Part shown: one piece after another, positions 1-51,838 of the stretch
Layout of the letters: each line of letters opens with the position of its first letter
Position numbering within the stretch: position 1 is the stretch's first letter
Assembly (NCBI GenBank): GCA_903959355.1
Contig: CAJBWJ010000032.1
Span: 1-51,838 of the forward strand
DNA: 51,838 nt
Reading direction: 5' to 3'
Source of the DNA: an uncultured bacterium
GTDB lineage: Bacteria; Patescibacteriota; Microgenomatia; UBA1400; PJMF01
The notes under the pieces: model-generated
The model's database searches: none
The model's input: only the letters and a program-made list of their open reading frames with translations
Told to the model about the DNA's origin: nothing
Made by a program: the position numbers and the translations under genes

Positions 1-289
1 TAATTTTTCTAAAAACCACGTGAAAGATGTTCTTACCAAAAACATCATATTGAACATCATCAACTAAGACAGGAACTTCGCTTTTTTCACCTTCAATTTG
101 AAGATAAACGATAGCGTTTTCATTCAAATGACGAGACAACTTTACAAAAGCAAGATTATTTAATTCTAAAGAAACAGAGTCTTTTCCAGCCTGATACATA
201 TTGGCAGGAACAATACCCTCTTTACGCAATTGATTGACTTTTTTATCCTGTCTCTTAGAAACAGCAAATTTAATTTTTTCCATACTCAT
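1..289 (-). CDS. rplY: 50S ribosomal protein L25/Ctc, N-terminal part (3' end runs off the window)
   Basis: Missing from the ORF track because it is truncated by the window edge. Reverse-strand ATG at 287-289, and the frame stays open to base 1. Translation MSMEKIKFAVSKRQDKKVNQLRKEGIVPANMYQAGKDSVSLELNNLAFVKLSRHLNENAIVYLQIEGEKSEVPVLVDDVQYDVFGKNIFHVVFRKI fits the L25/Ctc pattern (LR..G.VPA..Y ... GEK..V.V.D.Q.D ... I.H..F). Confidence 0.7.
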   Translation of the reverse strand, partial: MSMEKIKFAVSKRQDKKVNQLRKEGIVPANMYQAGKDSVSLELNNLAFVKLSRHLNENAIVYLQIEGEKSEVPVLVDDVQYDVFGKNIFHVVFRKI

Positions 290-314
290 TACCTTTCTTG
301 GTTAACAGGCAGTT

Positions 315-323
315 ATTTTAACA
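315..323 (-). promoter_or_regulatory. candidate extended -10 element for rplY
   Basis: Reverse strand reads TGTTAAAAT (TGn + TAAAAT) 25 nt upstream of the rplY ATG. The AT-rich background makes chance matches plausible. Confidence 0.3.
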
Positions 324-477
324 CAATAAGCCTTGACTTAAAAGCCAGCGTTATTAATAACAAACTATATCAAACTAAAAAGAGTTTTGTAATATTGGAT
401 ATGGCAAAAAGACTGCTGCCAAAGCAAAATTATTAATCCTAAAAAATAAAGCACGTGGAAATTAAGGCTTTTGTTCT

Positions 478-3411
478 CTACTCACTGAAGTTAATGGCAA
501 ACAAAAAATGATCTAGATTGTCATTCTCGAAGCGAATAGTCTTATCCTGATAAATAGCTTGGGGAGCGATGAGTTGTGGCTTAAATTGCTCATCAAAAAC
601 TATGTTGTAATTTGTTTTCTTAGAAAAAATTCCTGGTTGTTTTTGATCGAAAAAAACATAGGAAAATGGGGGGTTCATTTTATTTGGAACAAGATATGTA
701 ATCGAGAGTTCAATCTTAGATTGTTTTGGAATTTCCAAAAGAACAGATATTTCTTTGCCATCAACCGTATCAACTATTTTAATTCTTTGTTCTTCTAACT
801 TTTGACTATTAATCTCAATTTTTTCCAAACTTGCCTCTGGATTTAAATAAAACTTTAAATAATTACGATAAGCTCCAAGGGGCCAAATGTCAGTTTTTGA
901 AAAATTTTCAAAAGTAATTTTGCGCTTGTGACGTATGAAATCCTTGCTTATTCCAAGATTGTGCTCAATTGTTTCTCTAATATAAGGATTAACCTTATTT
1001 ATTCCCACGTTATTCTCCACTTGATATAAAGAGTCTAAAAGACAATTTTCTTGTTTAAATTCTGCTGGACAGATTACTCCAATTTTTTTGCCGCTCCAAG
1101 AATTAGCTTCAATTGCCTGTTGCAATCCTTGATTGCTGGTCTGAATTAAGATTTCTCTTTGATTTAGATGCTCAGTTAAAAGATTGCTGAAGGCAGCAAA
1201 GGAGTTTCCATTTAATTCTAATGTCTTTTTAAACAAGGCTTTGGCAAACTGCCAGGTAAATTTCTCATCACCAATATTTTTGTAATCCAGGGAGGCAGTT
1301 TTCTCCTGTCTTTCTAAATAATTAGAGGCATTAATCAGAAGATTCTCTCCTAAATCTACTCCATCTAAAACTCTCAGTAGTTCAGCTATTGTTTTAGTGT
1401 TAAGAGCTAATGTTAAATCAATTTTTGATCCGGTAATCTGCTCTACAAACCATGCAATTTCTTGACTACTTTTGACAAAATCAGCTTGCCAATTACTGTC
1501 TCTAAGATAAAGCGAGTTTTCCCCAAGTATGTCTTTTATTTCTTGATTGGATTCTTTGCGACCATAGATTCTTGAATCAAGATCGTTCACATCTAAAATT
1601 TGCTTGTCTACCAAAACGGCATTGTCAAAACTTAAGAGAATTACTTCTGTTAAAAATCCTCCAGTTGATCTGATTTCACTGCTATCTTGAATTAAGATAA
1701 GAAAGTTAACTCTGCCTGGAGAAAGCATTAAATCTCTAAATGAGGTAAAAAATCTTTTAAATTGCAGAGCATCTCTGAGCGCTGTTTTATTTGTGTTAAG
1801 ACTAGATTGCCAAACAGTTCTCTCCTCTCCCTGATATAGATCAAGGTTTAAAGACATTAAATAAGAGTTAAATATTTTTTCTTTTTCTATTTTTTCATCT
1901 GTTGATAAGGCTAAATCACCATAAGATTGCTTCAATTCCACTCCCCCTTCAAGGGTTTTTTTATATAAATCGTAAGCTATTTTTTGGTTTTTATTTTTAC
2001 TTTCAAAAAGAGATGCTAGGGAATCATTTAGCCTTCTAACATCTAAGGCATCACTAAGATTTTCTTCTGAAAAAATCTTCGAATATTGGTTTAGTTGAAA
2101 ATTAAAAAAGCTATAAAGAACTGACTTATCAATGTTTTCTATTCCATCTCCTTTGTTTTTAACTGAATTAAAAAGCTGGTGTTGGAGGTTTTTATAACTC
2201 GCATTAAAAAGAAAAAACAAACCGATAAACACAGAACCCAAACCAAAACCAACGGTTCCAATCCAAAAAAGAATTTTTCTTTTTTTGCTTTTTTTAATAA
2301 TTTCTTTACCCTGACTTATATTTTTTACTTGGCGAGCTTTTTTGGCTTGTTTTCTTTGAGTAGAGAACAGGCTTTCGATTTTTGTAGCAAACTCAGAGCT
2401 TGAATTCACATCCTCGGGTTCTTTTTGTGGCTCTTTATGGGCTTGATTAATCAAATCCAATACTTGCTTGCTTTCTTTTTCTTCAAGCCCCTTAATTGCC
2501 AGCTCTTTTTCTTGCTCCCTAATCTTATGCAATTTATTCATCTCTAGAGCTTTTATTATATTTGCTTCAGAAGGCATTGTTAAAGATATTTCGCTATCTG
2601 ATTTGGAAATATCTCTAATTTTTTGATCAATAAGATTTTCGATTTGTACTCTAGAATTATTGACAACAGCGAATTCTTGAAGAAAAAGAGGTTTTTTTTC
2701 ATCAGAGAAAAGCTCAACCAATAAAAGCTTCTTTTGAAAATATTGCTCATAAAGATAAGTAATATTTTTAAGCAACTTAGCTGAAGAAAGAGAAGATCCT
2801 TTAATAACAAATTTTGCAGAGTGATGAGGCTTAATCAAATGATCTTTAATTAAATTAAAAAAACTCAATTCATCCTGGAAATAAAACTTTGCTTGCAAAT
2901 CAAACAAATACCCTTGCTTAATTGCAGAAAAAAACAGGAGTAGAGGGTGACTAATTTTTTTATTATTAATTAATATGTCTTGAGATAAAAAAACGAGACT
3001 TCGATTAAACTTTAAAATAAAATCTTTCAAGAAAGTCGCCTGGTTTTTTAAGTGTTTTTTATATTCTGGAACAAAATCATCTAAAATATCTAGAGTTGTA
3101 GTAAAAGGAGAAATTAAAATAATAGGAATATTCTCTTTTTGTTGCTCATTCAATAAATCAAAAAAATCAAAAATTCTGAGATACAGGTCTTGAGAATTAG
3201 AGTGAAAACCATAAATAAAAATAATTTTATAAACTCTCTTAATCTGTTTAGCGATTTTTTCATACTCTAAGAAAAAACTTTGATCGAGATTCACCAACTC
3301 TACATCTAAAGAATTAGATTTTAAAAAGTCAGTTGTCATTTTTGGAATAAAAAGATCAGTTTCAGAAACCACTAAAACGATTGGTTTTTCTTCCTCTGAG
3401 TGATAGAGCAT
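478..3411 (-). CDS. DUF4012-domain membrane protein (large cytoplasmic N-domain, one TM, extracytoplasmic DUF4012-like region)
   Basis: 977-aa ORF. Single TM helix ILFWIGTVGFGLGSVFIGLFFLF near residue 385. The C-terminal part carries a DUF4012-type signature (ILIQDSSEIRSTGGFLTEVILLSFDNAVL). The N-terminal ~380 aa have no domain I recognise. Confidence 0.6.
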   Translation of the reverse strand: MLYHSEEEKPIVLVVSETDLFIPKMTTDFLKSNSLDVELVNLDQSFFLEYEKIAKQIKRVYKIIFIYGFHSNSQDLYLRIFDFFDLLNEQQKENIPIILISPFTTTLDILDDFVPEYKKHLKNQATFLKDFILKFNRSLVFLSQDILINNKKISHPLLLFFSAIKQGYLFDLQAKFYFQDELSFFNLIKDHLIKPHHSAKFVIKGSSLSSAKLLKNITYLYEQYFQKKLLLVELFSDEKKPLFLQEFAVVNNSRVQIENLIDQKIRDISKSDSEISLTMPSEANIIKALEMNKLHKIREQEKELAIKGLEEKESKQVLDLINQAHKEPQKEPEDVNSSSEFATKIESLFSTQRKQAKKARQVKNISQGKEIIKKSKKRKILFWIGTVGFGLGSVFIGLFFLFNASYKNLQHQLFNSVKNKGDGIENIDKSVLYSFFNFQLNQYSKIFSEENLSDALDVRRLNDSLASLFESKNKNQKIAYDLYKKTLEGGVELKQSYGDLALSTDEKIEKEKIFNSYLMSLNLDLYQGEERTVWQSSLNTNKTALRDALQFKRFFTSFRDLMLSPGRVNFLILIQDSSEIRSTGGFLTEVILLSFDNAVLVDKQILDVNDLDSRIYGRKESNQEIKDILGENSLYLRDSNWQADFVKSSQEIAWFVEQITGSKIDLTLALNTKTIAELLRVLDGVDLGENLLINASNYLERQEKTASLDYKNIGDEKFTWQFAKALFKKTLELNGNSFAAFSNLLTEHLNQREILIQTSNQGLQQAIEANSWSGKKIGVICPAEFKQENCLLDSLYQVENNVGINKVNPYIRETIEHNLGISKDFIRHKRKITFENFSKTDIWPLGAYRNYLKFYLNPEASLEKIEINSQKLEEQRIKIVDTVDGKEISVLLEIPKQSKIELSITYLVPNKMNPPFSYVFFDQKQPGIFSKKTNYNIVFDEQFKPQLIAPQAIYQDKTIRFENDNLDHFLFAINFSE

Positions 3412-3469
3412 TACTAAAACATTCTAGAACAAAAAACAAAGGGGAACAAAGCCTATTAAAATTTTACAA

Positions 3470-3889
3470 TTATTTACCGTCATCCATGGCCTGATTGGCC
3501 AGCATATCCGCCATTTGATTTTCTATTCTTGGAATATGTTTTATTTCACAAGAAGAATAGGGGATTAATTTTAAAAGCTTCCAATTTTCTTCAGCCAAAA
3601 TTCTGAGATGAGCTTCTTTGATTTTCCAATTTTTATTCATTTGTTCAACTACTAGTTTAGAATCCAGCTTAAAAACAATCGCTGTTTTTTCTTTAAAATT
3701 ATTTTTTAGATAATTTAAAGCTAAATTCATGGCTAAATATTCAGCTTCATTATTTGTTTTTATTCCAAGAAATTTATATTCTCGATGAATTTCTTGATTA
3801 TTTTCGTCGGTAACAAAAACACCAATTCCGGCTGGACCGGGATTTCCTCTTGAACCACCATCAGTAAAAACAATAATTTTTCCCTGCAT
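3470..3889 (-). CDS. rnhA: ribonuclease HI
   Basis: 139 aa. DGGSRGNPGPAGIG ... NNEAEYLAM ... ENQMADMLANQA reproduces the RNase H type-1 catalytic pattern. Confidence 0.85.
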   Translation of the reverse strand: MQGKIIVFTDGGSRGNPGPAGIGVFVTDENNQEIHREYKFLGIKTNNEAEYLAMNLALNYLKNNFKEKTAIVFKLDSKLVVEQMNKNWKIKEAHLRILAEENWKLLKLIPYSSCEIKHIPRIENQMADMLANQAMDDGK

Positions 3890-3921
3890 ATTTGCCGCTT
3901 TATTAACGCAAAGCCTGGTAA

Positions 3922-4380
3922 TTAATTTTCTTTAAATTTGATAACCAGAACCCTCTCTTCATCTCTGTCTTCGGAAAAACTTTCAACTTCTTTAAGGGTT
4001 TCGTCTGCTGCTAAAGCACTGTGCACAAGATAGCGCTCATAAGAATTTAGGTCGTACATTTCTTGAGATTGTTTTGTTTCCAACACCTTACGTGCAATTC
4101 CGAGAGCTTTTTCTTTAAGTCTATCTTCAGATGCGCTTCTATATTCATTAATATCAAGAATTATTCTTTTATCAGGAAATTCATCCTTAAATGAAAGTTT
4201 GGTTAAAAGCTCAATTGCCTCAAGAGTTTCACCGCGATTGCCTATTAATAGGGCAACGTCGGTAGCTGGAACTGTAATTGCAATTTTTAGACGATCATCT
4301 AATTCTTCGAGAAGAATCTCAAAGTCATCGTCTACTCCTAAATGTTTAATTAATTTTTCTAAATATTCTTGTATTTTCAT
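3922..4380 (-). CDS. jag: Jag/KhpB-type RNA-binding protein (KH + R3H)
   Basis: 152 aa. KH-like GxxG (IGNRGETLEAIE) and R3H-like YERYLVHSAL. Lies immediately downstream of yidC, the conserved yidC-jag pairing. Confidence 0.75.
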   Translation of the reverse strand: MKIQEYLEKLIKHLGVDDDFEILLEELDDRLKIAITVPATDVALLIGNRGETLEAIELLTKLSFKDEFPDKRIILDINEYRSASEDRLKEKALGIARKVLETKQSQEMYDLNSYERYLVHSALAADETLKEVESFSEDRDEERVLVIKFKEN

Positions 4381-4389
4381 TTTTACTTT

Positions 4390-5361
4390 CTATCTTTTTT
4401 TATTTTTACGATTTTGTTTAATGTCTTTTTTAGATTTAGTTGCTCTTTTATTTTTTGGCTTAGTAGGACTTTTGTTTCCATCTATGCTTTTAAGGACGCT
4501 GGCTAAAGATTCACTATTAGATTTTTTAGCAAAGATTTCATTTTTTTTAATATATATCTTACTTGGAATTTTGGTAAGAGATTTATCATTTGAAATATTT
4601 AGATATTTGCCTTTTAGTGGACCGACCGCTGCCACATATTTATTCCAATACATTGCTAGTCCACCCCAACCAGAAATAAAATATTGAGTAACAATGGTAA
4701 TTATTGTTCCAATTACCCAGTAGAGAGCTAGTCCTGATGGAAGTTTGAGAGCTATAAAAACAGTCATAATAGGCATTAAAAAAATCATTTGCTGCTGCAT
4801 TGTAGAAGCCATCTCGGCGAGATCTTCTTCTTTTTTATTTGCTTCTTGGACGTTTTGAAGTTTGGAGTCATTGCTAACTATGTCTCTAGTTTGAGTTGCT
4901 GGAGAAATCATCAAAGACAAGAAAAATTGAGTTATACCGGCAATAATTGGCAAAATATAAGTTTTATCAGCTTGTCCTAAATTTACCCATAAAAATGTTA
5001 GGTTAAATTGAGAGCCGGTATTATTAAAAAGACCAATAATGCTTTGATAGAGCACAATCAAAATAAAGAACTGTAAAAGTTGTGGCAAACAGCCAGCTAA
5101 AGGATTAATATTATAACTTTTGTAAAGCTGTGCTTGAGCTAAAGCTAGACCTTGTTTATCTTTACCATGTTTTTCTTTAAGCTTTTTCATCTCTGGCTGA
5201 AGCTCTTGGATTTTTTTGCTAGATTTAATACTTGGAAGAGTTAGTGGCAATAAAATTAAACGAATTAAAATCGTAAAAACGATAATGGTTAAACCGAGAT
5301 TATTAAAAATTGAGTCTAAAAAAATTAAGACGGAAGAAAAAAAGTTAATAAAAATATTCAT
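4390..5361 (-). CDS. yidC: membrane protein insertase YidC (monoderm type, basic C-terminal tail)
   Basis: 323 aa, polytopic. NPLAGCLPQLLQ and GLALYWVIG motifs are typical of YidC/Oxa1. The last ~85 aa are Lys/Arg-rich (…KPKNKRATKSKKDIKQNRKNKKR). Confidence 0.9.
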   Translation of the reverse strand: MNIFINFFSSVLIFLDSIFNNLGLTIIVFTILIRLILLPLTLPSIKSSKKIQELQPEMKKLKEKHGKDKQGLALAQAQLYKSYNINPLAGCLPQLLQFFILIVLYQSIIGLFNNTGSQFNLTFLWVNLGQADKTYILPIIAGITQFFLSLMISPATQTRDIVSNDSKLQNVQEANKKEEDLAEMASTMQQQMIFLMPIMTVFIALKLPSGLALYWVIGTIITIVTQYFISGWGGLAMYWNKYVAAVGPLKGKYLNISNDKSLTKIPSKIYIKKNEIFAKKSNSESLASVLKSIDGNKSPTKPKNKRATKSKKDIKQNRKNKKR

Positions 5362-5370
5362 TTAATTATC

Positions 5371-5559
5371 CTAAAATCTGAGGCAGTTTAAACTTCGCCA
5401 TAAACCTTGTAATAACCCGACAATTGTACCATTTTTTTTAATTTGCGCAGCTGTGTATCTGCTGCAGCTAGGAGTCTGATGACAAGAGAAAGAAGAACCA
5501 AAAAGAGTAAAAAAGATTTGATGCTTAAAAGCTGCTAAAAAATTATAAATTCTTGGCAT
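5371..5559 (-). CDS. yidD: membrane protein insertion efficiency factor YidD
   Basis: 62 aa. SCHQTPSCSRYTAAQIKKNGTIVGLLQGLWRSLNC matches the YidD cysteine pattern (C..PSCS.Y ... G ... R.L.C). Located between rnpA and yidC, with a 17-nt overlap with rnpA. Confidence 0.75.
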   Translation of the reverse strand: MPRIYNFLAAFKHQIFFTLFGSSFSCHQTPSCSRYTAAQIKKNGTIVGLLQGLWRSLNCLRF

Positions 5560-5902
5560 TTATCTTTTCTATTAGAGTAGAGAAGTCTTCTCTTAAAAGA
5601 TTCTCGTCTTTTACAAAAGTTCTTTTAATAACAATTACTAGGTCGTTTTTTTTAAGTAAAGAAAATTTATTTTTCTCAATTTGTTTTTCAAGAAGACTAT
5701 ATTGCATGCGACGAAAATGATTTCTATCTGTAGCTTTACTAAAGATTACTTTTGGACTCAGGCACGCAACTTTTAAAAATTCATCATTTTCTCTCAGATA
5801 TGCCAAAAAAAATCTAGAAGAAAAGAAAGAAGATTCTCCTTTTTGAAAAATAGAAGAATTCTTTTCTAAAGAAAGATTTAATCGGTGTTTTTTAGCTAAC
5901 AT
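5543..5902 (-). CDS. rnpA: ribonuclease P protein component
   Basis: 119-aa basic protein with KATDRNHFRRM (A..RN..KR-like motif), 11 nt downstream of rpmH. Confidence 0.8.
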   Translation of the reverse strand: MLAKKHRLNLSLEKNSSIFQKGESSFFSSRFFLAYLRENDEFLKVACLSPKVIFSKATDRNHFRRMQYSLLEKQIEKNKFSLLKKNDLVIVIKRTFVKDENLLREDFSTLIEKINAKNL

Positions 5903-5913
5903 TTATTATAAGT

Positions 5914-6060
5914 TTACCAATGCTTGGCAACGGCTAGTCTTTTACGACCTTTAGCACGACGACGTTTAATGACAATTTGTCCAGTCAAGGTTTGCATTCT
6001 CTTCAAGAAGCCATGCATTCTCATTCTCTTTTTTTTCTTTGGATTCCATGTTCTTTGCAT
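5914..6060 (-). CDS. rpmH: 50S ribosomal protein L34
   Basis: Below the ORF-track size cut-off. Reverse-strand ATG at 6058-6060 and TAA at 5914-5916. The 48-aa product [48 protein letters not shown] carries the L34 signature. Confidence 0.95.
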
Positions 6061-6069
6061 AAGTTAGTG

Positions 6070-6078
6070 ATTATATCA
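6070..6078 (-). promoter_or_regulatory. extended -10 promoter element of rpmH (near-leaderless)
   Basis: Reverse strand reads TGATATAAT (perfect TGnTATAAT) inside the 39-nt dnaN-rpmH spacer. The hexamer ends 9 nt before the rpmH ATG, with no SD in between. Confidence 0.55.
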
Positions 6079-6099
6079 TAAAAAATATTGCTTTAAAGA

Positions 6100-7209
6100 C
6101 TAACTGTTGACTCTAAAAGGCATTGCTATATAGAAATAATCGTCTATTTTTTTGTCTTTAAAAACAGCTGGTTTTAGACTTTCATTCATTCCAAATTCCA
6201 GAGAATCTGGTTTTACTGCGTTAATAAAATCAATTAAATAATTAACATTAAAAGCGATTTCTCCATCTTCGCTTGATAGGTTGTTAATTAGAATCTCTCC
6301 AGAATAATCTCCGAGGGCGGGGGATTGAGAAGTGATATTCATTTTGTCTTTTTCTATTTTTATTTTAACAATATTGGAGACATCTCTTGAAAAAATAGCT
6401 GCTCTCTTAAGCTGTGTCAAAAATTCCTCACCATCAAATTCTATTTTTAAAGAAAAACTTGGAGGAATAATTTTTTCATAAGGAGGGTAATCTCCTTCAA
6501 TTAATCTCACATACATTTCAACTCCATTAATTTTAAACAGAAGCTGCTTTAATTCATCTGAGACTAATATTTCTATACTCTCAACATTAATTTGTTTAGC
6601 GATTCTATATAGCTCATTCAGCGCCTTAGCTGGGATTAAGATCGTTCTTTCTTTCTTAGAATTAATGTCTCTTAGGATTAGATTGCTTAAACGGAAACCA
6701 TCCGTTGCTACGACTTCTAAGCCATGTTGTCCAAATTTTAATAAAAGAGCTGTGAGAATTGGTCTGGACTGATCTATTCCGGCGCAAAAAGAGACTAGAT
6801 TTTGAATTTTCTCCAAGTCTTTTAAATCAAAAATGAAAGAATCTCCTTCAACTACTGGAAAGTTTGGAAATTCATCACTCTTTTGACAAGACAATTTACT
6901 TACAGTCTTATTTTGAGTAATTATCAAAGAGTTTTCTTTTAATTCAATCTCAACTTTTCCGTTATCCAAAGAATTTATTAAGCTTTTAAAAAGTTCTCCA
7001 TTGACTATCAATTCTCCTTCTTCTTCTATTTCAACTATCAATTTTGTTTTTATTCCTAAATAAAGATCTGTCGCTGAGAGGGTTAATTCATTGTCTTTTG
7101 CTTTTAACAGAATAGAAGAAAGAATAGTAATTTGAGGTTTATTAGGAATTACTTTCTGTAGGTAGTTTAGCGAGTTTTTTAAATTTTCTTGTAAAACTTT
7201 TAGTTTCAT
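6100..7209 (-). CDS. dnaN: DNA polymerase III beta sliding clamp
   Basis: 369 aa, immediately downstream of dnaA. Clamp-typical VVATDGFRLS and a C-terminal ...YIAMPFR... motif. Confidence 0.9.
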   Translation of the reverse strand: MKLKVLQENLKNSLNYLQKVIPNKPQITILSSILLKAKDNELTLSATDLYLGIKTKLIVEIEEEGELIVNGELFKSLINSLDNGKVEIELKENSLIITQNKTVSKLSCQKSDEFPNFPVVEGDSFIFDLKDLEKIQNLVSFCAGIDQSRPILTALLLKFGQHGLEVVATDGFRLSNLILRDINSKKERTILIPAKALNELYRIAKQINVESIEILVSDELKQLLFKINGVEMYVRLIEGDYPPYEKIIPPSFSLKIEFDGEEFLTQLKRAAIFSRDVSNIVKIKIEKDKMNITSQSPALGDYSGEILINNLSSEDGEIAFNVNYLIDFINAVKPDSLEFGMNESLKPAVFKDKKIDDYFYIAMPFRVNS

Positions 7210-7516
7210 ATTTTCTTTTACTTAATTATATATTCTTAGTAGTTGTAGTAGTAGGGCATGTGAATAAGTTAATATTTTTGTTTGTTTCTTCTAGTATTTA
7301 TTCAAATGCTGCAGTTCATAAGTGGCGTTATTTTGTTAATTATTTTGTTGAATTATGTAGAACTCTGTCTAAAACTATTATAACTTTTCAACAGTCCTAT
7401 AAGCTTTTTGAGTTATTGTTAACAATGTTTTAACTTTTTATCAACCGAATTTTCCACAATTGTTAATAACTTTGTTTTTATTTTATTTAATACTTAATTT
7501 TTAAAAGATGTATCAA
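7210..7516. other. candidate oriC module in the dnaA-dnaN spacer (DnaA boxes + AT-rich unwinding tract)
   Basis: 307-bp non-coding spacer. TGTGAATAA at 7259-7267 (rc TTATTCACA) and TTTTCCACA at 7450-7458 each have 1 mismatch to TTATCCACA. Two-mismatch copies sit at 7385-7393 and 7438-7446. The tract 7471-7506 has only 2 G/C in 36 nt. Confidence 0.5.
7225..7230 (-). promoter_or_regulatory. candidate -10 hexamer for dnaN
   Basis: Reverse strand TATAAT lies 15 nt upstream of the dnaN ATG (7209). This implies a 5' UTR of about 8 nt without an SD. Confidence 0.3.
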
Positions 7517-9094
7517 TTAATTTGAGATAGCTATCAGTGACATTTTCATTGCAGAAACGTCTTGCTGAATACTTTGGTTTAAAATTAAATCTTGCTCAAT
7601 TTTTTTAACAGCATGAATAACACTACTATGATCTCTTCCTGAAAACCACTGGCCTATTTCCTCGAGAGGGATTTGAAGTTCGTTTCTAAGTAGATACATG
7701 GCAATATGTCTTGCTTTAACTAATTCTTTACTTCTTCTTTTACCACGAACAGCGCTTTGTTTCATTCTGTAATGATTGGCAACAGTTTTGATGATATCTT
7801 GAGGTTTAGCCTTGATTATTTTTTGTTGATTTTGTTTTATTTCGCTCTGTAATATTTTATCAATTAAAACTGAATCTAGAGACAAATTTTGTAGCTCAAC
7901 TGCTGATCTAATTTTTTTAATAATTCCTTCAATTCTTCTAGCACTATCCACCTGTGACGCTATCTTTTGAGCTAATTCAATTGGTATATCAAGTTTATTT
8001 GATTGAGCTTTTAATAAAAGAATTGCAGTTCTTAGCTCAAAAGTTGGTTGCTGAATATCAATCATCAATCCGGCCTCAAAACGAGATCTCAAGCGATCTT
8101 CAAGAAGACTTATCTCCTGAGGCGGACGATCTGAGGTAAGAATAATTTGAGAGTTGATGGAAGTAAGAGCATTAAAAGTATGAAAAAACTCTTCTTGAAC
8201 AGAATTTTTGCCAGCGATAAACTGAATATCGTCTAAAAGAAGAAGGTCTGTTTTGCGATATTTATTTTTTAATTGCAGTGTCGTGTGGCTTTTTATTGCT
8301 CTGACTATTTCATTCGTGAACTGTTCTCCGGAAGCATAAATAATTTCTGCTTCTGGATTGTTTTTAAGCATGTGATGGGCGACAGCATGAATAAGATGAG
8401 TTTTACCAACTCCAACCCCTCCATATAAGAAAAGAGGATTATAGCTTGTTCCTGGATTATTGGCGACGGCGGTGGCAGCTGCATGAGCCATCTCATTGCT
8501 AGATGAAACAGCGAAACTCTCAAAAGTATAGTCTTGACGGAGTCCAATCTGTTGAGCGCGAACCTTAATTCTGTCAAAAGTATTGTTATTAATATTCGCT
8601 TGAGAAAAAAGCTCTTCTACGGTTGGAGATTGTCTATTTCCTTGGTCGTTGCTAAAACTTTTATTGACGATCAAATTATTTTTGAATTCATTATAGTTTT
8701 GTTTGTTTATTTCTTCATGGCTTGGGGAATGTTGCTGTTGAGGATTGCTCTTTGAAAGATTTTCTCCAAAAGCCTCTCTATTTGGATTATTTGAATTAGC
8801 TGATCTTTTTAAATCAGTGACAACAAACTCTATTTCCAGTGGTTTGTTAATATATTTTTCTAATGCTGTTTTTATTTGAGAATATAAGTTCGATTTTAAA
8901 TTCGTTACATGAAAGCCAGTCATGCATGAAATTGTCGCAATTGCATTCTGGTCGTTTTCAATTTTAATTGAAGTCAAGGGGCTTGGAACAATCCAAGTAT
9001 TAAAAAAAGCAGGACTAAGACTGGCTTCTAAATCAACTTTAGCCATCTGCCAAATTTGCTTGATGGTTTCCGAATCATAGACTTGCTCTGACAT
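7517..9094 (-). CDS. dnaA: chromosomal replication initiator DnaA
   Basis: 525 aa. Walker A GGVGVGKTHL, Walker B LLLDDIQF, C-terminal DNA-binding domain (KARHIAMYLLR ... GRDHSSVIHA). Long Asn/Gln/Ser-rich domain II linker. Confidence 0.95.
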   Translation of the reverse strand: MSEQVYDSETIKQIWQMAKVDLEASLSPAFFNTWIVPSPLTSIKIENDQNAIATISCMTGFHVTNLKSNLYSQIKTALEKYINKPLEIEFVVTDLKRSANSNNPNREAFGENLSKSNPQQQHSPSHEEINKQNYNEFKNNLIVNKSFSNDQGNRQSPTVEELFSQANINNNTFDRIKVRAQQIGLRQDYTFESFAVSSSNEMAHAAATAVANNPGTSYNPLFLYGGVGVGKTHLIHAVAHHMLKNNPEAEIIYASGEQFTNEIVRAIKSHTTLQLKNKYRKTDLLLLDDIQFIAGKNSVQEEFFHTFNALTSINSQIILTSDRPPQEISLLEDRLRSRFEAGLMIDIQQPTFELRTAILLLKAQSNKLDIPIELAQKIASQVDSARRIEGIIKKIRSAVELQNLSLDSVLIDKILQSEIKQNQQKIIKAKPQDIIKTVANHYRMKQSAVRGKRRSKELVKARHIAMYLLRNELQIPLEEIGQWFSGRDHSSVIHAVKKIEQDLILNQSIQQDVSAMKMSLIAISN

Positions 9095-9156
9095 TTTTTG
9101 TCTTTCTTTAAAATTAAGAACAGGGTGGGGCAGTAAATAAGCGAACTAGTGCTTAC

Positions 9157-9177
9157 TTATACACAAGGTTTTCCACA
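9157..9177 (+). promoter_or_regulatory. pair of DnaA-box-like 9-mers upstream of dnaA
   Basis: TTATACACA (9157-9165) and TTTTCCACA (9169-9177), same orientation and 3 nt apart. They lie in the 110-nt spacer between the virB4-like stop (9205) and the dnaA start (9094). Confidence 0.5.
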
Positions 9178-9204
9178 GTTAGCAAGGGGCAATTTTTGAA
9201 ACTA

Positions 9205-11433
9205 TTACTTTGGAGGGGTGTAGTCGTTTATGCTATAAACACCGTGCTGATCTGGTTTCATTTCTTTTTTTTCTGGTTCGCCAAAAACAGTTTTTATTTT
9301 AAAGTCTTCTTTTGGCTTCTCTTCTTCATTATTTTGGCTTTGGGCAATGTTATTTTCTCTCTTTTCTAATTCATCATCAGGATTAAAAGCGAGGTGGTCA
9401 CTTTTTAAGGCGCTTTCTGCTGTCTTGTCGGCATTCTCCAGCAAATCCTCTTTAACGTCTATTTCTGGGCTTTGCCATTTTGGTTTATTTTGTTTAATTT
9501 CTTCATGTGAATTTTTAAAATCAGCACTATTAACCAATCGCTGTTTTCTAAGCTCTCTTGTTTTTTTATAGCTCTCATAGCTTTCACTTCTTGGTTCTAG
9601 TCCAGAGCTAATTGTCTTTTTTATTTCTTTGTCATCTTTTTGCTTAAGAATTTCTTCTGGGTTAGTGGTGATAACAGCATGTTCTGCTGGAGAGGCGATA
9701 ACTTTAAGCGCGACGTGGTTCTGACCGGCAAAAAAGATGCCCTCACCAACATCCGATGAGACGAGTAGTTGTCTTTCACCCTCAGATAAGTAAAAAGTTT
9801 GAGTTAAGATTGGTACAGAAGCAGTAGATTGTTTCATTAAAAACTGGATGGAAGCGTTAGAGACGATTGCTTTGCCATAGTCATTGTGTAAAAAGTCTTC
9901 CACATCCTGAGTAATAGTGGTGATGCCTAGATAATATTTACGAGCTCTTTTGACCATCGAATAAACAAAGGCTGCGCTATCTGGATGCATCATAAAGTAC
10001 CAAGCCTCATCAATAACAAGAATACGGCGTTTGAGGTTCTTTTTTACTCTAGTCCAGATGAAATCAAGAATCACATACATGGCAATTGGACGAAGTGATT
10101 CTTCCATTTCTTTAACTGAAAAAACTGTAAACTGAGACTGAATGTTGATGTTGGAAGCCTGATCAAAAATTCCACGGAAAGAACCGGTAATAAATTTTTC
10201 CAAACGGGCGGCAATATCATCACTTTCGTCTTGCTCCATACCGATCAGGGCTTTGTATAGATCTTCCATAAGTGGAGGAGTGTTTTTTTGAGTGGCCGGA
10301 TCTGGAGTAATTCCTTTGGCTTTGTAAGCAGCAATAATAGAGCGATCAAGAAGAGCTTCCTGTTGAGGAGTCATTTCGCCAAGCATAACCTTGAGAAGAC
10401 CGTGAATAGAGAGAATTTTTTGGCCTAATTCATTTTCACCTTCTTCGTAGACATTGGACAAGTCGAAAGGATTTATTTTGGCTTTTGAGCCAAATGTAAA
10501 GTTGATGTATTCGCCGCCAACCATTTTGCAGAGTTCCTCATACTCATGCTCAGGATCGAGAACGATAACTTCGGCATCAAACATTAATTGGCGAAGAACC
10601 TCAAGTTTAACGGTATAGGATTTACCGGCACCAGATTTGGCAAAAATAACCATGTTGGCGTTTTCCATTTTAAAGCGATCAAAAATGACCAAAGAATCAT
10701 TGTGCTCGTTGATGCCATAAACGATACCGGTTTCCATGGTTAATTCTGAAGAAGTGAATGGAAAAGTGGTGGCTAGGGAAGTGGTGTCCATGTTTCTGGT
10801 CACAGAAAGACGATCAACTCCCATTGGTAGGGTGGTCTTAAAACCCTCGTCCATCTGTAGGGCTGATTTTTTGGAAACAATCATTAAAGCACCTAGGGTA
10901 CTTTGAATACTTTTGGTAATTTTATCTAGAACTTCTTTGCTGTCGGCACGAACCGTAACGTAAAGACCAAACTGAAAAAATCTCTCTGAGCCAGCTGCCA
11001 ATTGTTCGCGCATGGAGCGAGCATCACTTAATTTAATTTCTGTATTAATGTTGCTGATTTTTCCGGATCTTATATCCGAAGTAATTTCAGCCTCCATTTC
11101 GGTAATTTTTCTCTTTAAATTATCCAAAATATCACCAGTATCAGATGGAAAGACAAACATGGAAATGTTGGCTTGTTGCGGATAGTTAATGAGCGGCGAG
11201 AGCCAGTTGGCTGGAACAGCTCTCGGATAACCAGCCACAAACAATGTTCTAGTATAAGTAGAATTAATTTTTTGGTAAGTAAAATCAACTTCAATGGCTT
11301 CTGGAGCAATAATATCTTGAATGGTGACTAATCCGCGAGAGAATTCACCCAGTTTTTCTTGCGTGTATTTTTCTGCATCTATCTGATTTTGCTCAGTCGA
11401 AGCGGTGGTTTTCTTTTTGCCAAAAAAATTCAT
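9205..11433 (-). CDS. virB4: VirB4/TrbE/CagE-family T4SS ATPase with Lys/Glu-rich C-terminal tail
   Basis: 742 aa. Walker A FAKSGAGKSYT (DNA ~10621-10641) and Walker B RRILVIDEAWYFM (~10001-10030). The organisation is N-domain plus AAA ATPase. The last ~150 aa are low-complexity and charged. Confidence 0.8.
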   Translation of the reverse strand: MNFFGKKKTTASTEQNQIDAEKYTQEKLGEFSRGLVTIQDIIAPEAIEVDFTYQKINSTYTRTLFVAGYPRAVPANWLSPLINYPQQANISMFVFPSDTGDILDNLKRKITEMEAEITSDIRSGKISNINTEIKLSDARSMREQLAAGSERFFQFGLYVTVRADSKEVLDKITKSIQSTLGALMIVSKKSALQMDEGFKTTLPMGVDRLSVTRNMDTTSLATTFPFTSSELTMETGIVYGINEHNDSLVIFDRFKMENANMVIFAKSGAGKSYTVKLEVLRQLMFDAEVIVLDPEHEYEELCKMVGGEYINFTFGSKAKINPFDLSNVYEEGENELGQKILSIHGLLKVMLGEMTPQQEALLDRSIIAAYKAKGITPDPATQKNTPPLMEDLYKALIGMEQDESDDIAARLEKFITGSFRGIFDQASNINIQSQFTVFSVKEMEESLRPIAMYVILDFIWTRVKKNLKRRILVIDEAWYFMMHPDSAAFVYSMVKRARKYYLGITTITQDVEDFLHNDYGKAIVSNASIQFLMKQSTASVPILTQTFYLSEGERQLLVSSDVGEGIFFAGQNHVALKVIASPAEHAVITTNPEEILKQKDDKEIKKTISSGLEPRSESYESYKKTRELRKQRLVNSADFKNSHEEIKQNKPKWQSPEIDVKEDLLENADKTAESALKSDHLAFNPDDELEKRENNIAQSQNNEEEKPKEDFKIKTVFGEPEKKEMKPDQHGVYSINDYTPPK

Positions 11434-11442
11434 ATTATTTTT

Positions 11443-12936
11443 TTATATAGTTTGATTTTGATCTGGTTTTAATTCTGGCTCAAATTTATTTTGTAGTGGA
11501 GTGATTTCTTCTGCGAAATCACTAGCTAGATTATTATCTGGTGTAATTGAATTCGTTGGGTCAGTAGCTGGTTCTAAGCTTGAACTCAAGTTCGAATCTA
11601 AAGCTGGCTCGACAGCTGGCTCAGTAATTGGATTAGCAATTGGTTCTGTAGTTGGCTCGACAGCTGATTGCTCTGACGAAGTCACTGGACTCTGTTCAAC
11701 AAAAGTTTGAGGAAGAGCGACTTCTGGCTCAGAAAGACTAGAATCAATAAGACTAGAATCAAGACTGATGTCTAAATTTTGGTTTATTTCTTGAGCAGGT
11801 TGGATTGCAGGTTGGTTTATTGGAGCCATTTGTTCTGGAACCATTTGTTCTGCCGAGACCTGATTCGGAACAGCAGAGATAACTGGAGCAGTGGGATCAA
11901 TTGCTTGAGTAAATGGTTCAACAACTGTTTCAATGACTGGTTCGACGATTGGATTGACAATCGGTTCAGAAACTAGAGTTGAATCTACAATTGGACTAAT
12001 AATTGGCTGCTGAACTTCTGGGGTTGCTGATTCCATTACTGGTTGAGCAGCTAAGTTTGAAGTGATTGGCAGATCAGTGTTAGTGGTTGTTGGTTCTGCT
12101 GCTGGAAGATTAGCCAGGCTGCTAGCTGGAGCGGTCGGGGCTGGATTGCCGCTTAAGATTTCTTCTGCAGAAGGACCTTGTGGCATTTGTGCGACTGATG
12201 CTGCCTGATCTTGAACTGGGTTGCCAGATTGATTGTTTAATTGCATAAATTTTCCTCCAAAACTCGCCCTAACTAGGGGAGTGGTATAGTTTTCACTACT
12301 ACTTATTTCTTGTCCCTCAACTGCTTCGGGATTGTAATTTATATAAAAATTTTGAATTATTTCTTGAGTGCTAAGTTGTCTCACATACAATCCAAGGCGA
12401 TTGAATTGAGAAGTTAGATGATCTCTTCTCGGCTCTAATATATTGGTGGCCTTTTCTATAAGAACACTCTTTTCAACAGAGCTGATATCAAAAGCATTTT
12501 TTCCAGGCAAAACGCTAGATGGACTAATCAAGCCCATTTCTCCAGGGGTTGCCGGAACAATAATGTAGAAACGTTTTTGCAGAACATTTCTTTCTTTTAT
12601 TAAAGCTGCAACAAAATCTCTATATTGCTTAATCAATGTTGCTTTTCGATCTGAACTTGCTTTTGTGATTTGTTCATCAAGAAGTCTCAGATATTTTGTT
12701 GCGTCTTTGGTTTGGGATTGTATGTTGATTTGAATTGGGTAGTTTAAAGAATTTAGCAAAGATCCATATGTGAAAATAACCGCATCCTGCTCTTGCTCCG
12801 CTAATAAGCTAAAATTCATCGTTCCGACTTGAAGAATTATGGCAGCAGTGCCATCTTTTAATAGAACCATGTCGTTGACAATGTCATAGACATCAAGAAA
12901 TTCTTGAGTAGTTGATCTAATCGCGTTATCGCTCAT
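11443..12936 (-). CDS. VirB4 N-domain-like protein with ~270-aa Pro/Ala/Thr/Glu-rich disordered tail
   Basis: 497 aa. The first ~230 aa (FLDVYDIVNDMVLLKDGTAAIILQVGTMNFSLLAEQEQDAVIFTYGSLLNSLNYPIQINIQSQ...) follow the same pattern as the N-domain of the adjacent VirB4 (VTIQDIIAPEAIEVDFTYQKINSTYTRTLFVAGYPRAVPANWLSPLINYPQQANISMFVFPS...). There is no Walker motif. The remainder is imperfect EP/PI-type low complexity. Confidence 0.45.
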   Translation of the reverse strand: MSDNAIRSTTQEFLDVYDIVNDMVLLKDGTAAIILQVGTMNFSLLAEQEQDAVIFTYGSLLNSLNYPIQINIQSQTKDATKYLRLLDEQITKASSDRKATLIKQYRDFVAALIKERNVLQKRFYIIVPATPGEMGLISPSSVLPGKNAFDISSVEKSVLIEKATNILEPRRDHLTSQFNRLGLYVRQLSTQEIIQNFYINYNPEAVEGQEISSSENYTTPLVRASFGGKFMQLNNQSGNPVQDQAASVAQMPQGPSAEEILSGNPAPTAPASSLANLPAAEPTTTNTDLPITSNLAAQPVMESATPEVQQPIISPIVDSTLVSEPIVNPIVEPVIETVVEPFTQAIDPTAPVISAVPNQVSAEQMVPEQMAPINQPAIQPAQEINQNLDISLDSSLIDSSLSEPEVALPQTFVEQSPVTSSEQSAVEPTTEPIANPITEPAVEPALDSNLSSSLEPATDPTNSITPDNNLASDFAEEITPLQNKFEPELKPDQNQTI

Positions 12937-12960
12937 GAGCTAGCTTTAGTTTACTAAATT

Positions 12961-13815
12961 TTAGGGCTTGATTACAAGGGGATTGAGAATTTCCCCCTTT
13001 AATTCTATTTCAAAGTTTGGATATTTTTGATCATCTTTTTCTGCCAATATTAAATATTTTCCATTTTCAAGAGATTTGTTGATTGCAAAATTACCATCTC
13101 TATCGCTTTTGATTATCCTTAGGCTTTCTTTGCTTTGATTTTGAATTTCAATAATTGCTTGCGGCACTGCTTGTCCCATTCCATCTATTATTAGTCCATA
13201 AATTTGATTTGGCAGATGATCGCTTGTGGAGACAAAGGCTTGAGGAGCTTTAAGCTTTCTAACTCTTATTTTTAAGTCTGGTTTTTCTTGTTTTCTAATT
13301 TCAACTTCAACTTCATCTTGATCAACTTTAACATTGTCGAATTCATTGAGAATGTTACTAATTTTTTGATTTTCTTCTAAATCAAAATCATCTAATTTTT
13401 CATCACTTGGAATGCTTTTTAGATATTCAAAAATTCTTTGTTTTTTAGCGGGGTTTAAATTAACACTTGGTGCAAAGAAGTCTTCTTGAGCGCTTGTAAT
13501 TTTATAATTAAAAAAATCAGGGATTTTACTGGCTTTTTTCCAAAAAAATTTCGTTGGCTTATAAATGTTTTTAAAAAAAGTTTTAATCCAGTGATCCATC
13601 GGTCTTTCTTCCAAAGGAACAAATGCAATTAAGGCTCCTAAGCCGACTGTTAAAAAAATAAGAGGCCATTTAATCATGCCAATTAAGTTAGTTTTAAAGA
13701 TAACAAAAGCAATAATTACAGCCAAGGCCATTTCTCCAAATTGCTTTAGAGTCATCTGACCGATGAGGTGAAATTTATAGTTGGTAATGTCTTGCGGAAT
13801 TGCGTGCTGTTTCAT
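12961..13815 (-). CDS. PrgI/VirB3-like membrane protein fused to a carboxypeptidase-regulatory-like beta-sandwich
   Basis: 284 aa. The N-terminus MKQHAIPQDITNYKFHLIGQMTLKQFGEMALAVIIAFVIF plus a second TM matches the PrgI-family start (P.DI..Y..K..G.TLRQ). The C-terminus IYGLIIDGMGQAVPQAIIEIQNQ...SDRDGNFAINKSLENGKYLILAEK fits the CarboxypepD_reg pattern. Confidence 0.6.
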   Translation of the reverse strand: MKQHAIPQDITNYKFHLIGQMTLKQFGEMALAVIIAFVIFKTNLIGMIKWPLIFLTVGLGALIAFVPLEERPMDHWIKTFFKNIYKPTKFFWKKASKIPDFFNYKITSAQEDFFAPSVNLNPAKKQRIFEYLKSIPSDEKLDDFDLEENQKISNILNEFDNVKVDQDEVEVEIRKQEKPDLKIRVRKLKAPQAFVSTSDHLPNQIYGLIIDGMGQAVPQAIIEIQNQSKESLRIIKSDRDGNFAINKSLENGKYLILAEKDDQKYPNFEIELKGEILNPLVIKP

Positions 13816-13852
13816 CGATTAATCCATTTTAGCAGAAAGGCTTTGGACTTGT

Positions 13853-14860
13853 TTAGTCGTTAACAGCAGCAGCCACTGCTGGGGTAATTATTTCTGCTTC
13901 AATTTTAATTCCACTAGAATTAGTTATTTTTGCCCCAAATCTATAAAAAGGATAGGCAATTTTTAGCTTATCGTCATAGCGATACTCAATTTTTATTGAA
14001 TATAGATCAGCATTATTAATCCAATTAAGATCAATCGCAGAACTAGCTTTACTATCGGCTTTAATAATTGAGGCATTGCCTTTTTTAATATTATTAATTG
14101 ATTGGTCGATAGAAACAGAAGGAAGTTGTTTTAAAATTTGAAAATTTTGGAAAAAATCTCTAAAAACAATTCTTTCCAAAGCATAAGAATTATTTACGCG
14201 GCAAAAGAATGGGTAGTTGTTTTGATTTTCATAAAAAACTTTATAACCGTCTAATTCGTAAGTTAGAGGAATTTGTAAAAAAACAGCTTTTTTAGGATCA
14301 GTGCTGGTTTGTTCAAAACCGCTGTTTAAATAAATAAGATTGTCTCTTTGTGGAACCAGTGGCGATAAGATGTTATATTTGTTGTAGAAATTTAGGCAGG
14401 TAGACAGGGCTTCTTCAGTAACAATGGGTAAATTATCATCTCCTTTATTTTCAGTGACGCTGCTAAAAGTATAGTAGTTTTCGTAACTATTTTTAGTGAG
14501 AGAATTCTTGCTTGCGAGCCAATAATTTGGAATTTTGCTATCGGCTTCAAGCTGATATTCGTTGATTAATTTATTTGCTAGTCCATCAGCTATTCCGGTG
14601 TTGTTCTCTGTTTGATAGACATTAAATAGCTCTGGAATTTCTATTTTACTGCCGCTAAAAGATACTTTTTTGAAGGTGCTTTGAGTGTCGTCGTAATTAT
14701 TAACTACAAAATTATTAGCAATAATTGTCTCAGATGGTGGAGTAATTATGACAAAAACAGCGGCCAAAATTAAGGCGGCAACTATAACAGCAATGACTAT
14801 AAATAAGAAATTTATTTTTTTTAGGCCGTTTTTCTTTGGCTCAGATGTGTGATTTTGCAT
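13853..14860 (-). CDS. bitopic membrane protein, function unknown (positional candidate for VirB8/TcpC-like role)
   Basis: 335 aa. One N-terminal TM (INFLFIVIAVIVAALILAAVFVII) and a ~290-aa extracytoplasmic region. No motif recognised, so the call is by size, topology and position only. Confidence 0.3.
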   Translation of the reverse strand: MQNHTSEPKKNGLKKINFLFIVIAVIVAALILAAVFVIITPPSETIIANNFVVNNYDDTQSTFKKVSFSGSKIEIPELFNVYQTENNTGIADGLANKLINEYQLEADSKIPNYWLASKNSLTKNSYENYYTFSSVTENKGDDNLPIVTEEALSTCLNFYNKYNILSPLVPQRDNLIYLNSGFEQTSTDPKKAVFLQIPLTYELDGYKVFYENQNNYPFFCRVNNSYALERIVFRDFFQNFQILKQLPSVSIDQSINNIKKGNASIIKADSKASSAIDLNWINNADLYSIKIEYRYDDKLKIAYPFYRFGAKITNSSGIKIEAEIITPAVAAAVND

Positions 14861-14876
14861 ATTTTTATTCCTATTT

Positions 14877-17800
14877 TTAATCGTAGCAACTAGTTACATG
14901 ATCACCAACTTTAGCAGGAGAATTACCATTGTCTGTCTCTGGCATTAGCTGTTCAATGGCTGAGCTTGCTGGTTTTGATCCCCACCAACCGCCCCCCGCA
15001 TCAATTACTGTTCCAAAATGTGAGTGCACATCTCCGATTCCTCTGTTGCTCATTAGTCCAATCATAAAGCCAGCTTCAACCTGCATGCAGGTGTTTGGAG
15101 TACTAAGGGCTGGGTTTGGTTCCTGAAAGTGAGCAAAGTCTTCATAGTAGGTTTGACCTTCGTATTGAAATTCCAGTATGTATCTACATCCATATTGATT
15201 GTCATCGCATCTCTTGAAACAAAGGTTTCCATCAAAATTAGCGTAAACTGGTGGGCCATAGATAGCTGCTCCGGAACAACCATCACAACCAATGTCATAA
15301 CTATCACCAAAACCACCAGCATTTGGAGGGCTGTGGCTGTAATCTCCGAATGGTAATTGCCAGATTGTTCCTGTTGACGGCCAACATCCGGCACCAGCGC
15401 TACAATTTCCAAGACAAACTCTCGCCGCAGTTGTAACGTTATCTGTTCCAGACATAAAAGAGTTTTGATAATAAAAATTAGCCTCAATGGTATTGAGAAT
15501 AGCAGTGTGATTGTAGTTAGAATCCAACTCATCTAGAGTGTAAGTAAATGTTAGGCTTTCGCCGGCTGGAATTACAATAACGCCATCTGTTGGAACTGTT
15601 TCTGATGGAGTCGGTGTTATTTCTCCAGAGCCAATAGTTGGCGTAGGGGTAGTACTAAGCGGAGTGTTTGTTAAACCTCCCTGTTCTTTGATCAAATCTT
15701 TAAAATAATCAAAATCCAAAAGCTTCTCACTCGGAATACTTGGCATGGCCTGACCAGCTTCTTCCCAGCCTTTTTTACTCTGTTTAAACTTAATTGTGTC
15801 TTTTATATCGGTGATTTGTAGTGAAAAATCTTCTTTTGGTTTAATAGTGACAGTGTATTCTATGGAAAGAGGGAAGGATGGATTTTCACATTTAGCCCCA
15901 TCGTTCTCTGGGCTGGCACAACCAGTTTTAATAACTGCGGTTTTGTTAATTTCTGCGTATTTAGATGTCTTTTCACCGCCAGCTCCTCCATTTATTTCTG
16001 ATTCATTTTTTGGAAAATCTGTTAAAAAAGCTGAGTTTAAACTTGTTTGATAAATAAAAATAAAAATAGTGCTTGCTCCAACGGTGGCAATGACAGCCTG
16101 TCCAGCTGTGGCCATTGCCGAAGAAGAGAATTGATTCATTAGGGTCTTGGCTCCTTGAGGAAATTGAGCTCCAGCTCCTTGTCCTTGTGCAGCTGCTCTC
16201 TGTGCCAAGTTAGTTCCGCTTTGACTGCCAAAACCTCCAATTCCTTCACCAATCTTACCAAGAGCTTTTTCTGCTCCAGAGAAGAAATCCTTTATCCCCG
16301 CAAATCCATTGCGCAGCATAATGGCTGCAGGAGCCAGAAGCAATAATAAGGGCAGCATTGAGCTGAGTGCGGCTAGAACAGCGAGCGCAACCAGCCACGG
16401 CCAATTTTTTTTGATAAACTCCAGAACTTTTTCTAAACCCATTTCAATGAGCTGGTTTTTAATTTGTTTAAGAATAGGAATGGAGGCTTCTGCTGCCAAA
16501 AGACCCTCTCCAAATCCAGGAATTAAATAAAGAGCGTCTCCTATGGCTTCAGCAGCTAGTCTTTTACCTGTCTGTCCGATAGCGCTGTCCATGAGGCCGG
16601 TACCGTGATACTCGGTTTCTGGGTCAAAAGCTTGTTGAACATAGCCACTTTCGTCTCTAGCAAAAGCCCCGGGACCAAAAGCTTCTCCAGCCTGGATCAT
16701 ATACAGATCCATTGGGTTTATTTGAGGAAGAATGGTAGTTTCAAAAATTTGAATATTATATGTTGTGTAGGCAACACCAGGCATATAAAACTCAAAGTAA
16801 ACCTTCATGGTTTTTTGCTGTTCAGCTGGTTTAAGTTCTGCTAGCTTGGCTGATAAATATTTAGAAATTAAGTCTTTTTGTTGGGCTTTAAAATCTTCTG
16901 CTGCTTTGTTGTCGACTAATCCATCTAATTCGTCCAATTCGTTTAGTTCTCCTGCATTTTCAGCGAGTTCTTCAGCAGTTGATCTTCCGCCAGTGTAATT
17001 AAGAGTGGTTCCTAAATTGCGTAAAACAGCAGCTCTTTTTGGATCTTTTTTGATTTTTTCATAAAGCTTTTGCGCTTCTTCTGGAGTTAGCTTCTCTTGA
17101 CTGAATTCTTCTCTAATTTCTTTGGCCCAAATAGCTCTTTTGCGTTTCCAATAAAAAATAATTAAATTAGCAAGTTCTTCTTTATGTTCATTAAATTGTT
17201 TTTGATCTATGTCGTTACCAAAAATATTTTTAAAGCGGTTGTAGTCAAAATTCTTTGGATCAGGAATAAGATATTCTGGAGGCAAACCTTGTTGAATCAA
17301 AAGCTCAATAATTGAGCGGGTATTATTTACAATACGCTCGTTTGTTACGCTGTCGTATCCAATAATTCCACTCAATTTCTCTAGAAGAGTTTTGTCCAAT
17401 TGCTGTTCGTTATTGATGATGTCCAATTCTCTTTCAATAACTCTGGCGAAATCAGGATTGGCGGCAGTTTTATCTATCTGTTTTTGAGCAGCTTCTGTGC
17501 TCAATATATTTTCTTTATCGTTTTTTATTCTTTGGCTGATTTTATCTTTAGTGAGTTTTTTCTTTTCATTTTCTTTAGTTCTTTTTTCAGCGCCTTTGCC
17601 TCTCATGGCAATATCGCGCACAGCGGAATTAATCAAGTTTAGCCCATGAACATCCATTAATAAGCCAAGAGCAGCTTGATTACTAAAGTTAATTCTTTGA
17701 GATGAGTCGCTAATGAGTTTGTCTAAAGAAAATTCGCCACCAAGCAATAACGTTTCAACTTGCAGAAAAGAGCGATCCATTAATTGACGACGAATTTCGA

Positions 17801-18728
17801 GCGGCAATTGATCAAAAGTGACCTGCATTCCCGGAGGAAGTCCAAGTTTAGCCAATGACTCTGCATTAAAATATCTATTAAGAGCCTGATTGATCGCTAT
17901 AATTGAAAGAGATTGAATGTAGAGCTTGGATTCTGAGTCTAGCTCGGAGATTTTGACAGGTGTTCTTGATTGGTCTGGAGGTTGATCTGGTCTTCTTTGG
18001 CTTTCATCGCTTTTTTTCTGGCCATCCTGATCATTTCCTCCAAGATCAGAAGAATTGCCTGAAGCGCCTCCTCCACCTCCAAGTAAAATGCTTCCACCTC
18101 CACCGCCACCACTACCATCTGAGGCAGTAGTTCCTAATTGCTCGTCGTCATCTCTTGATTTATTTGTATCGAGAGGGCCAATACTTGGGGCCAAAATTTC
18201 ATGAATCAATTCTATTAACTTAATGATTCTGTCAGTTAGCTGTTCATTTTCAATGCGCTCCAGCTCTTCAATCGTGATTTTATTATTGGATGGGTGAACT
18301 CCAATCCATTCAAAAACACTTTTGATGTCATCTAATTTATTTCCTTGTTCCTGAGTGACAACAAAATTTCTATTACTCTTTAATGACGTGCGAATTTGTT
18401 CAACAAAATTAAGAAGATCTGAAAGAAAAATAAATGGTTGATCATCTGGATTTCCGATTCGACCCTCCAAAAGATCTTCAGCTCTACTTAGATCAAAGCG
18501 ATTGTCGCTAAAATGCCTTCCGGAGTCTGGTTTTTCAACGATGATGTTGCAAGTAACTTTTCTTGTGCCGGCTGAAACACTATAAAAATTTTTAATCCAG
18601 TAAGCACTATCACTTAAAACCTCATTGATTGCTTGTGGCTGCAAGTTTTCAACGCCAGAAATCTTCTTAAGACCAATACGGTCAGAGCGTTTAAAAATTT
18701 TGTTTTCTGAACTAGAAGAACTTGCCAT
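14877..18728 (-). CDS. 1283-aa membrane protein: cytoplasmic N-region with poly-Gly, TM helices, extracytoplasmic Cys-rich degenerate M23 (LytM)-like domain
   Basis: No signal peptide. GSGGGGGGSILLGGGGGASG is encoded near 18060-18120. TM helices are WPWLVALAVLAALSSMLPLLLLLAPAAIML (~16310-16405) and AVIATVGASTIFIFIY. The C-terminal 15012-15362 region reads SHSPPNAGGFGDSYDIG...GPPVYANFDGN...YYEDFAHF...VEAGFMIGLMSNRGIGDVHSHFG. This parallels the M23 order H..D / G.PV.A / Y.HL / G..IG..G.TG...HLHF seen in the bona fide M23 at 44054-45229. Confidence 0.5.
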   Translation of the reverse strand: MASSSSSENKIFKRSDRIGLKKISGVENLQPQAINEVLSDSAYWIKNFYSVSAGTRKVTCNIIVEKPDSGRHFSDNRFDLSRAEDLLEGRIGNPDDQPFIFLSDLLNFVEQIRTSLKSNRNFVVTQEQGNKLDDIKSVFEWIGVHPSNNKITIEELERIENEQLTDRIIKLIELIHEILAPSIGPLDTNKSRDDDEQLGTTASDGSGGGGGGSILLGGGGGASGNSSDLGGNDQDGQKKSDESQRRPDQPPDQSRTPVKISELDSESKLYIQSLSIIAINQALNRYFNAESLAKLGLPPGMQVTFDQLPLEIRRQLMDRSFLQVETLLLGGEFSLDKLISDSSQRINFSNQAALGLLMDVHGLNLINSAVRDIAMRGKGAEKRTKENEKKKLTKDKISQRIKNDKENILSTEAAQKQIDKTAANPDFARVIERELDIINNEQQLDKTLLEKLSGIIGYDSVTNERIVNNTRSIIELLIQQGLPPEYLIPDPKNFDYNRFKNIFGNDIDQKQFNEHKEELANLIIFYWKRKRAIWAKEIREEFSQEKLTPEEAQKLYEKIKKDPKRAAVLRNLGTTLNYTGGRSTAEELAENAGELNELDELDGLVDNKAAEDFKAQQKDLISKYLSAKLAELKPAEQQKTMKVYFEFYMPGVAYTTYNIQIFETTILPQINPMDLYMIQAGEAFGPGAFARDESGYVQQAFDPETEYHGTGLMDSAIGQTGKRLAAEAIGDALYLIPGFGEGLLAAEASIPILKQIKNQLIEMGLEKVLEFIKKNWPWLVALAVLAALSSMLPLLLLLAPAAIMLRNGFAGIKDFFSGAEKALGKIGEGIGGFGSQSGTNLAQRAAAQGQGAGAQFPQGAKTLMNQFSSSAMATAGQAVIATVGASTIFIFIYQTSLNSAFLTDFPKNESEINGGAGGEKTSKYAEINKTAVIKTGCASPENDGAKCENPSFPLSIEYTVTIKPKEDFSLQITDIKDTIKFKQSKKGWEEAGQAMPSIPSEKLLDFDYFKDLIKEQGGLTNTPLSTTPTPTIGSGEITPTPSETVPTDGVIVIPAGESLTFTYTLDELDSNYNHTAILNTIEANFYYQNSFMSGTDNVTTAARVCLGNCSAGAGCWPSTGTIWQLPFGDYSHSPPNAGGFGDSYDIGCDGCSGAAIYGPPVYANFDGNLCFKRCDDNQYGCRYILEFQYEGQTYYEDFAHFQEPNPALSTPNTCMQVEAGFMIGLMSNRGIGDVHSHFGTVIDAGGGWWGSKPASSAIEQLMPETDNGNSPAKVGDHVTSCYD

Positions 18729-18737
18729 GACTAGCCA

Positions 18738-18743
18738 ATTATA
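18738..18743 (-). promoter_or_regulatory. candidate -10 hexamer for the 18728->9205 operon (near-leaderless)
   Basis: Reverse strand TATAAT lies 9 nt upstream of the ATG at 18728. No SD and no convincing -35. Confidence 0.35.
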
Positions 18744-18883
18744 GCTGCAAGTAACAGAGAAGGGTAGTTATAGTAGGAGCTTTTTTGCAAAGAAAATGAG
18801 TATTTTAATGTATTTTTTGGTCTGTCTGTTAAAAATTACATTTTAAATAGATTTGCATCTGGGTTTTTCCATTCTAATTGTAG

Positions 18884-18889
18884 TATAAT
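18884..18889 (+). promoter_or_regulatory. candidate -10 hexamer for the 1215-aa gene
   Basis: TATAAT lies 34 nt upstream of the ATG at 18924 in the 195-bp divergent spacer. No good -35. Confidence 0.3.
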
Positions 18890-18923
18890 TTTCACTGTTA
18901 TACTCTTGTATTTCTTGTAAAAA

Positions 18924-21900
18924 ATGAACCCAGAAGCGCAAACAGAATACCAGCGAAAACTTGAAGAAGCATCTGAAAAAGTTATTGCTAACTTGAAGCG
19001 TAAAAGAGATCACTTGGGTTTAAGCTACGAAGAGTTGAAGGATGAGATAAAAGCATCAATTAAAGAGAAAATACTTCCAATAGCTGATGAATATGATAGC
19101 TTACTAGCTGGTGAGATTAACATAGACACTCCTCTCGCAGCAATTTCAAAGAAAATTAAATCGGCTTTTGAACCTGTAAAAGAACCAATAAAAAAAGATG
19201 AAGATGAGGAAGATGTAGACTCTGAATCAGATGATCTGGAGTCTTTGAAGACTTATCAAAAAATACTAGACAAGATAGCTTTTTATACACAGGCAATTGC
19301 GGAAATAGGAAAAATTAAAAATGAAATAGTAGCTGATCCTGGCTTTTCTAAATCAAATGTTGTCGCAGGATTGGCTCCATTCCTAGATTTATTTTTTGAG
19401 GCAGGTTTAAAAGTTGACTTTGTAGTAACTGTAGAACGTGAGGGTTTTGATGATCCGGTAGAATTGCATAAGAATGACACCATTCTCTTAAAAGATATAG
19501 CAATGGCAATCAAACTCAATAAGGATGCAAGAGGTGCAAGAGCGAGAAGAGACATTGAATCTTTTACAGAATCTGTTTTTGGAAGACTACAAATACCTAA
19601 AGATGAAGTTCCAACCACACCAAAAAGAATTATTTCGATGCTGGCGAAGGAATTTTTTAATTTAGTCCCAGACTTTAAAAATTTAAAAGTAGCTTTAATT
19701 GACCAAACAATCGAGCTTGCCAAAAAGAAAAAAGATACATACGAAGATTCCACTCAAAGAATCAATAAGAATTACGAAAAAATATTTAATCCAAAATTAG
19801 GAGATCTAAAAACTGTTTTAGATGATTTCGGCGACGATCTAACCCATAGGGGATATGAAAAAGGAAAAATAAGTAAGAAAAAGCAGGATGGGTTGACAGA
19901 TGAGCTAAATGATAAAACTAAAGTTGTCCTAATGGAGCTTGGAAGCATGAGACGTCCGGTTTCAGAAAAAAAGAATAGTTTAAATGAGCTGCTGTCCTTA
20001 ATTCAATCTTATGAGGAAGATTTTGCTGCAAACGAAGACGATGAGGCTTCTGGAAAAATAGACAAAAAAGAATTAAAAAGACTGCAGAATAGCCTGCAAG
20101 ATAAATTGATACTAAAAGCCAGTAAAATCGCAAAAAGCATTGACCTGAAAAAGGAGCAATTAGAAGATTCTAAAGAATTAGAACAAGCAAAATCAACAAT
20201 TAAAGATGAAATTTATAAGGCAGACTCGGTTTTAATAATGTACGATTTCTTCCAAGACGAGCTTGTGAGACAAAGAACCCTGTTTATTGAGGAGTGGGGA
20301 TTGGATGAATTTACAAAAGACATTGAAAATAGAGAAGTTGATAGTTTGAGTCCTTGGGAAATAGTTAAATATGTGATCAAAAAAGAGGTGGCATTTTGGA
20401 CGCCGCTTCATCAAGAATCAGACAATGAATTTTTAAGAGCTTTGGTTGATAAGATTAAATACAATTTCATGGAAGATGGTAAGGGTTACGAATCTAATGG
20501 ATCTAGAATGGGTACTGACGATGACGCGTGGTCAAACTCAGAGGGCAGAACGATAATGGGGTTACTGCAAACCTATGCTTTGTATGCAAGCAGTATACAT
20601 GGTGAGCATTTTGCTGAAGGAAAAAAAGACGAACTTTTCAATAATCTTAGAGCTTTTAAGATCACTAGAGAAGGATTATATGGGGAAACTCTTGGTCATC
20701 CAGTTTATGGACCTTATTTAACCAAGATTATGGAAATTTCTCAATATTTGCCAACTTTGCGTCAAGGATCTCTACCTCCAATAGCAATACTTTCTGATCT
20801 GAATCTCTTAAAAAGTAAAATGATTCCAGATCAATATGAAATATTCAAAGATAGACTGGGCAGAGCAGTTAATCCATCCAGGCTAGTTGTGCTGCATGAA
20901 AGAAATGTTATTAGAGAAGGTAAGAGTATCAAGCTTGCTGCAGATAGATTTGTAAAAGACGATGATGGCAATTGGGCTTTTTATCCTGGCGAAGAAACTT
21001 TGCCAACAGATCAATTGATCCTGACATCAAATCCTGACTTTAGTTACCAAACCCTCTCTGGAAATATTGGTAGAACAGTAGCTTCAAGACTTCATGAATT
21101 TGCAGCAGAATTAATAGATAATAATCCGGAGCAATTTGGCTTAACTAAAGATGATATTCCAAAAAATGAAGACAATGTTTTTGCTGTGCAAACATTTGCT
21201 CAGTTTTTGTTTTATTCTTTTCCATTTTTAACTAAAATTTATGCAGATTATGAATTACAAACGCAAACAGCTTCTCATACTGTAAAGAGTGAAACATTAA
21301 ATTGGAACAAGCTGTTCTCTCCACTCGGTGAGGCTATTCAAGATTCTGATCGATATGGACTCAGATCAGCTTTAATGTGGATTTTTGTTTATTATGCTCC
21401 GTTCAAAGAGGGATTATTCGGAGCCTCTGGTAATTCGACAAGAATTAATCGTATTCAAAAGCTCATGATAGCTCATCAAAAATTTGTTTTTGGTGAAGAC
21501 GCAATGTCGCATATTGCCGGACAGCTAGACGCTCATAATTATTTTGGTTTGCCACTAGGTTTCACAACTGCACTCGACATGATAAAAATCTCCGAAGGAG
21601 AAATTTCTAGACTTTTTGGAGACATAATTCATGAAGATGGAAGAGTAAATCCAGGATCATTTGAAAATCCACATAAAATTGGTCCAAAAGGAGATATTGA
21701 TGCTGATGATGATGGTAAAAAAGTTGAAGGTCTTCCTGCTTATGACTGGGATTTATTTTTGCTTTCAGCCAAAGCTTATTTAAAATTATTAGAGACAACC
21801 ATTAAAGATATAGAAGTTGGCAGCTTAACTCTACATGATTTGGAACAAGGAGAATTGAATCCAATCACTCAGCTTCTATTTAAAGTAATGGGGCAATTTA

Positions 21901-22571
21901 AAATGTGGTTTTTTGGCAATGAAGATAGCCCAGCTAACGTATTGAAAAAATCCAGTCCTCTTGTATTTCATGCATTTCTAAGACATGCTCACGCCACCAA
22001 AAGAGAGAGACCTGCTGATGTGGTCAAGATTTTTTCAGCCATAATGAAGGCAGTGGAGTCTTCTCTCGGAATTATCGGTAGCGGTCCTAAAGTTAATAGA
22101 GGTTTAGGTTCCGGATCAGTGAGCAAGGCTGTTGCTGTTGTTCATGAGTGGATGGAAGGTCATCATGACGAGCGTGTGTATAGCGATGGAAAACCAAATT
22201 GGGGAGAAGCAATCTCGAGAGGCCTAGGAGGCCAACCTATGCTTGATCCAAAAATTTGCGATGGTTTTACTCCATTATCTGGAAGTTGTTTTGATGCCAG
22301 GCAACCTCTACTGATTGATTACTTGAAGCTTCTTTGGGAAGATTTTTCTGAAGAATACACCACAAAAGAAAATCCAGATGGACTTGGCAAGTGGCCATTC
22401 GTAATAACAGCTGATTTAGGGATTAAATATGTTGCCTGGGCTCCATCCGAGGCCCCTATTAAGCTTAGTGGTAGAACTAATGAATGGACAGAAATTGTAG
22501 ATTGGTTTAGAGCTCGAATTCTGCGTAAAGAGCCAGTCTCATCCCCTCTTAAAAGACCTAAGTTTGATTGA
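18924..22571 (+). CDS. 1215-aa hypothetical cytoplasmic protein (no TM, no signal peptide, no recognisable domain)
   Basis: Long uninterrupted ORF with codon and amino-acid usage like its neighbours. The N-terminal ~450 aa are acidic and coiled-coil-like. It is transcribed divergently from the T4SS-like operon and ends with TGA. Confidence 0.7.
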   Translation: MNPEAQTEYQRKLEEASEKVIANLKRKRDHLGLSYEELKDEIKASIKEKILPIADEYDSLLAGEINIDTPLAAISKKIKSAFEPVKEPIKKDEDEEDVDSESDDLESLKTYQKILDKIAFYTQAIAEIGKIKNEIVADPGFSKSNVVAGLAPFLDLFFEAGLKVDFVVTVEREGFDDPVELHKNDTILLKDIAMAIKLNKDARGARARRDIESFTESVFGRLQIPKDEVPTTPKRIISMLAKEFFNLVPDFKNLKVALIDQTIELAKKKKDTYEDSTQRINKNYEKIFNPKLGDLKTVLDDFGDDLTHRGYEKGKISKKKQDGLTDELNDKTKVVLMELGSMRRPVSEKKNSLNELLSLIQSYEEDFAANEDDEASGKIDKKELKRLQNSLQDKLILKASKIAKSIDLKKEQLEDSKELEQAKSTIKDEIYKADSVLIMYDFFQDELVRQRTLFIEEWGLDEFTKDIENREVDSLSPWEIVKYVIKKEVAFWTPLHQESDNEFLRALVDKIKYNFMEDGKGYESNGSRMGTDDDAWSNSEGRTIMGLLQTYALYASSIHGEHFAEGKKDELFNNLRAFKITREGLYGETLGHPVYGPYLTKIMEISQYLPTLRQGSLPPIAILSDLNLLKSKMIPDQYEIFKDRLGRAVNPSRLVVLHERNVIREGKSIKLAADRFVKDDDGNWAFYPGEETLPTDQLILTSNPDFSYQTLSGNIGRTVASRLHEFAAELIDNNPEQFGLTKDDIPKNEDNVFAVQTFAQFLFYSFPFLTKIYADYELQTQTASHTVKSETLNWNKLFSPLGEAIQDSDRYGLRSALMWIFVYYAPFKEGLFGASGNSTRINRIQKLMIAHQKFVFGEDAMSHIAGQLDAHNYFGLPLGFTTALDMIKISEGEISRLFGDIIHEDGRVNPGSFENPHKIGPKGDIDADDDGKKVEGLPAYDWDLFLLSAKAYLKLLETTIKDIEVGSLTLHDLEQGELNPITQLLFKVMGQFKMWFFGNEDSPANVLKKSSPLVFHAFLRHAHATKRERPADVVKIFSAIMKAVESSLGIIGSGPKVNRGLGSGSVSKAVAVVHEWMEGHHDERVYSDGKPNWGEAISRGLGGQPMLDPKICDGFTPLSGSCFDARQPLLIDYLKLLWEDFSEEYTTKENPDGLGKWPFVITADLGIKYVAWAPSEAPIKLSGRTNEWTEIVDWFRARILRKEPVSSPLKRPKFD

Positions 22572-22631
22572 TCAAACTAGTTTTCACGGAATTTAATTAT
22601 TAGGAGACTTAAATTTTAGAAGTTTCAGATT

Positions 22632-24377
22632 TTAAGAACTTCCACCCTTACCTAGATTAGCGCCTGCGCTTGGAGTCTCTGTCTTTGCTTCAGCAGCTTT
22701 TCCATGACCTTCACCAGGCTTATTCTTCTCAAGGTTATGTTTATACATGTCTTCAGCCCAATTCTTTCTCAAAATGCTGCCGCTAGTGATGTCTTGTATT
22801 GTGGTATTTGCCGTACGACCCCATTCCATTCCTTCTCCAGCTCCACCAAGCATACCCTTAGATTTCATCTCTATTGCATTTCCATCACCATCATTCTGAC
22901 CTGTAATTGTTCCACCCATAATAGCGTGCGATAGAGCACCTCTAGCGCTTCCACCACCTTGCTTATAGTAGTTTTTATAATCTCTGTAAGCACTAACGCC
23001 TCCAGGAACTGCTTTGGCCACAGCACCTGCTACTGGCAAACTGGCATCAGCAATTGGTTTCATCTTGCCAAATGCACTGCTGGCTAACTGTCCAAATATT
23101 CCTTCATCCACGCCCATAGCTTTTTTGACCTGTTGCATGATCTCTGGAATGACCAATAAAACACCAATGCCAAGAATTACTGGAACAATGGCACCCTGGC
23201 CCTGGCCAACTAAAAATGGAGGCATAAAGCCACCACCAAAAGCTGTGTCTAGAGTTTGTCCGGTGCCTTGTAAAGCGCGAATTGGAGCAGTCAGCATTCT
23301 TTGTACTAATACACAAACTAAAACAACTGGCCAAAGAACTAGATTGCCTACCAGATCTTTAATCCATTTACCAAAAACATTCTTTCCAGGAAAAGCACCC
23401 ATCATTAAAACGATTGGCGAAAAAATAATTTGAATAAGTACAGCCACATAAGTTTTGACTAATTCGAAGAAAACCTTAAATGTGGCAAAAAGAATAGCAA
23501 TACCGATGATAACTGTACCAAGTAAACTAGACATCCAGGCAATAGCTTCACCAACCAGGCCAATATTTAAGGCATCTTCCATAAACTGTTCAATAGCATT
23601 TTGAGTAGCACCAGTAGTACCTTTAAACATTAGACCAACTAGGCCAAAAATATTTCGAGTAACAATATCTGTTCCTTCGGAGAAGAAACCAGCCAACATA
23701 TACATGGCGACATACATTAAATCAATCATAAAACCAGCAATGGCATAGGAAAAAGTAACAGCGAGCATGGCGACAATGACACTTGGAATGGCTTGTTGCG
23801 CGGTAATTGCGGCTTGGCCAACCTTAGTTCTAAACATGATCATAAAACCAATAATTAAGAAAATTAAAACAAAGAATAGATAAGCTAAATTGCGAAAAGC
23901 CTTCCAAGTTTCTAGGATTGGATCGAGAGCAGAGAAGCCTAAACCCTGAGCTTGAGCTTCTGGAATGATTTTGGCTGATCTCATGACATCGGCGACATAA
24001 ACGCGAGCACTAGCAGGTTGTTTGTAGAGAGCAACAATGCCTTTGTTGACATCACCAAGTACGCCATAACCAAGCTGCTTTTCCAAAGCTTTTCGCTCGG
24101 AAGTCGTAATATCTGCACTTTTTGGTATACCTGCCATGCCAACACTATGAAAAACCAATCCAGTAAAAATATTTGAAAGACTTTCTTGATCAAACTTTTC
24201 TTTATCTGCTTCTATTTTAGCAAAAGACTTAGCACTTTTTGTGCCAGAGGCGGTAGTAAAAATTCCTTGCAACCAATCGATAACGCTAGCTGCTTTGGCA
24301 GGCTTAGCTGACATGAAAAAACATGAGAAAACAAAAAATAAAATCAGCAGTAGGCGAGAGGCTTTTTTCTGCATCAT
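22632..24377 (-). CDS. VirB6/TrbL-like polytopic membrane protein with Gly-rich C-terminal tail
   Basis: The ORF track gives 22632-24455. The internal ATG at 24377 (or 24374) yields a textbook signal peptide MMQKKASRLLLILFFVFSCFFMSAKPAKA|AS. About 7-8 TM helices are followed by a ~130-aa Gly-rich soluble tail. Assignment rests on topology, size and neighbourhood, and no motif was verified. Confidence 0.5.
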   Translation of the reverse strand: MMQKKASRLLLILFFVFSCFFMSAKPAKAASVIDWLQGIFTTASGTKSAKSFAKIEADKEKFDQESLSNIFTGLVFHSVGMAGIPKSADITTSERKALEKQLGYGVLGDVNKGIVALYKQPASARVYVADVMRSAKIIPEAQAQGLGFSALDPILETWKAFRNLAYLFFVLIFLIIGFMIMFRTKVGQAAITAQQAIPSVIVAMLAVTFSYAIAGFMIDLMYVAMYMLAGFFSEGTDIVTRNIFGLVGLMFKGTTGATQNAIEQFMEDALNIGLVGEAIAWMSSLLGTVIIGIAILFATFKVFFELVKTYVAVLIQIIFSPIVLMMGAFPGKNVFGKWIKDLVGNLVLWPVVLVCVLVQRMLTAPIRALQGTGQTLDTAFGGGFMPPFLVGQGQGAIVPVILGIGVLLVIPEIMQQVKKAMGVDEGIFGQLASSAFGKMKPIADASLPVAGAVAKAVPGGVSAYRDYKNYYKQGGGSARGALSHAIMGGTITGQNDGDGNAIEMKSKGMLGGAGEGMEWGRTANTTIQDITSGSILRKNWAEDMYKHNLEKNKPGEGHGKAAEAKTETPSAGANLGKGGSS

Positions 24378-24485
24378 AAGACAAGTATATTTTAGAGTAA
24401 GTAGGGTGAAACTGCAAAAGATAAATAGAATTAAATAAGACAAGTCTATTGACAATTTTTATAAAAACATTTAAAACAATCATAG

Positions 24486-25340
24486 ATGATCGATCAAGCA
24501 CAAACTGATAAATTTAAGGAAATTCTAGGGTTAAGTAAAAATACTTTAGTTATTTTTCCAGAAACCAAAGATCTCGATTTGTTTTTAGCTAGTTATTGTC
24601 TTTATTCTTTTTTGTCTTCAAATAGTGATGCTAGGTTACTTAGTCCAAAATTTAAGCAAAAACTTCCTACTGAGCTTCTTGATTTAGTTGAAAGTAAAAA
24701 AATCGAAACTGAACTTGGTAAAGAAAATTTATTGATGAGTTTTCCTTATCAAGAAGAACAGGTTGATAATGTTTCTTATTACATTGGCGAGCAAGACAAG
24801 CGCTTTTATTTGACTATAAAGCCGAAAAAAGGCGTCACTCCTCTCGATAGTTCCAAAGTTGAATTTTCATACGCCGGCAGCCAAGCTGATCTGTTGATTT
24901 TATGTGGAGTAGAGGATTTGGAAAAATTAGGGCAATTGTATTTTGCTTATGAAAATCTTTACAAAAGCGTTAACAATCATTTAGTAACAATCAATAATTT
25001 TATTCCTGACTTTGGCAATTTGAATTTAGACATTTCTCCAACCAGCTCTTACTCTGAAGCTGTTTTTTATTTGCTTAAGAACTTAGATGGAGAAGATCAA
25101 GACATTTTAGCTAAAAGTGATATCCCAACGCTGCTCCTTTATGGCATTGAATATAAAAGTCGTGGACTACAATCATTTGATGTAAACGCTAATACTTTTT
25201 TGGCAGTAGCTCAACTGCTTCAGCTTGGGGGAATGCGTTTGTTCAAATTGGATATAAAAACCAAAGAATCTAGTCTCGCAAATTCTTTGAAAAAAAGCCA
25301 AAAAATTATTGACCAGAACCAGATTCATTTAATAAAATAG
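24486..25340 (+). CDS. hypothetical cytoplasmic protein
   Basis: 284 aa with no TM. Faint resemblance to the DHH/NrnA N-domain layout, but the catalytic DHH/DxD motifs are absent. The 3' end overlaps the convergent 974-aa gene by 35 nt. Confidence 0.5.
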   Translation: MIDQAQTDKFKEILGLSKNTLVIFPETKDLDLFLASYCLYSFLSSNSDARLLSPKFKQKLPTELLDLVESKKIETELGKENLLMSFPYQEEQVDNVSYYIGEQDKRFYLTIKPKKGVTPLDSSKVEFSYAGSQADLLILCGVEDLEKLGQLYFAYENLYKSVNNHLVTINNFIPDFGNLNLDISPTSSYSEAVFYLLKNLDGEDQDILAKSDIPTLLLYGIEYKSRGLQSFDVNANTFLAVAQLLQLGGMRLFKLDIKTKESSLANSLKKSQKIIDQNQIHLIK

Positions 25341-28230
25341 CTGTAGTAAGCGAGCCGGGTCTCTCGTACTTTGGATATTTTCTTCCTTCACTCAAAGTCT
25401 GACAAATGCTCGAATTAGAATAGCAATATTTAGCCGCATCAGTTATCAATTGTTCCTTTTTTTCATCTGTGAAACCATATTCTGCTTGAGACTGGTCTAA
25501 ACTACTTCGCAATTCTGACATTACCTCTGGAGTTGGGTCTGTGTTACAACTAAATTCCGTGTAATCCAAACAATAAACCAGATCCATGTCGCTGTGTCTT
25601 TCATCAATCCAGCCGAGTGGATGTGGATGGTCTTCCGAATAGAATTTTGGAGGACATTTGCCACCAGCTTTCCAACGAGTTTCTCTGGCACAATTTTGAT
25701 TACCCATGCCATTGTAGTCGCCAATAGCTCCAGTCAACGATTCATAATCGATGTTATTTTTATCAAATGAACCCTGCCATTTGCTTATCAAGTGTTCCAT
25801 GGCTGCTTTAGCATCTTCTTTTAATGTTCCTCTTAGTGATCCGCCATCAAAAACTGATTTGGTTGGATCAAGTCCGGCCTCAGTCCAATGAATTCCAGCA
25901 ACTACTTCGCAGGGAATACCAGTTTCTTTTTCTGCGTATTCATAAGCCTCAATTAATTCTGGAGTAATTTGAATTGCTATTTCTGCAGTGAAAATATCTT
26001 TGGCATATTGAGGAATTTGAGTGGCGCTCGGTAAATTTTTGATATTTTTATATCCCTCACCACTACAAAATGATTTGTTTGCTCCGCCTATTGGATCGCC
26101 TTTGCAGCGACCAAGAAACATATCCTCAACTCTTTGACAGGAAAGGATGTAATCGTAGGTTTGATTAAAGGTATTACGCAATTTTTGTTGAATTTTACGC
26201 ACCATGAATCCAAGGCCAAAGTCTGGAATGAGCAAGTTTCCTTTGCTTGAACTTTCATTTTTACTGGTGGTGTCGCTAAAACCAAAACCAAAAGTATAGT
26301 GAGAGCAAGTCTCAACTAAATCTGTGTACCAACCGCCGTTTTTGTCTTTTTTAATTACTTCTTTATATTCACACTTATCTATTGGATTGATTTGTTGAGA
26401 GGTGCTTATGCCAAAAGTAGCATCTTTAATGGTGTAATATTTTGGAATGGCTCCTTGTTTACTAGTTCCGTCTGGATTTGTCATATCTTCAATAACATTG
26501 GTTTTGATCATGTCGAAAAATTCTTCTTCACTCCAAAAAATACTCAGAGCTTTGTTAACGTCTTTGACATTTTCTCCAATTGGCACAACTAAATAGGCAT
26601 TAACAATCATTGGAGGATCGAGTGGAGGACGGTCTTCATCGACAGTGAGTTCCCATTCAAATGGATTTAAAAATTTCGATCTTAATTTATTAGCAACTTC
26701 AGTATTAGAATCACTGGTGTAGCTGTATTGCCTCATATCTTTTGAAGCTGGTGTAAAAAGATCGCCTGCATTTTCCCAGTTCAGATCTTCTTGATTAAAA
26801 ATCATTTCAATTGCGCTGGCGGTGGCTTGTCTCTCATTTACTCCAAAACCGGATGCATCTATTTCTTCTCCGGCATCAGTAGTAGTGCTTTCTATAATTC
26901 TAAGAGTATCGTTTCTACATTTTGGAGAAGTGCCGTTAATAATGTCGATGAGAACTTTTTCAAGTGGCTTGATGCATTTTGGATATGGACAGTGAATAAC
27001 AGGATCTGGTTTAGTTTGAGCCAAGCTATAAATCATGTCTCTTTTGTCTTTTTGATCTGCAAGGTCTTTGTCGTTTTGTTCTTTTGGTTGCAAAATCATC
27101 TTGGTTAGCTCAAGAGAATCAATGTTGCCAGAAATTCTGGATTTGTTGGTGGCAAAATCTGGAATTTTAAAAGCGATGAAAATAGGAGCGTGTATTTTAA
27201 GATCAATCTGAGGCTTTTCTTGTAAAAAATAAAATTTATCGCCATCATCATCCTTTCCAGGATCTTGAGTTGGAACTAAAACAAGAAAAGCCAATCGATA
27301 TAAAGTATCCAAATCGATAGGCATTCTACCCACAGCTTCTCTCAATTTGGCAATTTTATTAATATCTACATTTGGAGGAGTGTATCCAGTATCAACGCTG
27401 TTTGCCGCATTATCTCCTCCAGCTATATCGAAGCAAACCTGTTGATATAGCTTTTCTTTGCTTAATTCTGGACGAATTTCTTGAAACCAACTTAGTAGGT
27501 CGGTCATTTTAAAATCAACATTTTCGACATGTTCTGTTGATGTCATGCTTCCAATCTCTGAATCTGTAACAACTCTACTGCTTCCATTCGTATCAACGGC
27601 AATTTTAAAATTATATTTTTTGTTAATAGTGCACTCATCGGTTACTTCGTTACAAATTTGCTCTATAGATACAAGATTTTGTGTTTTGGCCAAACACTGC
27701 TGATAAGAGGATAAGACTCTTTTCGCCACACCGGAAGAATTTAACATATAACTATCTTGAACGGTTTGATAATTAGCACCGAACATGCCTTCAAGTGAGC
27801 TGTTTTTTTGAGTTGTGTTTTTATCTTCCATGCCGCGGAACATTGGAATGCGAGCCTTGGTGAGATCTACAATATAAGGATCAACTCCTCCAAATATTGT
27901 GGGATTCAGGCCATTGTAAAAACTTTCTTCTGGAGGAGTACTACTGCTAAAGAACTTTTCAATATTTCCAAGCAGTTTCTTATCAATAGTCCACTGCATG
28001 GCTGCGCAATGTGCCTCGTAGCCCTGATCTTTGACCATGGCTATTAGGAGGTCACCATAATTGTAGCTTGGGCCTTTTGGCAGAAACATCGGCATGAGCG
28101 TAAAAGCATTTGCAGAATCTCCAATCTCCGAATCAGCGCTTTGAGCAAAAACAATGTTTTTTGAGGAAAAAATCAAAACTAAAAAATAGAATAAACTAAA
28201 AATCGCTCTTTTTGAAAATCGATTAAACAC
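25306..28230 (-). CDS. 974-aa secreted Cys-rich protein with possible lytic-transglycosylase-like C-terminal region
   Basis: GTG start at 28230. Signal peptide MFNRFSKRAIFSLFYFLVLIFSSKNIVFA|QS. The C-terminal segment AEKETGIPCEVVAGIHWTEAGLDP resembles the MltB/SLT_2-type motif (yGVP.e.i.aI...E..fG). Confidence 0.45.
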   Translation of the reverse strand: MFNRFSKRAIFSLFYFLVLIFSSKNIVFAQSADSEIGDSANAFTLMPMFLPKGPSYNYGDLLIAMVKDQGYEAHCAAMQWTIDKKLLGNIEKFFSSSTPPEESFYNGLNPTIFGGVDPYIVDLTKARIPMFRGMEDKNTTQKNSSLEGMFGANYQTVQDSYMLNSSGVAKRVLSSYQQCLAKTQNLVSIEQICNEVTDECTINKKYNFKIAVDTNGSSRVVTDSEIGSMTSTEHVENVDFKMTDLLSWFQEIRPELSKEKLYQQVCFDIAGGDNAANSVDTGYTPPNVDINKIAKLREAVGRMPIDLDTLYRLAFLVLVPTQDPGKDDDGDKFYFLQEKPQIDLKIHAPIFIAFKIPDFATNKSRISGNIDSLELTKMILQPKEQNDKDLADQKDKRDMIYSLAQTKPDPVIHCPYPKCIKPLEKVLIDIINGTSPKCRNDTLRIIESTTTDAGEEIDASGFGVNERQATASAIEMIFNQEDLNWENAGDLFTPASKDMRQYSYTSDSNTEVANKLRSKFLNPFEWELTVDEDRPPLDPPMIVNAYLVVPIGENVKDVNKALSIFWSEEEFFDMIKTNVIEDMTNPDGTSKQGAIPKYYTIKDATFGISTSQQINPIDKCEYKEVIKKDKNGGWYTDLVETCSHYTFGFGFSDTTSKNESSSKGNLLIPDFGLGFMVRKIQQKLRNTFNQTYDYILSCQRVEDMFLGRCKGDPIGGANKSFCSGEGYKNIKNLPSATQIPQYAKDIFTAEIAIQITPELIEAYEYAEKETGIPCEVVAGIHWTEAGLDPTKSVFDGGSLRGTLKEDAKAAMEHLISKWQGSFDKNNIDYESLTGAIGDYNGMGNQNCARETRWKAGGKCPPKFYSEDHPHPLGWIDERHSDMDLVYCLDYTEFSCNTDPTPEVMSELRSSLDQSQAEYGFTDEKKEQLITDAAKYCYSNSSICQTLSEGRKYPKYERPGSLTTAILLNESGSGQ

Positions 28231-28236
28231 GCTTTG

Positions 28237-28242
28237 ATTATA
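28237..28242 (-). promoter_or_regulatory. candidate -10 hexamer 6 nt upstream of the 974-aa gene start
   Basis: Reverse strand TATAAT followed by caaagc, then GTG at 28230. It lies in the 27-nt spacer after the pilin-like gene. Confidence 0.25.
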
Positions 28243-28257
28243 CTAACAATAGAGGCT

Positions 28258-29157
28258 CTAGGAAAGAATGCGAATGCCAAAAATTAATTCTAATAATTGA
28301 GCAATCCAGTAAGCTGCAAACAATAGAATAAAGCCTAGAATAGCTGCCGTAATTCTTTGTTTTCCCTCATCAATTGATTTGGAATTAGTAGCTCCAGTAA
28401 GCATTTGAAAGCCTCCTAAAACGAGAACCACAAAGAGAATAATTCCAGCGATTGGAAAAATGAATCCACCAAGAGCTTTGGAAATAATTCCACCAGGAGT
28501 AGTTAAGTCGCCGTCACCTCCACCAATCGTGATCGGATTGAGACCATTCAGTGTTCCTGCTGAAACGGTGGCGCTACTGATCCCGACGTCAGTGCTTTCG
28601 CATTTGCCATCTCTTTCCCAGCCACAGCAGGTTTTTCCGCCAGTCATTGGTACTTCGCCTCCACCACCTCCGCAAATACACTTTTTATCCTCAGTAGTGA
28701 GATAAGTTTCACCACAAAAAGCAGTGGTGTCATCAGGATTTGCAGTTAAGCATTGATCAAAAAAATCTCCGTCTTTGACCCAGCCGCAACAAACATCACG
28801 ATTAACAATCCATAAAATATTTGATTGTTGATAGGACTGCCATTGTCCTCCCTCGCAATTACAAGTTGCACCTTCTGGAACAGTGGCATCGCCTAAAGTT
28901 TCTCCGCAGCCATATTCGTTTGGATCTTCGTAAGCTCGACATTTGCCGCCACCCATAAACCCACAGCAATATTGAGTTCTAATTCCGTGACCTATCTGTT
29001 CAGTGGTTAGATTTGTACTTTCGCAATCACACATTCCTACGATATTAGCGTCATCTGCAGCAGTGAAATATTGTCCACAAGTGGCTGCCTTAGCGGCTCC
29101 AATAAAAAATAAGCTAAAAATTATCTGTAAAAAAGCTATTTTTATAATTTTTTTCAT
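28258..29157 (-). CDS. VirB2/TrbC-like 'T4SS pilin' hairpin fused to a Cys-rich repeat ectodomain
   Basis: 299 aa. Signal peptide MKKIIKIAFLQIIFSLFFIGAAKA|A. Three internal repeats of CxC...CCG[FW]...GxC. The C-terminal two-helix hairpin is GGFIFPIAGIILFVVLVLGGFQMLTGATNSKSIDEGKQRITAAILGFILLFAAYWIAQLL. GGAG lies 8 nt upstream of the ATG. Confidence 0.6.
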   Translation of the reverse strand: MKKIIKIAFLQIIFSLFFIGAAKAATCGQYFTAADDANIVGMCDCESTNLTTEQIGHGIRTQYCCGFMGGGKCRAYEDPNEYGCGETLGDATVPEGATCNCEGGQWQSYQQSNILWIVNRDVCCGWVKDGDFFDQCLTANPDDTTAFCGETYLTTEDKKCICGGGGGEVPMTGGKTCCGWERDGKCESTDVGISSATVSAGTLNGLNPITIGGGDGDLTTPGGIISKALGGFIFPIAGIILFVVLVLGGFQMLTGATNSKSIDEGKQRITAAILGFILLFAAYWIAQLLELIFGIRILS

Positions 29158-29159
29158 GA

Positions 29160-30044
29160 TTACACTCCAAATCCTGGAATATGTAGTATAGATACTCCAA
29201 TGAATTGCAAAATAGTGACTGAAAAAATTACGAATAAGAGACCGATGACTGCAGAAGTGATAATTTCTTTGGCCTCTTTTGTTTTATTTGGGTCTCCTTG
29301 AGAGACGGAGAGCATGAAAGCTCCTACTAGAATCATCACCAGTACAATTCCGCCTCCCAGTCCTAGTCCAATGGTAATCACAACCTTAATAATGCTTTCT
29401 GGATTGCTAGGAATACAGCCAATAGCTGTCCAAATGCCTTTGGAGCTAAAACAATCAGCACAAGCTTGATACTGATCTGTGCCGGTTTTAATTTGTGCGC
29501 AGAGCTCATAACTGCCAATTAGACTTAGGTCTTCATTGCATTGCTCTGCAGAACATTGTGCTTGCACTGGCATTGAACTAGAAACAATAACAGTATTGTT
29601 TTCTGCTCCTTCAACCGAATCGTTTGAAAGATGGACCTCAAACTGATATGAGCAACCGCCTTTTATTTCTCTTCCAGGAATAGTGAAGTTTGTCTGTCCG
29701 TCAGTATAATCAAATAAAAGATATTTGAGGTCGTCTGTGGTTCCATCTAATTCAATTCCATCTGGCCAGCCACTACAACCACTGCTACCAATCAATCTGG
29801 CTTTTACTTTATGTTCTCCTTCTGGCAATGGAGTGCCATTGTTGAAAGCGAGGCCGGCGAGATTGATTGTCACATCTTCTCCAGCTACTACGCAGCCATT
29901 GAAGAAGTTACATTGTTTGCCATCACGAGATTGATAAGCCTCAACTGTCTCAATAATTGGAGCGGAATCAGCTGCAAGAACAAGGTCTTTACTCAATAAA
30001 AAAGAGAAACAAAAAAATCCAAAAACCAGAGCTATTTTTCTCAT
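29160..30044 (-). CDS. VirB2/TrbC-like 'T4SS pilin' hairpin fused to a different Cys-containing ectodomain
   Basis: The ORF track starts at GTG 30053. The ATG at 30044 is preceded by GAGGTGA at a 5-nt spacing and gives the signal peptide MRKIALVFGFFCFSFLLSKDLVLA|AD. The C-terminus GIWTAIGCIPSNPESIIKVVITIGLGLGGGIVLVMILVGAFMLSVSQGDPNKTKEAKEIITSAVIGLLFVIFSVTILQFIG is a two-helix hairpin as in CPR T4SS pilin families. Confidence 0.6.
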   Translation of the reverse strand: MRKIALVFGFFCFSFLLSKDLVLAADSAPIIETVEAYQSRDGKQCNFFNGCVVAGEDVTINLAGLAFNNGTPLPEGEHKVKARLIGSSGCSGWPDGIELDGTTDDLKYLLFDYTDGQTNFTIPGREIKGGCSYQFEVHLSNDSVEGAENNTVIVSSSMPVQAQCSAEQCNEDLSLIGSYELCAQIKTGTDQYQACADCFSSKGIWTAIGCIPSNPESIIKVVITIGLGLGGGIVLVMILVGAFMLSVSQGDPNKTKEAKEIITSAVIGLLFVIFSVTILQFIGVSILHIPGFGV

Positions 30045-30100
30045 TTTATTCACCTCTATATTAAATCATTAAAAAGCTTTAAAACCAAGCTATTATTTAG

Positions 30101-30106
30101 TAGAAT
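30101..30106 (+). promoter_or_regulatory. candidate -10 hexamer for the spoIID-like gene (leaderless geometry)
   Basis: TAGAAT followed by 6 nt, then ATG at 30113. No SD. Confidence 0.3.
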
Positions 30107-30112
30107 GAATTT

Positions 30113-31828
30113 ATGTTCTTTTCCCGTAGATCTATTTTTTTTATTTCGTTCTTTAGCCTTTTGATAGGAATGATTCTTTTTAAACTGCCTTCTTTCGTCA
30201 GTGCAGAAGATGTTTGCAATTCGGTTGAGTCATGTGGAGCAGAAATAGATAAAATCTCAAAAGATCTGGAAGCCTCAAAAAACGCCACCACACCTCTAGA
30301 AAAAGAAGTTAATGCCCTCGAATCTCGCATAAATTCAGCCAAAGCAGGCATTGCCAAGGCCAAGAAACAAGCGGCTGACTTGGCAATAAGTATTGAAAGT
30401 AGAGAAAAAGACTTGGTTTATCATTATGAGATTTTTTCTAATCGCGTGGCAGAGTCATATAAAAGAAAACGCACCTTTAATCCCCTTAGCCTTTTTTTAT
30501 CTAGTCAAAGTGCTAGTCAACTAACCAAAGATTTAGCCTATCAAGAATCTGCTCGTGCTCAGGATGATCGTTTAATAAAATCCATATCTGAAGAGATCAA
30601 CAAATTAAATGAAGACAAGAAAAAACTTGAATCTGATCAAGTGCGCTTATCTGCTTTATCAGAAAAATTAGACAAACAAGCGGAGTTTTTTAAGGGAGAA
30701 ATAGCCAAGGCGAAGAGCTATCAAAGTGAATTGAACGGGAAAATTGCAGCTTTATCAGCCAAACAGCAATCGATTCTTGCAGAAAAATCTGGAACATTTC
30801 AGACCACTGTGGGAGATGTTCCTTTAGCTGACGATCCAGCCAGTAGGCCAGATTATAATCCTGGTTTTTCTCCAGCTTTTGCAGCGTTCAGTTTCGGTGC
30901 TCCACATTTTAAAGGAATGAGCCAGTATGGAGCTTTTGGTAGAGCAAAAAGCGGGCAAAATTATGAAACCATTCTTAAGGCCTATTATGGCAGCGGTATT
31001 GAAATTAAAGATCATAATCCTGACCAAACAATTACTGTTGATGGTTACGGACAATATTCTTTGGAAGAATATGCCAAGAGAATTTATGAATTGCCAAATA
31101 GTTGGGGTGATGATGGAGGAATGGAAGCACTTAAAGCTCAAGCAATCGCTGCTAGAAGTTATGTTCTAGCAAGAGGCGGCACAATTTGTGCAACTGAAGC
31201 TTGCCAAGTTTTTAAGCCAGGGGCAAAAGGTGGCAATTGGGAAAAAGCAGTTAATGAAACCAGAGGTAAAGTAGTTTATGCTAATGGCCAGCCATTTTCG
31301 ACTTGGTATTCTTCCACTTCGGGTGGATATCAGGAGTCATACTCTGCAAATGGCTACTCTACACCAGGATTTTGGGATACATCTAATGGCCGCAGTGGTT
31401 GGACTGGCCAAGCATATGAAAAAGTTGCTGGTTCTCCATGGTTTTATAAAGCTTGGTATAAAACTAGAGGCGGAGACAACTGTGGCAAAGACAGTCCTTG
31501 GTTAAGAAGCGAGGAAATGGCAGATATATTAAATGCTTGGGTAGTTATGTATCAAGGTAATGGAGATAGCGGCAGAGTAACTCCAGAATCATCTTGTTGG
31601 GGCGGTAATCCTTATAGTAAAAGCGATTTGTCAAATATTGGTGGTTTTAATAGTGTAAGTGGAGTCAGTGTCCAATATTCTGATAGTGGCACAACAGCCA
31701 ATGTTACATTTCAAACAAATAAAGGCAGCGTAACAATCAATGGCAATGAGTTTTATAAGGCTTTTAACCTAAGAGCTCCTGGCAGAATTTCTTTGAAGAG
31801 TGGCTTGTTTAATATCGAGAAAAAGTAG
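30113..31828 (+). CDS. SpoIID/LytB-domain protein with N-terminal coiled coil
   Basis: 571 aa with a signal peptide or anchor and ~200 aa of coiled coil. The SpoIID core is EALKAQAIAARSYVLARGGTICATEACQVF ... STSGGY. Confidence 0.8.
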   Translation: MFFSRRSIFFISFFSLLIGMILFKLPSFVSAEDVCNSVESCGAEIDKISKDLEASKNATTPLEKEVNALESRINSAKAGIAKAKKQAADLAISIESREKDLVYHYEIFSNRVAESYKRKRTFNPLSLFLSSQSASQLTKDLAYQESARAQDDRLIKSISEEINKLNEDKKKLESDQVRLSALSEKLDKQAEFFKGEIAKAKSYQSELNGKIAALSAKQQSILAEKSGTFQTTVGDVPLADDPASRPDYNPGFSPAFAAFSFGAPHFKGMSQYGAFGRAKSGQNYETILKAYYGSGIEIKDHNPDQTITVDGYGQYSLEEYAKRIYELPNSWGDDGGMEALKAQAIAARSYVLARGGTICATEACQVFKPGAKGGNWEKAVNETRGKVVYANGQPFSTWYSSTSGGYQESYSANGYSTPGFWDTSNGRSGWTGQAYEKVAGSPWFYKAWYKTRGGDNCGKDSPWLRSEEMADILNAWVVMYQGNGDSGRVTPESSCWGGNPYSKSDLSNIGGFNSVSGVSVQYSDSGTTANVTFQTNKGSVTINGNEFYKAFNLRAPGRISLKSGLFNIEKK

Positions 31829-31833
31829 TTTTT

Positions 31834-33618
31834 TTAAATACCTCGCAAGTATTTAGCTGCCCACGGTCTATAGCTACTGTGATAAGAATCTTCTCGTATT
31901 ATTTCGCCATTTTTATCTTTTATAACATTGGTAAATTCTGATTTAATGCCACTGGCTGACCAATCAATTTGCTTGAGTTGTCCAGGTCTTAAGCTAGCGT
32001 CTGGAATATAAACGGTTGGCAAAGCTGGACTTTGGCCCCATTTTCTATAATTAATTATTTCAGTGGAACGGCCATCACTCGTGCCATAAAGTTTACAAAA
32101 CATATATAAATTTTCACTATCACTTTGGCAATTAATTAAAATGTGATTGCTGGTGTCATTAATAAAACGCAGGTCAGTTTCACCTTCAAAAACTGTAGCA
32201 TCAAAACCTGGTTCATTGCCAATTTCATAATAAGAAACGCGATAGGCATGAGGAAGACGGCGAGTTACCTTAAGACCAGCATTGAGTAGAGAGCGAAATA
32301 GAGTGCTGCTGACCTGGCAAACTCCACCACCAGGAGCCAATTTAGTTTCTCCAGCTTCTATAATATAGGCGTTTTTATAACCAGTTTTATCAGAAACTTC
32401 TCCAAGTATTTTATTGAATGAAAATTCTTCTCCAGGTTTTACGATGTGGTTACTAATACGACTAGTGGCTAAAGCTACGTTGTCGACACGATTGGGAATG
32501 GAATGAGCATACCAGCTTTCACCAAAGCCAATCACTTCTTTAATACCGAGGTCGTTGGCTTTTTCTAAAGTTACCGTTGCTATGGTACTTTTCATTGGTA
32601 TAGAAAAAGAATTTTCTCCATTTATTTGTTCTTCATTTTCAATTTTGTTTAAAAAATCTTCAACTATTTTTTTTGTAGAAACAGCATCAATTTCTAAGCC
32701 ATTTTTATCTGCGGAAAAATCTGTAACCTCTAGAGTATCTTTATCATAAATAAAACTCGCGTCGCTACTTGGACGATTAATTTGTGCTTTCAAATTATCA
32801 ATAAATAAATCGATTTTTTCTTGATCCAAACCATTTGGCCAAGCTAGAAAATTCATTAGTTCTTGATTAGAAATATCAATTTTTTGATATTCGTAGCTAA
32901 GGGTTAATTTTTGATCAATTAATTTTAAAGCTCTGTTTTTGCTCATTTCAATTTGTGATTGATCGAGAGCTAAGATAGGATGAGCCATAATTGCTTCTAC
33001 ATTAAAATCTTCCTTGCTCAGGTCTCTTAAGTTTTTATTCAAAACTTGCTTGTGCAGGGTTTGCCAGGTTTCATCACTAAGCAATTTGTCGCCTGTTTTT
33101 CCAGGTAAAATTTCTACTGTTTTGTTTTTTATAGTTGCATTCGGCTTTTCGCCAGGAAAATCCACCAAATCTTTTAGGTTCCCAATTAAAGCTTGAATTT
33201 TTTCTTGATCAAAATTTAATTGGACATAGTATCTTGCAGTTTTTTTGAAAAAATTGCTCTGATGACTACTTTCAAAGGCTTCAATCAACACGTCGTCCAA
33301 ATTATTTTTAATTGCTAGCTGATTGAGCTTAGCTTCTACTTCTTTATCTTTATAAAAGATGCTTAAAGAATCATTCTCAAAATCAATTTTATCCTGCATG
33401 TTTTCTTGAATTTTTATTTTTGCCTCATCTCTGGTCAATCCAGAAAGATTGATATCATCAATGTATGTTTTTGGATAAAAACGATCTTGATAATATTGAA
33501 AATAAACAAAAATTAGCCAAGCACTTACAAATAACAACAATATCCCCAAGGAAAGAAGGGCAGTGTTTGGTTTTTTTTGATTCAAGCTCCGCTTGATTGA
33601 TGAGTAAATTTTATCCAT
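31834..33618 (-). CDS. VanW/YoaR-family protein, membrane anchored
   Basis: 594 aa with an N-terminal TM. VanW core GGGVCQVSSTLFRSLLNAGLKVTRRLPHAYRVSYY. Confidence 0.8.
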   Translation of the reverse strand: MDKIYSSIKRSLNQKKPNTALLSLGILLLFVSAWLIFVYFQYYQDRFYPKTYIDDINLSGLTRDEAKIKIQENMQDKIDFENDSLSIFYKDKEVEAKLNQLAIKNNLDDVLIEAFESSHQSNFFKKTARYYVQLNFDQEKIQALIGNLKDLVDFPGEKPNATIKNKTVEILPGKTGDKLLSDETWQTLHKQVLNKNLRDLSKEDFNVEAIMAHPILALDQSQIEMSKNRALKLIDQKLTLSYEYQKIDISNQELMNFLAWPNGLDQEKIDLFIDNLKAQINRPSSDASFIYDKDTLEVTDFSADKNGLEIDAVSTKKIVEDFLNKIENEEQINGENSFSIPMKSTIATVTLEKANDLGIKEVIGFGESWYAHSIPNRVDNVALATSRISNHIVKPGEEFSFNKILGEVSDKTGYKNAYIIEAGETKLAPGGGVCQVSSTLFRSLLNAGLKVTRRLPHAYRVSYYEIGNEPGFDATVFEGETDLRFINDTSNHILINCQSDSENLYMFCKLYGTSDGRSTEIINYRKWGQSPALPTVYIPDASLRPGQLKQIDWSASGIKSEFTNVIKDKNGEIIREDSYHSSYRPWAAKYLRGI

Positions 33619-33657
33619 AATAGGAACGAATTACATTGTACTTTGTAGTTCATCGAT

Positions 33658-35610
33658 ATGCCAAGTCAGAACTTACCAAAACCAAATCTACCTGGTCAAA
33701 CGAATCAAATTCCTGTTTTAAATTCAAATCCAGGAGTGACTTTGGTTCCAAATGCAGCTCCAGCAGCATCTTCGGCAACAGCCTCACTAGCTTCTCAGAC
33801 TGTTTTTAATCAAAAACCAAATCAAATTCGTCAGGCTCAAATTATTCCTGGCGGCTTATCTAGAGAAAATCCGGGTGGAACGCCTCCAAATATGAGAGTA
33901 GAGGCTCCTCCTTCATCATCAATTCAAAATGATCTAAAAAAACCAGAGCCTCCAGCACAGTCTTTACCAAATAGACCTATGGGACCTCTTGGACAAATGT
34001 CAATTAAAAATGATTTTTCTCAAGTTGCTGATAAAGCTCAGGTCGCATCTCCAGTCACTCAAGGTACAGTTGTTCAGGCTTCTCCAGTTGAAATTGCAAA
34101 AGATATGACAAAACCTGAAACTGAAACTAAAAGTTCAGCTCCACAAATTTCTCCAGCAATCAGTCAAGCTCCATCTAATGAGACAAAGCCAACTCAACCA
34201 GAAAAAAAAAGTTTCAATCCTTTAACAAAACTTAAACAATTGCCAAAGCCAGCTCTAATTGGCGGAGCTGTTTTGATTTTAATTTTACTTGGCTTATTAA
34301 TCTTTAGTTTATTCAAACCAAAAACTTCATCCTCAAAACCAAGCACAAAAACTACAACTGGCAGCACTTCTACAAATACAAACAACACTTCAACTAGTGA
34401 TAGCAATACTGCTCAAATAACAACTTTGACCTATTGGGGTTTATGGGAAGACAGTCAGATCTTAAAGGAAGTAATCGCTGGTTTTGAAAGCAAAAATCCA
34501 ACAATTAAAATCGATTATCGCAAGCAATCTCATCGTGATTATAGAGAAAGATTACAGCAAGCAATTGCTTCTGGTAATGGTCCAGATATTTTTCGTTACC
34601 ATGTGGCTTGGGTGCAAATGCTGAGCGCTGAGCTTTCTGCTATGCCTTCTACTGTCATGACTGCTACTGAGTATAAGCAAGTTTTTTATCCAACAGCCTA
34701 CAATAATTTGCAAGTTGGTGGAAATATTGTTGGTATTCCGCTTATGTACGATGGTTTAGCTCTTTTTTATAACAAAGAAATGTTAAAAACAGCCAATATT
34801 GATGTGCCAACTACTTGGGCTGAGTTGCGTACAGCAGCTAATAAGTTAACTGTGCCAGCTAATGTTTCTGAAAGACAAAACGGCAATATAACCAGAGCTG
34901 GATTAGCAATTGGTAATGCCGGCAATGTGGATCATTTTTCAGACATTTTAGCTTTACTCATTATTCAAAATGGTGGCAATCCTGCTGAGGCTGGTAGTCA
35001 ATATGTTAAAGATGCTATTACTTTCTATACAAATTTCATCAAGCAAGACAAGATCTGGTCAGACCGCCTGGCTAATTCCACCACCGCTTTTGCTAAAGGT
35101 GACGTGGCAATGATTTTTGCTCCATCATGGAGAGTTCACGATATTAAAAATCTAAATCCAAACTTGGACTTTGCTGTAGCTAGATTGCCTCAATTAGATA
35201 TTCAAAAACCAGCAGCATGGGCAACTTTTTGGGCTGAAGGTGTAAACACTAAAAGTAAAAATAAAGACGCAGCGTGGTCTTTCTTAAAATATTTATCAAC
35301 TCCTGAAGTGTTACGAAAATTTTATAACGATGCTAGCCAATATCGAGCTTTTGGTGAAATTTATCCTCGTACTGATATGGTCGAAGAATTAAAGAGTAAT
35401 GAATTAGTTGGTGCTTATTTAGCTGATGCACCAATTGCCAAATCTTGGTATATGTCCAGCTTCACTCATGACAATGGTTTGAACGATCAAATCATTAAAT
35501 ATTATGAAGATGCCATCAATGCTGTTTTATCTAGTACTGACACGGAAAAAGCTTTAGAAACGGCAGTTTCTGGAGTAAATAGCGTACTGACAAAATATAG
35601 TTCTAAATAA
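33658..35610 (+). CDS. extracellular solute-binding protein (family 1, sugar-type) with ~200-aa disordered cytoplasmic N-region and TM anchor
   Basis: 650 aa. Pro/Ser/Gln-rich N-region, TM ALIGGAVLILILLGLLIFSLF, Ser/Thr/Asn linker, then an SBP_bac_1-like core (TTLTYWGLWEDSQILKEVIAGFESKNPTIKIDY...). There are no permease or ATPase genes anywhere in the window. Confidence 0.75.
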   Translation: MPSQNLPKPNLPGQTNQIPVLNSNPGVTLVPNAAPAASSATASLASQTVFNQKPNQIRQAQIIPGGLSRENPGGTPPNMRVEAPPSSSIQNDLKKPEPPAQSLPNRPMGPLGQMSIKNDFSQVADKAQVASPVTQGTVVQASPVEIAKDMTKPETETKSSAPQISPAISQAPSNETKPTQPEKKSFNPLTKLKQLPKPALIGGAVLILILLGLLIFSLFKPKTSSSKPSTKTTTGSTSTNTNNTSTSDSNTAQITTLTYWGLWEDSQILKEVIAGFESKNPTIKIDYRKQSHRDYRERLQQAIASGNGPDIFRYHVAWVQMLSAELSAMPSTVMTATEYKQVFYPTAYNNLQVGGNIVGIPLMYDGLALFYNKEMLKTANIDVPTTWAELRTAANKLTVPANVSERQNGNITRAGLAIGNAGNVDHFSDILALLIIQNGGNPAEAGSQYVKDAITFYTNFIKQDKIWSDRLANSTTAFAKGDVAMIFAPSWRVHDIKNLNPNLDFAVARLPQLDIQKPAAWATFWAEGVNTKSKNKDAAWSFLKYLSTPEVLRKFYNDASQYRAFGEIYPRTDMVEELKSNELVGAYLADAPIAKSWYMSSFTHDNGLNDQIIKYYEDAINAVLSSTDTEKALETAVSGVNSVLTKYSSK

Positions 35611-36592
35611 GCTTAAGTAAATTTTCAGCCAATTTTTGTTTATGGTGACGAATGAGACTTCTTGAAAGAGAATCATTCTTTTCTGCCTTAACGATAGCTG
35701 TTGAAAGCAAATCTTCTCTAATTATTTTTACGTCATCTTCGTCATTTCCTAAGTCATCAATAATTGGAAAATCATTGGCTAATTCGTAAAGTTTTTTAAT
35801 TTCTTCTGGAACTGGACTACTATTAATGAGAACAAAATCAATTTTTCTTTGACAATATTTTTGAACTTCTAGGAGATGATCTTTGGCTGTCATTTGATGA
35901 GTTTGAGAGAAATGGGTCATTAGATTTTCTATATAAACCATTTTGCCGCCTCTATTTTTGTTTTCTTGTAATGCCTCAACGAAGCCACTGGCTAGAGTGT
36001 TTGGCAAAAGACTGGCATAAAGATCGCCTGGGCCAAAAACAATTAGATCGGCTTCAACAATTGCTTGGTAGGATTTGTCATAAATTTTGGCAACTTTGTC
36101 TAGGGAAATATTTTCTATTTTTTTGCCACCGAGATTTGGATCATCTAGATTTTTTTCTCCAACCATTCTGGTGTCATCAGTATAAGTAATGACTAGATTA
36201 GCGCTATCTTCACTAATTGGCAAAACTTTACCGCTAATGCGGAAAATTTTGGAAGCGATTTCAACTGCTTTGCCAGCTGAGCCAGTCATACTCTCTAGAG
36301 AAGTTAGAATTAGATTGCCCAAATTATGACCCTGTAGACTTGAGTTTTTGTCAAAGCGATAGAGAAGTAACTGACGAATTTCTTTTTCGTTTTCTCCTTT
36401 AGCTAAGGCAGTAATGCATTGTCTGAGATCGCCGACTGGTAAGAAACCAAATTCATCTCTCAATCGACCAGTGGAGCCTCCATTGTCAGAGACTGCGATA
36501 ACGGCACTTAAATCAATGCCTTCATGGTTCTTCAATCCAGATAGAACTACTGCGCTGCCAGTACCACCACCGATGACGACGATTTTTTTCAT
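35603..36592 (-). CDS. yvcK: YvcK/CofD-family gluconeogenesis factor-like protein
   Basis: 329 aa. KIVVIGGGTGSAVVLSGLK ... AVIAVSDNGGSTGRLRDEFGFLPVGDLRQC is the UPF0052/YvcK signature. Confidence 0.85.
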   Translation of the reverse strand: MKKIVVIGGGTGSAVVLSGLKNHEGIDLSAVIAVSDNGGSTGRLRDEFGFLPVGDLRQCITALAKGENEKEIRQLLLYRFDKNSSLQGHNLGNLILTSLESMTGSAGKAVEIASKIFRISGKVLPISEDSANLVITYTDDTRMVGEKNLDDPNLGGKKIENISLDKVAKIYDKSYQAIVEADLIVFGPGDLYASLLPNTLASGFVEALQENKNRGGKMVYIENLMTHFSQTHQMTAKDHLLEVQKYCQRKIDFVLINSSPVPEEIKKLYELANDFPIIDDLGNDEDDVKIIREDLLSTAIVKAEKNDSLSRSLIRHHKQKLAENLLKLI

Positions 36593-36651
36593 AGGACTGA
36601 TTGTACTTCAAAGTAAGCACATGTTAAACTTGGATTCTAAGACATTTCAAT

Positions 36652-37131
36652 ATGAATCAAGATCTAGACAGTTTTTTGGCAGAAAGAATTAAGTTAAAAA
36701 AGACATTAACTTTAGTGACTGGAGTCTTTGATTTGCTTCATGAAGAGCATCATAATTTTTTGACAAAAGCCAAAGAATCAGGCGATCTATTGCTTGTTGG
36801 AATAGAATCGGATGAAAGAGTTAGGCAAATGAAGGGTAAAGATCGTCCCATCAATAATCAAAATCATCGTTTAGAAAATTTACTCAAGTGGGATATTGCT
36901 GACTGTATTTTTATATTACCAGAAAAATTTTCTAAACCAGATGACCATCGCCAATTAATTGATAAAATTAGGCCAGATTTTATGGCTGTTTCTTCACATA
37001 GTTCTTTTGTTAGTGAAAAAAAATTAATTCTTAAAGAATTTGGTGCTAAACTAATTGTTGTGCATGATTTTAATCCTGAGTTTTCTTCTAGCAAAATAAT
37101 AGAAAATTTAAAAAAGAAAGGTTGCTCATGA
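36652..37131 (+). CDS. cytidylyl/adenylyltransferase-family protein (RfaE domain II / TagD-like)
   Basis: 159 aa. TLVTGVFDLLHEEHHNFLTKAKESGDLLLVGIESDERVRQMKGKDRPI follows the nucleotidyltransferase (H/T)xGH-type layout. The TGA stop overlaps the next ATG (ATGA at 37128-37131). Confidence 0.7.
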   Translation: MNQDLDSFLAERIKLKKTLTLVTGVFDLLHEEHHNFLTKAKESGDLLLVGIESDERVRQMKGKDRPINNQNHRLENLLKWDIADCIFILPEKFSKPDDHRQLIDKIRPDFMAVSSHSSFVSEKKLILKEFGAKLIVVHDFNPEFSSSKIIENLKKKGCS

Positions 37132-37472
37132 AAAAAGCGATCATAATGTTTTTAGTAATGGTAGTCGTGGTCGGCGGCGGAGCTTTTCTTTGGATTCAAA
37201 ATGCCAAGAAAACGGGAGTAAAGAATCCAACTCCAACAACAAACACCAAAAGCATCAGTAATCCAAGTGCTACAGAAAAATCTGGCACTACCACTAAGGT
37301 TGGTAAAATAACTGCCAGTGCTGGTAAGTTTTATTTACAAGAAGCTGGTCAGACTCCAAAAGAAATTGATAGTTATGTGGTTGATTTGGGAGAGTATGCT
37401 GACAAGACTGTAACCGTAAGTGGTCAATACAGTGGCGACACTCTTTTTGTCGGTAGTGTTGTAGTGAAATAA
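37128..37472 (+). CDS. small membrane-anchored hypothetical protein
   Basis: ATG at 37128 gives MKKAIIMFLVMVVVVGGGAFLW (TM anchor) followed by a Thr/Ser-rich linker. The track start at 37122 is a TTG two codons upstream. ATGA coupling with the preceding gene. Confidence 0.55.
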   Translation: MKKAIIMFLVMVVVVGGGAFLWIQNAKKTGVKNPTPTTNTKSISNPSATEKSGTTTKVGKITASAGKFYLQEAGQTPKEIDSYVVDLGEYADKTVTVSGQYSGDTLFVGSVVVK

Positions 37473-37475
37473 ATC

Positions 37476-38933
37476 ATGGCCAAAATTAAATCTCTTTTTC
37501 GTTGCCAAAACTGCGCAGCTACTTTTCCCAAATGGATGGGGCAGTGTGGCGAGTGCGGTAGCTGGAACACGCTCGTAGAAGAAATTTCGGAGGCGCCAGA
37601 TGTTAATCGTAGATCTCAGGTTAAAAATACATTAAGCGATGATGATATTGCGAAAAAAAGAGTAGTTTTCTCTCAAGTGCAACGTTCTAGTGGCTCAAAA
37701 CAGCGTTTTTCTACCAGTATTGGAGAAATGGATCGCGTATTGGGTGGCGGTTTGGTTGCTGGCATGGTAGTTTTATTAGGTGGTGAACCAGGAATTGGTA
37801 AATCTACTTTATTGACCCAGATGATTCTGCAAATTTTGCGTTTACGCAAAGACGCAGTCAAAACAGTAAAGCCATTAAAGATATTTTATGTTGCAGGTGA
37901 AGAAAGCCCAGGTCAAATATCTCTTAGAATAGATCGATTTCTAGATAATGAACAAAATTCTTATTCTAGAGAAGAGATTGGGGAAAGCCTGATTTTCATA
38001 ACAACAACCGATGTCGACGAGCTCAATGTCTTGATTAGAAAAGATAAACCAGACCTTCTAATCGTTGATAGTATTCAGTCTTTATCGACTAGTTTCTTGA
38101 CTGGAGCGAGTGGAAGTGTCGGCCAAATCAGAGAAGTCGCTGACCGCATTATTAATGTCGTTAAATCTTTGGGTATTCCTACTTTTCTCATTGGTCATAT
38201 TACTAAAGATGGAGTGATTGCTGGACCAAAAGTCTTTGAACACATGGTTGATACAGTATTGTTATTAGAGGGCGAAAGATCAGACCAATTACGCATGTTA
38301 AGATCTCTTAAAAATCGTTTCGGTGCCACTGATGAAGTAGGGCTTTTTCAGAGTGATGACTACGGTCTTCGAGAAATCAGTAATCCTAGTGAACTGTTTT
38401 TAGAAAACACCAATCAGTTGGTGACTGGTGCTGCCACGGTTTGTTTGATGGAGGGTACCCGTCCTTTATTGGCAGAAGTGCAAGCTTTAGTAGTTAAGTC
38501 ACAATTAGCCATGCCGCGTAGAGTTGGTAGAGGAGTGGATTTGGCTCGCATTCAAGTTTTGTCAGCAGTCTTGCAGAAGCATGCTAGCCTTCCCTTGGCT
38601 TTTTATGATATTTTCTTGAGTGTGGCTGGTGGATTTCGCATCAAAGAAGCCAGTGTAGATTTGGGTTTGGCGGTCTCTATAGCCAGCTCATTAACGGGTA
38701 AAAAAATACCTCAAAGTACGGTTTTCATCGGAGAGATAGGATTGCTTGGGGAGATCAGAAAAACACCATATTTTGAAAGAAGAGCCAAGGAGGCCCGAAG
38801 ACTTGGTTTCTCAAAAATCATTTCACGAGAAACTCACTCAAACATTAGAGAACTTCTAAAAGATTTAGGATTACTTTCCAAACAAGAAATTAGACGAGAA
38901 ACTAAACCGGAAATTGAAAACGAAGAATTTTAA
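37476..38933 (+). CDS. radA: DNA repair protein RadA/Sms
   Basis: 485 aa. Zn-finger CQNCAATFPKWMGQCGECGSWNT, Walker A GGEPGIGKSTLL, KNRFG motif (LKNRFGATDE), Lon-like C-domain. Confidence 0.95.
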   Translation: MAKIKSLFRCQNCAATFPKWMGQCGECGSWNTLVEEISEAPDVNRRSQVKNTLSDDDIAKKRVVFSQVQRSSGSKQRFSTSIGEMDRVLGGGLVAGMVVLLGGEPGIGKSTLLTQMILQILRLRKDAVKTVKPLKIFYVAGEESPGQISLRIDRFLDNEQNSYSREEIGESLIFITTTDVDELNVLIRKDKPDLLIVDSIQSLSTSFLTGASGSVGQIREVADRIINVVKSLGIPTFLIGHITKDGVIAGPKVFEHMVDTVLLLEGERSDQLRMLRSLKNRFGATDEVGLFQSDDYGLREISNPSELFLENTNQLVTGAATVCLMEGTRPLLAEVQALVVKSQLAMPRRVGRGVDLARIQVLSAVLQKHASLPLAFYDIFLSVAGGFRIKEASVDLGLAVSIASSLTGKKIPQSTVFIGEIGLLGEIRKTPYFERRAKEARRLGFSKIISRETHSNIRELLKDLGLLSKQEIRRETKPEIENEEF

Positions 38934-38935
38934 TT

Positions 38936-41125
38936 TTAAAGATTTCTCTTTTTAGCGTATCTTTCACGACTGTTGCGAACAACTTTTTCTCTGTTTTGAT
39001 TGCTGCTTTTGGCGAGAGGCAGAGTATAGGCAGGGAAAGGACGGCTCAGCACGTTGTCGATAGAGATTTTATTGATGATCTGATGTTTATCCAAGTTGAC
39101 TAGGTCATCTTGAGTGTAGATTCCGCCATATTCTGCTTGGAAATAAGTGGCATCGCCAGCACCCATGACAAAACTAATAATGTTGCCACAGTTGCCAAAG
39201 ATAGCATTACGCACTTCTTCAGGAATTTGGTCAATGTATTGATTAGCGAGAGTTAGATTAAGATGATATTTACGAGCTTCAGAGAGAATTTTGATAAATG
39301 CATCAGTAGCAAAATTTTGAAATTCATCGACATATAAATAAAAGTCAGGACGCTTTTCTTCTGGAACATTAACTCTAGCCATGGCTGCTAATTGAATTTT
39401 GGTAATCATCATGGCTCCAAGCAGAGTGGCATTGTCTTCGCCGAGGCGGCCCTGAGATAGATTGACTAGTAATATTTTGCCCTGTGCCATTAACTCCTCA
39501 ATACTAAAAGAAGATTGATTGGTATTGACGACATTACGTACGATTGGGGATGAAACAAATTGACCAACTTTATTAAGAATAGAGGCAATGGATTCATTGC
39601 GTTGACGCTCTTGCATCTTATTATATTCATTAACCCAGAAGTTTTTTAAGATCGGATCATCAAGCTTTTCGACAATTTCGTCGCGGAATTTCTTATTGGT
39701 TAATAGATCTAACACATCTGACAATTTAGCTTCTTTGCTTTTGAGTAGAGTAAGCAAACAGTTGCGCAAAATATATTCAAGTCTTGGGCCCCAAGAATAA
39801 CTATAGAGTTTTTGGAAAACCGAGATAATACCGGAAGCGATTAGTTCACGATGAATAACATTCTCACCCTCGAATAAATTAATCTGTACAGTTCGATCCT
39901 GATCTGAAGGATCGAAATAAATTACATCATTAATGCGATGCTTTGGAATGAAATCCAATAAAGTTTCCACCAAGTCTCCATGTGGATCGATGACACAAAT
40001 ACCTTCATTGTGTTTGAGGTCATTGATGACCATATTTGCCAAGAGAGTGGACTTACCGGTGCCAGTTTTACCAATTACATAAACATGGCGGCGACGATCG
40101 TTTCTTAATAATCCATATTTAGTACTGCGGTTTTTATAAACAGTTTCAGCCAAGACATTGATTTCATTTTTAATTTCATCTGGAGTATCTTGATTAACGA
40201 CGGGCAATCTCTCTGGAGCTTCACCAAGAATCTTTTTACCCCAAGAAATATTGTGGATATTACCTAGTTTTTGACTTGGTAAGTGGAATAAGGTGGCGGT
40301 TTCATCAAGACTGAGACTTAATAAAGGAGAAGCACGGAAACTTCTTTTATTCATTCTGTTGAGAAAAATTCTCTTAAAAACATATCTATTTCTTAGACGA
40401 AGAGAGTTGCTTTCACTTTGACTAATGGCCTGGTAGGCAGCGTAGATATTTTCCATGAGCAACTTACTTTTTTTGCGATTATCGGTCGAAACAGCAATTT
40501 TAAAAGCAGTGTTGATTGTTCTTTTGTCTATTTTTTCTTGAATGAGGCTTTTTTGAGAGTGAGTTTCTAGTTTTTCAGATGAAATGCCATGATTTTTCGG
40601 CCAGAAGTCACTTTCATTATCTAAGACCATCTGAATAAGAATAGTGTCTTGACCATCATTTTTGGACAGAGTCGACATCAGGGTAGAAAGAGGATCGATG
40701 TCTTTGAATTCTTGATAAGTTTTAAGTGGCAGATAGCTGTGATTCTTGAGTTTTAAACTGGCCAGGCGAATAGCTTTTTTTGGTTCAAAAAAGAACTCAA
40801 CTGGATCAAATGATAGTTCAGAAATGACCGCTTCTGGATAGCTGGCATGAATGGCACCCTTAAAGTATTCAAGGATGCGCATTGGCACGTGAGCCAAGAA
40901 ATGAATGGTTTGCTCTCGCACCATGATTTCAAAACTTAGGCTTTCGTCTTGGCCGATTAGTTTGTAAAAAAGGTTGTTTTTCAGTTTTGGCAGAGTAGAG
41001 AAAAGCTGCACCGCAGTTTCCTCTGTTTCTTCGCTGTCTTTGCTAGTTCTGATCTCAAGTAGAATGTGGTTTTTTAGCACGCCTATAGTATAGCAAATTG
41101 ATGATAAAGATGACACGCTGCTCAC
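38936..41125 (-). CDS. VirD4/TraD/TraG-like (TrwB-type) coupling ATPase homolog lacking TM helices
   Basis: 729 aa with a GTG start. Walker A VIGKTGTGKSTLL (DNA ~40047-40078), then VIDPHGDL, FYLYVDEFQNF and LSEARKYHLNLTLANQY, as in T4CP / TraM-recognition-type ATPases. No hydrophobic N-terminal segment. Confidence 0.6.
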   Translation of the reverse strand: MSSVSSLSSICYTIGVLKNHILLEIRTSKDSEETEETAVQLFSTLPKLKNNLFYKLIGQDESLSFEIMVREQTIHFLAHVPMRILEYFKGAIHASYPEAVISELSFDPVEFFFEPKKAIRLASLKLKNHSYLPLKTYQEFKDIDPLSTLMSTLSKNDGQDTILIQMVLDNESDFWPKNHGISSEKLETHSQKSLIQEKIDKRTINTAFKIAVSTDNRKKSKLLMENIYAAYQAISQSESNSLRLRNRYVFKRIFLNRMNKRSFRASPLLSLSLDETATLFHLPSQKLGNIHNISWGKKILGEAPERLPVVNQDTPDEIKNEINVLAETVYKNRSTKYGLLRNDRRRHVYVIGKTGTGKSTLLANMVINDLKHNEGICVIDPHGDLVETLLDFIPKHRINDVIYFDPSDQDRTVQINLFEGENVIHRELIASGIISVFQKLYSYSWGPRLEYILRNCLLTLLKSKEAKLSDVLDLLTNKKFRDEIVEKLDDPILKNFWVNEYNKMQERQRNESIASILNKVGQFVSSPIVRNVVNTNQSSFSIEELMAQGKILLVNLSQGRLGEDNATLLGAMMITKIQLAAMARVNVPEEKRPDFYLYVDEFQNFATDAFIKILSEARKYHLNLTLANQYIDQIPEEVRNAIFGNCGNIISFVMGAGDATYFQAEYGGIYTQDDLVNLDKHQIINKISIDNVLSRPFPAYTLPLAKSSNQNREKVVRNSRERYAKKRNL

Positions 41126-41279
41126 TATTTGAGAAGTTATGCTACTTTTTACACAAAAAAAGAACTTTTACAATTTTATGTGCAAAACTAGGTGAAACTC
41201 TTCAATAAATTGCTTTTTTATAAAAATATAGGACATCATATAAAATGAAGAATAAAAGTTATAGGACTAGGATTGATTA

Positions 41280-41307
41280 TTGAAAAAATTATACAACGGA
41301 ATATAAT
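41280..41307 (+). promoter_or_regulatory. near-consensus sigma70-type promoter (plus strand)
   Basis: TTGAAA (41280-41285), 16-nt spacer, TATAAT (41302-41307). No CDS follows on this strand before the hairpin at 41621. Confidence 0.4.
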
Positions 41308-41399
41308 AACTGACAGTTCTTTAAAGCAAGATTTTCGTTAGGGGAGGTGACCTTTTCAGCTTTTTCTCAGGAAAAAATGAAAGAATCTTAAATAGACAA

Positions 41400-41570
41400 A
41401 TAAAAAAATCCATCCCGTTTAAGACTTGTTCTTAAGGCAGTCAAGAACCTAAACAAGATGGATTATAGCGAACATTATTACCGCTGATGAATCACGAATA
41501 ACAATGTAGCTTGTTTTAGTTACCTTCACAGATAACTTATTGTTTATAGGTTATCATCCACTCCTCTAAT
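41400..41570 (-). ncRNA. candidate ~170-nt sRNA or attenuated 5' leader of the coupling-ATPase gene
   Basis: Starts about 7 nt downstream of the 41576-41605 promoter and ends at the 41401-41463 terminator. It contains GAGGAG (41566-41561) 3 nt before a 6-codon mini-ORF, ATG ATA ACC TAT AAA CAA TAA (41557-41537). Confidence 0.35.
41401..41463 (-). terminator. intrinsic-terminator-like hairpin + T-run (minus strand)
   Basis: On the minus strand ATCCATC (41463-41457) pairs with GATGGAT (41414-41408). Inner pairings are CTTGTT/AACAAG and GTTCTT/AAGAAC. The hairpin is followed by TTTTTTT-A-TTTG (complement of the A-run at 41402-41408 and flanking bases). Confidence 0.45.
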
Positions 41571-41575
41571 AGTAA

Positions 41576-41605
41576 ATTATATTTAAGTGATATTTTTTGT
41601 ATCAA
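41576..41605 (-). promoter_or_regulatory. near-consensus sigma70-type promoter (minus strand)
   Basis: Reverse strand TTGATA (41605-41600), 18-nt spacer, TATAAT (41581-41576). It points toward the coupling-ATPase gene 450 nt away. Confidence 0.4.
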
Positions 41606-41620
41606 ATTGTATAAGAATCT

Positions 41621-41690
41621 TCTGCGGAAGCTCGGTAGTTGGGCAGGCAACCGAGCTTCCGCAGAGGGTTCTTTATTTCTCTTTTTTCTT
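41621..41690 (+). terminator. strong GC-rich hairpin + T-rich tail (intrinsic-terminator-like)
   Basis: Perfect 15-bp stem TCTGCGGAAGCTCGG (41621-41635) / CCGAGCTTCCGCAGA (41651-41665) with a 15-nt loop, followed by GGGTTCTTTATTTCTCTTTTTTCTT. It is by far the most stable hairpin I noticed in this AT-rich window. Confidence 0.6.
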
Positions 41691-41691
41691 A

Positions 41692-41697
41692 TATAAT
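41692..41697 (+). promoter_or_regulatory. candidate -10 hexamer for the lipoprotein gene (leaderless geometry)
   Basis: TATAAT followed by 6 nt, then ATG at 41704. Confidence 0.35.
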
Positions 41698-41703
41698 TTT
41701 ATT

Positions 41704-42447
41704 ATGTTTAATCCTCAAGAACTTATTTCTGGATTTTTAAAAGATCAAAACAAAGAACCAAAAAAAGATCAGCGCAAGCGTTCTCCGATTGTTTTAAGAA
41801 TAGAAATTGCTGTTATATTTGCCTTGGCTGGAAGCTTAATAAGTGGTTGTTCTGTTCTTGAAAATAGAGCCAAAGAGAGAATAGCGTCTGCAGGCGTACC
41901 TCCAGCAGTCGCCAATGATCCAGACCTAATCTGGCAAGCTTCAAATGGAGCAACTGATGAAGAGTTGCGAAGTTATGCTAACAGCTTATTGTTGGGAAGA
42001 GAAAGAGAGCTCAATCAGGCGATGGCGACGCAGCAGGCAGAGAAAGAAGCGGCTGCTTTTGCTACACCAACGGCTACGCAAGAACCAGAGATAAACGAAT
42101 TTAAGCCAAAGACTCAAATTAATTTTGAAAAAATAACCGACGGAGTTTATAGTTTTCAGACTGATTCAAATATTGAGATAACTGATCCAGGTTTTATTTT
42201 ATATATAAAGAATACTTTGAAGAAATTGGAAAATTTAGAAAATATCAGAGTTTTCATCTCTGTTATAGATGATGCTACTGGAGTGACTCAAATCGTTCTT
42301 GACTCGACAGCTTCTGACTATAAAGAAGCAAACGGACCGCTCTTTGCTTATGTAGGAGATAAAGTCTTCATTGCTGCCGACGGAGCAGCTTTAACCGAGT
42401 TACTAGATTCGCAGGGAATTAAACATAAAACTTTCGGATTACCATAA
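41704..42447 (+). CDS. lipoprotein, function unknown
   Basis: ATG at 41704 gives MFNPQELISGF...IAVIFALAGSLISGC|SVLEN (lipobox). The ORF-track start at 41587 would translate through the terminator hairpin and was rejected. Confidence 0.6.
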   Translation: MFNPQELISGFLKDQNKEPKKDQRKRSPIVLRIEIAVIFALAGSLISGCSVLENRAKERIASAGVPPAVANDPDLIWQASNGATDEELRSYANSLLLGRERELNQAMATQQAEKEAAAFATPTATQEPEINEFKPKTQINFEKITDGVYSFQTDSNIEITDPGFILYIKNTLKKLENLENIRVFISVIDDATGVTQIVLDSTASDYKEANGPLFAYVGDKVFIAADGAALTELLDSQGIKHKTFGLP

Positions 42448-42581
42448 ATTGGCTTTTAGACTTGTTTTTTTGGCTTTTTTTGACATAATAGTAGAGTATT
42501 TTGTTTTCCTAAATGCCTTTTTCCAGAATCCACTCAATTAAATATAAATATGATTACAGTAAAACAGTAATTTTTTAGAAC

Positions 42582-44036
42582 ATGAAAGGTTCAAAAATTT
42601 TTATGCCAGTTAATAAAACTAGCGCATTAGCAAATGATTTAGTCGGCGAACCAACCAAATCAGAAGTCAAAGTAGAAGCTCAAGTAGAAACTAAACCAGA
42701 TTTACAGCCAGAAGTTAAGGAAGTAGAGAAGGAAATAGAAAATGCTCCAATTGTTTCTATGAATTCTACTGATGCAAAATCTTCATCTTCAACCAAAGAA
42801 GAATCTATGCCAGAAATTCGTCAAGAATCTGTGCAGAGTAGTCAAAATAATTACGCTCCAAGAATCACTCGTCACAAAGTGATGCGTAGCAACTTTCAAG
42901 AAGCAGATGAGTCATCTGAAGTTATTGAAGGTATTCTAGACATGTCCAGAGATGGTCATGGTGTCTTGCGCGTTGGTTATTCAGAATCAGAGCGCGATGC
43001 TTATATTTCTACCTCACAGATTCGCCGCTTACAGTTACGTCCTGGTGATGTTGTCACTGGCCCAGCCAGAAAACCAAAAGATAATGAACGTTTTTGGGGT
43101 TTGCTAAAAATTGACAAAGTTAATGATATTCCAGTTGATGAATTCATGAGAAAAGATCGTGTCAAATTTAAATCTTTGACACCTGTTTATCCAGATAGTC
43201 AGCTAAAGATGGAAACTGGCAAAGAGCCTTTGTCGCTTCGTATTGTCGACATGATTGCTCCAATTGGCAAAGGTCAGCGTAGTTTAATTGTTTCACCTCC
43301 AAAAGCAGGTAAAACCACTTTACTCAAAGATATCGCCACTGGTGTGGCTGCTAATAATCCAGAGATTCACCTCATGGCAGTTCTAGTTGGTGAAAGACCA
43401 GAAGAGGTAACTGACATTCGTCGTCACATTGATCATTTAACTAAAGGTAGAGGAGAAGTGGCGGCTAGTAATTTTGATGAGCCAGCTACCGATCAATGTC
43501 GTGTAGCAGAATTAGCCCTAGAAAGAGCTAAAAGACTTGTAGAGGATGGCAAAGACGTCGTCATTTTACTCGATTCAATTACTCGTTTAGCTAGAGCATA
43601 CAACTTGGCCATGCCAACTTCCGGTCGTACTTTGTCTGGTGGTTTTGATCCAGCTGCTCTTTTCCCACCAAAGAAATTCTTCGGTGCTGCTAGAAATTTT
43701 GAAGTTCAAGGATCTTTAACCATTGTTGGTACTGCTTTAGTAGACACTGGTTCTAGAATGGATGATTTAGTTTATGAAGAGTTTAAGGGTACAGGCAATC
43801 AAGAAATTCATCTTGATAGAGGATTAGCTGAGAGACGTATCCATCCTTCGATAGATGTCCAGAAATCTGGTACTCGCCGTGATGATTTATTAATCGATCC
43901 AGTTACTTATCAAGCAATTATTACTTTGCATCGTATGCTCGATATGCTTGGCAAAGACGAGCGAACTATTACTTTGATTGAAAAATTAAAGAGAAGTGAC
44001 AGCAATAAAGATTTTTTAGCTTCACTTAAAGGTTAA
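42582..44036 (+). CDS. rho: transcription termination factor Rho with non-canonical ~115-aa N-terminal extension
   Basis: 484 aa. CSD-like RNA-binding region IEGILDMSRDGHGVLRV...SQIRRLQLRPGDVVTG, Walker A VSPPKAGKTTLL, and a conserved C-terminal RecA-type core. Confidence 0.95.
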   Translation: MKGSKIFMPVNKTSALANDLVGEPTKSEVKVEAQVETKPDLQPEVKEVEKEIENAPIVSMNSTDAKSSSSTKEESMPEIRQESVQSSQNNYAPRITRHKVMRSNFQEADESSEVIEGILDMSRDGHGVLRVGYSESERDAYISTSQIRRLQLRPGDVVTGPARKPKDNERFWGLLKIDKVNDIPVDEFMRKDRVKFKSLTPVYPDSQLKMETGKEPLSLRIVDMIAPIGKGQRSLIVSPPKAGKTTLLKDIATGVAANNPEIHLMAVLVGERPEEVTDIRRHIDHLTKGRGEVAASNFDEPATDQCRVAELALERAKRLVEDGKDVVILLDSITRLARAYNLAMPTSGRTLSGGFDPAALFPPKKFFGAARNFEVQGSLTIVGTALVDTGSRMDDLVYEEFKGTGNQEIHLDRGLAERRIHPSIDVQKSGTRRDDLLIDPVTYQAIITLHRMLDMLGKDERTITLIEKLKRSDSNKDFLASLKG

Positions 44037-44053
44037 AAAGATCAGCTGAAAGG

Positions 44054-45229
44054 TTGGAAGTGGCTTTATTTGAGAAGAGACCTGAATCTAGCAGAAAAAA
44101 GGGAAAGCTTTTAAGTCAATTAGCTTTGATTTTTACTGACCTGAGGGCTTTTGGCATTTTTGTCAGAACTTACGTTAAATATCGTCTATATAGTGTTTTT
44201 GCTTGGTTTGAAAGTTTCAAAGATAAGCTGGTGGATGTTCTTTATATGCAAAGAGGCAAGTACACAAAGCCTTTTTTGCATTTTGGAACCATTGGACTGA
44301 CATTTTTAATGGTAACTTTGGGCCCGAGTTTTTTATCTAAAACAGATGACAAAAATCAGCAAAAAGCCTTAGCCAGTCCGGTCCTTTCTACAGCTAAAGC
44401 AGCCTCGCCAGACTTCTATACTTCTCAGGCAGAAGAGGTTCGTCAGTATCGTGGTGGTGCAATTATTTCTCACATTGTCTCTGAAGGGGAAACTATTTCT
44501 AGTATTGCCAGCCGCTATGGACTTAGACCAAGCACCATTCTTTGGGAAAATAATTTAACTGACCAGTCCAAAATTAAACCAGGCCAAGAATTAAACATTT
44601 TGCCAGTTGATGGAGTTCGTCACAAAGTTACTCGTGGTGAAACTATCTATTCAATTGGTAAGAAATATGGCTTGGATGGTTCTCAAGTCCAGATGATTGT
44701 TGACTATCCTTTTAATGAATTTCTAAATGATGAAACTTTTGAATTAGTTGTAGGTCAATACTTAATGGTGCCAGAAGGTGAAAAGGCAGAGGTAAAATTG
44801 CCAGCTAATACTACTGGTAAAGCCAAGTATGGCAGCCTAACTCCTGATGCCGGAACAGTTTCTGCTCTTGGATCTTTCATTTGGCCAGCATCCGGTGGAA
44901 TTACTCAGGGTTATAGCTTCTTTCACAAGGCTTTTGATATTGCTAATCGTGCTGCCGGTCCAATTTTAGCTGCAGATGCTGGTATGGTAACTACTGCTGG
45001 CTGGCCAGATAGTTCTGGCTATGGCAACAGAGTAGTGATTGACCACGGCAATGGCTACATTACTCTTTATGGCCATATGTCTGTGATTCAGGTGGTATCA
45101 GGACAAAGAGTCAAAAGAGGAGATGTAATAGGTCAAATGGGCAATACTGGTCGTAGTACTGGTACTCATTTGCACTTTGAAATTCGTCAGGGCGGAGCTT
45201 TGCTCAACCCAGCAAGTTTTTTAAAATAG
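44054..45229 (+). CDS. LysM-domain M23 peptidoglycan metalloendopeptidase
   Basis: 391 aa with a TTG start (GTG at 44060 is an alternative). One TM, two LysM-like repeats (HIVSEGETISSIASRYGL..., HKVTRGETIYSIGKKYGL...), and an M23 core HKAFDI ... YGHMS ... GNTGRSTGTHLHFEI. Confidence 0.9.
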   Translation: MEVALFEKRPESSRKKGKLLSQLALIFTDLRAFGIFVRTYVKYRLYSVFAWFESFKDKLVDVLYMQRGKYTKPFLHFGTIGLTFLMVTLGPSFLSKTDDKNQQKALASPVLSTAKAASPDFYTSQAEEVRQYRGGAIISHIVSEGETISSIASRYGLRPSTILWENNLTDQSKIKPGQELNILPVDGVRHKVTRGETIYSIGKKYGLDGSQVQMIVDYPFNEFLNDETFELVVGQYLMVPEGEKAEVKLPANTTGKAKYGSLTPDAGTVSALGSFIWPASGGITQGYSFFHKAFDIANRAAGPILAADAGMVTTAGWPDSSGYGNRVVIDHGNGYITLYGHMSVIQVVSGQRVKRGDVIGQMGNTGRSTGTHLHFEIRQGGALLNPASFLK

Positions 45230-45262
45230 AAATAAAACCTTTATTAATTAGAAAGTAAAAAT

Positions 45263-46426
45263 ATGATCGATTTAGTTAAATTAACTCTGGCAGCAGGCGA
45301 TGGAGGAAATGGTAAAGTTTCTTTCCGCCGCGAAAAATTTGTCACCAAGGGTGGTCCTGATGGTGGCGATGGTGGTAATGGTGGTTCGATTACCATTCGT
45401 TGTAAATCAGGTATGACCACCTTGAGAGACTATGCTGGAGTAAAGCTAGTCAAGGCTGGGGCCGGTAAAAACGGTGATCGCAAGAAAAAATTTGGTGAAA
45501 AAGGTGAAGACAAAGTTTTGGAAGTGCCAGTTGGCACTGTCGTTTATCTGCTTGGAGAAAATAAGATTGCCTTTAAAAAAAGAAATAATACTTTGCTTGG
45601 TGAAGAAGCTTTGCATGGTGGCAAGTATTATCTAGAAGAAGAAAATCAAGGCGTTCCATTTAGAGATTTCGACGATAAAATCAATTTATTGGAAGAGAAG
45701 CTTGAGCTTTTTGTTTTCAAAGAAGACGGTCAAGAGCTCTTGATCTGCGAAGGTGGCAAAGGTGGTAGAGGTAGTGTTCATTTCAAATCATCAGTCAAAA
45801 CTACTCCTCTGGAAGCAGAATATGGCGTATTTGGTGAGCAGAAACTATTACAATTCGAGCTCAAATTATTAGCTGATCTCGGTTTAGTCGGTTTTCCAAA
45901 TGCTGGCAAGAGTACTTTTCTTTCCAAAGTAACCAAGGCTAATCCAAAAATTGCTAACTATCCATTTACCACAATCGAACCAAATCTAGGCATCATGTAT
46001 CTTGGTCTTGGCCAAGGTAAGGACGAATTAGTCGTTGCAGATATTCCTGGTCTGATTGAGGGAGCGAGTAAAGGCAAGGGTTTGGGTTTAGACTTCTTGC
46101 GTCATATCGAAAACTGCAAGAGTTTAATGTTTATTCTTTATTTAGATGAAGAAATGATCTTTGACGAGAACGTTAGCGATGAGCAAAAAGCCGAAATGCT
46201 TTTCAAGCAATATGAGCAACTCAGAAAAGAATTAAGTGATTATGATCCAAAAATGCTCGAAAAACGCTCGATTGTGACTATCAATAAGATAGATCTATAC
46301 ACTGATGAACAGATGGATATCTTTAGATCATATTTTATAGCAAAAGATGTGAATGTGATGTTCTTTAGTATGTTTACCAATAAAGGTTTGGAAGAAGTTA
46401 AGAAAGCAATCGCTAAGACACTTTAG
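45263..46426 (+). CDS. obg: GTPase Obg/CgtA
   Basis: 387 aa. Gly-rich Obg fold (GDGGNGKVSFRREKF...GGPDGGDGGNGG), G1 GFPNAGKSTFLS, G3 DIPGLIEGAS, G4 NKID. An extra ~55-aa segment lies inside the Obg fold. Confidence 0.95.
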   Translation: MIDLVKLTLAAGDGGNGKVSFRREKFVTKGGPDGGDGGNGGSITIRCKSGMTTLRDYAGVKLVKAGAGKNGDRKKKFGEKGEDKVLEVPVGTVVYLLGENKIAFKKRNNTLLGEEALHGGKYYLEEENQGVPFRDFDDKINLLEEKLELFVFKEDGQELLICEGGKGGRGSVHFKSSVKTTPLEAEYGVFGEQKLLQFELKLLADLGLVGFPNAGKSTFLSKVTKANPKIANYPFTTIEPNLGIMYLGLGQGKDELVVADIPGLIEGASKGKGLGLDFLRHIENCKSLMFILYLDEEMIFDENVSDEQKAEMLFKQYEQLRKELSDYDPKMLEKRSIVTINKIDLYTDEQMDIFRSYFIAKDVNVMFFSMFTNKGLEEVKKAIAKTL

Positions 46427-48534
46427 TTTCCAACTAGTGTTTGATCAGAAGTAAGAGCACCATCTTGAATGGCGGTTTCAGCGTCCTGCTGGTTCAATAG
46501 GGTAGATAATCCAGAGTCAGAACTTATACTTGGAAGAGTGAATGCATTTGCTGAATCGCTAGCTTGTTTTGGTTTTGAAATGGTTGAATTGATTGAAGTA
46601 TCTTGTGGAGCGGATCCTTTAGCAGCATTAGATTTAGCAGCTTCAATTTGTGCATTAACTGCATTCAAATCCTTTTCAATTGTTTTATAGTTCTCAGAAT
46701 CTTTTTCTAATAAAGCCAAGGTTTTGGTTAGAGAAACTTGAGCTTCAGTCCACTGCTTATTGGCGATTAATGCTTGAGCTAGATAATAATGCGCAGTTTG
46801 AAGATCTGCTTTTCTTTCTACCGCCTGAGTAAAGAAAGTAATTGCATTTGGATAATCTTTGCTATTCATGAAAAGTTGTCCCATCGCTAGTCTTAATTCT
46901 GGGCTGTTAGGGTTATATGTGATTGCCTTAGCTAGAGCATTAAAAGCTTCTTGCTGAGCTTGATCAGTAGTACCCAATAATTGCATGTAGATCTGTGATA
47001 AAGCATACCAATTCTGGTAGTTCAAAGGGCCTAAAACGGTTGCGGCTTTAGCTTCAGTGATAGATTGGTTAACTAACTGCAAAACCTGCTCTTGTTCGGT
47101 TGTAGTAGCATCAGTTTTATTGGACATGGCAATAGCGATATTCAAATTAATGATAGCGTTATTACGTCTTATGAAGTCAAGCTTTGGTGCTAGAATTTTT
47201 GCCTGGTTGTAATTATTGTAAGCTTTAATAACATCATTATTATTAACATTGACGTTACTTTGGTAGAGTAAATTGTAAGCAACAAATGACTTGCCACTGA
47301 TATAAAGCATCGCGCCGAAGATAGTAATCAATGCTGCATTTGCACTAATTAGAAAGTAGTTTTTAATTTTAGCTAATTTAATTTGATCGTCGTTCAGTTC
47401 AGCATTATTTCCTAAATTAGCAGATGGATAAACATTGAAGCTGGTTTTTTTATATTGATCGCGATTGGAAGCAACGAAACAAGCCAAAGCAATAGCAAGC
47501 AAGGTAAACATAACTAAATTAATAGGGCTGAAGAATTGCCAAATTAATGTGCTGATGACAAATACCTTGAGAAAAACATGTTGATCGTCATTTTTACTGA
47601 CAGTGACGAAAGTTTTCCATAGGAAAAATAAATAAGTAAGTAGGCCAACTGCTCCAAGACTAACAACAAGAGTGAGCGGAAAATTGAAAGCTGAATCAAA
47701 AGTAGTTTGCCAAATATCCAACCCATTAATCCAAACAGGCTTGAGAATATTGAAAGCATTTCCATAGGAATCTGGACCATAGCCGAAGATCGCGTTTTTA
47801 GTTAGGATCAAACTATCTTTGGCGATAGTGGCACTGGCAGTTAAAGAAAGATTTTTGAAATAGGCTTGGCCGCCTGGCAGAACTGCCCAGATATTTATAC
47901 CTAAAGCAATTGCAGCTAATACAGTAACGATTTTATTTAAAAAAGAATTTTTCCAAGATTTTTGATCGAAAACATTGCTAAGTAAAACCACTGATAAGAG
48001 CTGTATGGTTACAAAAGAAAAACCAGTCAAGGTGAAGGACAAGTCGTTGGTTAGTTTCCAAATACTGATTTTATTGATGAAAGAGGATAGTCCGATGCCG
48101 AAAAATTGCAAAATAGATAAGACACTTAATAAAAGAGTAGCAATGTTGATTATTAGAGAAAATTGTTTGTTTAGATTATTTTTATTTAAAATAGATGGGG
48201 CGACAAGGATAATAATAGCAAAACTTAAGTAAATTCCTCCAACACCCAAGAATTGTCCGTTTGGATATTGATGGCCAATCAAACTTGAGATAATTACCAA
48301 AACAGTAAAGATGAGTAGCGGTACGGTGAATGGAGTTACAACAAACTGCCATTTTTTCTTTTGCAAGCTTTGAATGATAAATGCAAAACCACTTGCAAAT
48401 GCAATCAAAAAAGCTAGAGCTAATTTACTGTTGTAAAAAGGATTGATTAAGTATGGAAAAAAGAAAGTTGGTAATAAAAAAGCTATTAACAATAGAAACC
48501 AGGTGAACAGAGTACTCAATTTATTTTCCTTCAT
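46423..48534 (-). CDS. O-antigen-ligase (Wzy_C)-like polytopic membrane protein with C-terminal TPR repeats
   Basis: 703 aa with ~12 TM helices. A loop-plus-helix segment, GYGPDSYGNAF...TFDSAFNFPLTLVVSLGAVGLL, resembles the Wzy_C core (G.G...F ... H.HN..L.....G..G) but lacks the His residues. The C-terminal ~250 aa are TPR-like (AYNNYNQAKILAP..., YALSQIYMQL..., AITFFTQAVERKADLQTAHYYLAQAL). Confidence 0.5.
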   Translation of the reverse strand: MKENKLSTLFTWFLLLIAFLLPTFFFPYLINPFYNSKLALAFLIAFASGFAFIIQSLQKKKWQFVVTPFTVPLLIFTVLVIISSLIGHQYPNGQFLGVGGIYLSFAIIILVAPSILNKNNLNKQFSLIINIATLLLSVLSILQFFGIGLSSFINKISIWKLTNDLSFTLTGFSFVTIQLLSVVLLSNVFDQKSWKNSFLNKIVTVLAAIALGINIWAVLPGGQAYFKNLSLTASATIAKDSLILTKNAIFGYGPDSYGNAFNILKPVWINGLDIWQTTFDSAFNFPLTLVVSLGAVGLLTYLFFLWKTFVTVSKNDDQHVFLKVFVISTLIWQFFSPINLVMFTLLAIALACFVASNRDQYKKTSFNVYPSANLGNNAELNDDQIKLAKIKNYFLISANAALITIFGAMLYISGKSFVAYNLLYQSNVNVNNNDVIKAYNNYNQAKILAPKLDFIRRNNAIINLNIAIAMSNKTDATTTEQEQVLQLVNQSITEAKAATVLGPLNYQNWYALSQIYMQLLGTTDQAQQEAFNALAKAITYNPNSPELRLAMGQLFMNSKDYPNAITFFTQAVERKADLQTAHYYLAQALIANKQWTEAQVSLTKTLALLEKDSENYKTIEKDLNAVNAQIEAAKSNAAKGSAPQDTSINSTISKPKQASDSANAFTLPSISSDSGLSTLLNQQDAETAIQDGALTSDQTLVGN

Positions 48535-48561
48535 CGTATGTTAAGATTAAACTATAAAAAG

Positions 48562-49242
48562 ATGAAAAACAAGCCTTCAAATCATCGACAAAAAGGCCTC
48601 ACCTTGATAGAAATTCTCATCGTTGTGGCCATTCTTTTGCTCCTTTTAGTTGCACTTTTTAGGCTGTTTGGCAGCGGAACAAATCGTGCGAGAGATGCGC
48701 AGCGCAAGACAGATTTGAAAAACATTAAATTGGCTTTTGAAGACTACTACAACGACAATCAAAGCTATCCGCCAGTAGAGACTTTATCAGACTGCGGTGG
48801 TGATTCATTGAAACCATATTTGAAAACAGTACCTTGTGACCCAAGTACAGGAGAACCATATCTTTACCTTCCAGCCTTTGGAAATTATAGCTATAGAGTG
48901 CTTAGTATATTGGAAGATTCATCTGATCCAATTATAGAAAAATTAGGTTGTATTGGTGGTTGTGGAGGTATTCCAGAAGGTAATTCTAAATATGCAGACC
49001 GAGAAAAATATGTTTATGCAATTGCAGAAGGGGAACCTCTTGCTCCTGGAGTGACTGCTGCTCCTACAGCTGAGCCTGGGTATTGTGAGACTCATGCCTG
49101 CTACTGTTGTTCTAATTCTGCGTATACAACTTCTCAAGATTGTAATGTTTGGGCAGCTAGTGGCGGTAATAATTGTGACATGGGACCATATTTATTAATT
49201 CCTGATTGTTACGACAATACACCTTGTGTCAGTGATTTTTAA
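48562..49242 (+). CDS. type IV pilin / pseudopilin-like protein (class III signal peptide), Cys-rich C-terminus
   Basis: MKNKPSNHRQKG|LTLIEILIVVAILLLLLVALF (the ORF track starts 8 codons earlier at 48538). Shares RDAQRKTDLKNIKLAFEDYYNDNQSYP with the two following genes. Confidence 0.75.
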   Translation: MKNKPSNHRQKGLTLIEILIVVAILLLLLVALFRLFGSGTNRARDAQRKTDLKNIKLAFEDYYNDNQSYPPVETLSDCGGDSLKPYLKTVPCDPSTGEPYLYLPAFGNYSYRVLSILEDSSDPIIEKLGCIGGCGGIPEGNSKYADREKYVYAIAEGEPLAPGVTAAPTAEPGYCETHACYCCSNSAYTTSQDCNVWAASGGNNCDMGPYLLIPDCYDNTPCVSDF

Positions 49243-49258
49243 ATATAAACTTAAAGTT

Positions 49259-49819
49259 ATGAGGATAAAATCAAACCAAAAAGCTTTTACTTTGCTCGAA
49301 CTTCTTGTAGTGATGGCAATTATGGCAATTTTAACTGTCATCGGCATTCGTGCTTTTGGCACTGTCCAGCAGAAATCCAGAGACAGTCATCGTAAACAGG
49401 GCATGCAGAGCATTAATAAGGCTTTAGAGCTTTATTACAATGACTATAAGCGTTATCCATATTCTTCTTTAGATGGAAAAATTGAAGGTTGTGGAGCAGG
49501 TGCTCTTCAAGCTTGTTCTTGGGGAGATGTCTGGCAAAATACCAGCAATCAAACTTTATATATGAGTGAGTTACCAGTTGATTTGGGAGGTAATCAATAT
49601 TTTTATATAGCAGATAGTCAGGGTAGAAGCTTTAGTCTTTTTACTTACTTAGAAAATACTGAAGACAGTAATGTGGTTAGGGATACTGATGATAACCCGG
49701 CTTATTATAGTGGTACTTCTTGTCGCATCTCGAACGGATCTTTGCTAACAGATAGCTGTAATTATGTAGTAATGAGTTCAAATACAATCACCACTCCAGC
49801 AGTGGTAAGTGGCAACTAA
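49259..49819 (+). CDS. type IV pilin / pseudopilin-like protein
   Basis: ATG at 49259 gives MRIKSNQKA|FTLLELLVVMAIMAILTVIG, then SRDSHRKQGMQSINKALELYYNDYKRYP. The ORF-track start at 49226 overlaps the previous gene and adds a non-signal-like prefix. Confidence 0.75.
   Translation: MRIKSNQKAFTLLELLVVMAIMAILTVIGIRAFGTVQQKSRDSHRKQGMQSINKALELYYNDYKRYPYSSLDGKIEGCGAGALQACSWGDVWQNTSNQTLYMSELPVDLGGNQYFYIADSQGRSFSLFTYLENTEDSNVVRDTDDNPAYYSGTSCRISNGSLLTDSCNYVVMSSNTITTPAVVSGN
49283..49311 (+). repeat. 29-bp exact direct repeat, copy 1 (pilin signal/N-helix coding)
   Basis: GCTTTTACTTTGCTCGAACTTCTTGTAGT is identical to 49834-49862. Confidence 0.9.
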
Positions 49820-49821
49820 TT

Positions 49822-50283
49822 ATGAAAAAAAACGCTTTTACTTTGCTCGAACTTCTTGTAGTAATTTCTATCTTAGGTATTTTGGTGGCCGTGATTTTAC
49901 CAAATTTGGTTGGTGTTCGTGCTCGTGCTCGCGATAGTGCTTTGAAAAATGACATACGTCAGCTCAAGACTGCTTTGCGCATGTATTACAACGACAATCA
50001 AAAATATCCTCCAAGTGATGGTAGTGGTAATATTATTGGCTGTGGAGCTACTGGCGCTTCAGTTTGCCCAAATAATGATGGAAGCTTTGGCATAGGCACT
50101 CTTTTATATATGAAGGAAATGCCAACTAGTGAAGAGTATAGCTACAGCTCAGTTTCAGATGGAGACGATTTTTTGCTTTCAACCTTACTAGAAAATGCTT
50201 CAGACTCTGATATTGAAGATAGCATTGCCCATTGCTTAGTAGAAACTCCAATCGCTTCAAACTATTATGTTTGCGCTGATTAG
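49822..50283 (+). CDS. type IV pilin / pseudopilin-like protein
   Basis: MKKNA|FTLLELLVVISILGILVAVILP, then ARDSALKNDIRQLKTALRMYYNDNQKYP. 153 aa. Confidence 0.8.
   Translation: MKKNAFTLLELLVVISILGILVAVILPNLVGVRARARDSALKNDIRQLKTALRMYYNDNQKYPPSDGSGNIIGCGATGASVCPNNDGSFGIGTLLYMKEMPTSEEYSYSSVSDGDDFLLSTLLENASDSDIEDSIAHCLVETPIASNYYVCAD
49834..49862 (+). repeat. 29-bp exact direct repeat, copy 2
   Basis: GCTTTTACTTTGCTCGAACTTCTTGTAGT is identical to 49283-49311. Confidence 0.9.
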
Positions 50284-51838
50284 TTAAAATCAATTCCGTT
50301 TAGATTGAGACCGCCTAGATTAAGATCTCCTACACCAAGGTTTAGAGTGTTGGTTGTACACCAGCCTGCGTAGTAAGGAGTTCCAGGAATTGGTCCATTT
50401 ACCATGTATGGAGCTACTCTGTATTGATAGGTGTGATTGCTAGAAATGCTGTTGTCAACAAAGCTAGTAGTGTTGGCGGCAATACCAGTTTGCAAAACTA
50501 TCCAACCGGCGCCATCAACATTACGTTGAACTTCATAGTAATCTTCAGCAGTTGAGCTATCACCCCAAACTACTTCTAATTGATTGTCGGTACTGCCTTC
50601 TTTTACAGAACATGCGCTCGATGTGGTAATACTATCAGTGTTAACGTACTCAGTAACGTAGCGAATAATAACAATTCCAGAGCCACCAGTACCACCAGCA
50701 CCACCGGCACTATATGTATATGGAGCAGAAAGACTTAATATTCCGCCACTTCCGCCACCGCCACCATTACCAGTGTTAGCTGCACCAGCTGTTCCAGCTA
50801 TAGCACCAGTTGATCTGCCACCAGCACCACCGGCAGCATAAGTAACAGCTGCTCCACTAATGCTGTTGCTAGTTCCAGCTCCACCAGCACCAGGTAGAGT
50901 AAGGCCTGTGCCAGCTGCACCAACTGCGCTAGAACCACCACCACCTCCACCAGAAGTACAAGTTGCACCATATGTGCCAAAACCAAGTCCACCATTATTT
51001 CCTTGACCTGCAATACCAGTTCCAACAATTTGATTGGCAGCCATGCTACCTCCACCACTGCCGCCATTTGCGCCAGAAACTCCACCATTACCTCCAGCAC
51101 TTGCTGTTAATGTGGAGAAGGCAGAATTTGCTCCAGCTCCACCAACAGTTACATTGGATGATCCTGCTCCAATTGAGAATGAAGCGTTGTATATTAAGCC
51201 GCCAGCACCAGCACCACCTGCTCCTAGACAATCACTTGTTCCAGTGCCACCGATACCGCCTCCAGCAACAACTAAGACTTGAGCTGTAAGAGCATTGTTG
51301 ACGATAAGAATTCCATTGCTAGTAAAAGTATGAATGGTGTATCCACCAGCATAAGTAATGGTTCCACCAGTAGCCATTTGGCGAACAACTGTAGGATCGA
51401 TAATAATAGGATAAACTCTGTCTTGGCTATTTAACCACTCTGGATCGACGACAAGACTAATATCGTATTTGGTTTCGTTGCCCTTGCTTTTGATTTTAAA
51501 TTGTACGTTGTCGGTGCGATTACCAGCTTTATCTATAGCAAACGGTTTTTCAAAATGAAAAAGATAAATATCATTTTTATCGTAAAAAATAGGGTTGAGA
51601 GTGGTGCCATCTTTTGCTTTTTGAGCATAGGCTCCTTGAAAATTACCTTCAAATGAAAAAATATTGGAATCGTCTTTCTTTTGGCGAGGTTTATTTAAGA
51701 TAATTTCTTCTTTAATACCATTTGGTAAAACTTGATACTGAATGTCGATGTTTTTTTCTACTTCTTTAAAAGTTATTCTCTCTTTATTGTCACTGACAAT
51801 TGAGGTGCTTGTTTTTTCAGTTGGGTAGGAGAATACAA
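50280..51838 (-). CDS. large surface protein, C-terminal part: glycine-rich (HTFTS-type) domain + FN3-like domain (5' end outside the window)
   Basis: The ORF track starts at Met 51377, but the same frame stays open to the window edge (…NRTDNVQFKIKSKGNETKYDISLVVDPEWLNSQDRVYPIIIDPTVVRQMATGGTITYAGGYTIHTFTSNGILIV…). GGxGG repeats run across ~50650-51300. The C-terminus YYEVQRNVDGAGWIVLQTGIAANTTSFVDNSISSNHTYQYRV is FN3-like. Confidence 0.7.
   Translation of the reverse strand, partial: VFSYPTEKTSTSIVSDNKERITFKEVEKNIDIQYQVLPNGIKEEIILNKPRQKKDDSNIFSFEGNFQGAYAQKAKDGTTLNPIFYDKNDIYLFHFEKPFAIDKAGNRTDNVQFKIKSKGNETKYDISLVVDPEWLNSQDRVYPIIIDPTVVRQMATGGTITYAGGYTIHTFTSNGILIVNNALTAQVLVVAGGGIGGTGTSDCLGAGGAGAGGLIYNASFSIGAGSSNVTVGGAGANSAFSTLTASAGGNGGVSGANGGSGGGSMAANQIVGTGIAGQGNNGGLGFGTYGATCTSGGGGGGSSAVGAAGTGLTLPGAGGAGTSNSISGAAVTYAAGGAGGRSTGAIAGTAGAANTGNGGGGGSGGILSLSAPYTYSAGGAGGTGGSGIVIIRYVTEYVNTDSITTSSACSVKEGSTDNQLEVVWGDSSTAEDYYEVQRNVDGAGWIVLQTGIAANTTSFVDNSISSNHTYQYRVAPYMVNGPIPGTPYYAGWCTTNTLNLGVGDLNLGGLNLNGIDFN

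Follow-up and report, generated by a model that had tools for sequence, protein, structure and literature searches.

Described relatives of the system

Wang et al. (Cell 2023, PMC10633639) and Quinonero-Coronel et al. (Microb Genom 2025, PMC12102498) describe the T4SS of Patescibacteria (CPR), with its absent relaxase, pilin arrays, TrsD and dnaA surroundings. The latter surveyed 3,035 genomes and placed the VirB4 proteins of Patescibacteria in a monophyletic clade within MPF_FATA; it reports TrsD, PrgI and arrays of VirB2, hardly any relaxases, and dnaA, dnaN, rnpA and rpmH close by. In Southlakia epibionticum ML1 the homologous cluster SEML1_0006-0019 is essential for epibiotic growth by Tn-seq, its pilins included, and contains no recognisable coupling protein or relaxase (PMC10633639). 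A relaxase-less, non-conjugative chromosomal T4SS is a conclusion already in print for the phylum (PMC12102498, PMC10633639, PMC12857230).

The window, by which we mean the whole stretch of 51,838 nucleotides analysed here, comes from a Pacebacteria/Microgenomates-like genome and carries a T4SS cluster at 9205-30053 that is one already reported for Patescibacteria in 2023-2025, with only a few lineage-specific parts new. It shares with the surveyed system an MPF_FATA-like VirB4 with adjacent TrsD, PrgI/VirB3, VirB2-like pilins (some of them in arrays), a T4CP homologue at a distance from virB4, the lack of a relaxase and a site beside dnaA, dnaN, rnpA and rpmH. There is no essential difference between the two, and they agree in that VirB6 is hard to detect in Microgenomatia and VirB8 essentially undetectable; the available portions of PMC12102498 make no mention of a YycH-like bitopic protein, a hypervariable soluble giant or Cys-rich pilin ectodomains of ~200 aa, all features of the window. 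The original prediction regarded most of the parts as undescribed, which holds for the lineage-specific accessory proteins only. What the locus adds is small: the hypervariable soluble giant in a conserved slot, and a seven-gene array of small pilins just beyond the window.

With SEML1_0006-0019 the cluster has in common a chromosomal location (the low locus-tag numbers there suggest the start of genome numbering), subunits like those of Gram-positive conjugation, a pilin array that is essential in that organism, peptidase and lysozyme homologues, and no recognisable relaxase (PMC10633639). S. epibionticum belongs to Saccharimonadia, whereas the window is Pacebacteria/Microgenomates-like, and essentiality is shown for the S. 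epibionticum cluster.

Shared with the monoderm MPF_FATA systems (C. difficile CTn CD1110/CD1115 family, pCF10 Prg, pIP501 Tra, pCW3 Tcp) are the VirB4, which in the window passes the cutoff of the CD1110 family, a PrgI-like and a TrsD-like protein (the latter known from the pGO1 subclass), a large wall hydrolase anchored in the membrane and a T4CP-superfamily ATPase. Unlike these conjugation systems, the window has no relaxase, oriT, integrase or replicon and no detected VirB8-like fold, but does have pilins; its T4CP-like protein has no TM anchor and is encoded apart from the cluster, which is fixed beside dnaA across many species. The best VirB4 in the plasmid database, 35% identical and of the CD1110 family, comes from Pontibacillus sp. 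ALD_SL1, where it lies on an 898-kb replicon that is non-mobilizable (NZ_CP062975.1, 351-361 kb). Its neighbours are a gene annotated 'Mbov_0395 family pilin-like', a 779-aa hypothetical that is likely the polytopic counterpart, several small hypotheticals and an M23 'DD-metalloendopeptidase' of 1050 aa, and we therefore regard the cluster as a further monoderm one that is poor in relaxases, bears pilins and has a giant M23 protein. It differs in belonging to Bacillota, on a megaplasmid or chromid and adjoining flagellar genes, and only VirB4 is clearly homologous; the giants align over the M23 motif only and the polytopic pair reaches an hhalign probability of 38%. Among the Mycoplasma ICE transfer genes (Mbov_0395 pilin-like, Mbov_0396 TM, Mbov_0397 VirB4), matches were obtained for the window VirB4 (VirB4_plasma, 1.6e-79) and for the polytopic protein, whose only family match is to Mbov_0396 (4.5e-4), both far below the family cutoffs; these ICEs are mobile elements that carry a DDE recombinase of their own, whereas the window locus is not mobile.

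Chromosomal setting

The location next to oriC that had been proposed is borne out by dnaA, 110 bp from virB4, with dnaN, rpmH, rnpA, yidC and jag further out; GC skew, although noisy, flips sign near 7 kb, which fits an origin at dnaA. Both neighbours of the block are housekeeping genes, as claimed: dnaA/dnaN/rnpA/yidC flank it at one end, SpoIID/VanW at the other. In a comparison of gene neighbourhoods over 84 loci with VirB4, nearly all of them from Patescibacteria assemblies, the block DUF4012-RNaseH-Jag-YidC-RnpA-DnaN-DnaA-VirB4-TrsD-PrgI recurred in 58-80, and the dnaA-VirB4 junction occurs in 79 of the 84, from different species-level genomes. Two contigs, L086 (841 kb) and L091, keep the full order VanW-SpoIID-pilin-pilin-974aa-DHH-VirB6-slot-giant-bitopic-PrgI, and L086 runs on into TrsD.

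VirB4 is 66-89% identical in 80 Patescibacteria genome loci (the best 80 of 262 relatives), the labelled ones being Pacebacteria, Woesebacteria or Patescibacteria MAGs, while plasmid VirB4s reach at most 35%, the best of them from Bacillota and Actinomycetota. Identity of VirB4 rises and falls with that of the adjoining housekeeping proteins (Spearman rho 0.26-0.45). Of 72 loci, 69 have a VirB4 that is better conserved than their DnaA (medians 80% and 54%), a comparison that is biased because the loci were ranked by VirB4 similarity. The GC content of the T4SS region is 35-41%, that of the first 8 kb 30-32% and that of housekeeping genes further right 35-40%.

None of the 35 window proteins, scanned at E<=0.01, matched a family of relaxases, integrases, Rep or Par proteins, and no att-like direct repeats flank the T4SS, in line with what had been reported from the window. 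The search for relaxase, integrase, replication and partition genes and for att-like repeats was also negative within 10 kb on either side, where a relaxase and integrase with att repeats had been named as the finding that would make the locus an ordinary ICE; in all it covered ~72 kb of the 165-kb contig. The block is no ICE but a vertically inherited part of the core chromosome. Judging from the nearest VirB4 relatives, the cluster would belong to the Patescibacteria clade of VirB4, and we consider it very probable that it is a chromosomally fixed, vertically inherited T4SS of that clade, directly beside dnaA. The core of the original prediction, a chromosomal, relaxase-less, monoderm-type and non-conjugative T4SS in an ultra-small, probably episymbiotic bacterium, is accordingly supported by domain matches, by dnaA synteny in dozens of Patescibacteria genomes and by the absence of mobility genes in those ~72 kb.

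Components of the machine

Every ORF named in the original prediction is present where it had been placed (Table 1), and the profile-HMM searches proposed there put VirB4 above its NCBIfam cutoff and PrgI, T4SS_pilin, TrwB_AAD_bind and TraG-D_C above GA.

Table 1. Features of the T4SS cluster and its surroundings, in window positions
Feature	Position	Strand	Basis
dnaA, context anchor	7517..9094	-	Pfam Bac_DnaA 4e-66
VirB4-type ATPase (MPF_FATA / CD1110 family)	9205..11433	-	NF045971 and Pfam
TrsD-like protein, VirB4 N-terminal-domain paralogue	11443..12936	-	weak profile matches, synteny, sequence reading
PrgI/VirB3-like membrane protein with C-terminal extension (weak CarboxypepD_reg-like)	12961..13815	-	PF12666
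Bitopic extracytoplasmic protein, N-terminal TM helix and three alpha/beta domains, predicted YycH-like fold	13853..14860	-	AF2 and Foldseek
1283-aa membrane protein ending in M23-type metallopeptidase domain	14877..18728	-	orthologue profiles and motif residues
1215-aa soluble protein, hypervariable slot, divergent from M23 giant	18924..22571	+	position, TM scan
Polytopic membrane protein, VirB6 candidate by position and topology	22632..24377	-	TM scan, sub-threshold profile
284-aa soluble protein, faint DHH-family resemblance	24486..25340	+	PF01368 E=0.006, below GA
Secreted 974-aa Cys-rich protein, lysozyme-like or lytic-transglycosylase-like C-terminal domain (~777-921)	25306..28230	-	distant homologues
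VirB2-type pilin, ~200-aa ectodomain of three tandem 6-Cys modules	28258..29157	-	PF18895
Second VirB2-type pilin, ~200-aa Cys-containing ectodomain	29160..30053	-	PF18895
T4CP-superfamily ATPase without membrane anchor, convergent with radA	38936..41125	-	Pfam above GA

The predicted VirB4 matches NCBIfam NF045971 conju_CD1110 (E=1e-116; 391 bits, cutoff 325) together with Pfam P-loop_TraG and AAA_10, and weakly CagE_TrbE_VirB. Its neighbour, adjoining VirB4 in 80 of the 84 loci, matches NF041427 TrsD (1.4e-6) and the N-region of VirB4_plasma (1.6e-6) below both cutoffs, has a precomputed PF26593 TraC-like assignment and, as read from its sequence, ends in a low-complexity, P/T/S/E-rich tail of ~250 aa. 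The predicted paralogue of the VirB4 N-domain is there, but it is not the unexpected part it was taken for, since TrsD is a reported hallmark of the Patescibacteria T4SS. The T4CP-like ATPase, 9 kb away from the block, has a Walker A motif GKTGTGKS and matches TrwB_AAD_bind (49.2 bits, GA 20.5), TraG-D_C (24.2 bits, GA 22) and, below cutoff, conju_CD1115 (5.9e-14), which sustains the coupling-ATPase family. Its part in the machine is uncertain, because no TM helix was found in a TM scan and because genes of this kind mostly lie away from virB4 in the phylum: T4CP homologues are reported to be seldom near virB4 in Patescibacteria and non-essential in S. epibionticum (PMC12102498).

Among the membrane proteins, the PrgI assignment agrees with PF12666 (29.4 bits against GA 27), two TM helices within residues 22-68 and presence in 77 of the 84 loci. 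The protein proposed as a VirB8-like bitopic component is bitopic, as it has a single N-terminal TM helix, but its AF2 model (pLDDT 88.6) resembles YycH rather than VirB8, the best Foldseek PDB matches being YycH (9a5d_B, 1.9e-5; 2fgt, 5.8e-4) and the top 50 including no VirB8, TraM, TcpC or PrgL; by its modelled fold the protein is not VirB8-like. The gene is kept after PrgI in ~49 loci at 20-60% identity. The VirB6 candidate is polytopic (12 overlapping hydrophobic windows, or about 6-8 helices, and a signal-like N-terminus) and in the right position, and it is conserved in 13 loci at 35-78% identity, but homology to VirB6 is weak: besides topology and position there is one sub-threshold family match (NF045889, Mbov_0396 ICE TM family), none to a Pfam or PDB profile, and an hhalign probability of 38% to the Pontibacillus counterpart.

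The M23-like giant runs from a ~770-aa N-terminal region without signal peptide through TM helices (779-797 and 874-892) and an extracytoplasmic Cys-rich region to the M23 domain. The window copy has no Pfam match, but the motif residues SH..D, AH and HSH are intact in it and it weakly matches the window's own M23/LysM protein in BLASTP, and 30 of 41 orthologue C-termini match Peptidase_M23 (best 3e-20), bearing out the assignment; it is a candidate for the cell-wall hydrolase of the machine. PrgK of pCF10 likewise bears a LytM/M23-type domain. The 974-aa protein does carry a signal peptide, as its description as secreted implied, and 20 Cys, and has about 60 homologues, two of which, the distant P0117 and P0120, match SLT_3 (PF18896) above GA in stretches that align to its residues 777-921, so that an SLT_3-like C-terminus can be added; the near-invariant E784 aligns with the 'AES' Glu of P0117. 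Its AF2 model (pLDDT 81.5) gave only sub-threshold lytic transglycosylases in Foldseek. The DHH-like gene between it and the VirB6 candidate has the same place and orientation in six of seven carrying loci.

The 1215-aa protein remains the cytoplasmic orphan it was predicted to be, with no TM helix or signal peptide, no match in Pfam, NCBIfam, PADLOC, PHROGs or PDB, and only 16 cluster representatives among 1.84e9 proteins. All ten related loci spanning its slot carry one TM-less opposite-strand ORF of 719-1215 aa, and these fall in at least three unrelated or patchily related groups, suggesting a slot conserved in position and hypervariable in sequence.

Each large pilin carries a signal peptide, has two TM helices towards its C-terminus and matches PF18895 T4SS_pilin (GA 26.6), the first with 32.6 bits (residues 227-289) and 18 Cys, its module reading CG..CxC..CCG[W/F]..C in the translation, the second with 29.9 bits (residues 230-285) and 11 Cys. 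The two Cys-rich pilins are therefore as described, but hardly unexpected, pilin arrays being a hallmark of the Patescibacteria T4SS. Seven small VirB2-type pilin genes are arrayed 5-8 kb past the left window edge, giving nine very divergent VirB2-like genes in and beside the window, two with large variable ectodomains. Three type IV pili pilin genes lie at 48538-50283, and a flank scan found giant adhesin-like proteins next door to the window.

Possible functions

A ComB/Ced-like import T4SS, whose pilus would take up DNA, nucleotides or other host molecules and so feed a cell without its own building-block synthesis, is an idea present in the literature (PMC11665869, PMC12857230) and an unlikely alternative. 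In its favour are the missing relaxase, the T4CP-like gene convergent with radA, and CedB (1.2e-12) and CedD (4e-7), archaeal proteins of DNA import that VirB4 and the T4CP-like ATPase weakly match. The Ced matches, however, fall far short of their cutoffs and stem from homology shared by ATPases in general, and ComEC, ComEA and DprA were not found in the window. Deletion of comEC in S. epibionticum ends competence, not viability (PMC10633639, PMC12857230), and T4SS essentiality there is therefore not via ComEC.

Less probable still is an organelle chiefly for adhesion, in which the VirB4 machinery merely builds a VirB2 pilus and the variable Cys-rich ectodomains bind the host with no translocation. 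The number and divergence of the VirB2-like genes, the lack of a clearly linked coupling protein and the essential pilin array of S. epibionticum (PMC10633639) speak for it, but such genomes already have type IV pili for adhesion and motility, here with three pilin genes, as well as the adhesin-like giants, and the conserved polytopic channel candidate and strong VirB4 conservation suit a translocon as well as pilus assembly. An ICE or decayed ICE remnant inserted by oriC, its relaxase and integrase outside the window, is highly improbable and already largely refuted: the family of VirB4 (CD1110) takes its annotation from conjugative elements, the window has a T4CP-superfamily ATPase and GC is somewhat above that of the first 8 kb, but the housekeeping genes further right share that GC, VirB4 identity follows the housekeeping neighbours, the same dnaA junction recurs in 79 of 84 loci, mobility genes are absent from the window and 10 kb on each side, and there are no flanking direct repeats.

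In the preferred reading, a vertically inherited T4SS of the clade, VirB4 with TrsD would dock on PrgI and the polytopic protein to form a membrane translocon, and the hydrolases (M23, SLT_3-like) would open the cell's own wall and possibly that of the host. Pilins drawn from the membrane would be polymerised into a pilus or conduit, on which the Cys-rich ectodomains of the large pilins may face outward and touch the host cell. Such a machine would carry proteins or other macromolecules, not plasmid DNA, between the epibiont and its host.

The T4SS core and its pilins

Our data establish the parts of the cluster beside dnaA (table) and identify it as an already described system, the chromosomal T4SS of the Patescibacteria clade, and not as a new kind of machine. 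The original prediction read the locus as a relaxase-less, non-conjugative T4SS, and this reading is supported; it equals what the abstract of a 2025 survey says of these bacteria (PMC12102498). The open reading frames that it proposed are present, and the profile searches that it named as a check bear out VirB4, PrgI and both pilins, which pass the thresholds of NF045971, PF12666 and PF18895.

Features of the T4SS cluster and of the separate ATPase
Feature	Coordinates	Strand	Evidence
VirB4 ATPase	9205-11433	-	NCBIfam NF045971 'VirB4-like conjugal transfer ATPase, CD1110 family', E=1e-116, 391 bits vs cutoff 325
TrsD-like protein	11443-12936	-	matches to TrsD and VirB4 N-terminal part, both sub-cutoff
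PrgI/VirB3 homologue	12961-13815	-	PF12666 above GA; two TM helices
Bitopic protein, 335 aa	13853-14860	-	
Giant membrane protein, 1283 aa	14877-18728	-	
Slot protein, 1215 aa	18924-22571	+	
VirB6 candidate	22632-24377	-	
974-aa protein	25306-28230	-	
VirB2-type pilin	28258-29157	-	Pfam T4SS_pilin PF18895 above threshold, last ~60-70 residues; 18 Cys
VirB2-type pilin	29160-30053	-	Pfam T4SS_pilin PF18895 above threshold, last ~60-70 residues; 11 Cys
T4CP-like ATPase	38936-41125	-	passes Pfam GA for TrwB_AAD_bind and TraG-D_C

VirB4 is also matched by Pfam P-loop_TraG and AAA_10. With each species represented by a single genome, a scan turned up 262 relatives of VirB4, and the top 80 share 66-89% identity with the window protein; informative titles among these 80 name Pacebacteria, Woesebacteria, Paceibacterota or 'Patescibacteria group' MAGs. 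The best plasmid-borne VirB4s, from Bacillota and Actinomycetota, are at most 35% identical. Judged from its best matches, VirB4 is of the MPF_FATA type and its nearest relatives are patescibacterial. Many genomes with clearly patescibacterial synteny (L006-L083) are titled 'uncultured Pseudomonadales bacterium', and the complete genome CP011212.1 is filed as 'candidate division TM6'; both are apparent database mislabels. Across the related VirB4-bearing loci L004-L091 the median identity to the window is 80% for VirB4, 54% for DnaA, 47% for DnaN and 54% for YidC, and VirB4 is conserved above DnaA in 69 of 72 loci and above DnaN and YidC in almost all relatives, an effect whose size is biased since it was similarity to VirB4 that ranked the loci. 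The TrsD-like gene adjoins virB4 in 80 of 84 loci; the precomputed domain of its product is PF26593 TraC-like, and the final ~250 residues are of low complexity.

Both window pilins (297-299 aa) have a signal peptide, a Cys-rich ectodomain of ~200 aa and two C-terminal TM helices, and in the 299-aa pilin the ectodomain consists of three tandem 6-Cys modules, as read from the translation. Seven small VirB2-like pilin genes (112-175 aa) lie on one strand ~5-8 kb past the window's left edge (17834-20887 of L092, the source contig with its left flank), and the oriC-proximal housekeeping block stands between this array and the main cluster. Most of the small pilins share a W..EW(I/V)T(S/A)GGD..K motif and are otherwise very divergent; a PF18895 match is on record for four of the seven.

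The VirD4/TraD-like ATPase predicted 9 kb from the cluster stands as regards its two Pfam domains, but it is without a TM helix and its CD1115 match falls under the cutoff. It carries an N-terminal DUF8128 (precomputed) and is convergent with radA, which it nearly abuts (window 37476-41125). In another class, ABY1, the 2025 survey reports radA, recG and comF near T4SS genes (PMC12102498).

Candidate wall hydrolases and lineage-specific proteins

The 'M23-like' label given earlier to the giant is upheld through its relatives. No Pfam family matches the window copy itself; the C-termini of 30 of 41 orthologues match Peptidase_M23 (best 3e-20), and in the orthologue alignment the window giant retains the SH..D, AH and HxH (HSH) positions. 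One subclade (L015, L017-L022, L090) has a different Cys-containing domain in place of the C-terminal M23 domain, and weak Peptidase_C39_2 matches occur in two of the 41 C-termini scanned. Comparison of these relatives suggests that the wall-cutting module of the giant may have been swapped among them. The 974-aa protein has 20 Cys and a signal peptide, in keeping with its prediction as secreted. Two of its distant homologues (P0117 and P0120) pass the threshold of Pfam SLT_3 (lysozyme-like), the matched stretches align to its residues ~777-921, and its near-invariant E784 lies opposite the Glu in the 'AES' motif of P0117. With its AF2 model (pLDDT 81.5), Foldseek found nothing in the PDB at E<=0.001 and only sub-threshold lytic transglycosylases, at E of about 1-4. 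PDB sequence and profile searches gave no significant match for the 1215-aa, 974-aa, 1283-aa and VirB6-candidate families.

The 335-aa protein after PrgI is bitopic and was predicted to be VirB8-like. Its confident AF2 model (pLDDT 88.6) points elsewhere: Bacillus YycH is the significant PDB match (Foldseek, E=1.9e-5 and 5.8e-4), and no VirB8-type structure (NTF2-like; PrgL, TraM, TcpC) is among the top 50 matches of the whole model. On this modelled fold, the conserved bitopic protein is YycH-like, not VirB8-like. The polytopic protein has one family match, a weak one to the Mbov_0396 ICE TM protein (4.5e-4), and no Pfam or PDB profile match; by position and topology it is a VirB6 candidate. 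A 284-aa soluble protein (24486-25340) has a faint DHH-family match, with the canonical DHH motif not evident by eye; in six of the seven loci having its gene it lies on the opposite strand between the VirB6 candidate and the 974-aa protein.

The slot that separates the VirB6 candidate from the giant is spanned by ten related loci (L011, L015, L017, L019, L022, L084, L085, L086, L090, L091), all of which hold exactly one ORF there, TM-less, 719-1215 aa long and on the opposite strand. At least three groups can be told apart among these ORFs, their similarity to one another being patchy or absent. The window's 1215-aa family has 16 cluster representatives among 1.84 billion proteins, four in a word-indexed search; hhalign links it to the slot protein of L091 with 88% probability and gives less than 1% for those of L086, L019 and L084. 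No domain was detectable in the 1215-aa protein with Pfam, NCBIfam, PADLOC, PHROGs or the PDB, and PADLOC and PHROGs scans of the uncharacterised proteins gave nothing relevant. As far as such comparisons reach, the position is kept and the sequence is replaced, or diverged past recognition, between related genomes. The accessible portions of the literature on Patescibacteria T4SSs hold no mention of the slot protein or of the Cys-rich ectodomains of the large pilins.

Proposed mechanism and cargo

Established knowledge of T4SSs would have the window cluster work as follows. VirB4, with TrsD, would power a translocon for which PrgI and the polytopic protein form the base, the wall would be opened by the M23 and SLT_3-like modules, and the VirB2 pilins would be extracted and then polymerised. 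In solved conjugative pili the termini of the pilins point outward; the ectodomains, which precede the pilin core at its N-terminal side, would likewise lie on the outside, and the assembled structure would contact a host bacterium. We favour the exchange of protein or other macromolecules, rather than DNA conjugation, as the task of this apparatus. A 2024 PNAS perspective calls the role of the T4SS 'completely unknown' and raises both effector delivery and uptake (PMC11665869).

An import machine of the ComB or Ced type seems rather unlikely to us; matches to the archaeal CedB and CedD are far under the cutoff, and radA adjoins the T4CP-like gene, but neither comEC, comEA nor dprA was found in the window. 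The slot pattern could be left by a translocated effector, or by a host-specificity factor, in a molecular arms race against the host bacterium, and the large-pilin ectodomains would act as variable adhesins built into the outside of the T4SS pilus; that these two lineage-specific features set how the machine works is doubtful. A pilus serving adhesion only is likewise doubtful.

Fixation in the chromosome and place among known systems

The window sequence recurs unchanged within a 164.7-kb metagenomic contig (ENA ERZ27313463 k141_1049054), from which the flanks were taken. dnaA lies 110 bp from virB4, and beyond it come dnaN, L34, rnpA and yidC. When every window protein was searched by tblastn against the related loci, the block DUF4012-RNaseH-Jag-YidC-RnpA-DnaN-DnaA-VirB4-TrsD-PrgI proved to be kept in 58-80 of the 84 loci with a VirB4; the exception is RnpA, short and divergent, recovered in 24 only. 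The neighbourhood comparison proposed earlier comes out in favour of the prediction. About 48 loci also have the bitopic protein and the giant. Two metagenome contigs, L086 (841 kb) and L091, share the full order VanW-SpoIID-pilin-pilin-974aa-DHH-VirB6-slot-giant-bitopic-PrgI, which in L086 runs on into TrsD.

The predicted lack of mobility genes and of flanking repeats was also confirmed: the 35 window proteins have no match at E<=0.01 to relaxase, integrase, replication or partition families, no relaxase or integrase is among the genes predicted within 10 kb to the left or right, and no att-like direct repeats were found. The left 10 kb hold L25, a tRNA synthetase, NUDIX, a prenyltransferase, the small-pilin array, a sigma factor and a recF-like gene, and the right 10 kb a 632-aa glycine-rich protein that crosses the window edge, followed by a Laminin_G_3/Gly_rich_2 surface protein of >2947 aa. 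A foreign island, considered for the higher GC at 9-30 kb, was rejected on account of the same GC in housekeeping genes at 36-50 kb. That the cluster is the remnant of an ICE is highly improbable in view of this shared GC, of the missing integrase and repeats and of a dnaA junction conserved in 79 of 84 loci, where patchy presence would be expected.

The GC skew is noisy, with a sign switch near 7 kb that is compatible with an origin at dnaA. Such an origin, on this noisy signal, would put the minus-strand virB4-to-giant operon (window 9095-18728) head-on to replication, an unusual layout for an operon so well conserved and, presumably, so strongly expressed. At one mismatch, 19 DnaA boxes were found where 13 would be expected, a non-significant excess; the dnaA-dnaN and dnaA-virB4 spacers each contain two near-boxes. 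Promoter and terminator consensus sites at 10.5-30.4 kb are no more frequent than in shuffles, and the window holds no tRNA and no Rfam family. A second surface-apparatus neighbourhood spans window 46423-51838 and 10459-20462 of L093, the source contig with its right flank; here a TPR-repeat protein with 11 TM helices (46423-48534) precedes three type-IV-pilin-like genes that have N_methyl motifs (48538-50283), after which come the 632-aa and >2947-aa proteins named above.

The survey of 3,035 Patescibacteria genomes by Quinonero-Coronel et al. (2025) describes a VirB4 clade that is monophyletic and lies within MPF_FATA, TrsD as the commonest partner, PrgI/VirB3 homologues, abundant VirB2-like pilins and arrays in Microgenomatia, T4CP homologues mostly distant from virB4, only 109 relaxases, and dnaA, dnaN, rnpA and rpmH as typical neighbours, with VirB6 seldom found in Microgenomatia and VirB8 hardly detectable at all (PMC12102498). 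The window likewise has an MPF_FATA VirB4, an adjacent TrsD, PrgI and VirB2 pilins with an array, lies near dnaA, dnaN, rnpA and rpmH, and is without a relaxase in the window and its 10-kb flanks. A 2025 FEMS review gives the same picture and adds speculation on a pilus conduit. In Southlakia epibionticum, an 'apparent T4SS' (SEML1_0006-0019) that resembles Gram-positive conjugative systems, with essential pilins and without a recognisable coupling protein or relaxase, is essential for epibiotic growth by Tn-seq; this is the only species in which the requirement has been demonstrated (Wang et al. 2023, PMC10633639).

Conjugative monoderm MPF_FATA systems (Prg, Tra, Tcp, CTn) carry a relaxase and oriT on the same element, whereas no relaxase was found in the window or its 10-kb flanks, and their bitopic protein is VirB8-like, whereas the model of its counterpart here matches YycH. 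Their coupling protein (VirD4/TcpA type) is anchored in the membrane and their channel protein (VirB6/PrgH-like) is polytopic; the candidates here are the TM-less T4CP-like ATPase 9 kb away and the polytopic protein of fitting topology and position. They share with the window cluster a dedicated peptidoglycan hydrolase, seen here as the M23 domain of the 1283-aa family and the SLT_3-like C-terminus of the 974-aa family. A relaxase-poor cluster adjoining flagellar genes on a non-mobilizable 898-kb replicon of Pontibacillus sp. (NZ_CP062975.1, 351-361 kb) comprises a pilin-like gene, a 779-aa hypothetical protein (likely polytopic), a CD1110-type VirB4 35% identical to that of the window and a 1050-aa M23 protein, and may represent, in Bacillota, a T4SS relative that lacks a relaxase. 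BLASTP between the two M23 giants was non-significant save for the M23 motif.

What novelty remains lies in lineage-specific accessory proteins with putative roles. The window offers a well-conserved T4SS example from a Pacebacteria/Microgenomates-like lineage, with candidates for parts that HMM surveys have missed there: the VirB6 candidate, the M23 and SLT_3-type hydrolases and, where VirB8 is expected, the YycH-like bitopic protein. In a search for substrates of this T4SS, the slot protein would be a sensible first candidate.

Follow-up and report, generated by a model that had tools for sequence, protein, structure and literature searches.

The closest described systems are those of the TrsD/TraD plasmid family, represented by TrsD of pGO1/pSK41 and TraD of pIP501. 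These proteins are soluble, about 200 amino acids long, and free of ATPase motifs, show remote homology to the VirB4 N terminus, and have genes flanked by a small VirB3/PrgI-like (TrsC-like) gene on one side and virB4 on the other. A TrsD profile for the MPF-FATA class was reportedly included in the work of Guglielmini et al. in 2014. In the VirB4 protein TrwK, the N-terminal domain comprises residues 15 to 400; VirB3 wraps around this domain, and the VirB4 dimer interface is found there (PMC9259494). In Patescibacteria, type IV secretion system (T4SS) clusters are often located near dnaA, and TrsD is the most abundant T4SS component beside virB4 (Quiñonero-Coronel et al. 2025, PMC12102498). 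The same study describes TrsD as remotely homologous to VirB4 N termini, counts 2,272 Patescibacteria homologues, of which 1,664 adjoin virB4, lists a TrsD homologue as essential in Ca. S. epibionticum ML1, and gives these homologues no function. The gene, its homology, and its position have therefore already been described, and the statement in a preliminary description of this DNA that no described T4SS component has this architecture does not hold, since the family is that of NCBIfam TrsD/TraD (NF041427) and Pfam PF26593 and was reported in PMC12102498. The searched text of that paper contains no reading of TrsD as part of a split VirB4, no fused TrsD-VirB4 form, and no disordered tails or tail motifs, and among the literature searched we found no paper joining Patescibacteria, VirB4, and intrinsic disorder.

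The window, by which we mean the whole stretch of DNA analyzed (51,838 nucleotides), belongs to a genome assembly of 864 kb in 86 contigs. The protein considered here, P0001, is encoded in a row of genes on one strand, in the order 1283-aa protein, 335-aa bitopic protein, PrgI-like protein, P0001, VirB4 (P0002), dnaA, and dnaN. The features discussed below are as follows.

14877-18728, same strand as P0001: 1283-aa protein in the same tight gene row
13853-14860, same strand as P0001: 335-aa bitopic protein in the same tight gene row
12961..13815, minus strand: PrgI/VirB3-like membrane protein whose C terminus carries a CarboxypepD_reg-like domain (Pfam PrgI, 1.2e-6)
11443..12936, minus strand: P0001, very probably a TrsD-type protein consisting of a VirB4 N-module and a disordered tail (497-aa ORF, profile matches, precomputed annotation)
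12259..12936, minus strand: conserved TrsD/"TraC-like" domain of P0001, residues 1-226, the counterpart in VirB4 being the first half of its N-terminal domain (TrwK 5-240)
11446..12258, minus strand: acidic Pro/Ser/Ala/Thr-rich low-complexity tail of P0001, residues 227-497 (composition; conservation, 0.23)
11734..11796, minus strand: weaker second island AQEINQNLDISLDSSLIDSSL in the tail, residues 381-401, resembling the I[ND]xxLxxL motif of distant tails
11488..11520, minus strand: DFAEEITPLQN, a short linear motif near the tail end, residues 473-483 (conservation island)
9205..11433, minus strand: P0002, a 742-aa VirB4 ATPase in which the first N-module is missing (CD1110 family; NCBIfam, 1e-116)
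9208-9246, minus strand: terminus HGVYSINDYTPPK of the K/E-rich P0002 tail, which follows the core (residues ~1-600)

The gene for P0001 lies 24 nt downstream of the PrgI-like gene and, as the preliminary description had noted, directly upstream of the VirB4 gene on the same strand, with a gap of 9 nt. By analogy with characterized systems, the VirB4 N-terminal domain would be expected to partner with the PrgI-like protein at the membrane. Close homologues of P0001 are assigned by their sources to Pacebacteria/Patescibacteria, and the Patescibacteria TrsD homologues (PMC12102498; PF26593) belong to the same family as P0001, with the same adjacency to virB4 and the same proximity to dnaA/dnaN.

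An alignment of 103 close homologues divides P0001 into two parts, with a column conservation of 0.84 over residues 1 to 226 and of 0.23 over residues 227 to 497. When residues 1 to 235 were used as the query against 1.84 billion cluster representatives, 1,615 matches with an E value of ≤1e-3 were obtained; the best 150 of these 1,615 have total lengths from ~130 to 787 aa, and nearly all of them match at the protein N terminus, with the match stopping at about residue 226. Residues ~10 to 130 of P0001 match the NCBIfam TrsD/TraD model (NF041427) at profile positions 16 to 142 of 201 (28.3 to 29.1 bits; E, ~1e-6), the mycoplasma VirB4 model (VirB4_plasma, 894 positions) at positions 102 to 235, and the CD1110 VirB4 model (752 positions) at positions 24 to 119. 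Among 41 diverse family members, the VirB4_plasma region at ~102 to 235 was matched by all 41, TrsD was matched by 40 (at an E value of ≤0.01; best member, 8e-12), and the CD1110 region at ~24 to 119 was matched by 25, so that the similarity of residues 1 to 230 to VirB4 N-domains, on which the preliminary description had staked its reading, was recovered. As the 28 to 29 bits obtained for P0001 do not reach the curated NF041427 cutoff of 200 bits, P0001 is a distant TrsD relative and not a member by the NCBI rule. PF26593 ("TraC-like") is the precomputed Pfam label of P0001 and of nearly all of its close homologues. The position of the gene is that of the TrsD family, with a PrgI-like gene before it and virB4 immediately after it on the same strand.

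P0001 contains no transmembrane helix (highest 19-residue mean Kyte-Doolittle value, 1.26). No Walker A motif could be read from its sequence, as had been stated earlier, and no P-loop NTPase domain (TraG P-loop or AAA_10) was matched in P0001 by Pfam or NCBIfam, these domains being located in P0002. Two further hits were set aside, namely, a DUF7214 Pfam match at chance level and a weak terminase match in PHROGs (E, 1e-3) that was taken as noise. The conserved domain (~226 aa) is longer than that of the TrsD/TraD plasmid family, and P0001 reaches 497 aa, compared with the ~200 aa of a typical TrsD, because of the added tail; in contrast to the plasmid proteins (219 to 274 aa), which have no long tail, it carries an acidic, motif-bearing tail of 271 aa.

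P0002, the adjacent VirB4, covers only positions 172 to 734 of the 752-position CD1110 profile and matches the mycoplasma VirB4 model only from position 276, and it thus lacks exactly the stretch that is matched by P0001. A fused VirB4 from Patescibacteria, P0204 (787 aa, CD1110 type, profile positions 3 to 735), is present on contigs that come from two independent sources, in the context PrgI-VirB4-M23 peptidase-...-dnaN-dnaA that is typical of Patescibacteria. Residues 1 to 209 of P0204 align with residues 1 to 212 of P0001 (44% identity; E, 1e-53), and residues 213 to 774 align with residues 42 to 602 of P0002 (61% identity). P0204 thus contains one copy of each module, in series and without overlap, collinear with P0001 followed by P0002. 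The absence of the module from P0002, together with the collinear fused form, identifies P0001 as the first module, now detached, of a VirB4 that is split in two. As judged from these alignments, the natural fusion shows that P0001 and P0002 together equal one VirB4; what is one chain in full-length VirB4 (CD1110; R388 TrwK, PDB 7O42/8RTD) is reproduced here by two polypeptides, of which P0001 alone has no P-loop domain. In a quick VirB4 tree with the split VirB4s of second systems (described below) as the outgroup, P0204 falls basally, at a position that was not resolved, within the chromosomal clade of split forms, which is consistent with a secondary re-fusion as the simplest reading of this tree.

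Structure comparison led to the same region of VirB4. The AlphaFold2 (AF2) model of the P0001 domain, computed from a 41-sequence alignment, has a pLDDT of 78.5, with most of the core above 85. In the Foldseek comparison with the PDB, which the preliminary description had proposed as a check on the N-domain, each of the top 12 matches is a TrwK/VirB4 chain of R388 (E, 8e-3; probability, 1.0). The domain matches TrwK residues 5 to 240 and not the portion kept by P0002; given the limits of the TrwK N-terminal domain, P0001 is thus the equivalent of its first half. Neither phmmer nor profile searches of PDB sequences with P0001 returned a match, so TrwK was reached by fold comparison only. The explicit evidence for the split, i.e., the natural fusion and the mapping to TrwK 5 to 240, may be new.

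The split arrangement is conserved among relatives. Searches of 41 related genomes recovered the P0001 domain in 39 and VirB4 in every one. Wherever the two genes share a contig, the TrsD-like gene directly precedes VirB4 on the same strand, the only exception being G037, with a separation of 5.5 kb; in G009 and G030 the locus is interrupted by contig ends. All 30 orthologous VirB4 ORFs from relatives are likewise short, starting within ~50 aa of the start of the homology to P0002. Since the module is missing from the downstream gene and the split is conserved, it is not the product of a frameshift or a pseudogene. The genomes of six relatives contain seven further, divergent TrsD-VirB4 pairs, in which the TrsD-like proteins are 24 to 30% identical and the VirB4 proteins 40 to 42% identical. 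The four of these second systems that were fetched are compact, tail-less triplets of PrgI (157 to 161 aa), TrsD (204 to 206 aa), and VirB4 (597 to 599 aa). Two plasmids of Bacillota (Peribacillus and Pontibacillus) encode a small unnamed protein, TrsD (219 or 274 aa), and VirB4 (~620 to 660 aa) in the same order, the gene on the Peribacillus plasmid being annotated as "trsD: TrsD/TraD family conjugative transfer protein."

We conclude that P0001 is very probably a TrsD-type subunit of a chromosomal, MPF-FATA-like T4SS of a member of Patescibacteria, namely, the first N-module of VirB4, separately encoded and provided with a disordered arm. A full-length VirB4 would have an N-terminal domain of two alpha/beta modules, and residues 1 to 226 would be the first of these. 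In P0001, as in nearly all relatives, this module would be encoded separately, immediately upstream of a VirB4 that starts at the second module, and the P0001 and P0002 polypeptides would assemble into a complete VirB4 protomer. By analogy with the R388 machine, the TrsD module would link the ATPase ring with the membrane and with the PrgI/VirB3-like protein encoded just upstream. Residues 227 to 497 would be a lineage-specific, acidic, disordered arm, a flexible tether that may present DFAEEITPLQN to a partner.

The tail agrees in position and composition with the ~270-aa Pro-rich, low-complexity region reported in the preliminary description. It comprises 271 aa (residues 227 to 497), with 14% Pro, 37 D/E versus 3 K/R residues, and 5 aromatic residues. 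An origin of the tail from tandem repeats was rejected, as TRF detected only two 15-bp, two-copy repeats in it, and so was a secreted or membrane location, as there is neither a signal peptide nor a transmembrane helix. Tail length varies from 1 to 491 aa among stand-alone homologues with a complete domain (median for all 251 scored, 191); the 580 residues that follow the domain in P0204 are its VirB4 part and not a tail. ORF length changes with kinship, being mostly 389 to 498 aa within the genus, 232 to 537 aa within the family, and 183 to 323 aa in other families of the order.

Within this variable region, DFAEEITPLQN is the only island with a conservation of at least 0.55 (0.6 versus a background of ~0.2). 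Across 36 orthologous segments, selected for carrying the motif, F and E do not vary, conservation of I, P, L, and Q is at least 90%, and the flanks cannot be aligned. The second island has a conservation of 0.44 at residues 391 to 400; the strict I[ND]..L..L-type pattern ("motif B") that it resembles has no match in P0001 itself. The tails of more distant relatives end in PP[IVL][AP]E[IL] instead (e.g., ...LPPIAEIT and ...MPPVAEI). The DFAEEITPLQN-type motif was found in 89 of 225 tails versus at most 2 in shuffles, the I[ND]..L..L-type motif in 39 tails versus 3.6 in shuffles, and PP[IVL][AP]E[IL] in 53 tails versus at most 2 to 3 in shuffles, comparisons that overstate significance and illustrate conservation only, because the patterns were written post hoc and the sequences are related.

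The VirB4 proteins show a similar construction. Their tail is variable and K/E rich and has a conserved end of the type YSIDDYxPPK; 91 of 120 VirB4 orthologues have the pattern [SDT][IL]x.Y..P within their final 25 residues, compared with at most 1 in shuffles. Judged by sequence, the VirB4 tail shares the design of the P0001 tail, that is, a variable arm with a conserved end motif. The N-terminal leader of VirB4 additionally contains a conserved "PFxKKK." Apart from the conserved end motifs, P0001 is an unremarkable representative of a family that has already been described. The conserved short motifs on the disordered tails of both TrsD and VirB4 may be new, as they are undescribed in the literature searched.

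A functional analogy can be drawn with the F plasmid, whose TraD, a VirD4-type coupling protein, has a disordered acidic C-terminal extension with terminal residues that dock TraM (see also the citations in PMC12857230). The analogy is one of function only, as F-plasmid TraD is an unrelated type IV coupling protein with no sequence relationship to P0001.

The alternative that survives best accepts the N-module reading and takes the tail to be a functionless, neutral expansion of a kind common in proteins of the candidate phyla radiation (CPR), with the motif reflecting no more than slow decay or a bias of the alignment. In related systems VirB4 operates with TrsD proteins that have no tail; the core role therefore does not depend on the tail, which could be largely neutral. 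Tails span about zero to 490 aa, with tail-less forms in the same order, in the second systems, and in Bacillota; conservation of the tail is just 0.23; and low-complexity stretches occur in other ORFs of the window as well (~9 of 34 by a crude filter that undercounts the P0001 tail owing to its I/V/L content). Neutral expansion does not, however, readily account for the near-fixed residues of DFAEEITPLQN between unalignable flanks in the 36 motif-carrying segments, for the 89 of 225 tails that have this motif when shuffles give at most 2, or for a different and equally fixed C-terminal motif, PP[IVL][AP]E[IL], in 53 tails of distant relatives. In addition, the reading frame has remained uninterrupted in all relatives across hundreds of codons that evolve rapidly. 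On this evidence we regard a functionless tail as rather unlikely, although it deserves serious weight.

If the arms are functional, the motif-tipped, disordered tails of TrsD and VirB4 could form an unrecognized fly-casting recruitment system, by which substrates, an unlinked coupling protein, or another partner would be brought to an essential, nonconjugative T4SS; we put this forward as a speculative and improbable proposal. A role closer to the motor, in which the tail motif would dock back on the VirB4/TrsD core, either in cis or at an adjacent protomer, and stabilize the split motor or gate its ATPase, is more doubtful still. The motif co-occurs everywhere with VirB4, and VirB4 carries the conserved basic leader "PFxKKK" together with a motif-tipped tail of its own, both of which fit docking, but split systems without tails exist, and the split itself thus does not need it. 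A complex prediction of P0002 residues 1 to 600 and P0001 residues 1 to 235 with tail residues 455 to 497 as the partner gave a score of 0.00 in a run without controls and is not evidence either way.

The last alternative is the one from which this work started. The preliminary description had seen the same ordered pattern in residues ~10 to 130 of P0001 and of VirB4 and had tentatively read P0001 as a duplicate of a domain that VirB4 retains. This pattern was recovered in part. Its register returns in the hhalign comparison of the family profiles (P0001 64 to 135 versus P0002 82 to 169; 28% identity), in which LNYPIQINIQ is paired with INYPQQANIS and YIIVPATPGE with YVTVRADSKE, and the AF2 models of both proteins have the element order b-b-b-a-b-a-a-b-a-b. 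Both models also match the same ferredoxin-like templates over the same ranges (7qh2_F, 219/220 to 332; 1yz7, 174/175 to 266; 6wi5, 1 to 87; and 5jk5). The hhalign result, however, is not above chance (probability, 0.25%; E, 0.24), and BLASTP of P0001 residues 1 to 235 against P0002 residues 1 to 260 gave no alignment in the claimed register. These likenesses may mean that the VirB4 N-terminal domain consists of two tandem modules of one common fold, which is perhaps what the earlier observation had captured, but the P0002 N terminus was modeled poorly by AF2 (pLDDT, 53) and ferredoxin-like folds are widespread, which makes the idea of tandem modules a lead only.

That P0001 is instead an extra, duplicated paralogue of the VirB4 N-domain, acting in mixed rings with a complete VirB4 or as a regulator, is highly improbable and already largely refuted: the register of the best profile-profile alignment, the shared secondary-structure order and templates, and a possible ancient tandem duplication within the VirB4 N-terminal domain speak for it, but that alignment is not significant, BLASTP is blank, the adjacent VirB4 lacks the module, the fused P0204 has a single copy of each module in series, and the structural match falls on TrwK 5 to 240 and not on the part that P0002 retains. 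Of the earlier reading, a VirB4 N-domain homologue without an ATPase and tied to VirB4 has stood; duplication of a domain that VirB4 retains has not, as P0002 begins at CD1110 position 172 and P0204 is collinear with the two proteins.

With P0001 read as the detached first module of VirB4, TrsD would gain a concrete structural role, that of completing the domain gripped by VirB3/PrgI; the reading is founded on the natural fused form and the structural match to TrwK 5 to 240. Few machines have been shown to be essential for Patescibacteria in their epibiotic life; the T4SS is among them, and TrsD is the commonest partner of VirB4 in it. The motifs at the tail ends of TrsD and VirB4 may, in turn, serve as cheap handles for finding the interaction partners of this T4SS.

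The C-terminal tail of VirB4 and the tail of TrsD, the protein that carries the VirB4 N-module, follow one common design, a variable tail with a conserved end motif. The VirB4 tail is K/E-rich, and its conserved end in the window reads ...HGVYSINDYTPPK; a YSI[DN]xY..PP-type motif lies within the final 25 residues in 91 of 120 VirB4 orthologs. At the other end of the protein, "PFxKKK" is conserved in the N-terminal leader. The tail, the PrgI/VirB3-like protein and the flanks of the T4SS gene row are placed in the window as follows.

9208-9633, minus strand: variable VirB4 C-terminal tail, residues 601-742
12961-13815, minus strand: PrgI/VirB3-like protein with a C-terminal CarboxypepD_reg-like beta-sandwich (Pfam, 3.2e-5)
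14877-18728, minus strand: flanking giant ORF, 1283 aa
18924-22571, plus strand: flanking giant ORF, 1215 aa

The two giant ORFs form a divergent pair, and a Pfam search of both gave zero matches at E <= 1e-3.

In one relative (G029:C7:42813-46568), a single open frame of 1331 aa contains the VirB4 ortholog, with ~650 aa separating the matches to query residues 2-280 and 270-599. This stretch adjoins the Walker A motif (GAGKS at residues 268-272) and may be an intein or a large insertion.

A second PrgI-TrsD-VirB4 triplet, compact and tail-less, is present in some relatives (L045-L048, in G007:C5, G037:C10, G033:C11, and G016:C1), with PrgI of 157-161 aa, TrsD of 204-206 aa, and VirB4 of 597-599 aa. 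Because its VirB4s are near-identical across distant genomes (tree branch lengths, 0.04-0.06) yet share only 40-42% identity with the chromosomal VirB4, the sequences suggest that this triplet is a mobile element.

A groundwater contig (L043:5183-11042) encodes, in order, PrgI (273 aa), a fused VirB4 (787 aa), a Peptidase_M23 protein (890 aa), a 332-aa protein, dnaN, and dnaA. PrgI is therefore still of the long form where the TrsD tail is absent. If the PrgI/VirB3-like protein of the window has VirB3 topology, its CarboxypepD_reg-like domain could be cytoplasmic and a possible receptor of the tail motifs.

Follow-up and report, generated by a model that had tools for sequence, protein, structure and literature searches.

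Two adjacent genes, pB and pA, in the stretch of DNA analysed here (51,838 nucleotides from an ultrasmall Patescibacteria bacterium, referred to below as the window) encode proteins of one layout: a signal peptide, a Cys-rich ectodomain of ~200 aa and a C-terminal helix–loop–helix hairpin. Both are very probably T4SS-associated hairpin proteins of family PF18895 that expose variable ectodomains. The fuller explanation, that pB and pA are two conserved paralogous subunits from PF18895, the T4SS 'pilin' family of Patescibacteria, acting through the whole chain of steps proposed below, we put at somewhat better than even. Neither the PF18895 gene family nor the oddity of finding a pilin in a monoderm is new: between 2023 and 2025, T4SS loci of Patescibacteria were reported to carry arrays of PF18895 pilins, and three publications remarked on how striking it is for a monoderm to have a VirB2-like pilin, namely Wang 2023 (PMC10633639), Quinonero-Coronel 2025 (PMC12102498) and, also from 2025, a review (PMC12857230). 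In the literature we found no description of outer domains of the pA/pB type, of B/A hairpin paralogy or of a fixed two-gene pairing.

The pB–pA locus

The two genes share the same orientation and are separated by 2 nt, with the gene for a 974-aa protein beginning 27 nt past pA. The window includes dnaA/dnaN, and the B/A/974-aa trio sits within a T4SS locus next to oriC. The relevant genes are as follows:

29160..30053 (-), pB, a type B T4SS_pilin-family protein; intact ORF, 297 aa as listed
28258..29157 (-), pA, a type A T4SS_pilin-family protein; intact ORF, 299 aa
25306..28230 (-), secreted protein of 974 aa, encoded third in the conserved module; no domain recognised in Pfam, NCBIfam, PHROG or PDB searches
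9205..13815 (-), core T4SS genes (Pfam P-loop_TraG, CagE_TrbE_VirB and PrgI; NCBIfam TrsD)
9205-11433 (-), VirB4-like, core T4SS gene of the pA/pB locus
11443-12936 (-), TrsD-like (NCBIfam TrsD)
12961-13815 (-), PrgI/VirB3-like, core T4SS gene of the pA/pB locus
38936..41125 (-), VirD4/TrwB-like coupling protein (Pfam TrwB_AAD_bind, TraG-D_C)

The start of pB is probably the ATG at 30044, giving a protein of 294 aa, the length also of database entry P0091 for pB; the listed GTG start falls within the Shine-Dalgarno (SD) site AGAGGTGA. AxA-type cleavage sites can be read off both sequences (between AKA and A in pA, between VLA and A in pB), and the mature proteins are ~270 aa each. Neither VirB5, VirB7, VirB9 or VirB10 genes nor a third hairpin gene were found in the window. 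Scans for tRNAs and Rfam families were empty, and a promoter and terminator scan did no better than on shuffled sequence.

The surroundings of the pair bear on whether it belongs to the T4SS at all. Were pA and pB general cell-surface or envelope proteins with no part in T4SS function, such as surface-layer or wall-associated proteins on a 2-TM hairpin anchor, their proximity to the T4SS would be incidental, a matter of lying in a highly expressed oriC-proximal region. The ~17 kb that separates them from virB4 would fit this, as would the peptidoglycan-related immediate neighbours on the other side (SpoIID, VanW/PG_binding_4), the inferential origin of 'T4SS pilin' as a Pfam name, and the failure of hhalign to show VirB2 homology (see below). 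We nonetheless consider it improbable. The interval between virB4 and pA holds large orphan secreted or membrane proteins, one of which weakly matches an ICE transmembrane protein, and the hairpins themselves show a consistent sub-threshold likeness to the ICE conjugal-transfer family NF045849. PF18895 genes are found near virB4 in 1,135 assemblies, pilin arrays near virB4 and dnaA being widespread (PMC12102498), and in Ca. Southlakia epibionticum ML1 the pilin array forms part of the T4SS gene cluster, array and T4SS both being essential (PMC10633639).

Relatives and the conserved module

From NCBI, JGI, ENA and Logan assemblies we drew 90 full-length pA-type and 478 full-length pB-type relatives of independent assembly origin. 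Lineage labels among relatives are Pacebacteria, Microgenomatus, Woesebacteria or Patescibacteria. All but a few retain the ectodomain–hairpin fusion. These relatives dispose of the possibility that an assembly or gene-calling artefact fused separate ectodomain and hairpin genes, to which we give practically no weight: fused relatives come from independent assemblies, two related loci on contigs of 841 kb and 320 kb (L001 and L003) have the same synteny and identical architecture, with the ~970-aa homologue included, and each complete protein containing the 6-Cys unit described below ends in a hairpin. The earlier note had read ectodomain and hairpin as parts of one protein, and hundreds of conserved fusions now argue for exactly that.

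Of the 53 two-gene loci in species-representative genomes, 52 have the A gene directly after the B gene, and 33 related loci encode a homologue of the ~970-aa protein directly 3' of the type A gene. Judged by these sequence comparisons, types B and A are separate, conserved hairpin paralogues that form an obligate B-to-A pair with a third conserved gene, something the earlier note had not picked up. For the 974-aa protein there was no match in Pfam, NCBIfam, PHROG or the PDB, even with an 18-sequence profile; a lytic-transglycosylase-like C-terminus (GIHWTEAG) was considered for it but went unsupported in searches of the same four collections. Orthologues of pA and pB at 55-65% identity are saturated for dN/dS. 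The idea of a DGR or a recent duplication found no support, no DNA repeats touching either of the two genes.

Shine-Dalgarno sites

The earlier note had also credited pB and pA with the two best SD sites in the window, and scoring of 33 genes agrees:

30050..30057 (-), SD of pB, AGAGGTGA; anti-SD pairing -10.1 kcal/mol, rank 1 of 33 genes
29163..29168 (-), SD of pA, GGAGTG; -6.9 kcal/mol, rank 2 of 33 genes

The third-best site reaches -4.2 kcal/mol and, going by these 33 genes of the window, the genome otherwise barely uses SD. A strong SD is a feature of type A genes in relatives too (median -6.4 vs -3.0 for background ORFs); for type B genes of relatives, enrichment is not general. The SD of pA lies in the last codons of pB, which fits translational coupling.

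The hairpins

The C-terminal segments of the two proteins can be laid out thus:

29163..29402 (-), pB hairpin, residues 218-297: helix, invariant loop QGDPNKTKEAKE, helix, tail IPGFG (PF18895 and AF2)
28261..28494 (-), pA hairpin, residues 222-299: helix, loop NSKSIDEGKQR, helix, tail GIRILS (PF18895 and AF2)

AF2 places the helices at residues 222-255 and 262-293 of pA and 218-250 and 255-289 of pB, and hydropathy agrees, so that the VirB2-like topology previously described (signal peptide, TM, short polar loop, TM) holds. So does the assignment to the CPR 'T4SS pilin' family: against a PF18895 gathering threshold of 26.6 bits, pA scores 32.6 bits (residues 227-289) and pB 29.9 bits (residues 230-285), and PF18895 is matched by 41/41 hairpin-only family members, with a best E of 9e-11. 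The type A and type B hairpins are homologous to one another (hhalign 97.3%, E 2e-11).

Conservation climbs stepwise from the distal domain through the juxtamembrane segment to the hairpin. Across relatives, identity is 82-84% in the hairpins and 35-46% in the ectodomains, the pA hairpin having values of 0.77-0.89 and the type B loop 0.97, with 12/12 columns conserved. That the hairpin is so much more conserved than the ectodomain argues that it is more than a mere anchor.

The profile comparison that identified PF18895 did not extend to TrbC/VirB2 (PF04956), for which matches are sub-threshold in type A and absent in type B. Full-length pA and pB have no match to PF04956 at E<=1. With hairpins only, pA reaches 15.9 bits against a cutoff of 27.9, and sub-threshold matches are seen in 13/20 type A sequences (best E 1e-4), none of them stronger than compositional matches to GPCR TM pairs; type B hairpins give no matches. 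Homology to bona fide VirB2/TrbC was likewise not borne out by hhalign, in which the profiles of both hairpin types gave probabilities of 0.2-0.5% against A. tumefaciens VirB2 alone (sequence verified with PDB 8EXH/8CUE) and against a VirB2-clade alignment, the VirB2 profile being a narrow one, with all homologues found at least 79% identical and plasmid tblastn equally undiverse. Across all PDB sequences, neither phmmer nor hmmsearch matched the hairpin sequences or profiles to a solved conjugative pilin; the best matches there are to GPCR TM5-6 and are compositional. No pilin was found in Foldseek with the full-length pA and pB models.

A further resemblance is to the mycoplasma ICE protein Mbov_0395 (pilin-like, NF045849), whose 80-aa 2-TM profile aligns along the whole hairpin of the pA/pB family. 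The scores (26.2 bits for pB, 19.2 for pA) lie below the curated cutoff of 40; hairpin-only sequences match in 21/21 type B and 13/20 type A cases, again sub-threshold (at most 28.5 bits among the matches shown, best E 4e-9). The Mbov_0396 (TM protein) and Mbov_0397 (VirB4) ICE families have weak counterparts in the pA/pB locus too, and both systems belong to monoderm or wall-less T4SS contexts. The Mbov_0395 proteins are hairpin-only (80-position profile) and pA and pB, being below the cutoff, are not members. Mycoplasma ICEs are not known to form pili. The resemblance hints that the hairpin may be native to monoderm T4SSs and not borrowed from diderm VirB2 systems.

The ectodomains

Ahead of the hairpins, the following segments can be distinguished:

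28939..29079 (-), pA 6-Cys unit 1, residues 27-73, with the invariant skeleton CG...CxC...CCG...C
28750..28908 (-), pA 6-Cys unit 2, residues 84-136, invariant skeleton
28600..28716 (-), pA 6-Cys unit 3, residues 148-186, invariant skeleton
28468..28578 (-), pA pre-hairpin segment, residues 194-230, LNP...STPGGIISKAL, conserved
29574..29969 (-), pB ectodomain, residues 29-160, Ig/FN3-like beta-sandwich with conserved Cys pairs (AF2, Foldseek)
29403..29573 (-), pB Cys-rich neck, residues 161-217, motif GIWTAxGCIP, just ahead of TM1

Neither ectodomain matched a known domain family in Pfam or NCBIfam at E<=1. The three Cys repeats reported earlier in pA are real, the CG that opens each unit having been omitted from that description; the consensus is CG...CxC...CCG[FWY]...C ([FW] in pA's own three), with eight skeleton positions invariant in 57 repeat sequences. 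Relatives of pA have 6, 12, 18 or 24 Cys, that is, 1-4 units, and overall the copy number is 1-5, the unit being confined to hairpin proteins of type A or B. A search for the unit among 1.84 billion protein clusters returned 12 matches, and every complete protein that contains it ends in the hairpin. The pA model has no neighbour in Foldseek against the PDB and viral BFVD (every E>1). On this sequence evidence, the 6-Cys unit is a new and very lineage-restricted disulfide-rich domain. Between the units and the hairpin, the pre-hairpin segment is disordered in the AF2 monomer (pLDDT below 50) and nevertheless conserved (identity 0.62, with 35% of columns at least 90% conserved, and the LNP...STPGG motif kept in distant type A proteins), which suggests an interface.

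The ectodomain of pB is, as previously suggested, unlike that of pA, beta-rich and Cys-paired: conserved Cys pairs accompany an AF2 model with pLDDT mostly above 90. Foldseek gives weak matches to FN3, beta-glucan-binding, TapA and Wzt-CBM structures (E about 2e-3, TM 0.2-0.5). Among relatives, this domain varies (mean pairwise identity 0.32); the neck reaches an identity of 0.52 and has invariant residues at C167, C172, C185, C198, C201, C213, W208, T209 and A210.

A proposed model for pB and pA function

We propose that, following Sec export and signal-peptide cleavage, the hairpin would take up the membrane orientation of VirB2, its polar loop cytoplasmic and its ectodomain on the outer side. 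The invariant hairpin and loop would then be engaged by the ATPase and channel of the T4SS (VirB4, TrsD, VirB3-like, VirB6-like), and both subunits would be built into a structure outside the cell, the likeliest form being a short tube or pilus of VirB2 type and the alternative an envelope-spanning stalk. Subunit contacts could be made by the juxtamembrane segments (the B neck and the A LNP...STPGG segment), leaving the disulfide-stabilised distal domains (the B Ig-like sandwich and the A 6-Cys units) to point away from the cell and bind molecules on the surface of the host. The fast divergence of the ectodomains and their changing copy number would track host specificity, and the ~970-aa protein may be a third partner, acting as tip, adhesin or wall-penetration factor. 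F- and T-pilus structures indicate that an N-terminal extension would point to the outside of a VirB2-type pilus. Host binding would fit the weak Ig/CBM-like fold matches of pB (E about 2e-3); for pA, no fold match came up in the PDB or BFVD.

The proposed polymerisation into a fibre is close to a balanced call, if anything falling a little short of even, and it counts against it that nobody has yet observed a filament built from PF18895 proteins. By geometric estimate, a VirB2-type core of ~8.6 nm bearing 25-kDa domains would give a decorated tube of 15-19 nm. Alternatively, pA and pB could be stoichiometric, non-polymerising T4SS components or membrane-anchored adhesins. In that case the hairpin would dock a set number of pA and pB copies into the T4SS membrane complex, or just into the membrane next to it, and the ectodomains would span the wall or contact the host with no fibre being formed. 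The strict 1:1 B/A pairing suits a defined hetero-complex as well as it does a heteropolymer, the ectodomains are large relative to the ~70-aa mature VirB2, solved pilins lack homology to the hairpins, the sub-threshold matches are to a mycoplasma ICE family (NF045849), and the closest relatives of the Patescibacteria system, the MPF-FATA (Gram-positive-type) T4SSs, are without a pilus (PMC12102498). Against this, the strongest SD sites in the window suggest a high copy number, which would be unusual for a channel component; PF18895 arrays in other lineages contain 4-12 genes, as in pilin and antigen-variation systems; and a ~9-nm tube or 'lance', the composition of which is not established, connects a Saccharimonadia parasite with its host (PMC11880426). 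We see the non-polymerising alternative as a minority prospect, less likely than the paralogous-subunit explanation.

A more specific form of that explanation is that Microgenomatia-type Patescibacteria make a heteropolymeric T4SS tube of two obligatory hairpin subunits, each carrying a disulfide-locked globular domain. The 6-Cys mini-domain (0-5 copies) and Ig-like modules would be shuffled between two conserved hairpin chassis, tuning host range, with the co-transcribed ~970-aa protein as the tip, which might correspond to the 'barb' that cryo-ET has shown on lances of Patescibacteria. In this detail the proposal is speculative and we regard it as rather doubtful; if true, it would be the first VirB2-type filament in which the shaft is itself the adhesin.

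Parasites of this kind may make contact with their hosts through the outer domains of pA and pB. The T4SS and pilin array are essential to the epibiotic life of Southlakia, the one genetically tractable Patescibacterium (PMC10633639), and a 2025 genomic survey of T4SS loci did not find adhesins (PMC12102498). If pilin-family proteins bear variable, surface-exposed binding domains, the missing adhesins sit inside the pilins themselves, and the Ig-like sandwich, the 6-Cys units and the ~970-aa partner would be expressible candidate host-specificity determinants. Together, B, A and the ~970-aa partner offer a defined minimal module for structural work.

Comparison with known systems

The nearest known proteins are the PF18895 pilins of other Patescibacteria (Southlakia, the Sec-secreted TM7x array and the surveyed arrays), which belong to the same Pfam family, occur in a T4SS/oriC-proximal context and are likewise tandem, sequence-divergent paralogues in a monoderm organism. 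The published pilins are described as small, of VirB2 size, whereas pA and pB carry an ectodomain of ~200 aa each and, unlike the published arrays, form a fixed heterotypic B-to-A pair with a ~970-aa partner. The lineage differs as well, being Pacebacteria/Microgenomatia-like here and Saccharimonadia for the Southlakia and TM7x arrays.

With VirB2/TrbC/TraA (PF04956), pA and pB have in common their topology and an association with VirB4-, VirB3- and VirD4-type genes. Mature VirB2 is ~70 aa and essentially a hairpin, so that pA and pB, at ~270 aa mature, are roughly fourfold larger than any VirB2-type pilin characterised so far; the contrast drawn previously with hairpin-only classical VirB2 holds, PF04956 proteins being 85-128 aa including the signal peptide (n=120, found with VirB2) vs 294-299 aa for pA and pB. 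The loops of pA and pB, at 11-12 aa, exceed those of VirB2 or TraA and differ from those of conjugative pilins also in being near-invariant.

By analogy only, the combination of a conserved core for polymerisation or anchoring with a variable, often disulfide-bonded, receptor-binding domain recalls type IV pilins with globular heads, the two-domain adhesins of chaperone–usher systems and VirB5/CagL tips, whose folds and assembly machines are unrelated to those of pA and pB. The window's own true type IV pilin genes are separate from pA and pB, at 48538-50283.

Structure of the pB-pA operon

The earlier note described two tandem genes, each fusing a C-terminal hairpin (helix, short polar loop, helix) to a large Cys-rich ectodomain, and this description is confirmed. 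Both ORFs are intact, and they form an operon with a gene for a secreted orphan protein:

29160-30053, minus strand: pB, intact ORF
28258-29157, minus strand: pA, intact ORF, co-oriented with pB and 2 nt after it
25306-28230, minus strand: 974-aa gene, beginning 27 nt after pA

Each of pA and pB starts with a signal peptide with an AxA-type cleavage site and ends in two long hydrophobic helices flanking a short polar loop, seen both in hydropathy plots and in AlphaFold2 (AF2) models. Both hairpins score above the curated Pfam threshold for PF18895 (T4SS_pilin), and their membership of the family is solid; the layout and the ectodomain fusion likewise hold. No further hairpin-bearing gene is found in the window. 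The listed GTG start of pB falls within a Shine-Dalgarno (SD) sequence, AGAGGTGA, and the true start is probably the ATG at 30044, three codons downstream, in agreement with a 294-aa database entry. The SD of pA, GGAGTG, is situated in the final codons of pB.

These are, as had been claimed, the two best SD sites in the window. Anti-SD complementarity reaches -10.1 kcal/mol for pB and -6.9 kcal/mol for pA, by far the top values among 33 genes; the third-ranked is -4.2 kcal/mol and the majority lie near 0. Recognisable SD sequences are almost absent (anti-SD pairing is weaker than -3.5 kcal/mol in 27 of 33 genes), and SD-led initiation seems to be kept for few genes in this lineage. In relatives, genes for pA-like (type A) proteins are SD-enriched (median -6.4 vs -3.0; at or below -6 in 56% vs 16%); no enrichment was found for the pB-like (type B) genes.

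Two hairpin types with reciprocal ectodomains

The type A hairpin has the form …LNP…STPGGIISRAL…FPIAG…GKQRITAA…YWIAQL… and type B the form …GIWTAxGCIP…SQGDPNKTKEAKE…IPGFG; the two are mutually homologous (hhalign 97.3%, E 2e-11). A type B profile scan of species-representative genomes yielded 186 loci, 80 of which were surveyed with their flanks and contain 312 hairpin ORFs of 66-543 aa. Exactly two hairpin genes are present in 53 loci, adjacent and in the order B→A in 52 of them, and the other loci carry arrays of 4-12. A homologue of the 974-aa gene lies directly downstream in 33 of the 80, and two long contigs share the gene order SpoIID, then B→A→~965-aa protein.

Type B proteins almost always have a large ectodomain (median about 279 residues ahead of the hairpin), and type A proteins range from a bare hairpin to about 440 residues ahead of it. 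The ectodomain sizes of the two partners vary inversely: bare type A proteins (131-162 aa, no Cys) are paired with type B proteins of 391-439 aa (loci L022-L027, L049, L066, L068 and L083), and type A proteins with 2-4 of the 6-Cys units described below are paired with type B proteins of about 290-300 aa (L006-L017, with the exception of L015, 214 aa).

A 6-Cys unit, CG…CxC…CCG[FWY]…C, occurs three times in the pA ectodomain; its eight skeleton positions are invariant across 57 repeat sequences and the rest are variable (mean column identity 25%). Orthologues have 6, 12, 18 or 24 Cys, corresponding to 1-4 units, with up to 5 in distant proteins. When 1.84 billion representative proteins were searched exhaustively with a profile of the unit, only 12 clusters were recovered, and all complete members of these end in a pilin hairpin (type A, type B or divergent). 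The unit is thus a rare module that is confined to proteins of this class and has been shuffled from one hairpin type to another. AF2 predicts small beta units (pLDDT about 80-90), and Foldseek of the pA model against PDB and BFVD found no neighbour. In pB, an Ig/FN3-like beta-sandwich is confidently modelled (pLDDT above 90), with only weak, generic structural matches (FN3, insect beta-glucan-recognition domain, TapA and the Wzt carbohydrate-binding domain, E about 2e-3), and is followed by a conserved 6-Cys neck that ends in GIWTAxGCIP.

In both proteins, conservation climbs stepwise toward the membrane.

Mean pairwise identity by region
pA: distal 0.44; juxtamembrane 0.62; TM1 0.83; loop 0.77; TM2 and tail 0.89
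pB: distal 0.32; juxtamembrane 0.52; TM1 0.73; loop 0.97; TM2 and tail 0.89

The pB loop is conserved in each of its 12 columns. An invariant loop is more than simple anchoring in the membrane would require, which argues for a specific partner, located at the cytoplasmic face (VirB4 or TrsD, for example) or along a lumen. The segment preceding the pA hairpin is disordered in the AF2 monomer (pLDDT below 50) yet conserved across the family, a combination typical of segments folding on assembly.

Relationship to other pilin families

The reading of the hairpins as VirB2/TrbC pilins stands as regards PF18895 and layout, but sequence homology to canonical VirB2/TrbC is not demonstrated. Full-length pA and pB have no match to PF04956 (TrbC/VirB2), hhalign of the hairpins against VirB2 (VirB2 sequence checked against PDB 8EXH/8CUE) gives a probability of 0.2-0.5%, and the hairpin profiles matched no solved conjugative pilin. 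When the hairpins are searched alone, 13 of 20 type A sequences match TrbC below threshold (best E 1e-4), at scores comparable to those of GPCR TM pairs (E 0.002). The mycoplasma-ICE family NF045849 ('pilin-like conjugal transfer protein') is matched by 21/21 type B and 13/20 type A hairpins (sub-threshold, best E 4e-9), and three locus components weakly match consecutive mycoplasma ICE families, the likeness extending to the adjoining Mbov_0396 and Mbov_0397:

pA/pB hairpins, minus strand: Mbov_0395 (pilin-like), weak match
22632-24455, minus strand: Mbov_0396 (TM protein), weak match, E 4.5e-4
11443-12936, minus strand: Mbov_0397/TrsD (VirB4 N-terminus), weak match, E 1e-6

These matches suggest a possible native origin of the hairpin protein in monoderm MPF-FATA-type T4SSs, without co-option from diderm VirB2, a scenario left open by a 2025 survey (Quinonero-Coronel et al. 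2025; PMC12102498). In the part of its supplement that the analysis covered, the Patescibacteria 'VirB2' calls are PF18895 only (309 occurrences vs 0 for PF04956).

That a pilin is unexpected in a monoderm is already published: Gram-positive T4SSs normally lack a pilus (Wang et al. 2023; PMC10633639), a point repeated in a 2025 review (PMC12857230). The survey placed PF18895 pilins near virB4 in 1,135 assemblies and counted 441 arrays (2-11 genes each), most notably in Microgenomatia and Saccharimonadia; it also located T4SS loci close to dnaA. The pilin is treated there as small, and no adhesins are reported (PMC12102498). A structure-clustering preprint found PF18895 abundant in freshwater. 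In the papers searched, we found no description of the conserved trio, of the division into types A and B, or of the ectodomains and their 6-Cys unit.

A proposed model for pA and pB

In the mechanism that we consider most likely, pA and pB would be exported by Sec and their signal peptides cleaved, as their sequence features suggest, and, by topology and analogy with VirB2, the hairpin would be inserted so that its loop faces inward and the ectodomain outward. The T4SS may then engage the invariant hairpin and loop and build an extracellular tube or stalk from both subunit types, a step suggested by the T4SS context, obligate pairing, conservation gradient and strong SD sites. The main rival is that pA and pB are stoichiometric, non-polymeric components within the T4SS envelope complex. 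The earlier interpretation is thus supported in part: family, layout, fusion and SD hold, and VirB2 homology and polymerisation are unproven. Were the tube or stalk to form, an assumed VirB2-type core (~8.6 nm, about 5 subunits per 13 Å, each bearing ~25 kDa) suggests a decorated fibre of 15-19 nm, with full decoration sterically possible. A ~9-nm tube or lance whose tip is barbed has been seen by cryo-ET on a Saccharimonadia parasite (PMC11880426). Judged by the dimensions of F- and T-pili, this is circumstantial support for such cells building a tube of conjugative-pilus calibre. The variable, disulfide-locked domains would be displayed outward and contact the host, as their variability, modularity and weak Ig/CBM-like fold suggest; conserved synteny points to the ~970-aa protein as a putative third partner.

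Genomic context

The window is the oriC-surrounding chromosome segment of a member of Patescibacteria (phylum Minisyncoccota), with yidC, dnaN and dnaA. Its T4SS locus encodes VirB4-like, TrsD-like and PrgI/VirB3-like proteins, several large orphan secreted or membrane proteins and the pB-pA-974aa operon, with a VirD4-like coupling protein beyond the operon. The PrgI/VirB3-like protein (12961-13815, minus strand, 284 aa) has a C-terminal CarboxypepD_reg (Ig-like) domain, which makes it another small T4SS membrane component of the locus with a fused extracytoplasmic beta-sandwich. Five orphans have no Pfam or PHROG match, nor did an NCBIfam scan of three of them find one:

14877-18728, minus strand: orphan, 1283 aa
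18924-22571, plus strand: orphan, 1215 aa
25306-28230, minus strand: orphan, 974 aa
13853-14860, minus strand: orphan, 335 aa
24486-25340, plus strand: orphan, 284 aa

A ~1220-1250-aa protein at the equivalent position in relatives has a weak or faint Peptidase_M23 match. Adjoining the pilin operon are a protein with a SpoIID domain and a long N-terminal coiled coil (30113-31828, plus strand, divergent from pB) and a VanW/PG_binding_4 protein (31834-33618, minus strand), both at the equivalent position in the two long contigs. They are candidates for the peptidoglycan-remodelling (VirB1-like) function, whose absence was often recorded in the 2025 survey (PMC12102498).

Relatives' record titles include Ca. 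Pacebacteria, Microgenomatus, Woesebacteria, Paceibacterota and Patescibacteria. Among loci L005-L084, the title is 'uncultured Pseudomonadales bacterium' for many MAGs that have this Patescibacteria-specific module, 'Limisphaerales' for one, and 'candidate division TM6' for the complete genome CP011212.1; such titles are apparently mislabels by the submitter or in the taxonomy.

A near-perfect inverted repeat (41613-41673; 24-nt arms, 92% complementary, 13-nt spacer) occupies the very start of a 286-aa ORF (41587-42447) without a Pfam match. The repeat may act as a terminator or a regulatory hairpin, and the start called for the ORF may be wrong. Three classical type IV pilin/pseudopilin genes in a row (N_methyl motif, T2SSG; 48538-50283, plus strand), whose conserved N-termini constitute DNA repeat family D1, lie beside a gene for a Gly-rich-domain protein (50280-51377, minus strand); the T4SS 'pilins' pA and pB are not part of this filament system.

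Follow-up and report, generated by a model that had tools for sequence, protein, structure and literature searches.

Plasmids and toxin-antitoxin loci are the main settings in which control by convergent counter-transcripts is known. Counter-transcripts of plasmid replicons include the ColE1 pair RNA I/RNA II and the attenuation systems of pT181, pIP501 and pAMbeta1, and counter-transcript attenuation is the mechanism both of Anti-Q/Qs in pCF10 and of the pT181 and pIP501 rep leaders. The genomes of bacteria of the candidate phyla radiation are tiny and hold hardly any DNA to spare, and the regulatory RNAs described for these bacteria are, to our knowledge, very few. In pCF10, prgQ and prgX are transcribed convergently over 223 nt, and Qs, the sense RNA, has a length of 380 nt (PMC3181467).

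Here, we analyzed an intergenic spacer in a 51,838-nt stretch of DNA (the window; contig CAJBWJ010000032.1) from an uncultured, ultra-small member of the Patescibacteria. A sequence-only reading had proposed that this spacer carries convergent promoters with opposed terminators, forming a sense/antisense RNA switch for the adjacent coupling-type ATPase of a T4SS-like system, and had likened it to prgQ/prgX. We found a strand-specific, conserved RNA structure on each strand and conserved promoter motifs in both directions, which at the level of sequence bears out the convergent, overlapping layout. We consider it reasonably likely that the spacer holds two convergent, overlapping chromosomal non-coding RNA genes (RNA A on the minus strand and RNA B on the plus strand), with RNA B probably under counter-transcript control. 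The likeness to prgQ/prgX holds for the geometry, that is, the overlap and the length of the sense RNA, but does not extend to a signalling peptide, a repressor or a conserved ORF.

Results

The spacer and its neighbourhood

The spacer (41126-41703) is the largest non-coding region of the window, as had been claimed; the runner-up is the 307-nt gap between dnaN and dnaA. Its real length is probably 623 nt (41081-41703), because homologues and gene callers place the ATPase start at GTG 41080, giving a protein of 714 aa. The flanking genes are divergent, with the ATPase on the minus strand and a gene for a 247-aa, lipoprotein-like product on the plus strand, the latter followed by rho, an M23 peptidase gene and obg. 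The relatives used for comparison were Pacebacteria-like Patescibacteria, comprising about 18 genomes found through the ATPase gene and about 45 metagenome contigs. The metagenome loci were retrieved with a search pattern that required the loop of hairpin B (see below), and the ATPase-anchored loci make up the independent set.

In the relatives, the module always lies between radA and the rho operon. In the window, as in many of the relatives, the ATPase adjoins it on the left, and there are about 15 loci in which the module is present, the ATPase is absent and radA is the immediate left neighbour. On the right, rho-M23-obg follows in the same orientation in most loci that reach that far, with or without the ATPase on the left. 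A block of about 115 nt (about 41403-41515) is 100% identical in five genomes and has much less conserved flanks, despite an ATPase protein identity of only 81-87% among the same five. A mobile-element or phage origin was rejected, as no plasmid match was found and the matches to viral contigs were chance ones in high-GC coding DNA.

Neither the window nor 11 related loci gave a gathering-score match to Rfam 15 (4227 families), and with an E-value threshold the only matches were chance ones of microRNA type to the long hairpin. ARAGORN reported no tRNA or tmRNA. SRP RNA domain IV, 6S, RNase P, tmRNA and T-box were rejected as identities by eye against their consensus sequences, as their required internal loops or motifs are absent from hairpins B and A1. 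A literature search returned no description of these RNAs in Patescibacteria.

The plus strand

P(+), the predicted promoter of the RNA B precursor (41280-41307, plus strand), is of sigma-70 type, with a -35 element TTGAAA (41280-41285), a 16-nt spacer and a -10 element TATAAT (41302-41307). It scores 11/12 matches and would start transcription near 41314. Promoter-like sites as such are not above chance in this AT-rich stretch (7 found vs 5.3 +/- 2.3 in shuffles), and support for the promoters therefore comes from conservation. In the five-genome alignment the P(+) hexamers are conserved and the DNA between them is variable, and nearly all true loci carry a match of at least 10/12 to TTGAC(A/T/G)-N16-18-TATA(C/G/A)T at a distance of 230-430 nt on the upstream side of hairpin B. 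The P(+)-hairpin B unit also exists without RNA A in some lineages: in L094, L170 and L201, P(+) stands only 77-104 nt upstream of a hairpin B with a T-run, and no A1 is present. As both elements occur there with no RNA A between them, P(+) and hairpin B can be taken as one transcription unit. The promoter and the plus-strand hairpin with its T-tail lie where they had first been placed, and both are conserved in relatives.

The 5' part of the plus RNA that is outside the overlap with RNA A (41314-41400, plus strand) contains AGTTCTTTAAAG (41316-41327), a conserved motif in clade alignments, and a purine-rich stretch (41338-41349). The latter may pair with 41557-41569 as a long-range closing helix of the plus RNA; the indication, a duplex energy of -13.1 kcal/mol for cognate vs -9.6 kcal/mol for non-cognate partners, is suggestive but weak, and RNAalifold does not recover the pairing. 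As a whole, the plus RNA (41310-41695) folds with a stability of z = -6.5 against shuffles.

The conserved 3' domain of the plus RNA is hairpin B (41615-41671, plus strand), a 22-bp stem with the apical loop N-GUUGGGCAGGC-N (core 41638-41648), in which GUUGGGCAGGC is the conserved 11-nt loop. The two 24-nt arms (41613-41636 and 41650-41673) are 92% complementary, and the folding energy in the window is -45.8 kcal/mol. Across 58 distinct sequences, 94.4% of the pairs are standard and 18/22 pairs show changes on both sides; none of 500 shuffles reaches this pairing and slid controls give 35-49%. The wobble pairs point to the plus strand (175 G-U cells vs 28 if read on the minus strand), as does stability, the plus-strand form being the more stable in 56/58 sequences (means -36.7 vs -25.5 kcal/mol). 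A covariance model finds a single copy in the window (83 bits). The exact loop is present in 17 ATPase-anchored loci with one variant (L009), while its invariance in the metagenome set is partly owed to the loop-requiring search pattern. The loop and the wobble-containing inner stem are conserved across lineages whose ATPases are only 55-63% identical.

A U-rich tract (41672-41690, plus strand) follows hairpin B and, as read from the sequence, probably forms the 3' end of this genome's plus RNA. A T-run after hairpin B is seen in many relatives and lacking in many others; we give no exact fraction, as the automated U-run test was unreliable here (folding ran into the flanks). Judged by its conservation, hairpin B is probably more than a plain intrinsic terminator, because the loop and inner stem are conserved and many relatives are without the U-tract. 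Its most probable role in this clade is that of an RNA that binds a protein or base-pairs. Targets of the loop elsewhere in the window were not above chance.

The minus strand

RNA A is a predicted minus-strand RNA of about 140-170 nt, with conserved hairpins A1 and A2 followed by U7. The fold of the minus RNA (41575-41390) has a stability of z = -5.4 against shuffles. Two promoters could serve it. P(-1), the one proposed by the sequence-only reading (41576-41605, minus strand), is TTGATA-N18-TATAAT, an 11/12 match with a start near 41569. Those genomes of the window clade that were read for it keep it as TTGAT(A/G/C)-N18-(T/G)ATAAT, the spacer varying in the alignment, and it is not found as such in other clades. 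Just downstream lies P(-2) (41548-41576, minus strand), with a -35 element TTTACT (41576-41571), a 17-nt spacer, a TG (41556-41555) and a -10 element TAACCT (41553-41548). Its pattern, TTTAC(T/A/C)-N17-TA(nnn)T and mostly with TGn, occurs at the same place in all clades, with unrelated spacers. The cross-clade promoter is P(-2), which would move the start from about 41569 to about 41541.

This placement also bears on the suggestion of leader-peptide attenuation through a mini-ORF, MITYKQ, behind a GAGGAG. Both the GAGGAG and the ATG of the mini-ORF fall inside the P(-2) spacer, and the ORF has 6, 6, 3, about 30 and 22 codons in five close genomes and is absent or different in other clades, which argues against it.

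At the 5' end of RNA A, hairpin H1 (41519-41536, minus strand; GUUAUCUGUGAAGGUAAC) is predicted in the single-sequence fold. Relatives show compensatory differences (for example GUAUGUCUC...GAGACAAAC in L004; GAUUAUCU...AGAUAAUC in L024), and both sides change at 4/8 pairs in the plus-strand alignment. The most widely conserved part of RNA A is hairpin A1 (41472-41507, minus strand), in which a conserved CG/GC internal loop joins an 11-bp stem to a 3-bp stem with a variable loop. Its 34 distinct sequences have 98.1% standard pairs and both-side changes at 6/14 pairs. Wobble pairs occur at 4 positions, with many G-U/U-G on the minus strand, and the minus-strand form was more stable in 37/37 folded sequences. 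The A1 covariance model finds one copy in the window (41466-41513, minus strand, 52.8 bits).

Hairpin A2 with U7 (41401-41464, minus strand) is the predicted intrinsic terminator of RNA A, with a stem at 41464-41407, an apical CUGCC and a U-run at 41407-41401. Here the minus-strand terminator first described at 41463-41401 was recovered: A2 folds with -24.8 kcal/mol on the minus strand vs -14.7 kcal/mol on the plus strand, and it fits the plain definition of an intrinsic terminator. It has three G-U pairs in the window, which would be A-C if read on the plus strand, and 1-4 G-U pairs and a U-run across sequences. It is shared by 19 distinct long-type sequences, among which the stem varies, for instance from AUCCAUC/GAUGGAU to AUCCACC/GGUGGAU. 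A simple terminator scan missed the hairpins of both strands, as they fall outside the loop and stem sizes that it allows.

Arrangement of the two units

We infer that both RNAs are made, with the starts and ends given above, and that RNA A controls RNA B. The strong promoter P(+) would drive a plus RNA of about 370 nt whose conserved functional part is the 3' hairpin B, and in this genome hairpin B and the U-tract would end the transcript just ahead of the promoter of the next gene. The RNA A gene would be nested on the opposite strand inside the leader of the plus RNA, starting at about 41541 or about 41569 and ending at U7 (41401); being nested, RNA A would be complementary over its whole length to 140-170 nt in the middle of the plus RNA. 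The transcription units would collide head-on across about 230-255 bp. In L184, L198 and L008, no more than about 15 nt separate the end of the RNA A terminator from the -10 element of P(+), so RNA A would cover the plus RNA from its 5' end there. The most likely mechanism is that RNA A, as a counter-transcript, would set the amount of mature hairpin-B RNA, through polymerase collision and/or an RNA A/plus-RNA duplex that may be an RNase III substrate.

Whether plus transcripts reach hairpin B depends on how A1 and A2 read from the other side, and a rather improbable alternative builds on this point. It holds that two independent small RNA genes lie side by side, with plus transcripts ending at the back of A1 or A2, hairpin B served by its own unrecognised promoter, and no mutual control. 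In many short-type lineages an A-run and a T-run border A1, which gives it the look of a two-way terminator (reverse-complement fold -9 to -21 kcal/mol), so that a short-type A1 could stop plus transcripts before hairpin B. The region between P(+) and A1, moreover, is not conserved between L012 and L015. However, when read on the plus strand, the A1 and A2 of the window clade form weak hairpins (-7 kcal/mol for A1) without a good U-tract, which makes them poor terminators in that direction, and plus transcription should therefore pass them. We found no conserved promoter between P(-) and hairpin B, nor any separate hairpin B promoter in short-type lineages, and in the three lineages without A1 hairpin B is directly driven by P(+).

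A second alternative accepts the pairing of the units and changes their output. Here hairpin B with its U-tract would be an attenuator, set in a long leader, of the downstream operon (the 247-aa gene, rho, the M23 peptidase gene and obg), and RNA A would decide whether transcription from P(+) reads through into rho. This has in its favour the position of the module upstream of rho-M23-obg in the same orientation, whether or not the ATPase is present, the U-tract after hairpin B in the window, and a geometry like that of pCF10 (223-nt convergent overlap, 380-nt Qs; PMC3181467). We nevertheless hold it to be unlikely. The U-tract is missing in many lineages, and promoter-like elements (TTGAC-N17-TATAAT or CATAAT) lie directly 3' of hairpin B in many lineages, often after TCCTATAAT; in the window, a TATAAT stands 7 nt ahead of the ATG of the 247-aa gene. 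A search for an antiterminator found none, the best competitor pairing of the arms reaching -12.8 vs -45.8 kcal/mol for hairpin B itself; given this and the promoter-like elements of the next gene, a switch by alternative folding is not supported either. In addition, an attenuator does not require a conserved 11-nt loop, and L094, L170 and L201 carry the unit without any counter-transcript.

Direct contact between the two RNAs through kissing loops (CUGCC of RNA A, GGCAG of hairpin B) amounts to a 5-nt match in the window, which is not above chance (p about 0.7 vs shuffles). About a dozen loci reach a loop match of at least 7 nt, among them one clade, L014, L129 and L134, and overall the mean longest match is 5.5 vs 5.0 in shuffles and 4.8 on the control strand.

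The ATPase and the left-hand motifs

The sequence-only reading had the minus transcript continue past its terminator as a leader of about 445 nt for the ATPase mRNA, so that a sense/antisense or leader-peptide switch would gate the ATPase. The ATPase does adjoin the module on the left, both in the window and in many relatives, and read-through of the minus terminator is possible in principle. However, a promoter scan lists, with a TG, a predicted promoter of the ATPase's own (41087-41098, minus strand), with the extended -10 element TGCTATACT (41095-41087). GTG 41080 sits 6 nt downstream of TGCTATACT, and in every lineage a conserved extended -10 element stands 6-10 nt before the start codon; with the start codon this close, the ATPase mRNA would be leaderless or nearly so. 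AGTATAGCAAAT is invariant in five genomes, and (T)GCTATACT is found 6-10 nt ahead of the ATPase ATG in distant loci. P(+) and other conserved elements lie between the RNA A terminator and the ATPase, and P(+) would fire against any such read-through. As the ATPase has its own promoter at the start codon and the module persists in loci without the ATPase, the leader idea is disfavoured; with the mini-ORF not conserved either, we regard it as very improbable. By this comparison, the type IV secretion-like ATPase is not under the control of the RNA pair.

The conserved DNA motifs left of P(+) (41147-41267) comprise two kinds of element. First, two DnaA-box-like 9-mers are arranged head-to-head, TTTTACACA at 41147-41155 (plus strand) and TTTTGCACA at 41187-41179 (minus strand), with one mismatch each to TTATNCACA; those of relatives are exact or near-exact TTATNCACA / TGTGNATAA. 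They resemble a protein site rather than a stem, because the degenerate fifth position differs without compensation. Second, two GTCCTATA boxes lie at 41234-41227 and 41267-41260 (minus strand). The window contains 3 copies of GTCCTATA vs 0.69 expected, and the third adjoins oriC. The DnaA-box-like pair raised the question of a replication origin, which was rejected for the spacer, as dnaA (7517-9094), dnaN (6100-7209), DnaA-trios with a DnaA box (about 7239-7270) and the GC-skew minimum (near 8 kb) all fall at 6-9 kb.

It is highly unlikely, in our estimation, that the spacer owes its conservation to a DNA-level element (an origin, a DnaA-controlled region or transcription factor palindromes) or to a hidden gene for a small protein. 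The 9-mers and GTCCTATA repeats in its left third are what such a DNA element would have, but oriC, in the dnaA/dnaN gap with its DnaA-trios and GC-skew minimum, is 33 kb away. Furthermore, the hairpin arms covary so as to keep their pairs, asymmetric loops are fixed and wobbles are strand-specific, and these three features argue for a folded single strand and not a duplex binding site. In favour of a small gene, none of the close relatives interrupts a 26-codon frame (41529-41449, minus strand), but this frame lies in the block without any synonymous changes and its start is not kept, and the other small ORFs of the spacer are interrupted by stops in relatives. Overall, no conserved small ORF was found on either RNA in the spacer and its relatives, and the hidden small protein gene that had been named as a refuter was rejected. 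A type I toxin-antitoxin locus was likewise rejected, given that no toxin ORF is conserved, small ORFs stop in relatives and the open frame lacks a kept start.

Discussion

If our preferred reading is right, counter-transcript control would appear here as a fixed chromosomal feature beside rho, in a spacer of about 620 nt that keeps about 115 nt identical while the proteins have diverged by 13-19%. Confirmation by transcripts would add two new RNA families, for which alignments and covariance models are ready, and a promoter grammar for these organisms, consisting of TTGACA-17-TATACT together with extended -10 promoters that drive leaderless mRNAs. It would also give a concrete, testable RNA circuit in an uncultured lineage. 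A broader proposal, which we put forward as doubtful, is that hairpin-B RNA is abundant and specific to the lineage of Pacebacteria-like Patescibacteria, that its conserved loop and wobble-rich stem bind a conserved protein or RNA partner, possibly linked to the rho operon that always follows, and that its output is governed by RNA A and by DnaA at the upstream boxes. If true, this would amount to an RNA circuit tied to the cell cycle, in organisms for which hardly any riboregulation is known.

The module resembles pCF10 prgQ/prgX in several respects, as far as its predicted transcripts go. The promoters face each other, with starts about 227-255 bp apart here vs 223 nt; the sense RNA ends at a strong terminator (about 370 nt predicted vs 380 nt for Qs); and a shorter counter-transcript with its own terminator, here A2 and U7, lies wholly inside the sense leader. 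Unlike pCF10, which is a conjugative plasmid, the module is chromosomal and stands among the housekeeping genes radA, rho and obg. Its sense RNA has no peptide ORF equivalent to prgQ/iCF10, no repressor gene such as prgX follows the counter-transcript and indeed no gene is found past the RNA A terminator, the downstream gene carries its own promoter-like elements, and no alternative fold was found. In addition, the loop of the module's terminator hairpin is conserved, which hints at a separate function for this hairpin.

Plasmid replicons share with the module an antisense RNA that matches the 5' part of a longer sense RNA in complement and ends near the start of that RNA (as L184, L198 and L008 would have it here), and both RNAs are built of hairpins. 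The module differs in that it is no replicon, with oriC 33 kb off by dnaA and no rep gene following, has no mutually exclusive leader folds, and shows loop-loop complementarity of RNA A and hairpin B at chance level in the window. The module is also like the orphan structured RNA motifs of the type collected in Rfam, in being a conserved, covarying intergenic structure with its own predicted promoter and terminator in a single bacterial lineage. Unlike such motifs, it would comprise two RNAs on opposite strands of the same DNA.

Genomic context of the spacer

The window comes from the chromosome of a Patescibacteria (CPR) bacterium near "Candidatus Pacebacteria", and two ENA metagenome assemblies hold contigs near-identical to it. 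The spacer lies in a housekeeping neighbourhood (CofD, cytidylyltransferase, RadA, ATPase, a 247-aa protein, Rho, M23/LysM peptidase, Obg and pilins), flanked divergently by the ATPase gene on the minus strand (domains DUF8128, DUF87 and TrwB_AAD_bind) and the 247-aa gene on the plus strand. The longest ATPase ORF (38936-41125, 729 aa, GTG at 41125) is probably not the true frame, since homologues start at MLKNH..., corresponding to GTG 41080 (714 aa), with which one of two gene calls concurs. From this start, the spacer comprises 623 non-coding nt (41081-41703); the sequence-only reading was right to call it the largest in the window, and it exceeds the 578 nt given there. The 714-aa ATPase to its left shares 89% identity with a Pacebacteria GW2011_GWF2_38_9 protein and is strongly conserved in Patescibacteria (7558 proteins at E <= 1e-30 among 8000 candidates scored).

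The 247-aa protein (41704-42447) has no Pfam match and a lipoprotein-like N-terminus (..LAGSLISGCS..). It is confined to the window clade, where the three closest relatives share 35-47% identity with it and locus L186 26%; outside that clade the module (the spacer with its RNA hairpins) precedes rho directly or with other genes intervening. T4SS and pilus parts are dispersed over 9205-11433 and 28258-30053 (minus) and 48538-50283 (plus): a VirB4/TraG-P-loop ATPase by dnaA, two T4SS-pilin-like proteins and three N-methyl (type IV pilin) genes. The "T4SS-like system" seems not to be a single operon.

Conserved hairpins on opposite strands

Both predicted hairpins were present, one on the plus strand with 24-nt arms (hairpin B, 41613-41673, -45.8 kcal/mol) and one on the minus strand followed by U7 (A2, 41464-41407, -24.8 kcal/mol), and the predicted RNAs fold far more stably than shuffles (z = -5.4 and -6.5). 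Rfam 15 gave no match at the gathering score in the window or 11 related loci, and only chance microRNA-type matches at an E-value threshold; the window holds no tRNA or tmRNA. For comparison, 80 genome loci were retrieved via alignment of ATPase homologues. A hairpin-core pattern scan of metagenome contigs added ~45 low-GC true loci, the remaining matches being chance occurrences in high-GC coding DNA; in this set the search pattern dictates the loop, and the ATPase-anchored loci form the unbiased set. Among the latter, 17 carry the exact loop GUUGGGCAGGC, and a covariance-model search of the other 63 found one further copy with a variant loop, AUUGGGCAGGU. In the four closest genomes, the spacer is 75-84% identical over 260-560 nt (BLASTN; ATPase protein 81-87%), and where ATPase identity falls to just 55-63%, ~90% identity (BLASTN) persists over 41 nt at the apex of the plus hairpin. 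A five-genome alignment is invariant over ~115 nt (41403-41515), with much less conserved flanks.

Across 58 distinct sequences, 94.4% of hairpin B pair cells are standard and 18/22 pairs have changed on both sides. In 500 shuffles not one reached any of five measures, and sliding the partner by 1-3 columns reduced pairing to 35-49%. G-U cells number 175 on the plus strand versus 28 on the minus, and the plus-strand fold is more stable in 56/58 (means -36.7 versus -25.5 kcal/mol). This pattern argues for an RNA structure on the plus strand. A duplex protein-binding palindrome was rejected, as it would show the opposite of what is seen here, where the arms covary and an asymmetric loop is fixed. 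The hairpin B model has a single copy in the window and none near the ATPase in Levy-, Roizman-, Gottesman- or Saccharibacteria.

The hairpins opposite likewise point to a minus-strand RNA, RNA A. For hairpin A1 (41507-41472), all 37 distinct sequences folded gave greater stability on the minus strand; in a 34-sequence alignment, 98.1% of its pairs are standard, 6/14 change on both sides, and G-U/U-G pairs are frequent at four positions. Its internal loop CG/GC is conserved and its apical loop variable. A2 occurs in "long-type" lineages with 1-4 G-U pairs, its minus-strand fold usually being the more stable by 5-14 kcal/mol, and compensatory differences between close genomes are seen in the 5' hairpin H1 (41536-41519). 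The A1 model also matches L018:46-94, L021:1187-1237 and L171:686-743, where no hairpin B was seen near the ATPase; in L018 a ~1160-aa gene lies between A1 and the ATPase, so insertions can separate the module from it.

Promoters and predicted overlap of the two RNAs

The convergent promoters of the sequence-only reading each match at 11/12 positions (plus, P(+), 41280-41307; minus, 41605-41576). Promoter-like matches in this AT-rich region are not above chance (7 versus 5.3 in shuffles), so a single match proves nothing; conservation is more informative. P(+) is conserved in the window clade as TTGAAA/TTGTAA-N16-17-TATAAT/TATACT and elsewhere as TATAGG-TTGAC(A/T/G)-N16-18-TATA(C/G)T, with 10/12 or better in almost every true locus. 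For RNA A, one promoter element recurs in all clades, TTTAC(A/T/C)-N17-TA(nnn)T (41576-41548 in the window), in most cases with TGn and with variable spacers; TTGATA-N18-TATAAT, kept in the window clade, lies directly upstream in tandem. RNA A would therefore start near 41541 and/or 41569 and end at 41401. The observation of the sequence-only reading is confirmed, and more strongly than one sequence could reveal.

In three loci (L094, L170 and L201), just 77-104 nt separate P(+) from the downstream hairpin B and its T-run; no A1 was detected, and the interval is too short for RNA A. P(+) and hairpin B therefore belong to a single unit, RNA B, whose leader in most lineages is predicted to contain the RNA A gene nested in antisense. 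The RNA A terminator stops at most ~15 nt from the P(+) -10 element in three others (L184, L198 and L008), where RNA A would span the plus RNA from its extreme 5' end. On their reverse sides, A1 and A2 of the window clade form weak hairpins that lack a good U-tract, and plus transcription should read past them. A- and T-runs flank A1 in short-type lineages, where it may terminate transcription in both directions; this is the greatest uncertainty in the overlap model. Pairing between loops of RNA A and hairpin B did not exceed chance in the window, and the signal for a long-range helix within the plus RNA is no more than suggestive. At L014:3640-3720, the RNA A site lacks A1 and bears a different hairpin whose loop CCUGCCC complements 7 nt of the hairpin B loop, the best single case and otherwise not general.

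What the module may control

Gating of the ATPase, with RNA A as its leader, did not hold: the ATPase has its own extended -10, TGCTATACT (41095-41087), 6-10 nt ahead of the start codon in every lineage, which implies a leaderless or near-leaderless mRNA, and at ~15 loci the site lacks the ATPase and radA adjoins it directly on the left. Such -10 elements without a Shine-Dalgarno precede both flanking genes (ATPase, 41087-41095, start 41080; 247-aa gene, TATAAT, 41692-41697, start 41704) and are found in distant loci, which suggests that leaderless mRNAs are in use in this lineage. Leader-peptide attenuation fared no better, the MITYKQ frame having 6, 6, 3, ~30 and 22 codons in close genomes and being different or absent elsewhere. 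A hidden protein gene was rejected, as small ORFs are interrupted by stops in relatives and the open 26-codon frame lies within the nucleotide-invariant block, its start not kept. A mobile element was also rejected.

The main rival has RNA A governing read-through into the rho operon; rho-M23-obg lies on the right of the module in most loci reaching that far. However, the best competitor for either arm of hairpin B reaches -12.8 versus -45.8 kcal/mol, promoter-like elements directly follow hairpin B in many lineages (in the window, TATAAT 7 nt ahead of the ATG), and an attenuator does not need the conserved 11-nt loop. For these reasons we rank it below a counter-transcript role in which RNA A would set the level of RNA B.

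The spacer was also rejected as oriC, with origin features found instead at dnaA (7517-9094, minus) and dnaN (6100-7209, minus). Their 307-nt spacer (7210-7516) carries, at 7239-7270, repeated TAG triplets resembling a DnaA-trio (TAGTAGTTGTAGTAGTAG), then GGGC and DnaA box TGTGAATAA; additional boxes occur at 7450, 9157 and 9169 (origin-associated regions 7210-7516 and 9095-9204), and the cumulative GC skew minimum is near 8 kb. This is the probable chromosomal origin. The octamer GTCCTATA has 3 copies in 52 kb versus 0.69 expected, two in the RNA spacer 33 nt apart (41227-41234 and 41260-41267, minus) and one in the origin spacer (7394-7401, plus); a related TCCTATAAT/TATAGG motif adjoins the -35 of P(+) and of the post-hairpin B promoter in many relatives. 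Between the ATPase promoter and P(+), head-to-head DnaA-box-like 9-mers (41147-41155, plus; 41179-41187, minus) are conserved across clades (L020, L012, L014, L157), in some as exact TTATCCACA/TGTGGATAA. Uncompensated variation at the degenerate fifth position makes the pair resemble a protein site, and DnaA may regulate the divergent promoters.

Comparison with known systems

Plasmid counter-transcript systems resemble the spacer pair in geometry, and prgQ/prgX of pCF10 is the closest. In pCF10, 223 nt are transcribed convergently, the Qs RNA measures 380 nt and termination in the leader is enhanced by Anti-Q (PMC3181467). The hallmarks beyond geometry, namely a conjugation operon or plasmid replicon, a peptide with a repressor, leader folds that exclude each other and downstream genes dependent on read-through, are absent or not evident here. 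Of the sequence-only interpretation, the sense/antisense pair is supported, and ATPase gating and a leader peptide are not. Judged from comparative sequence, hairpin B and RNA A probably represent two undescribed RNA families confined to a Pacebacteria-like clade, and they appear to work like a cis-antisense pair outside those plasmid families.
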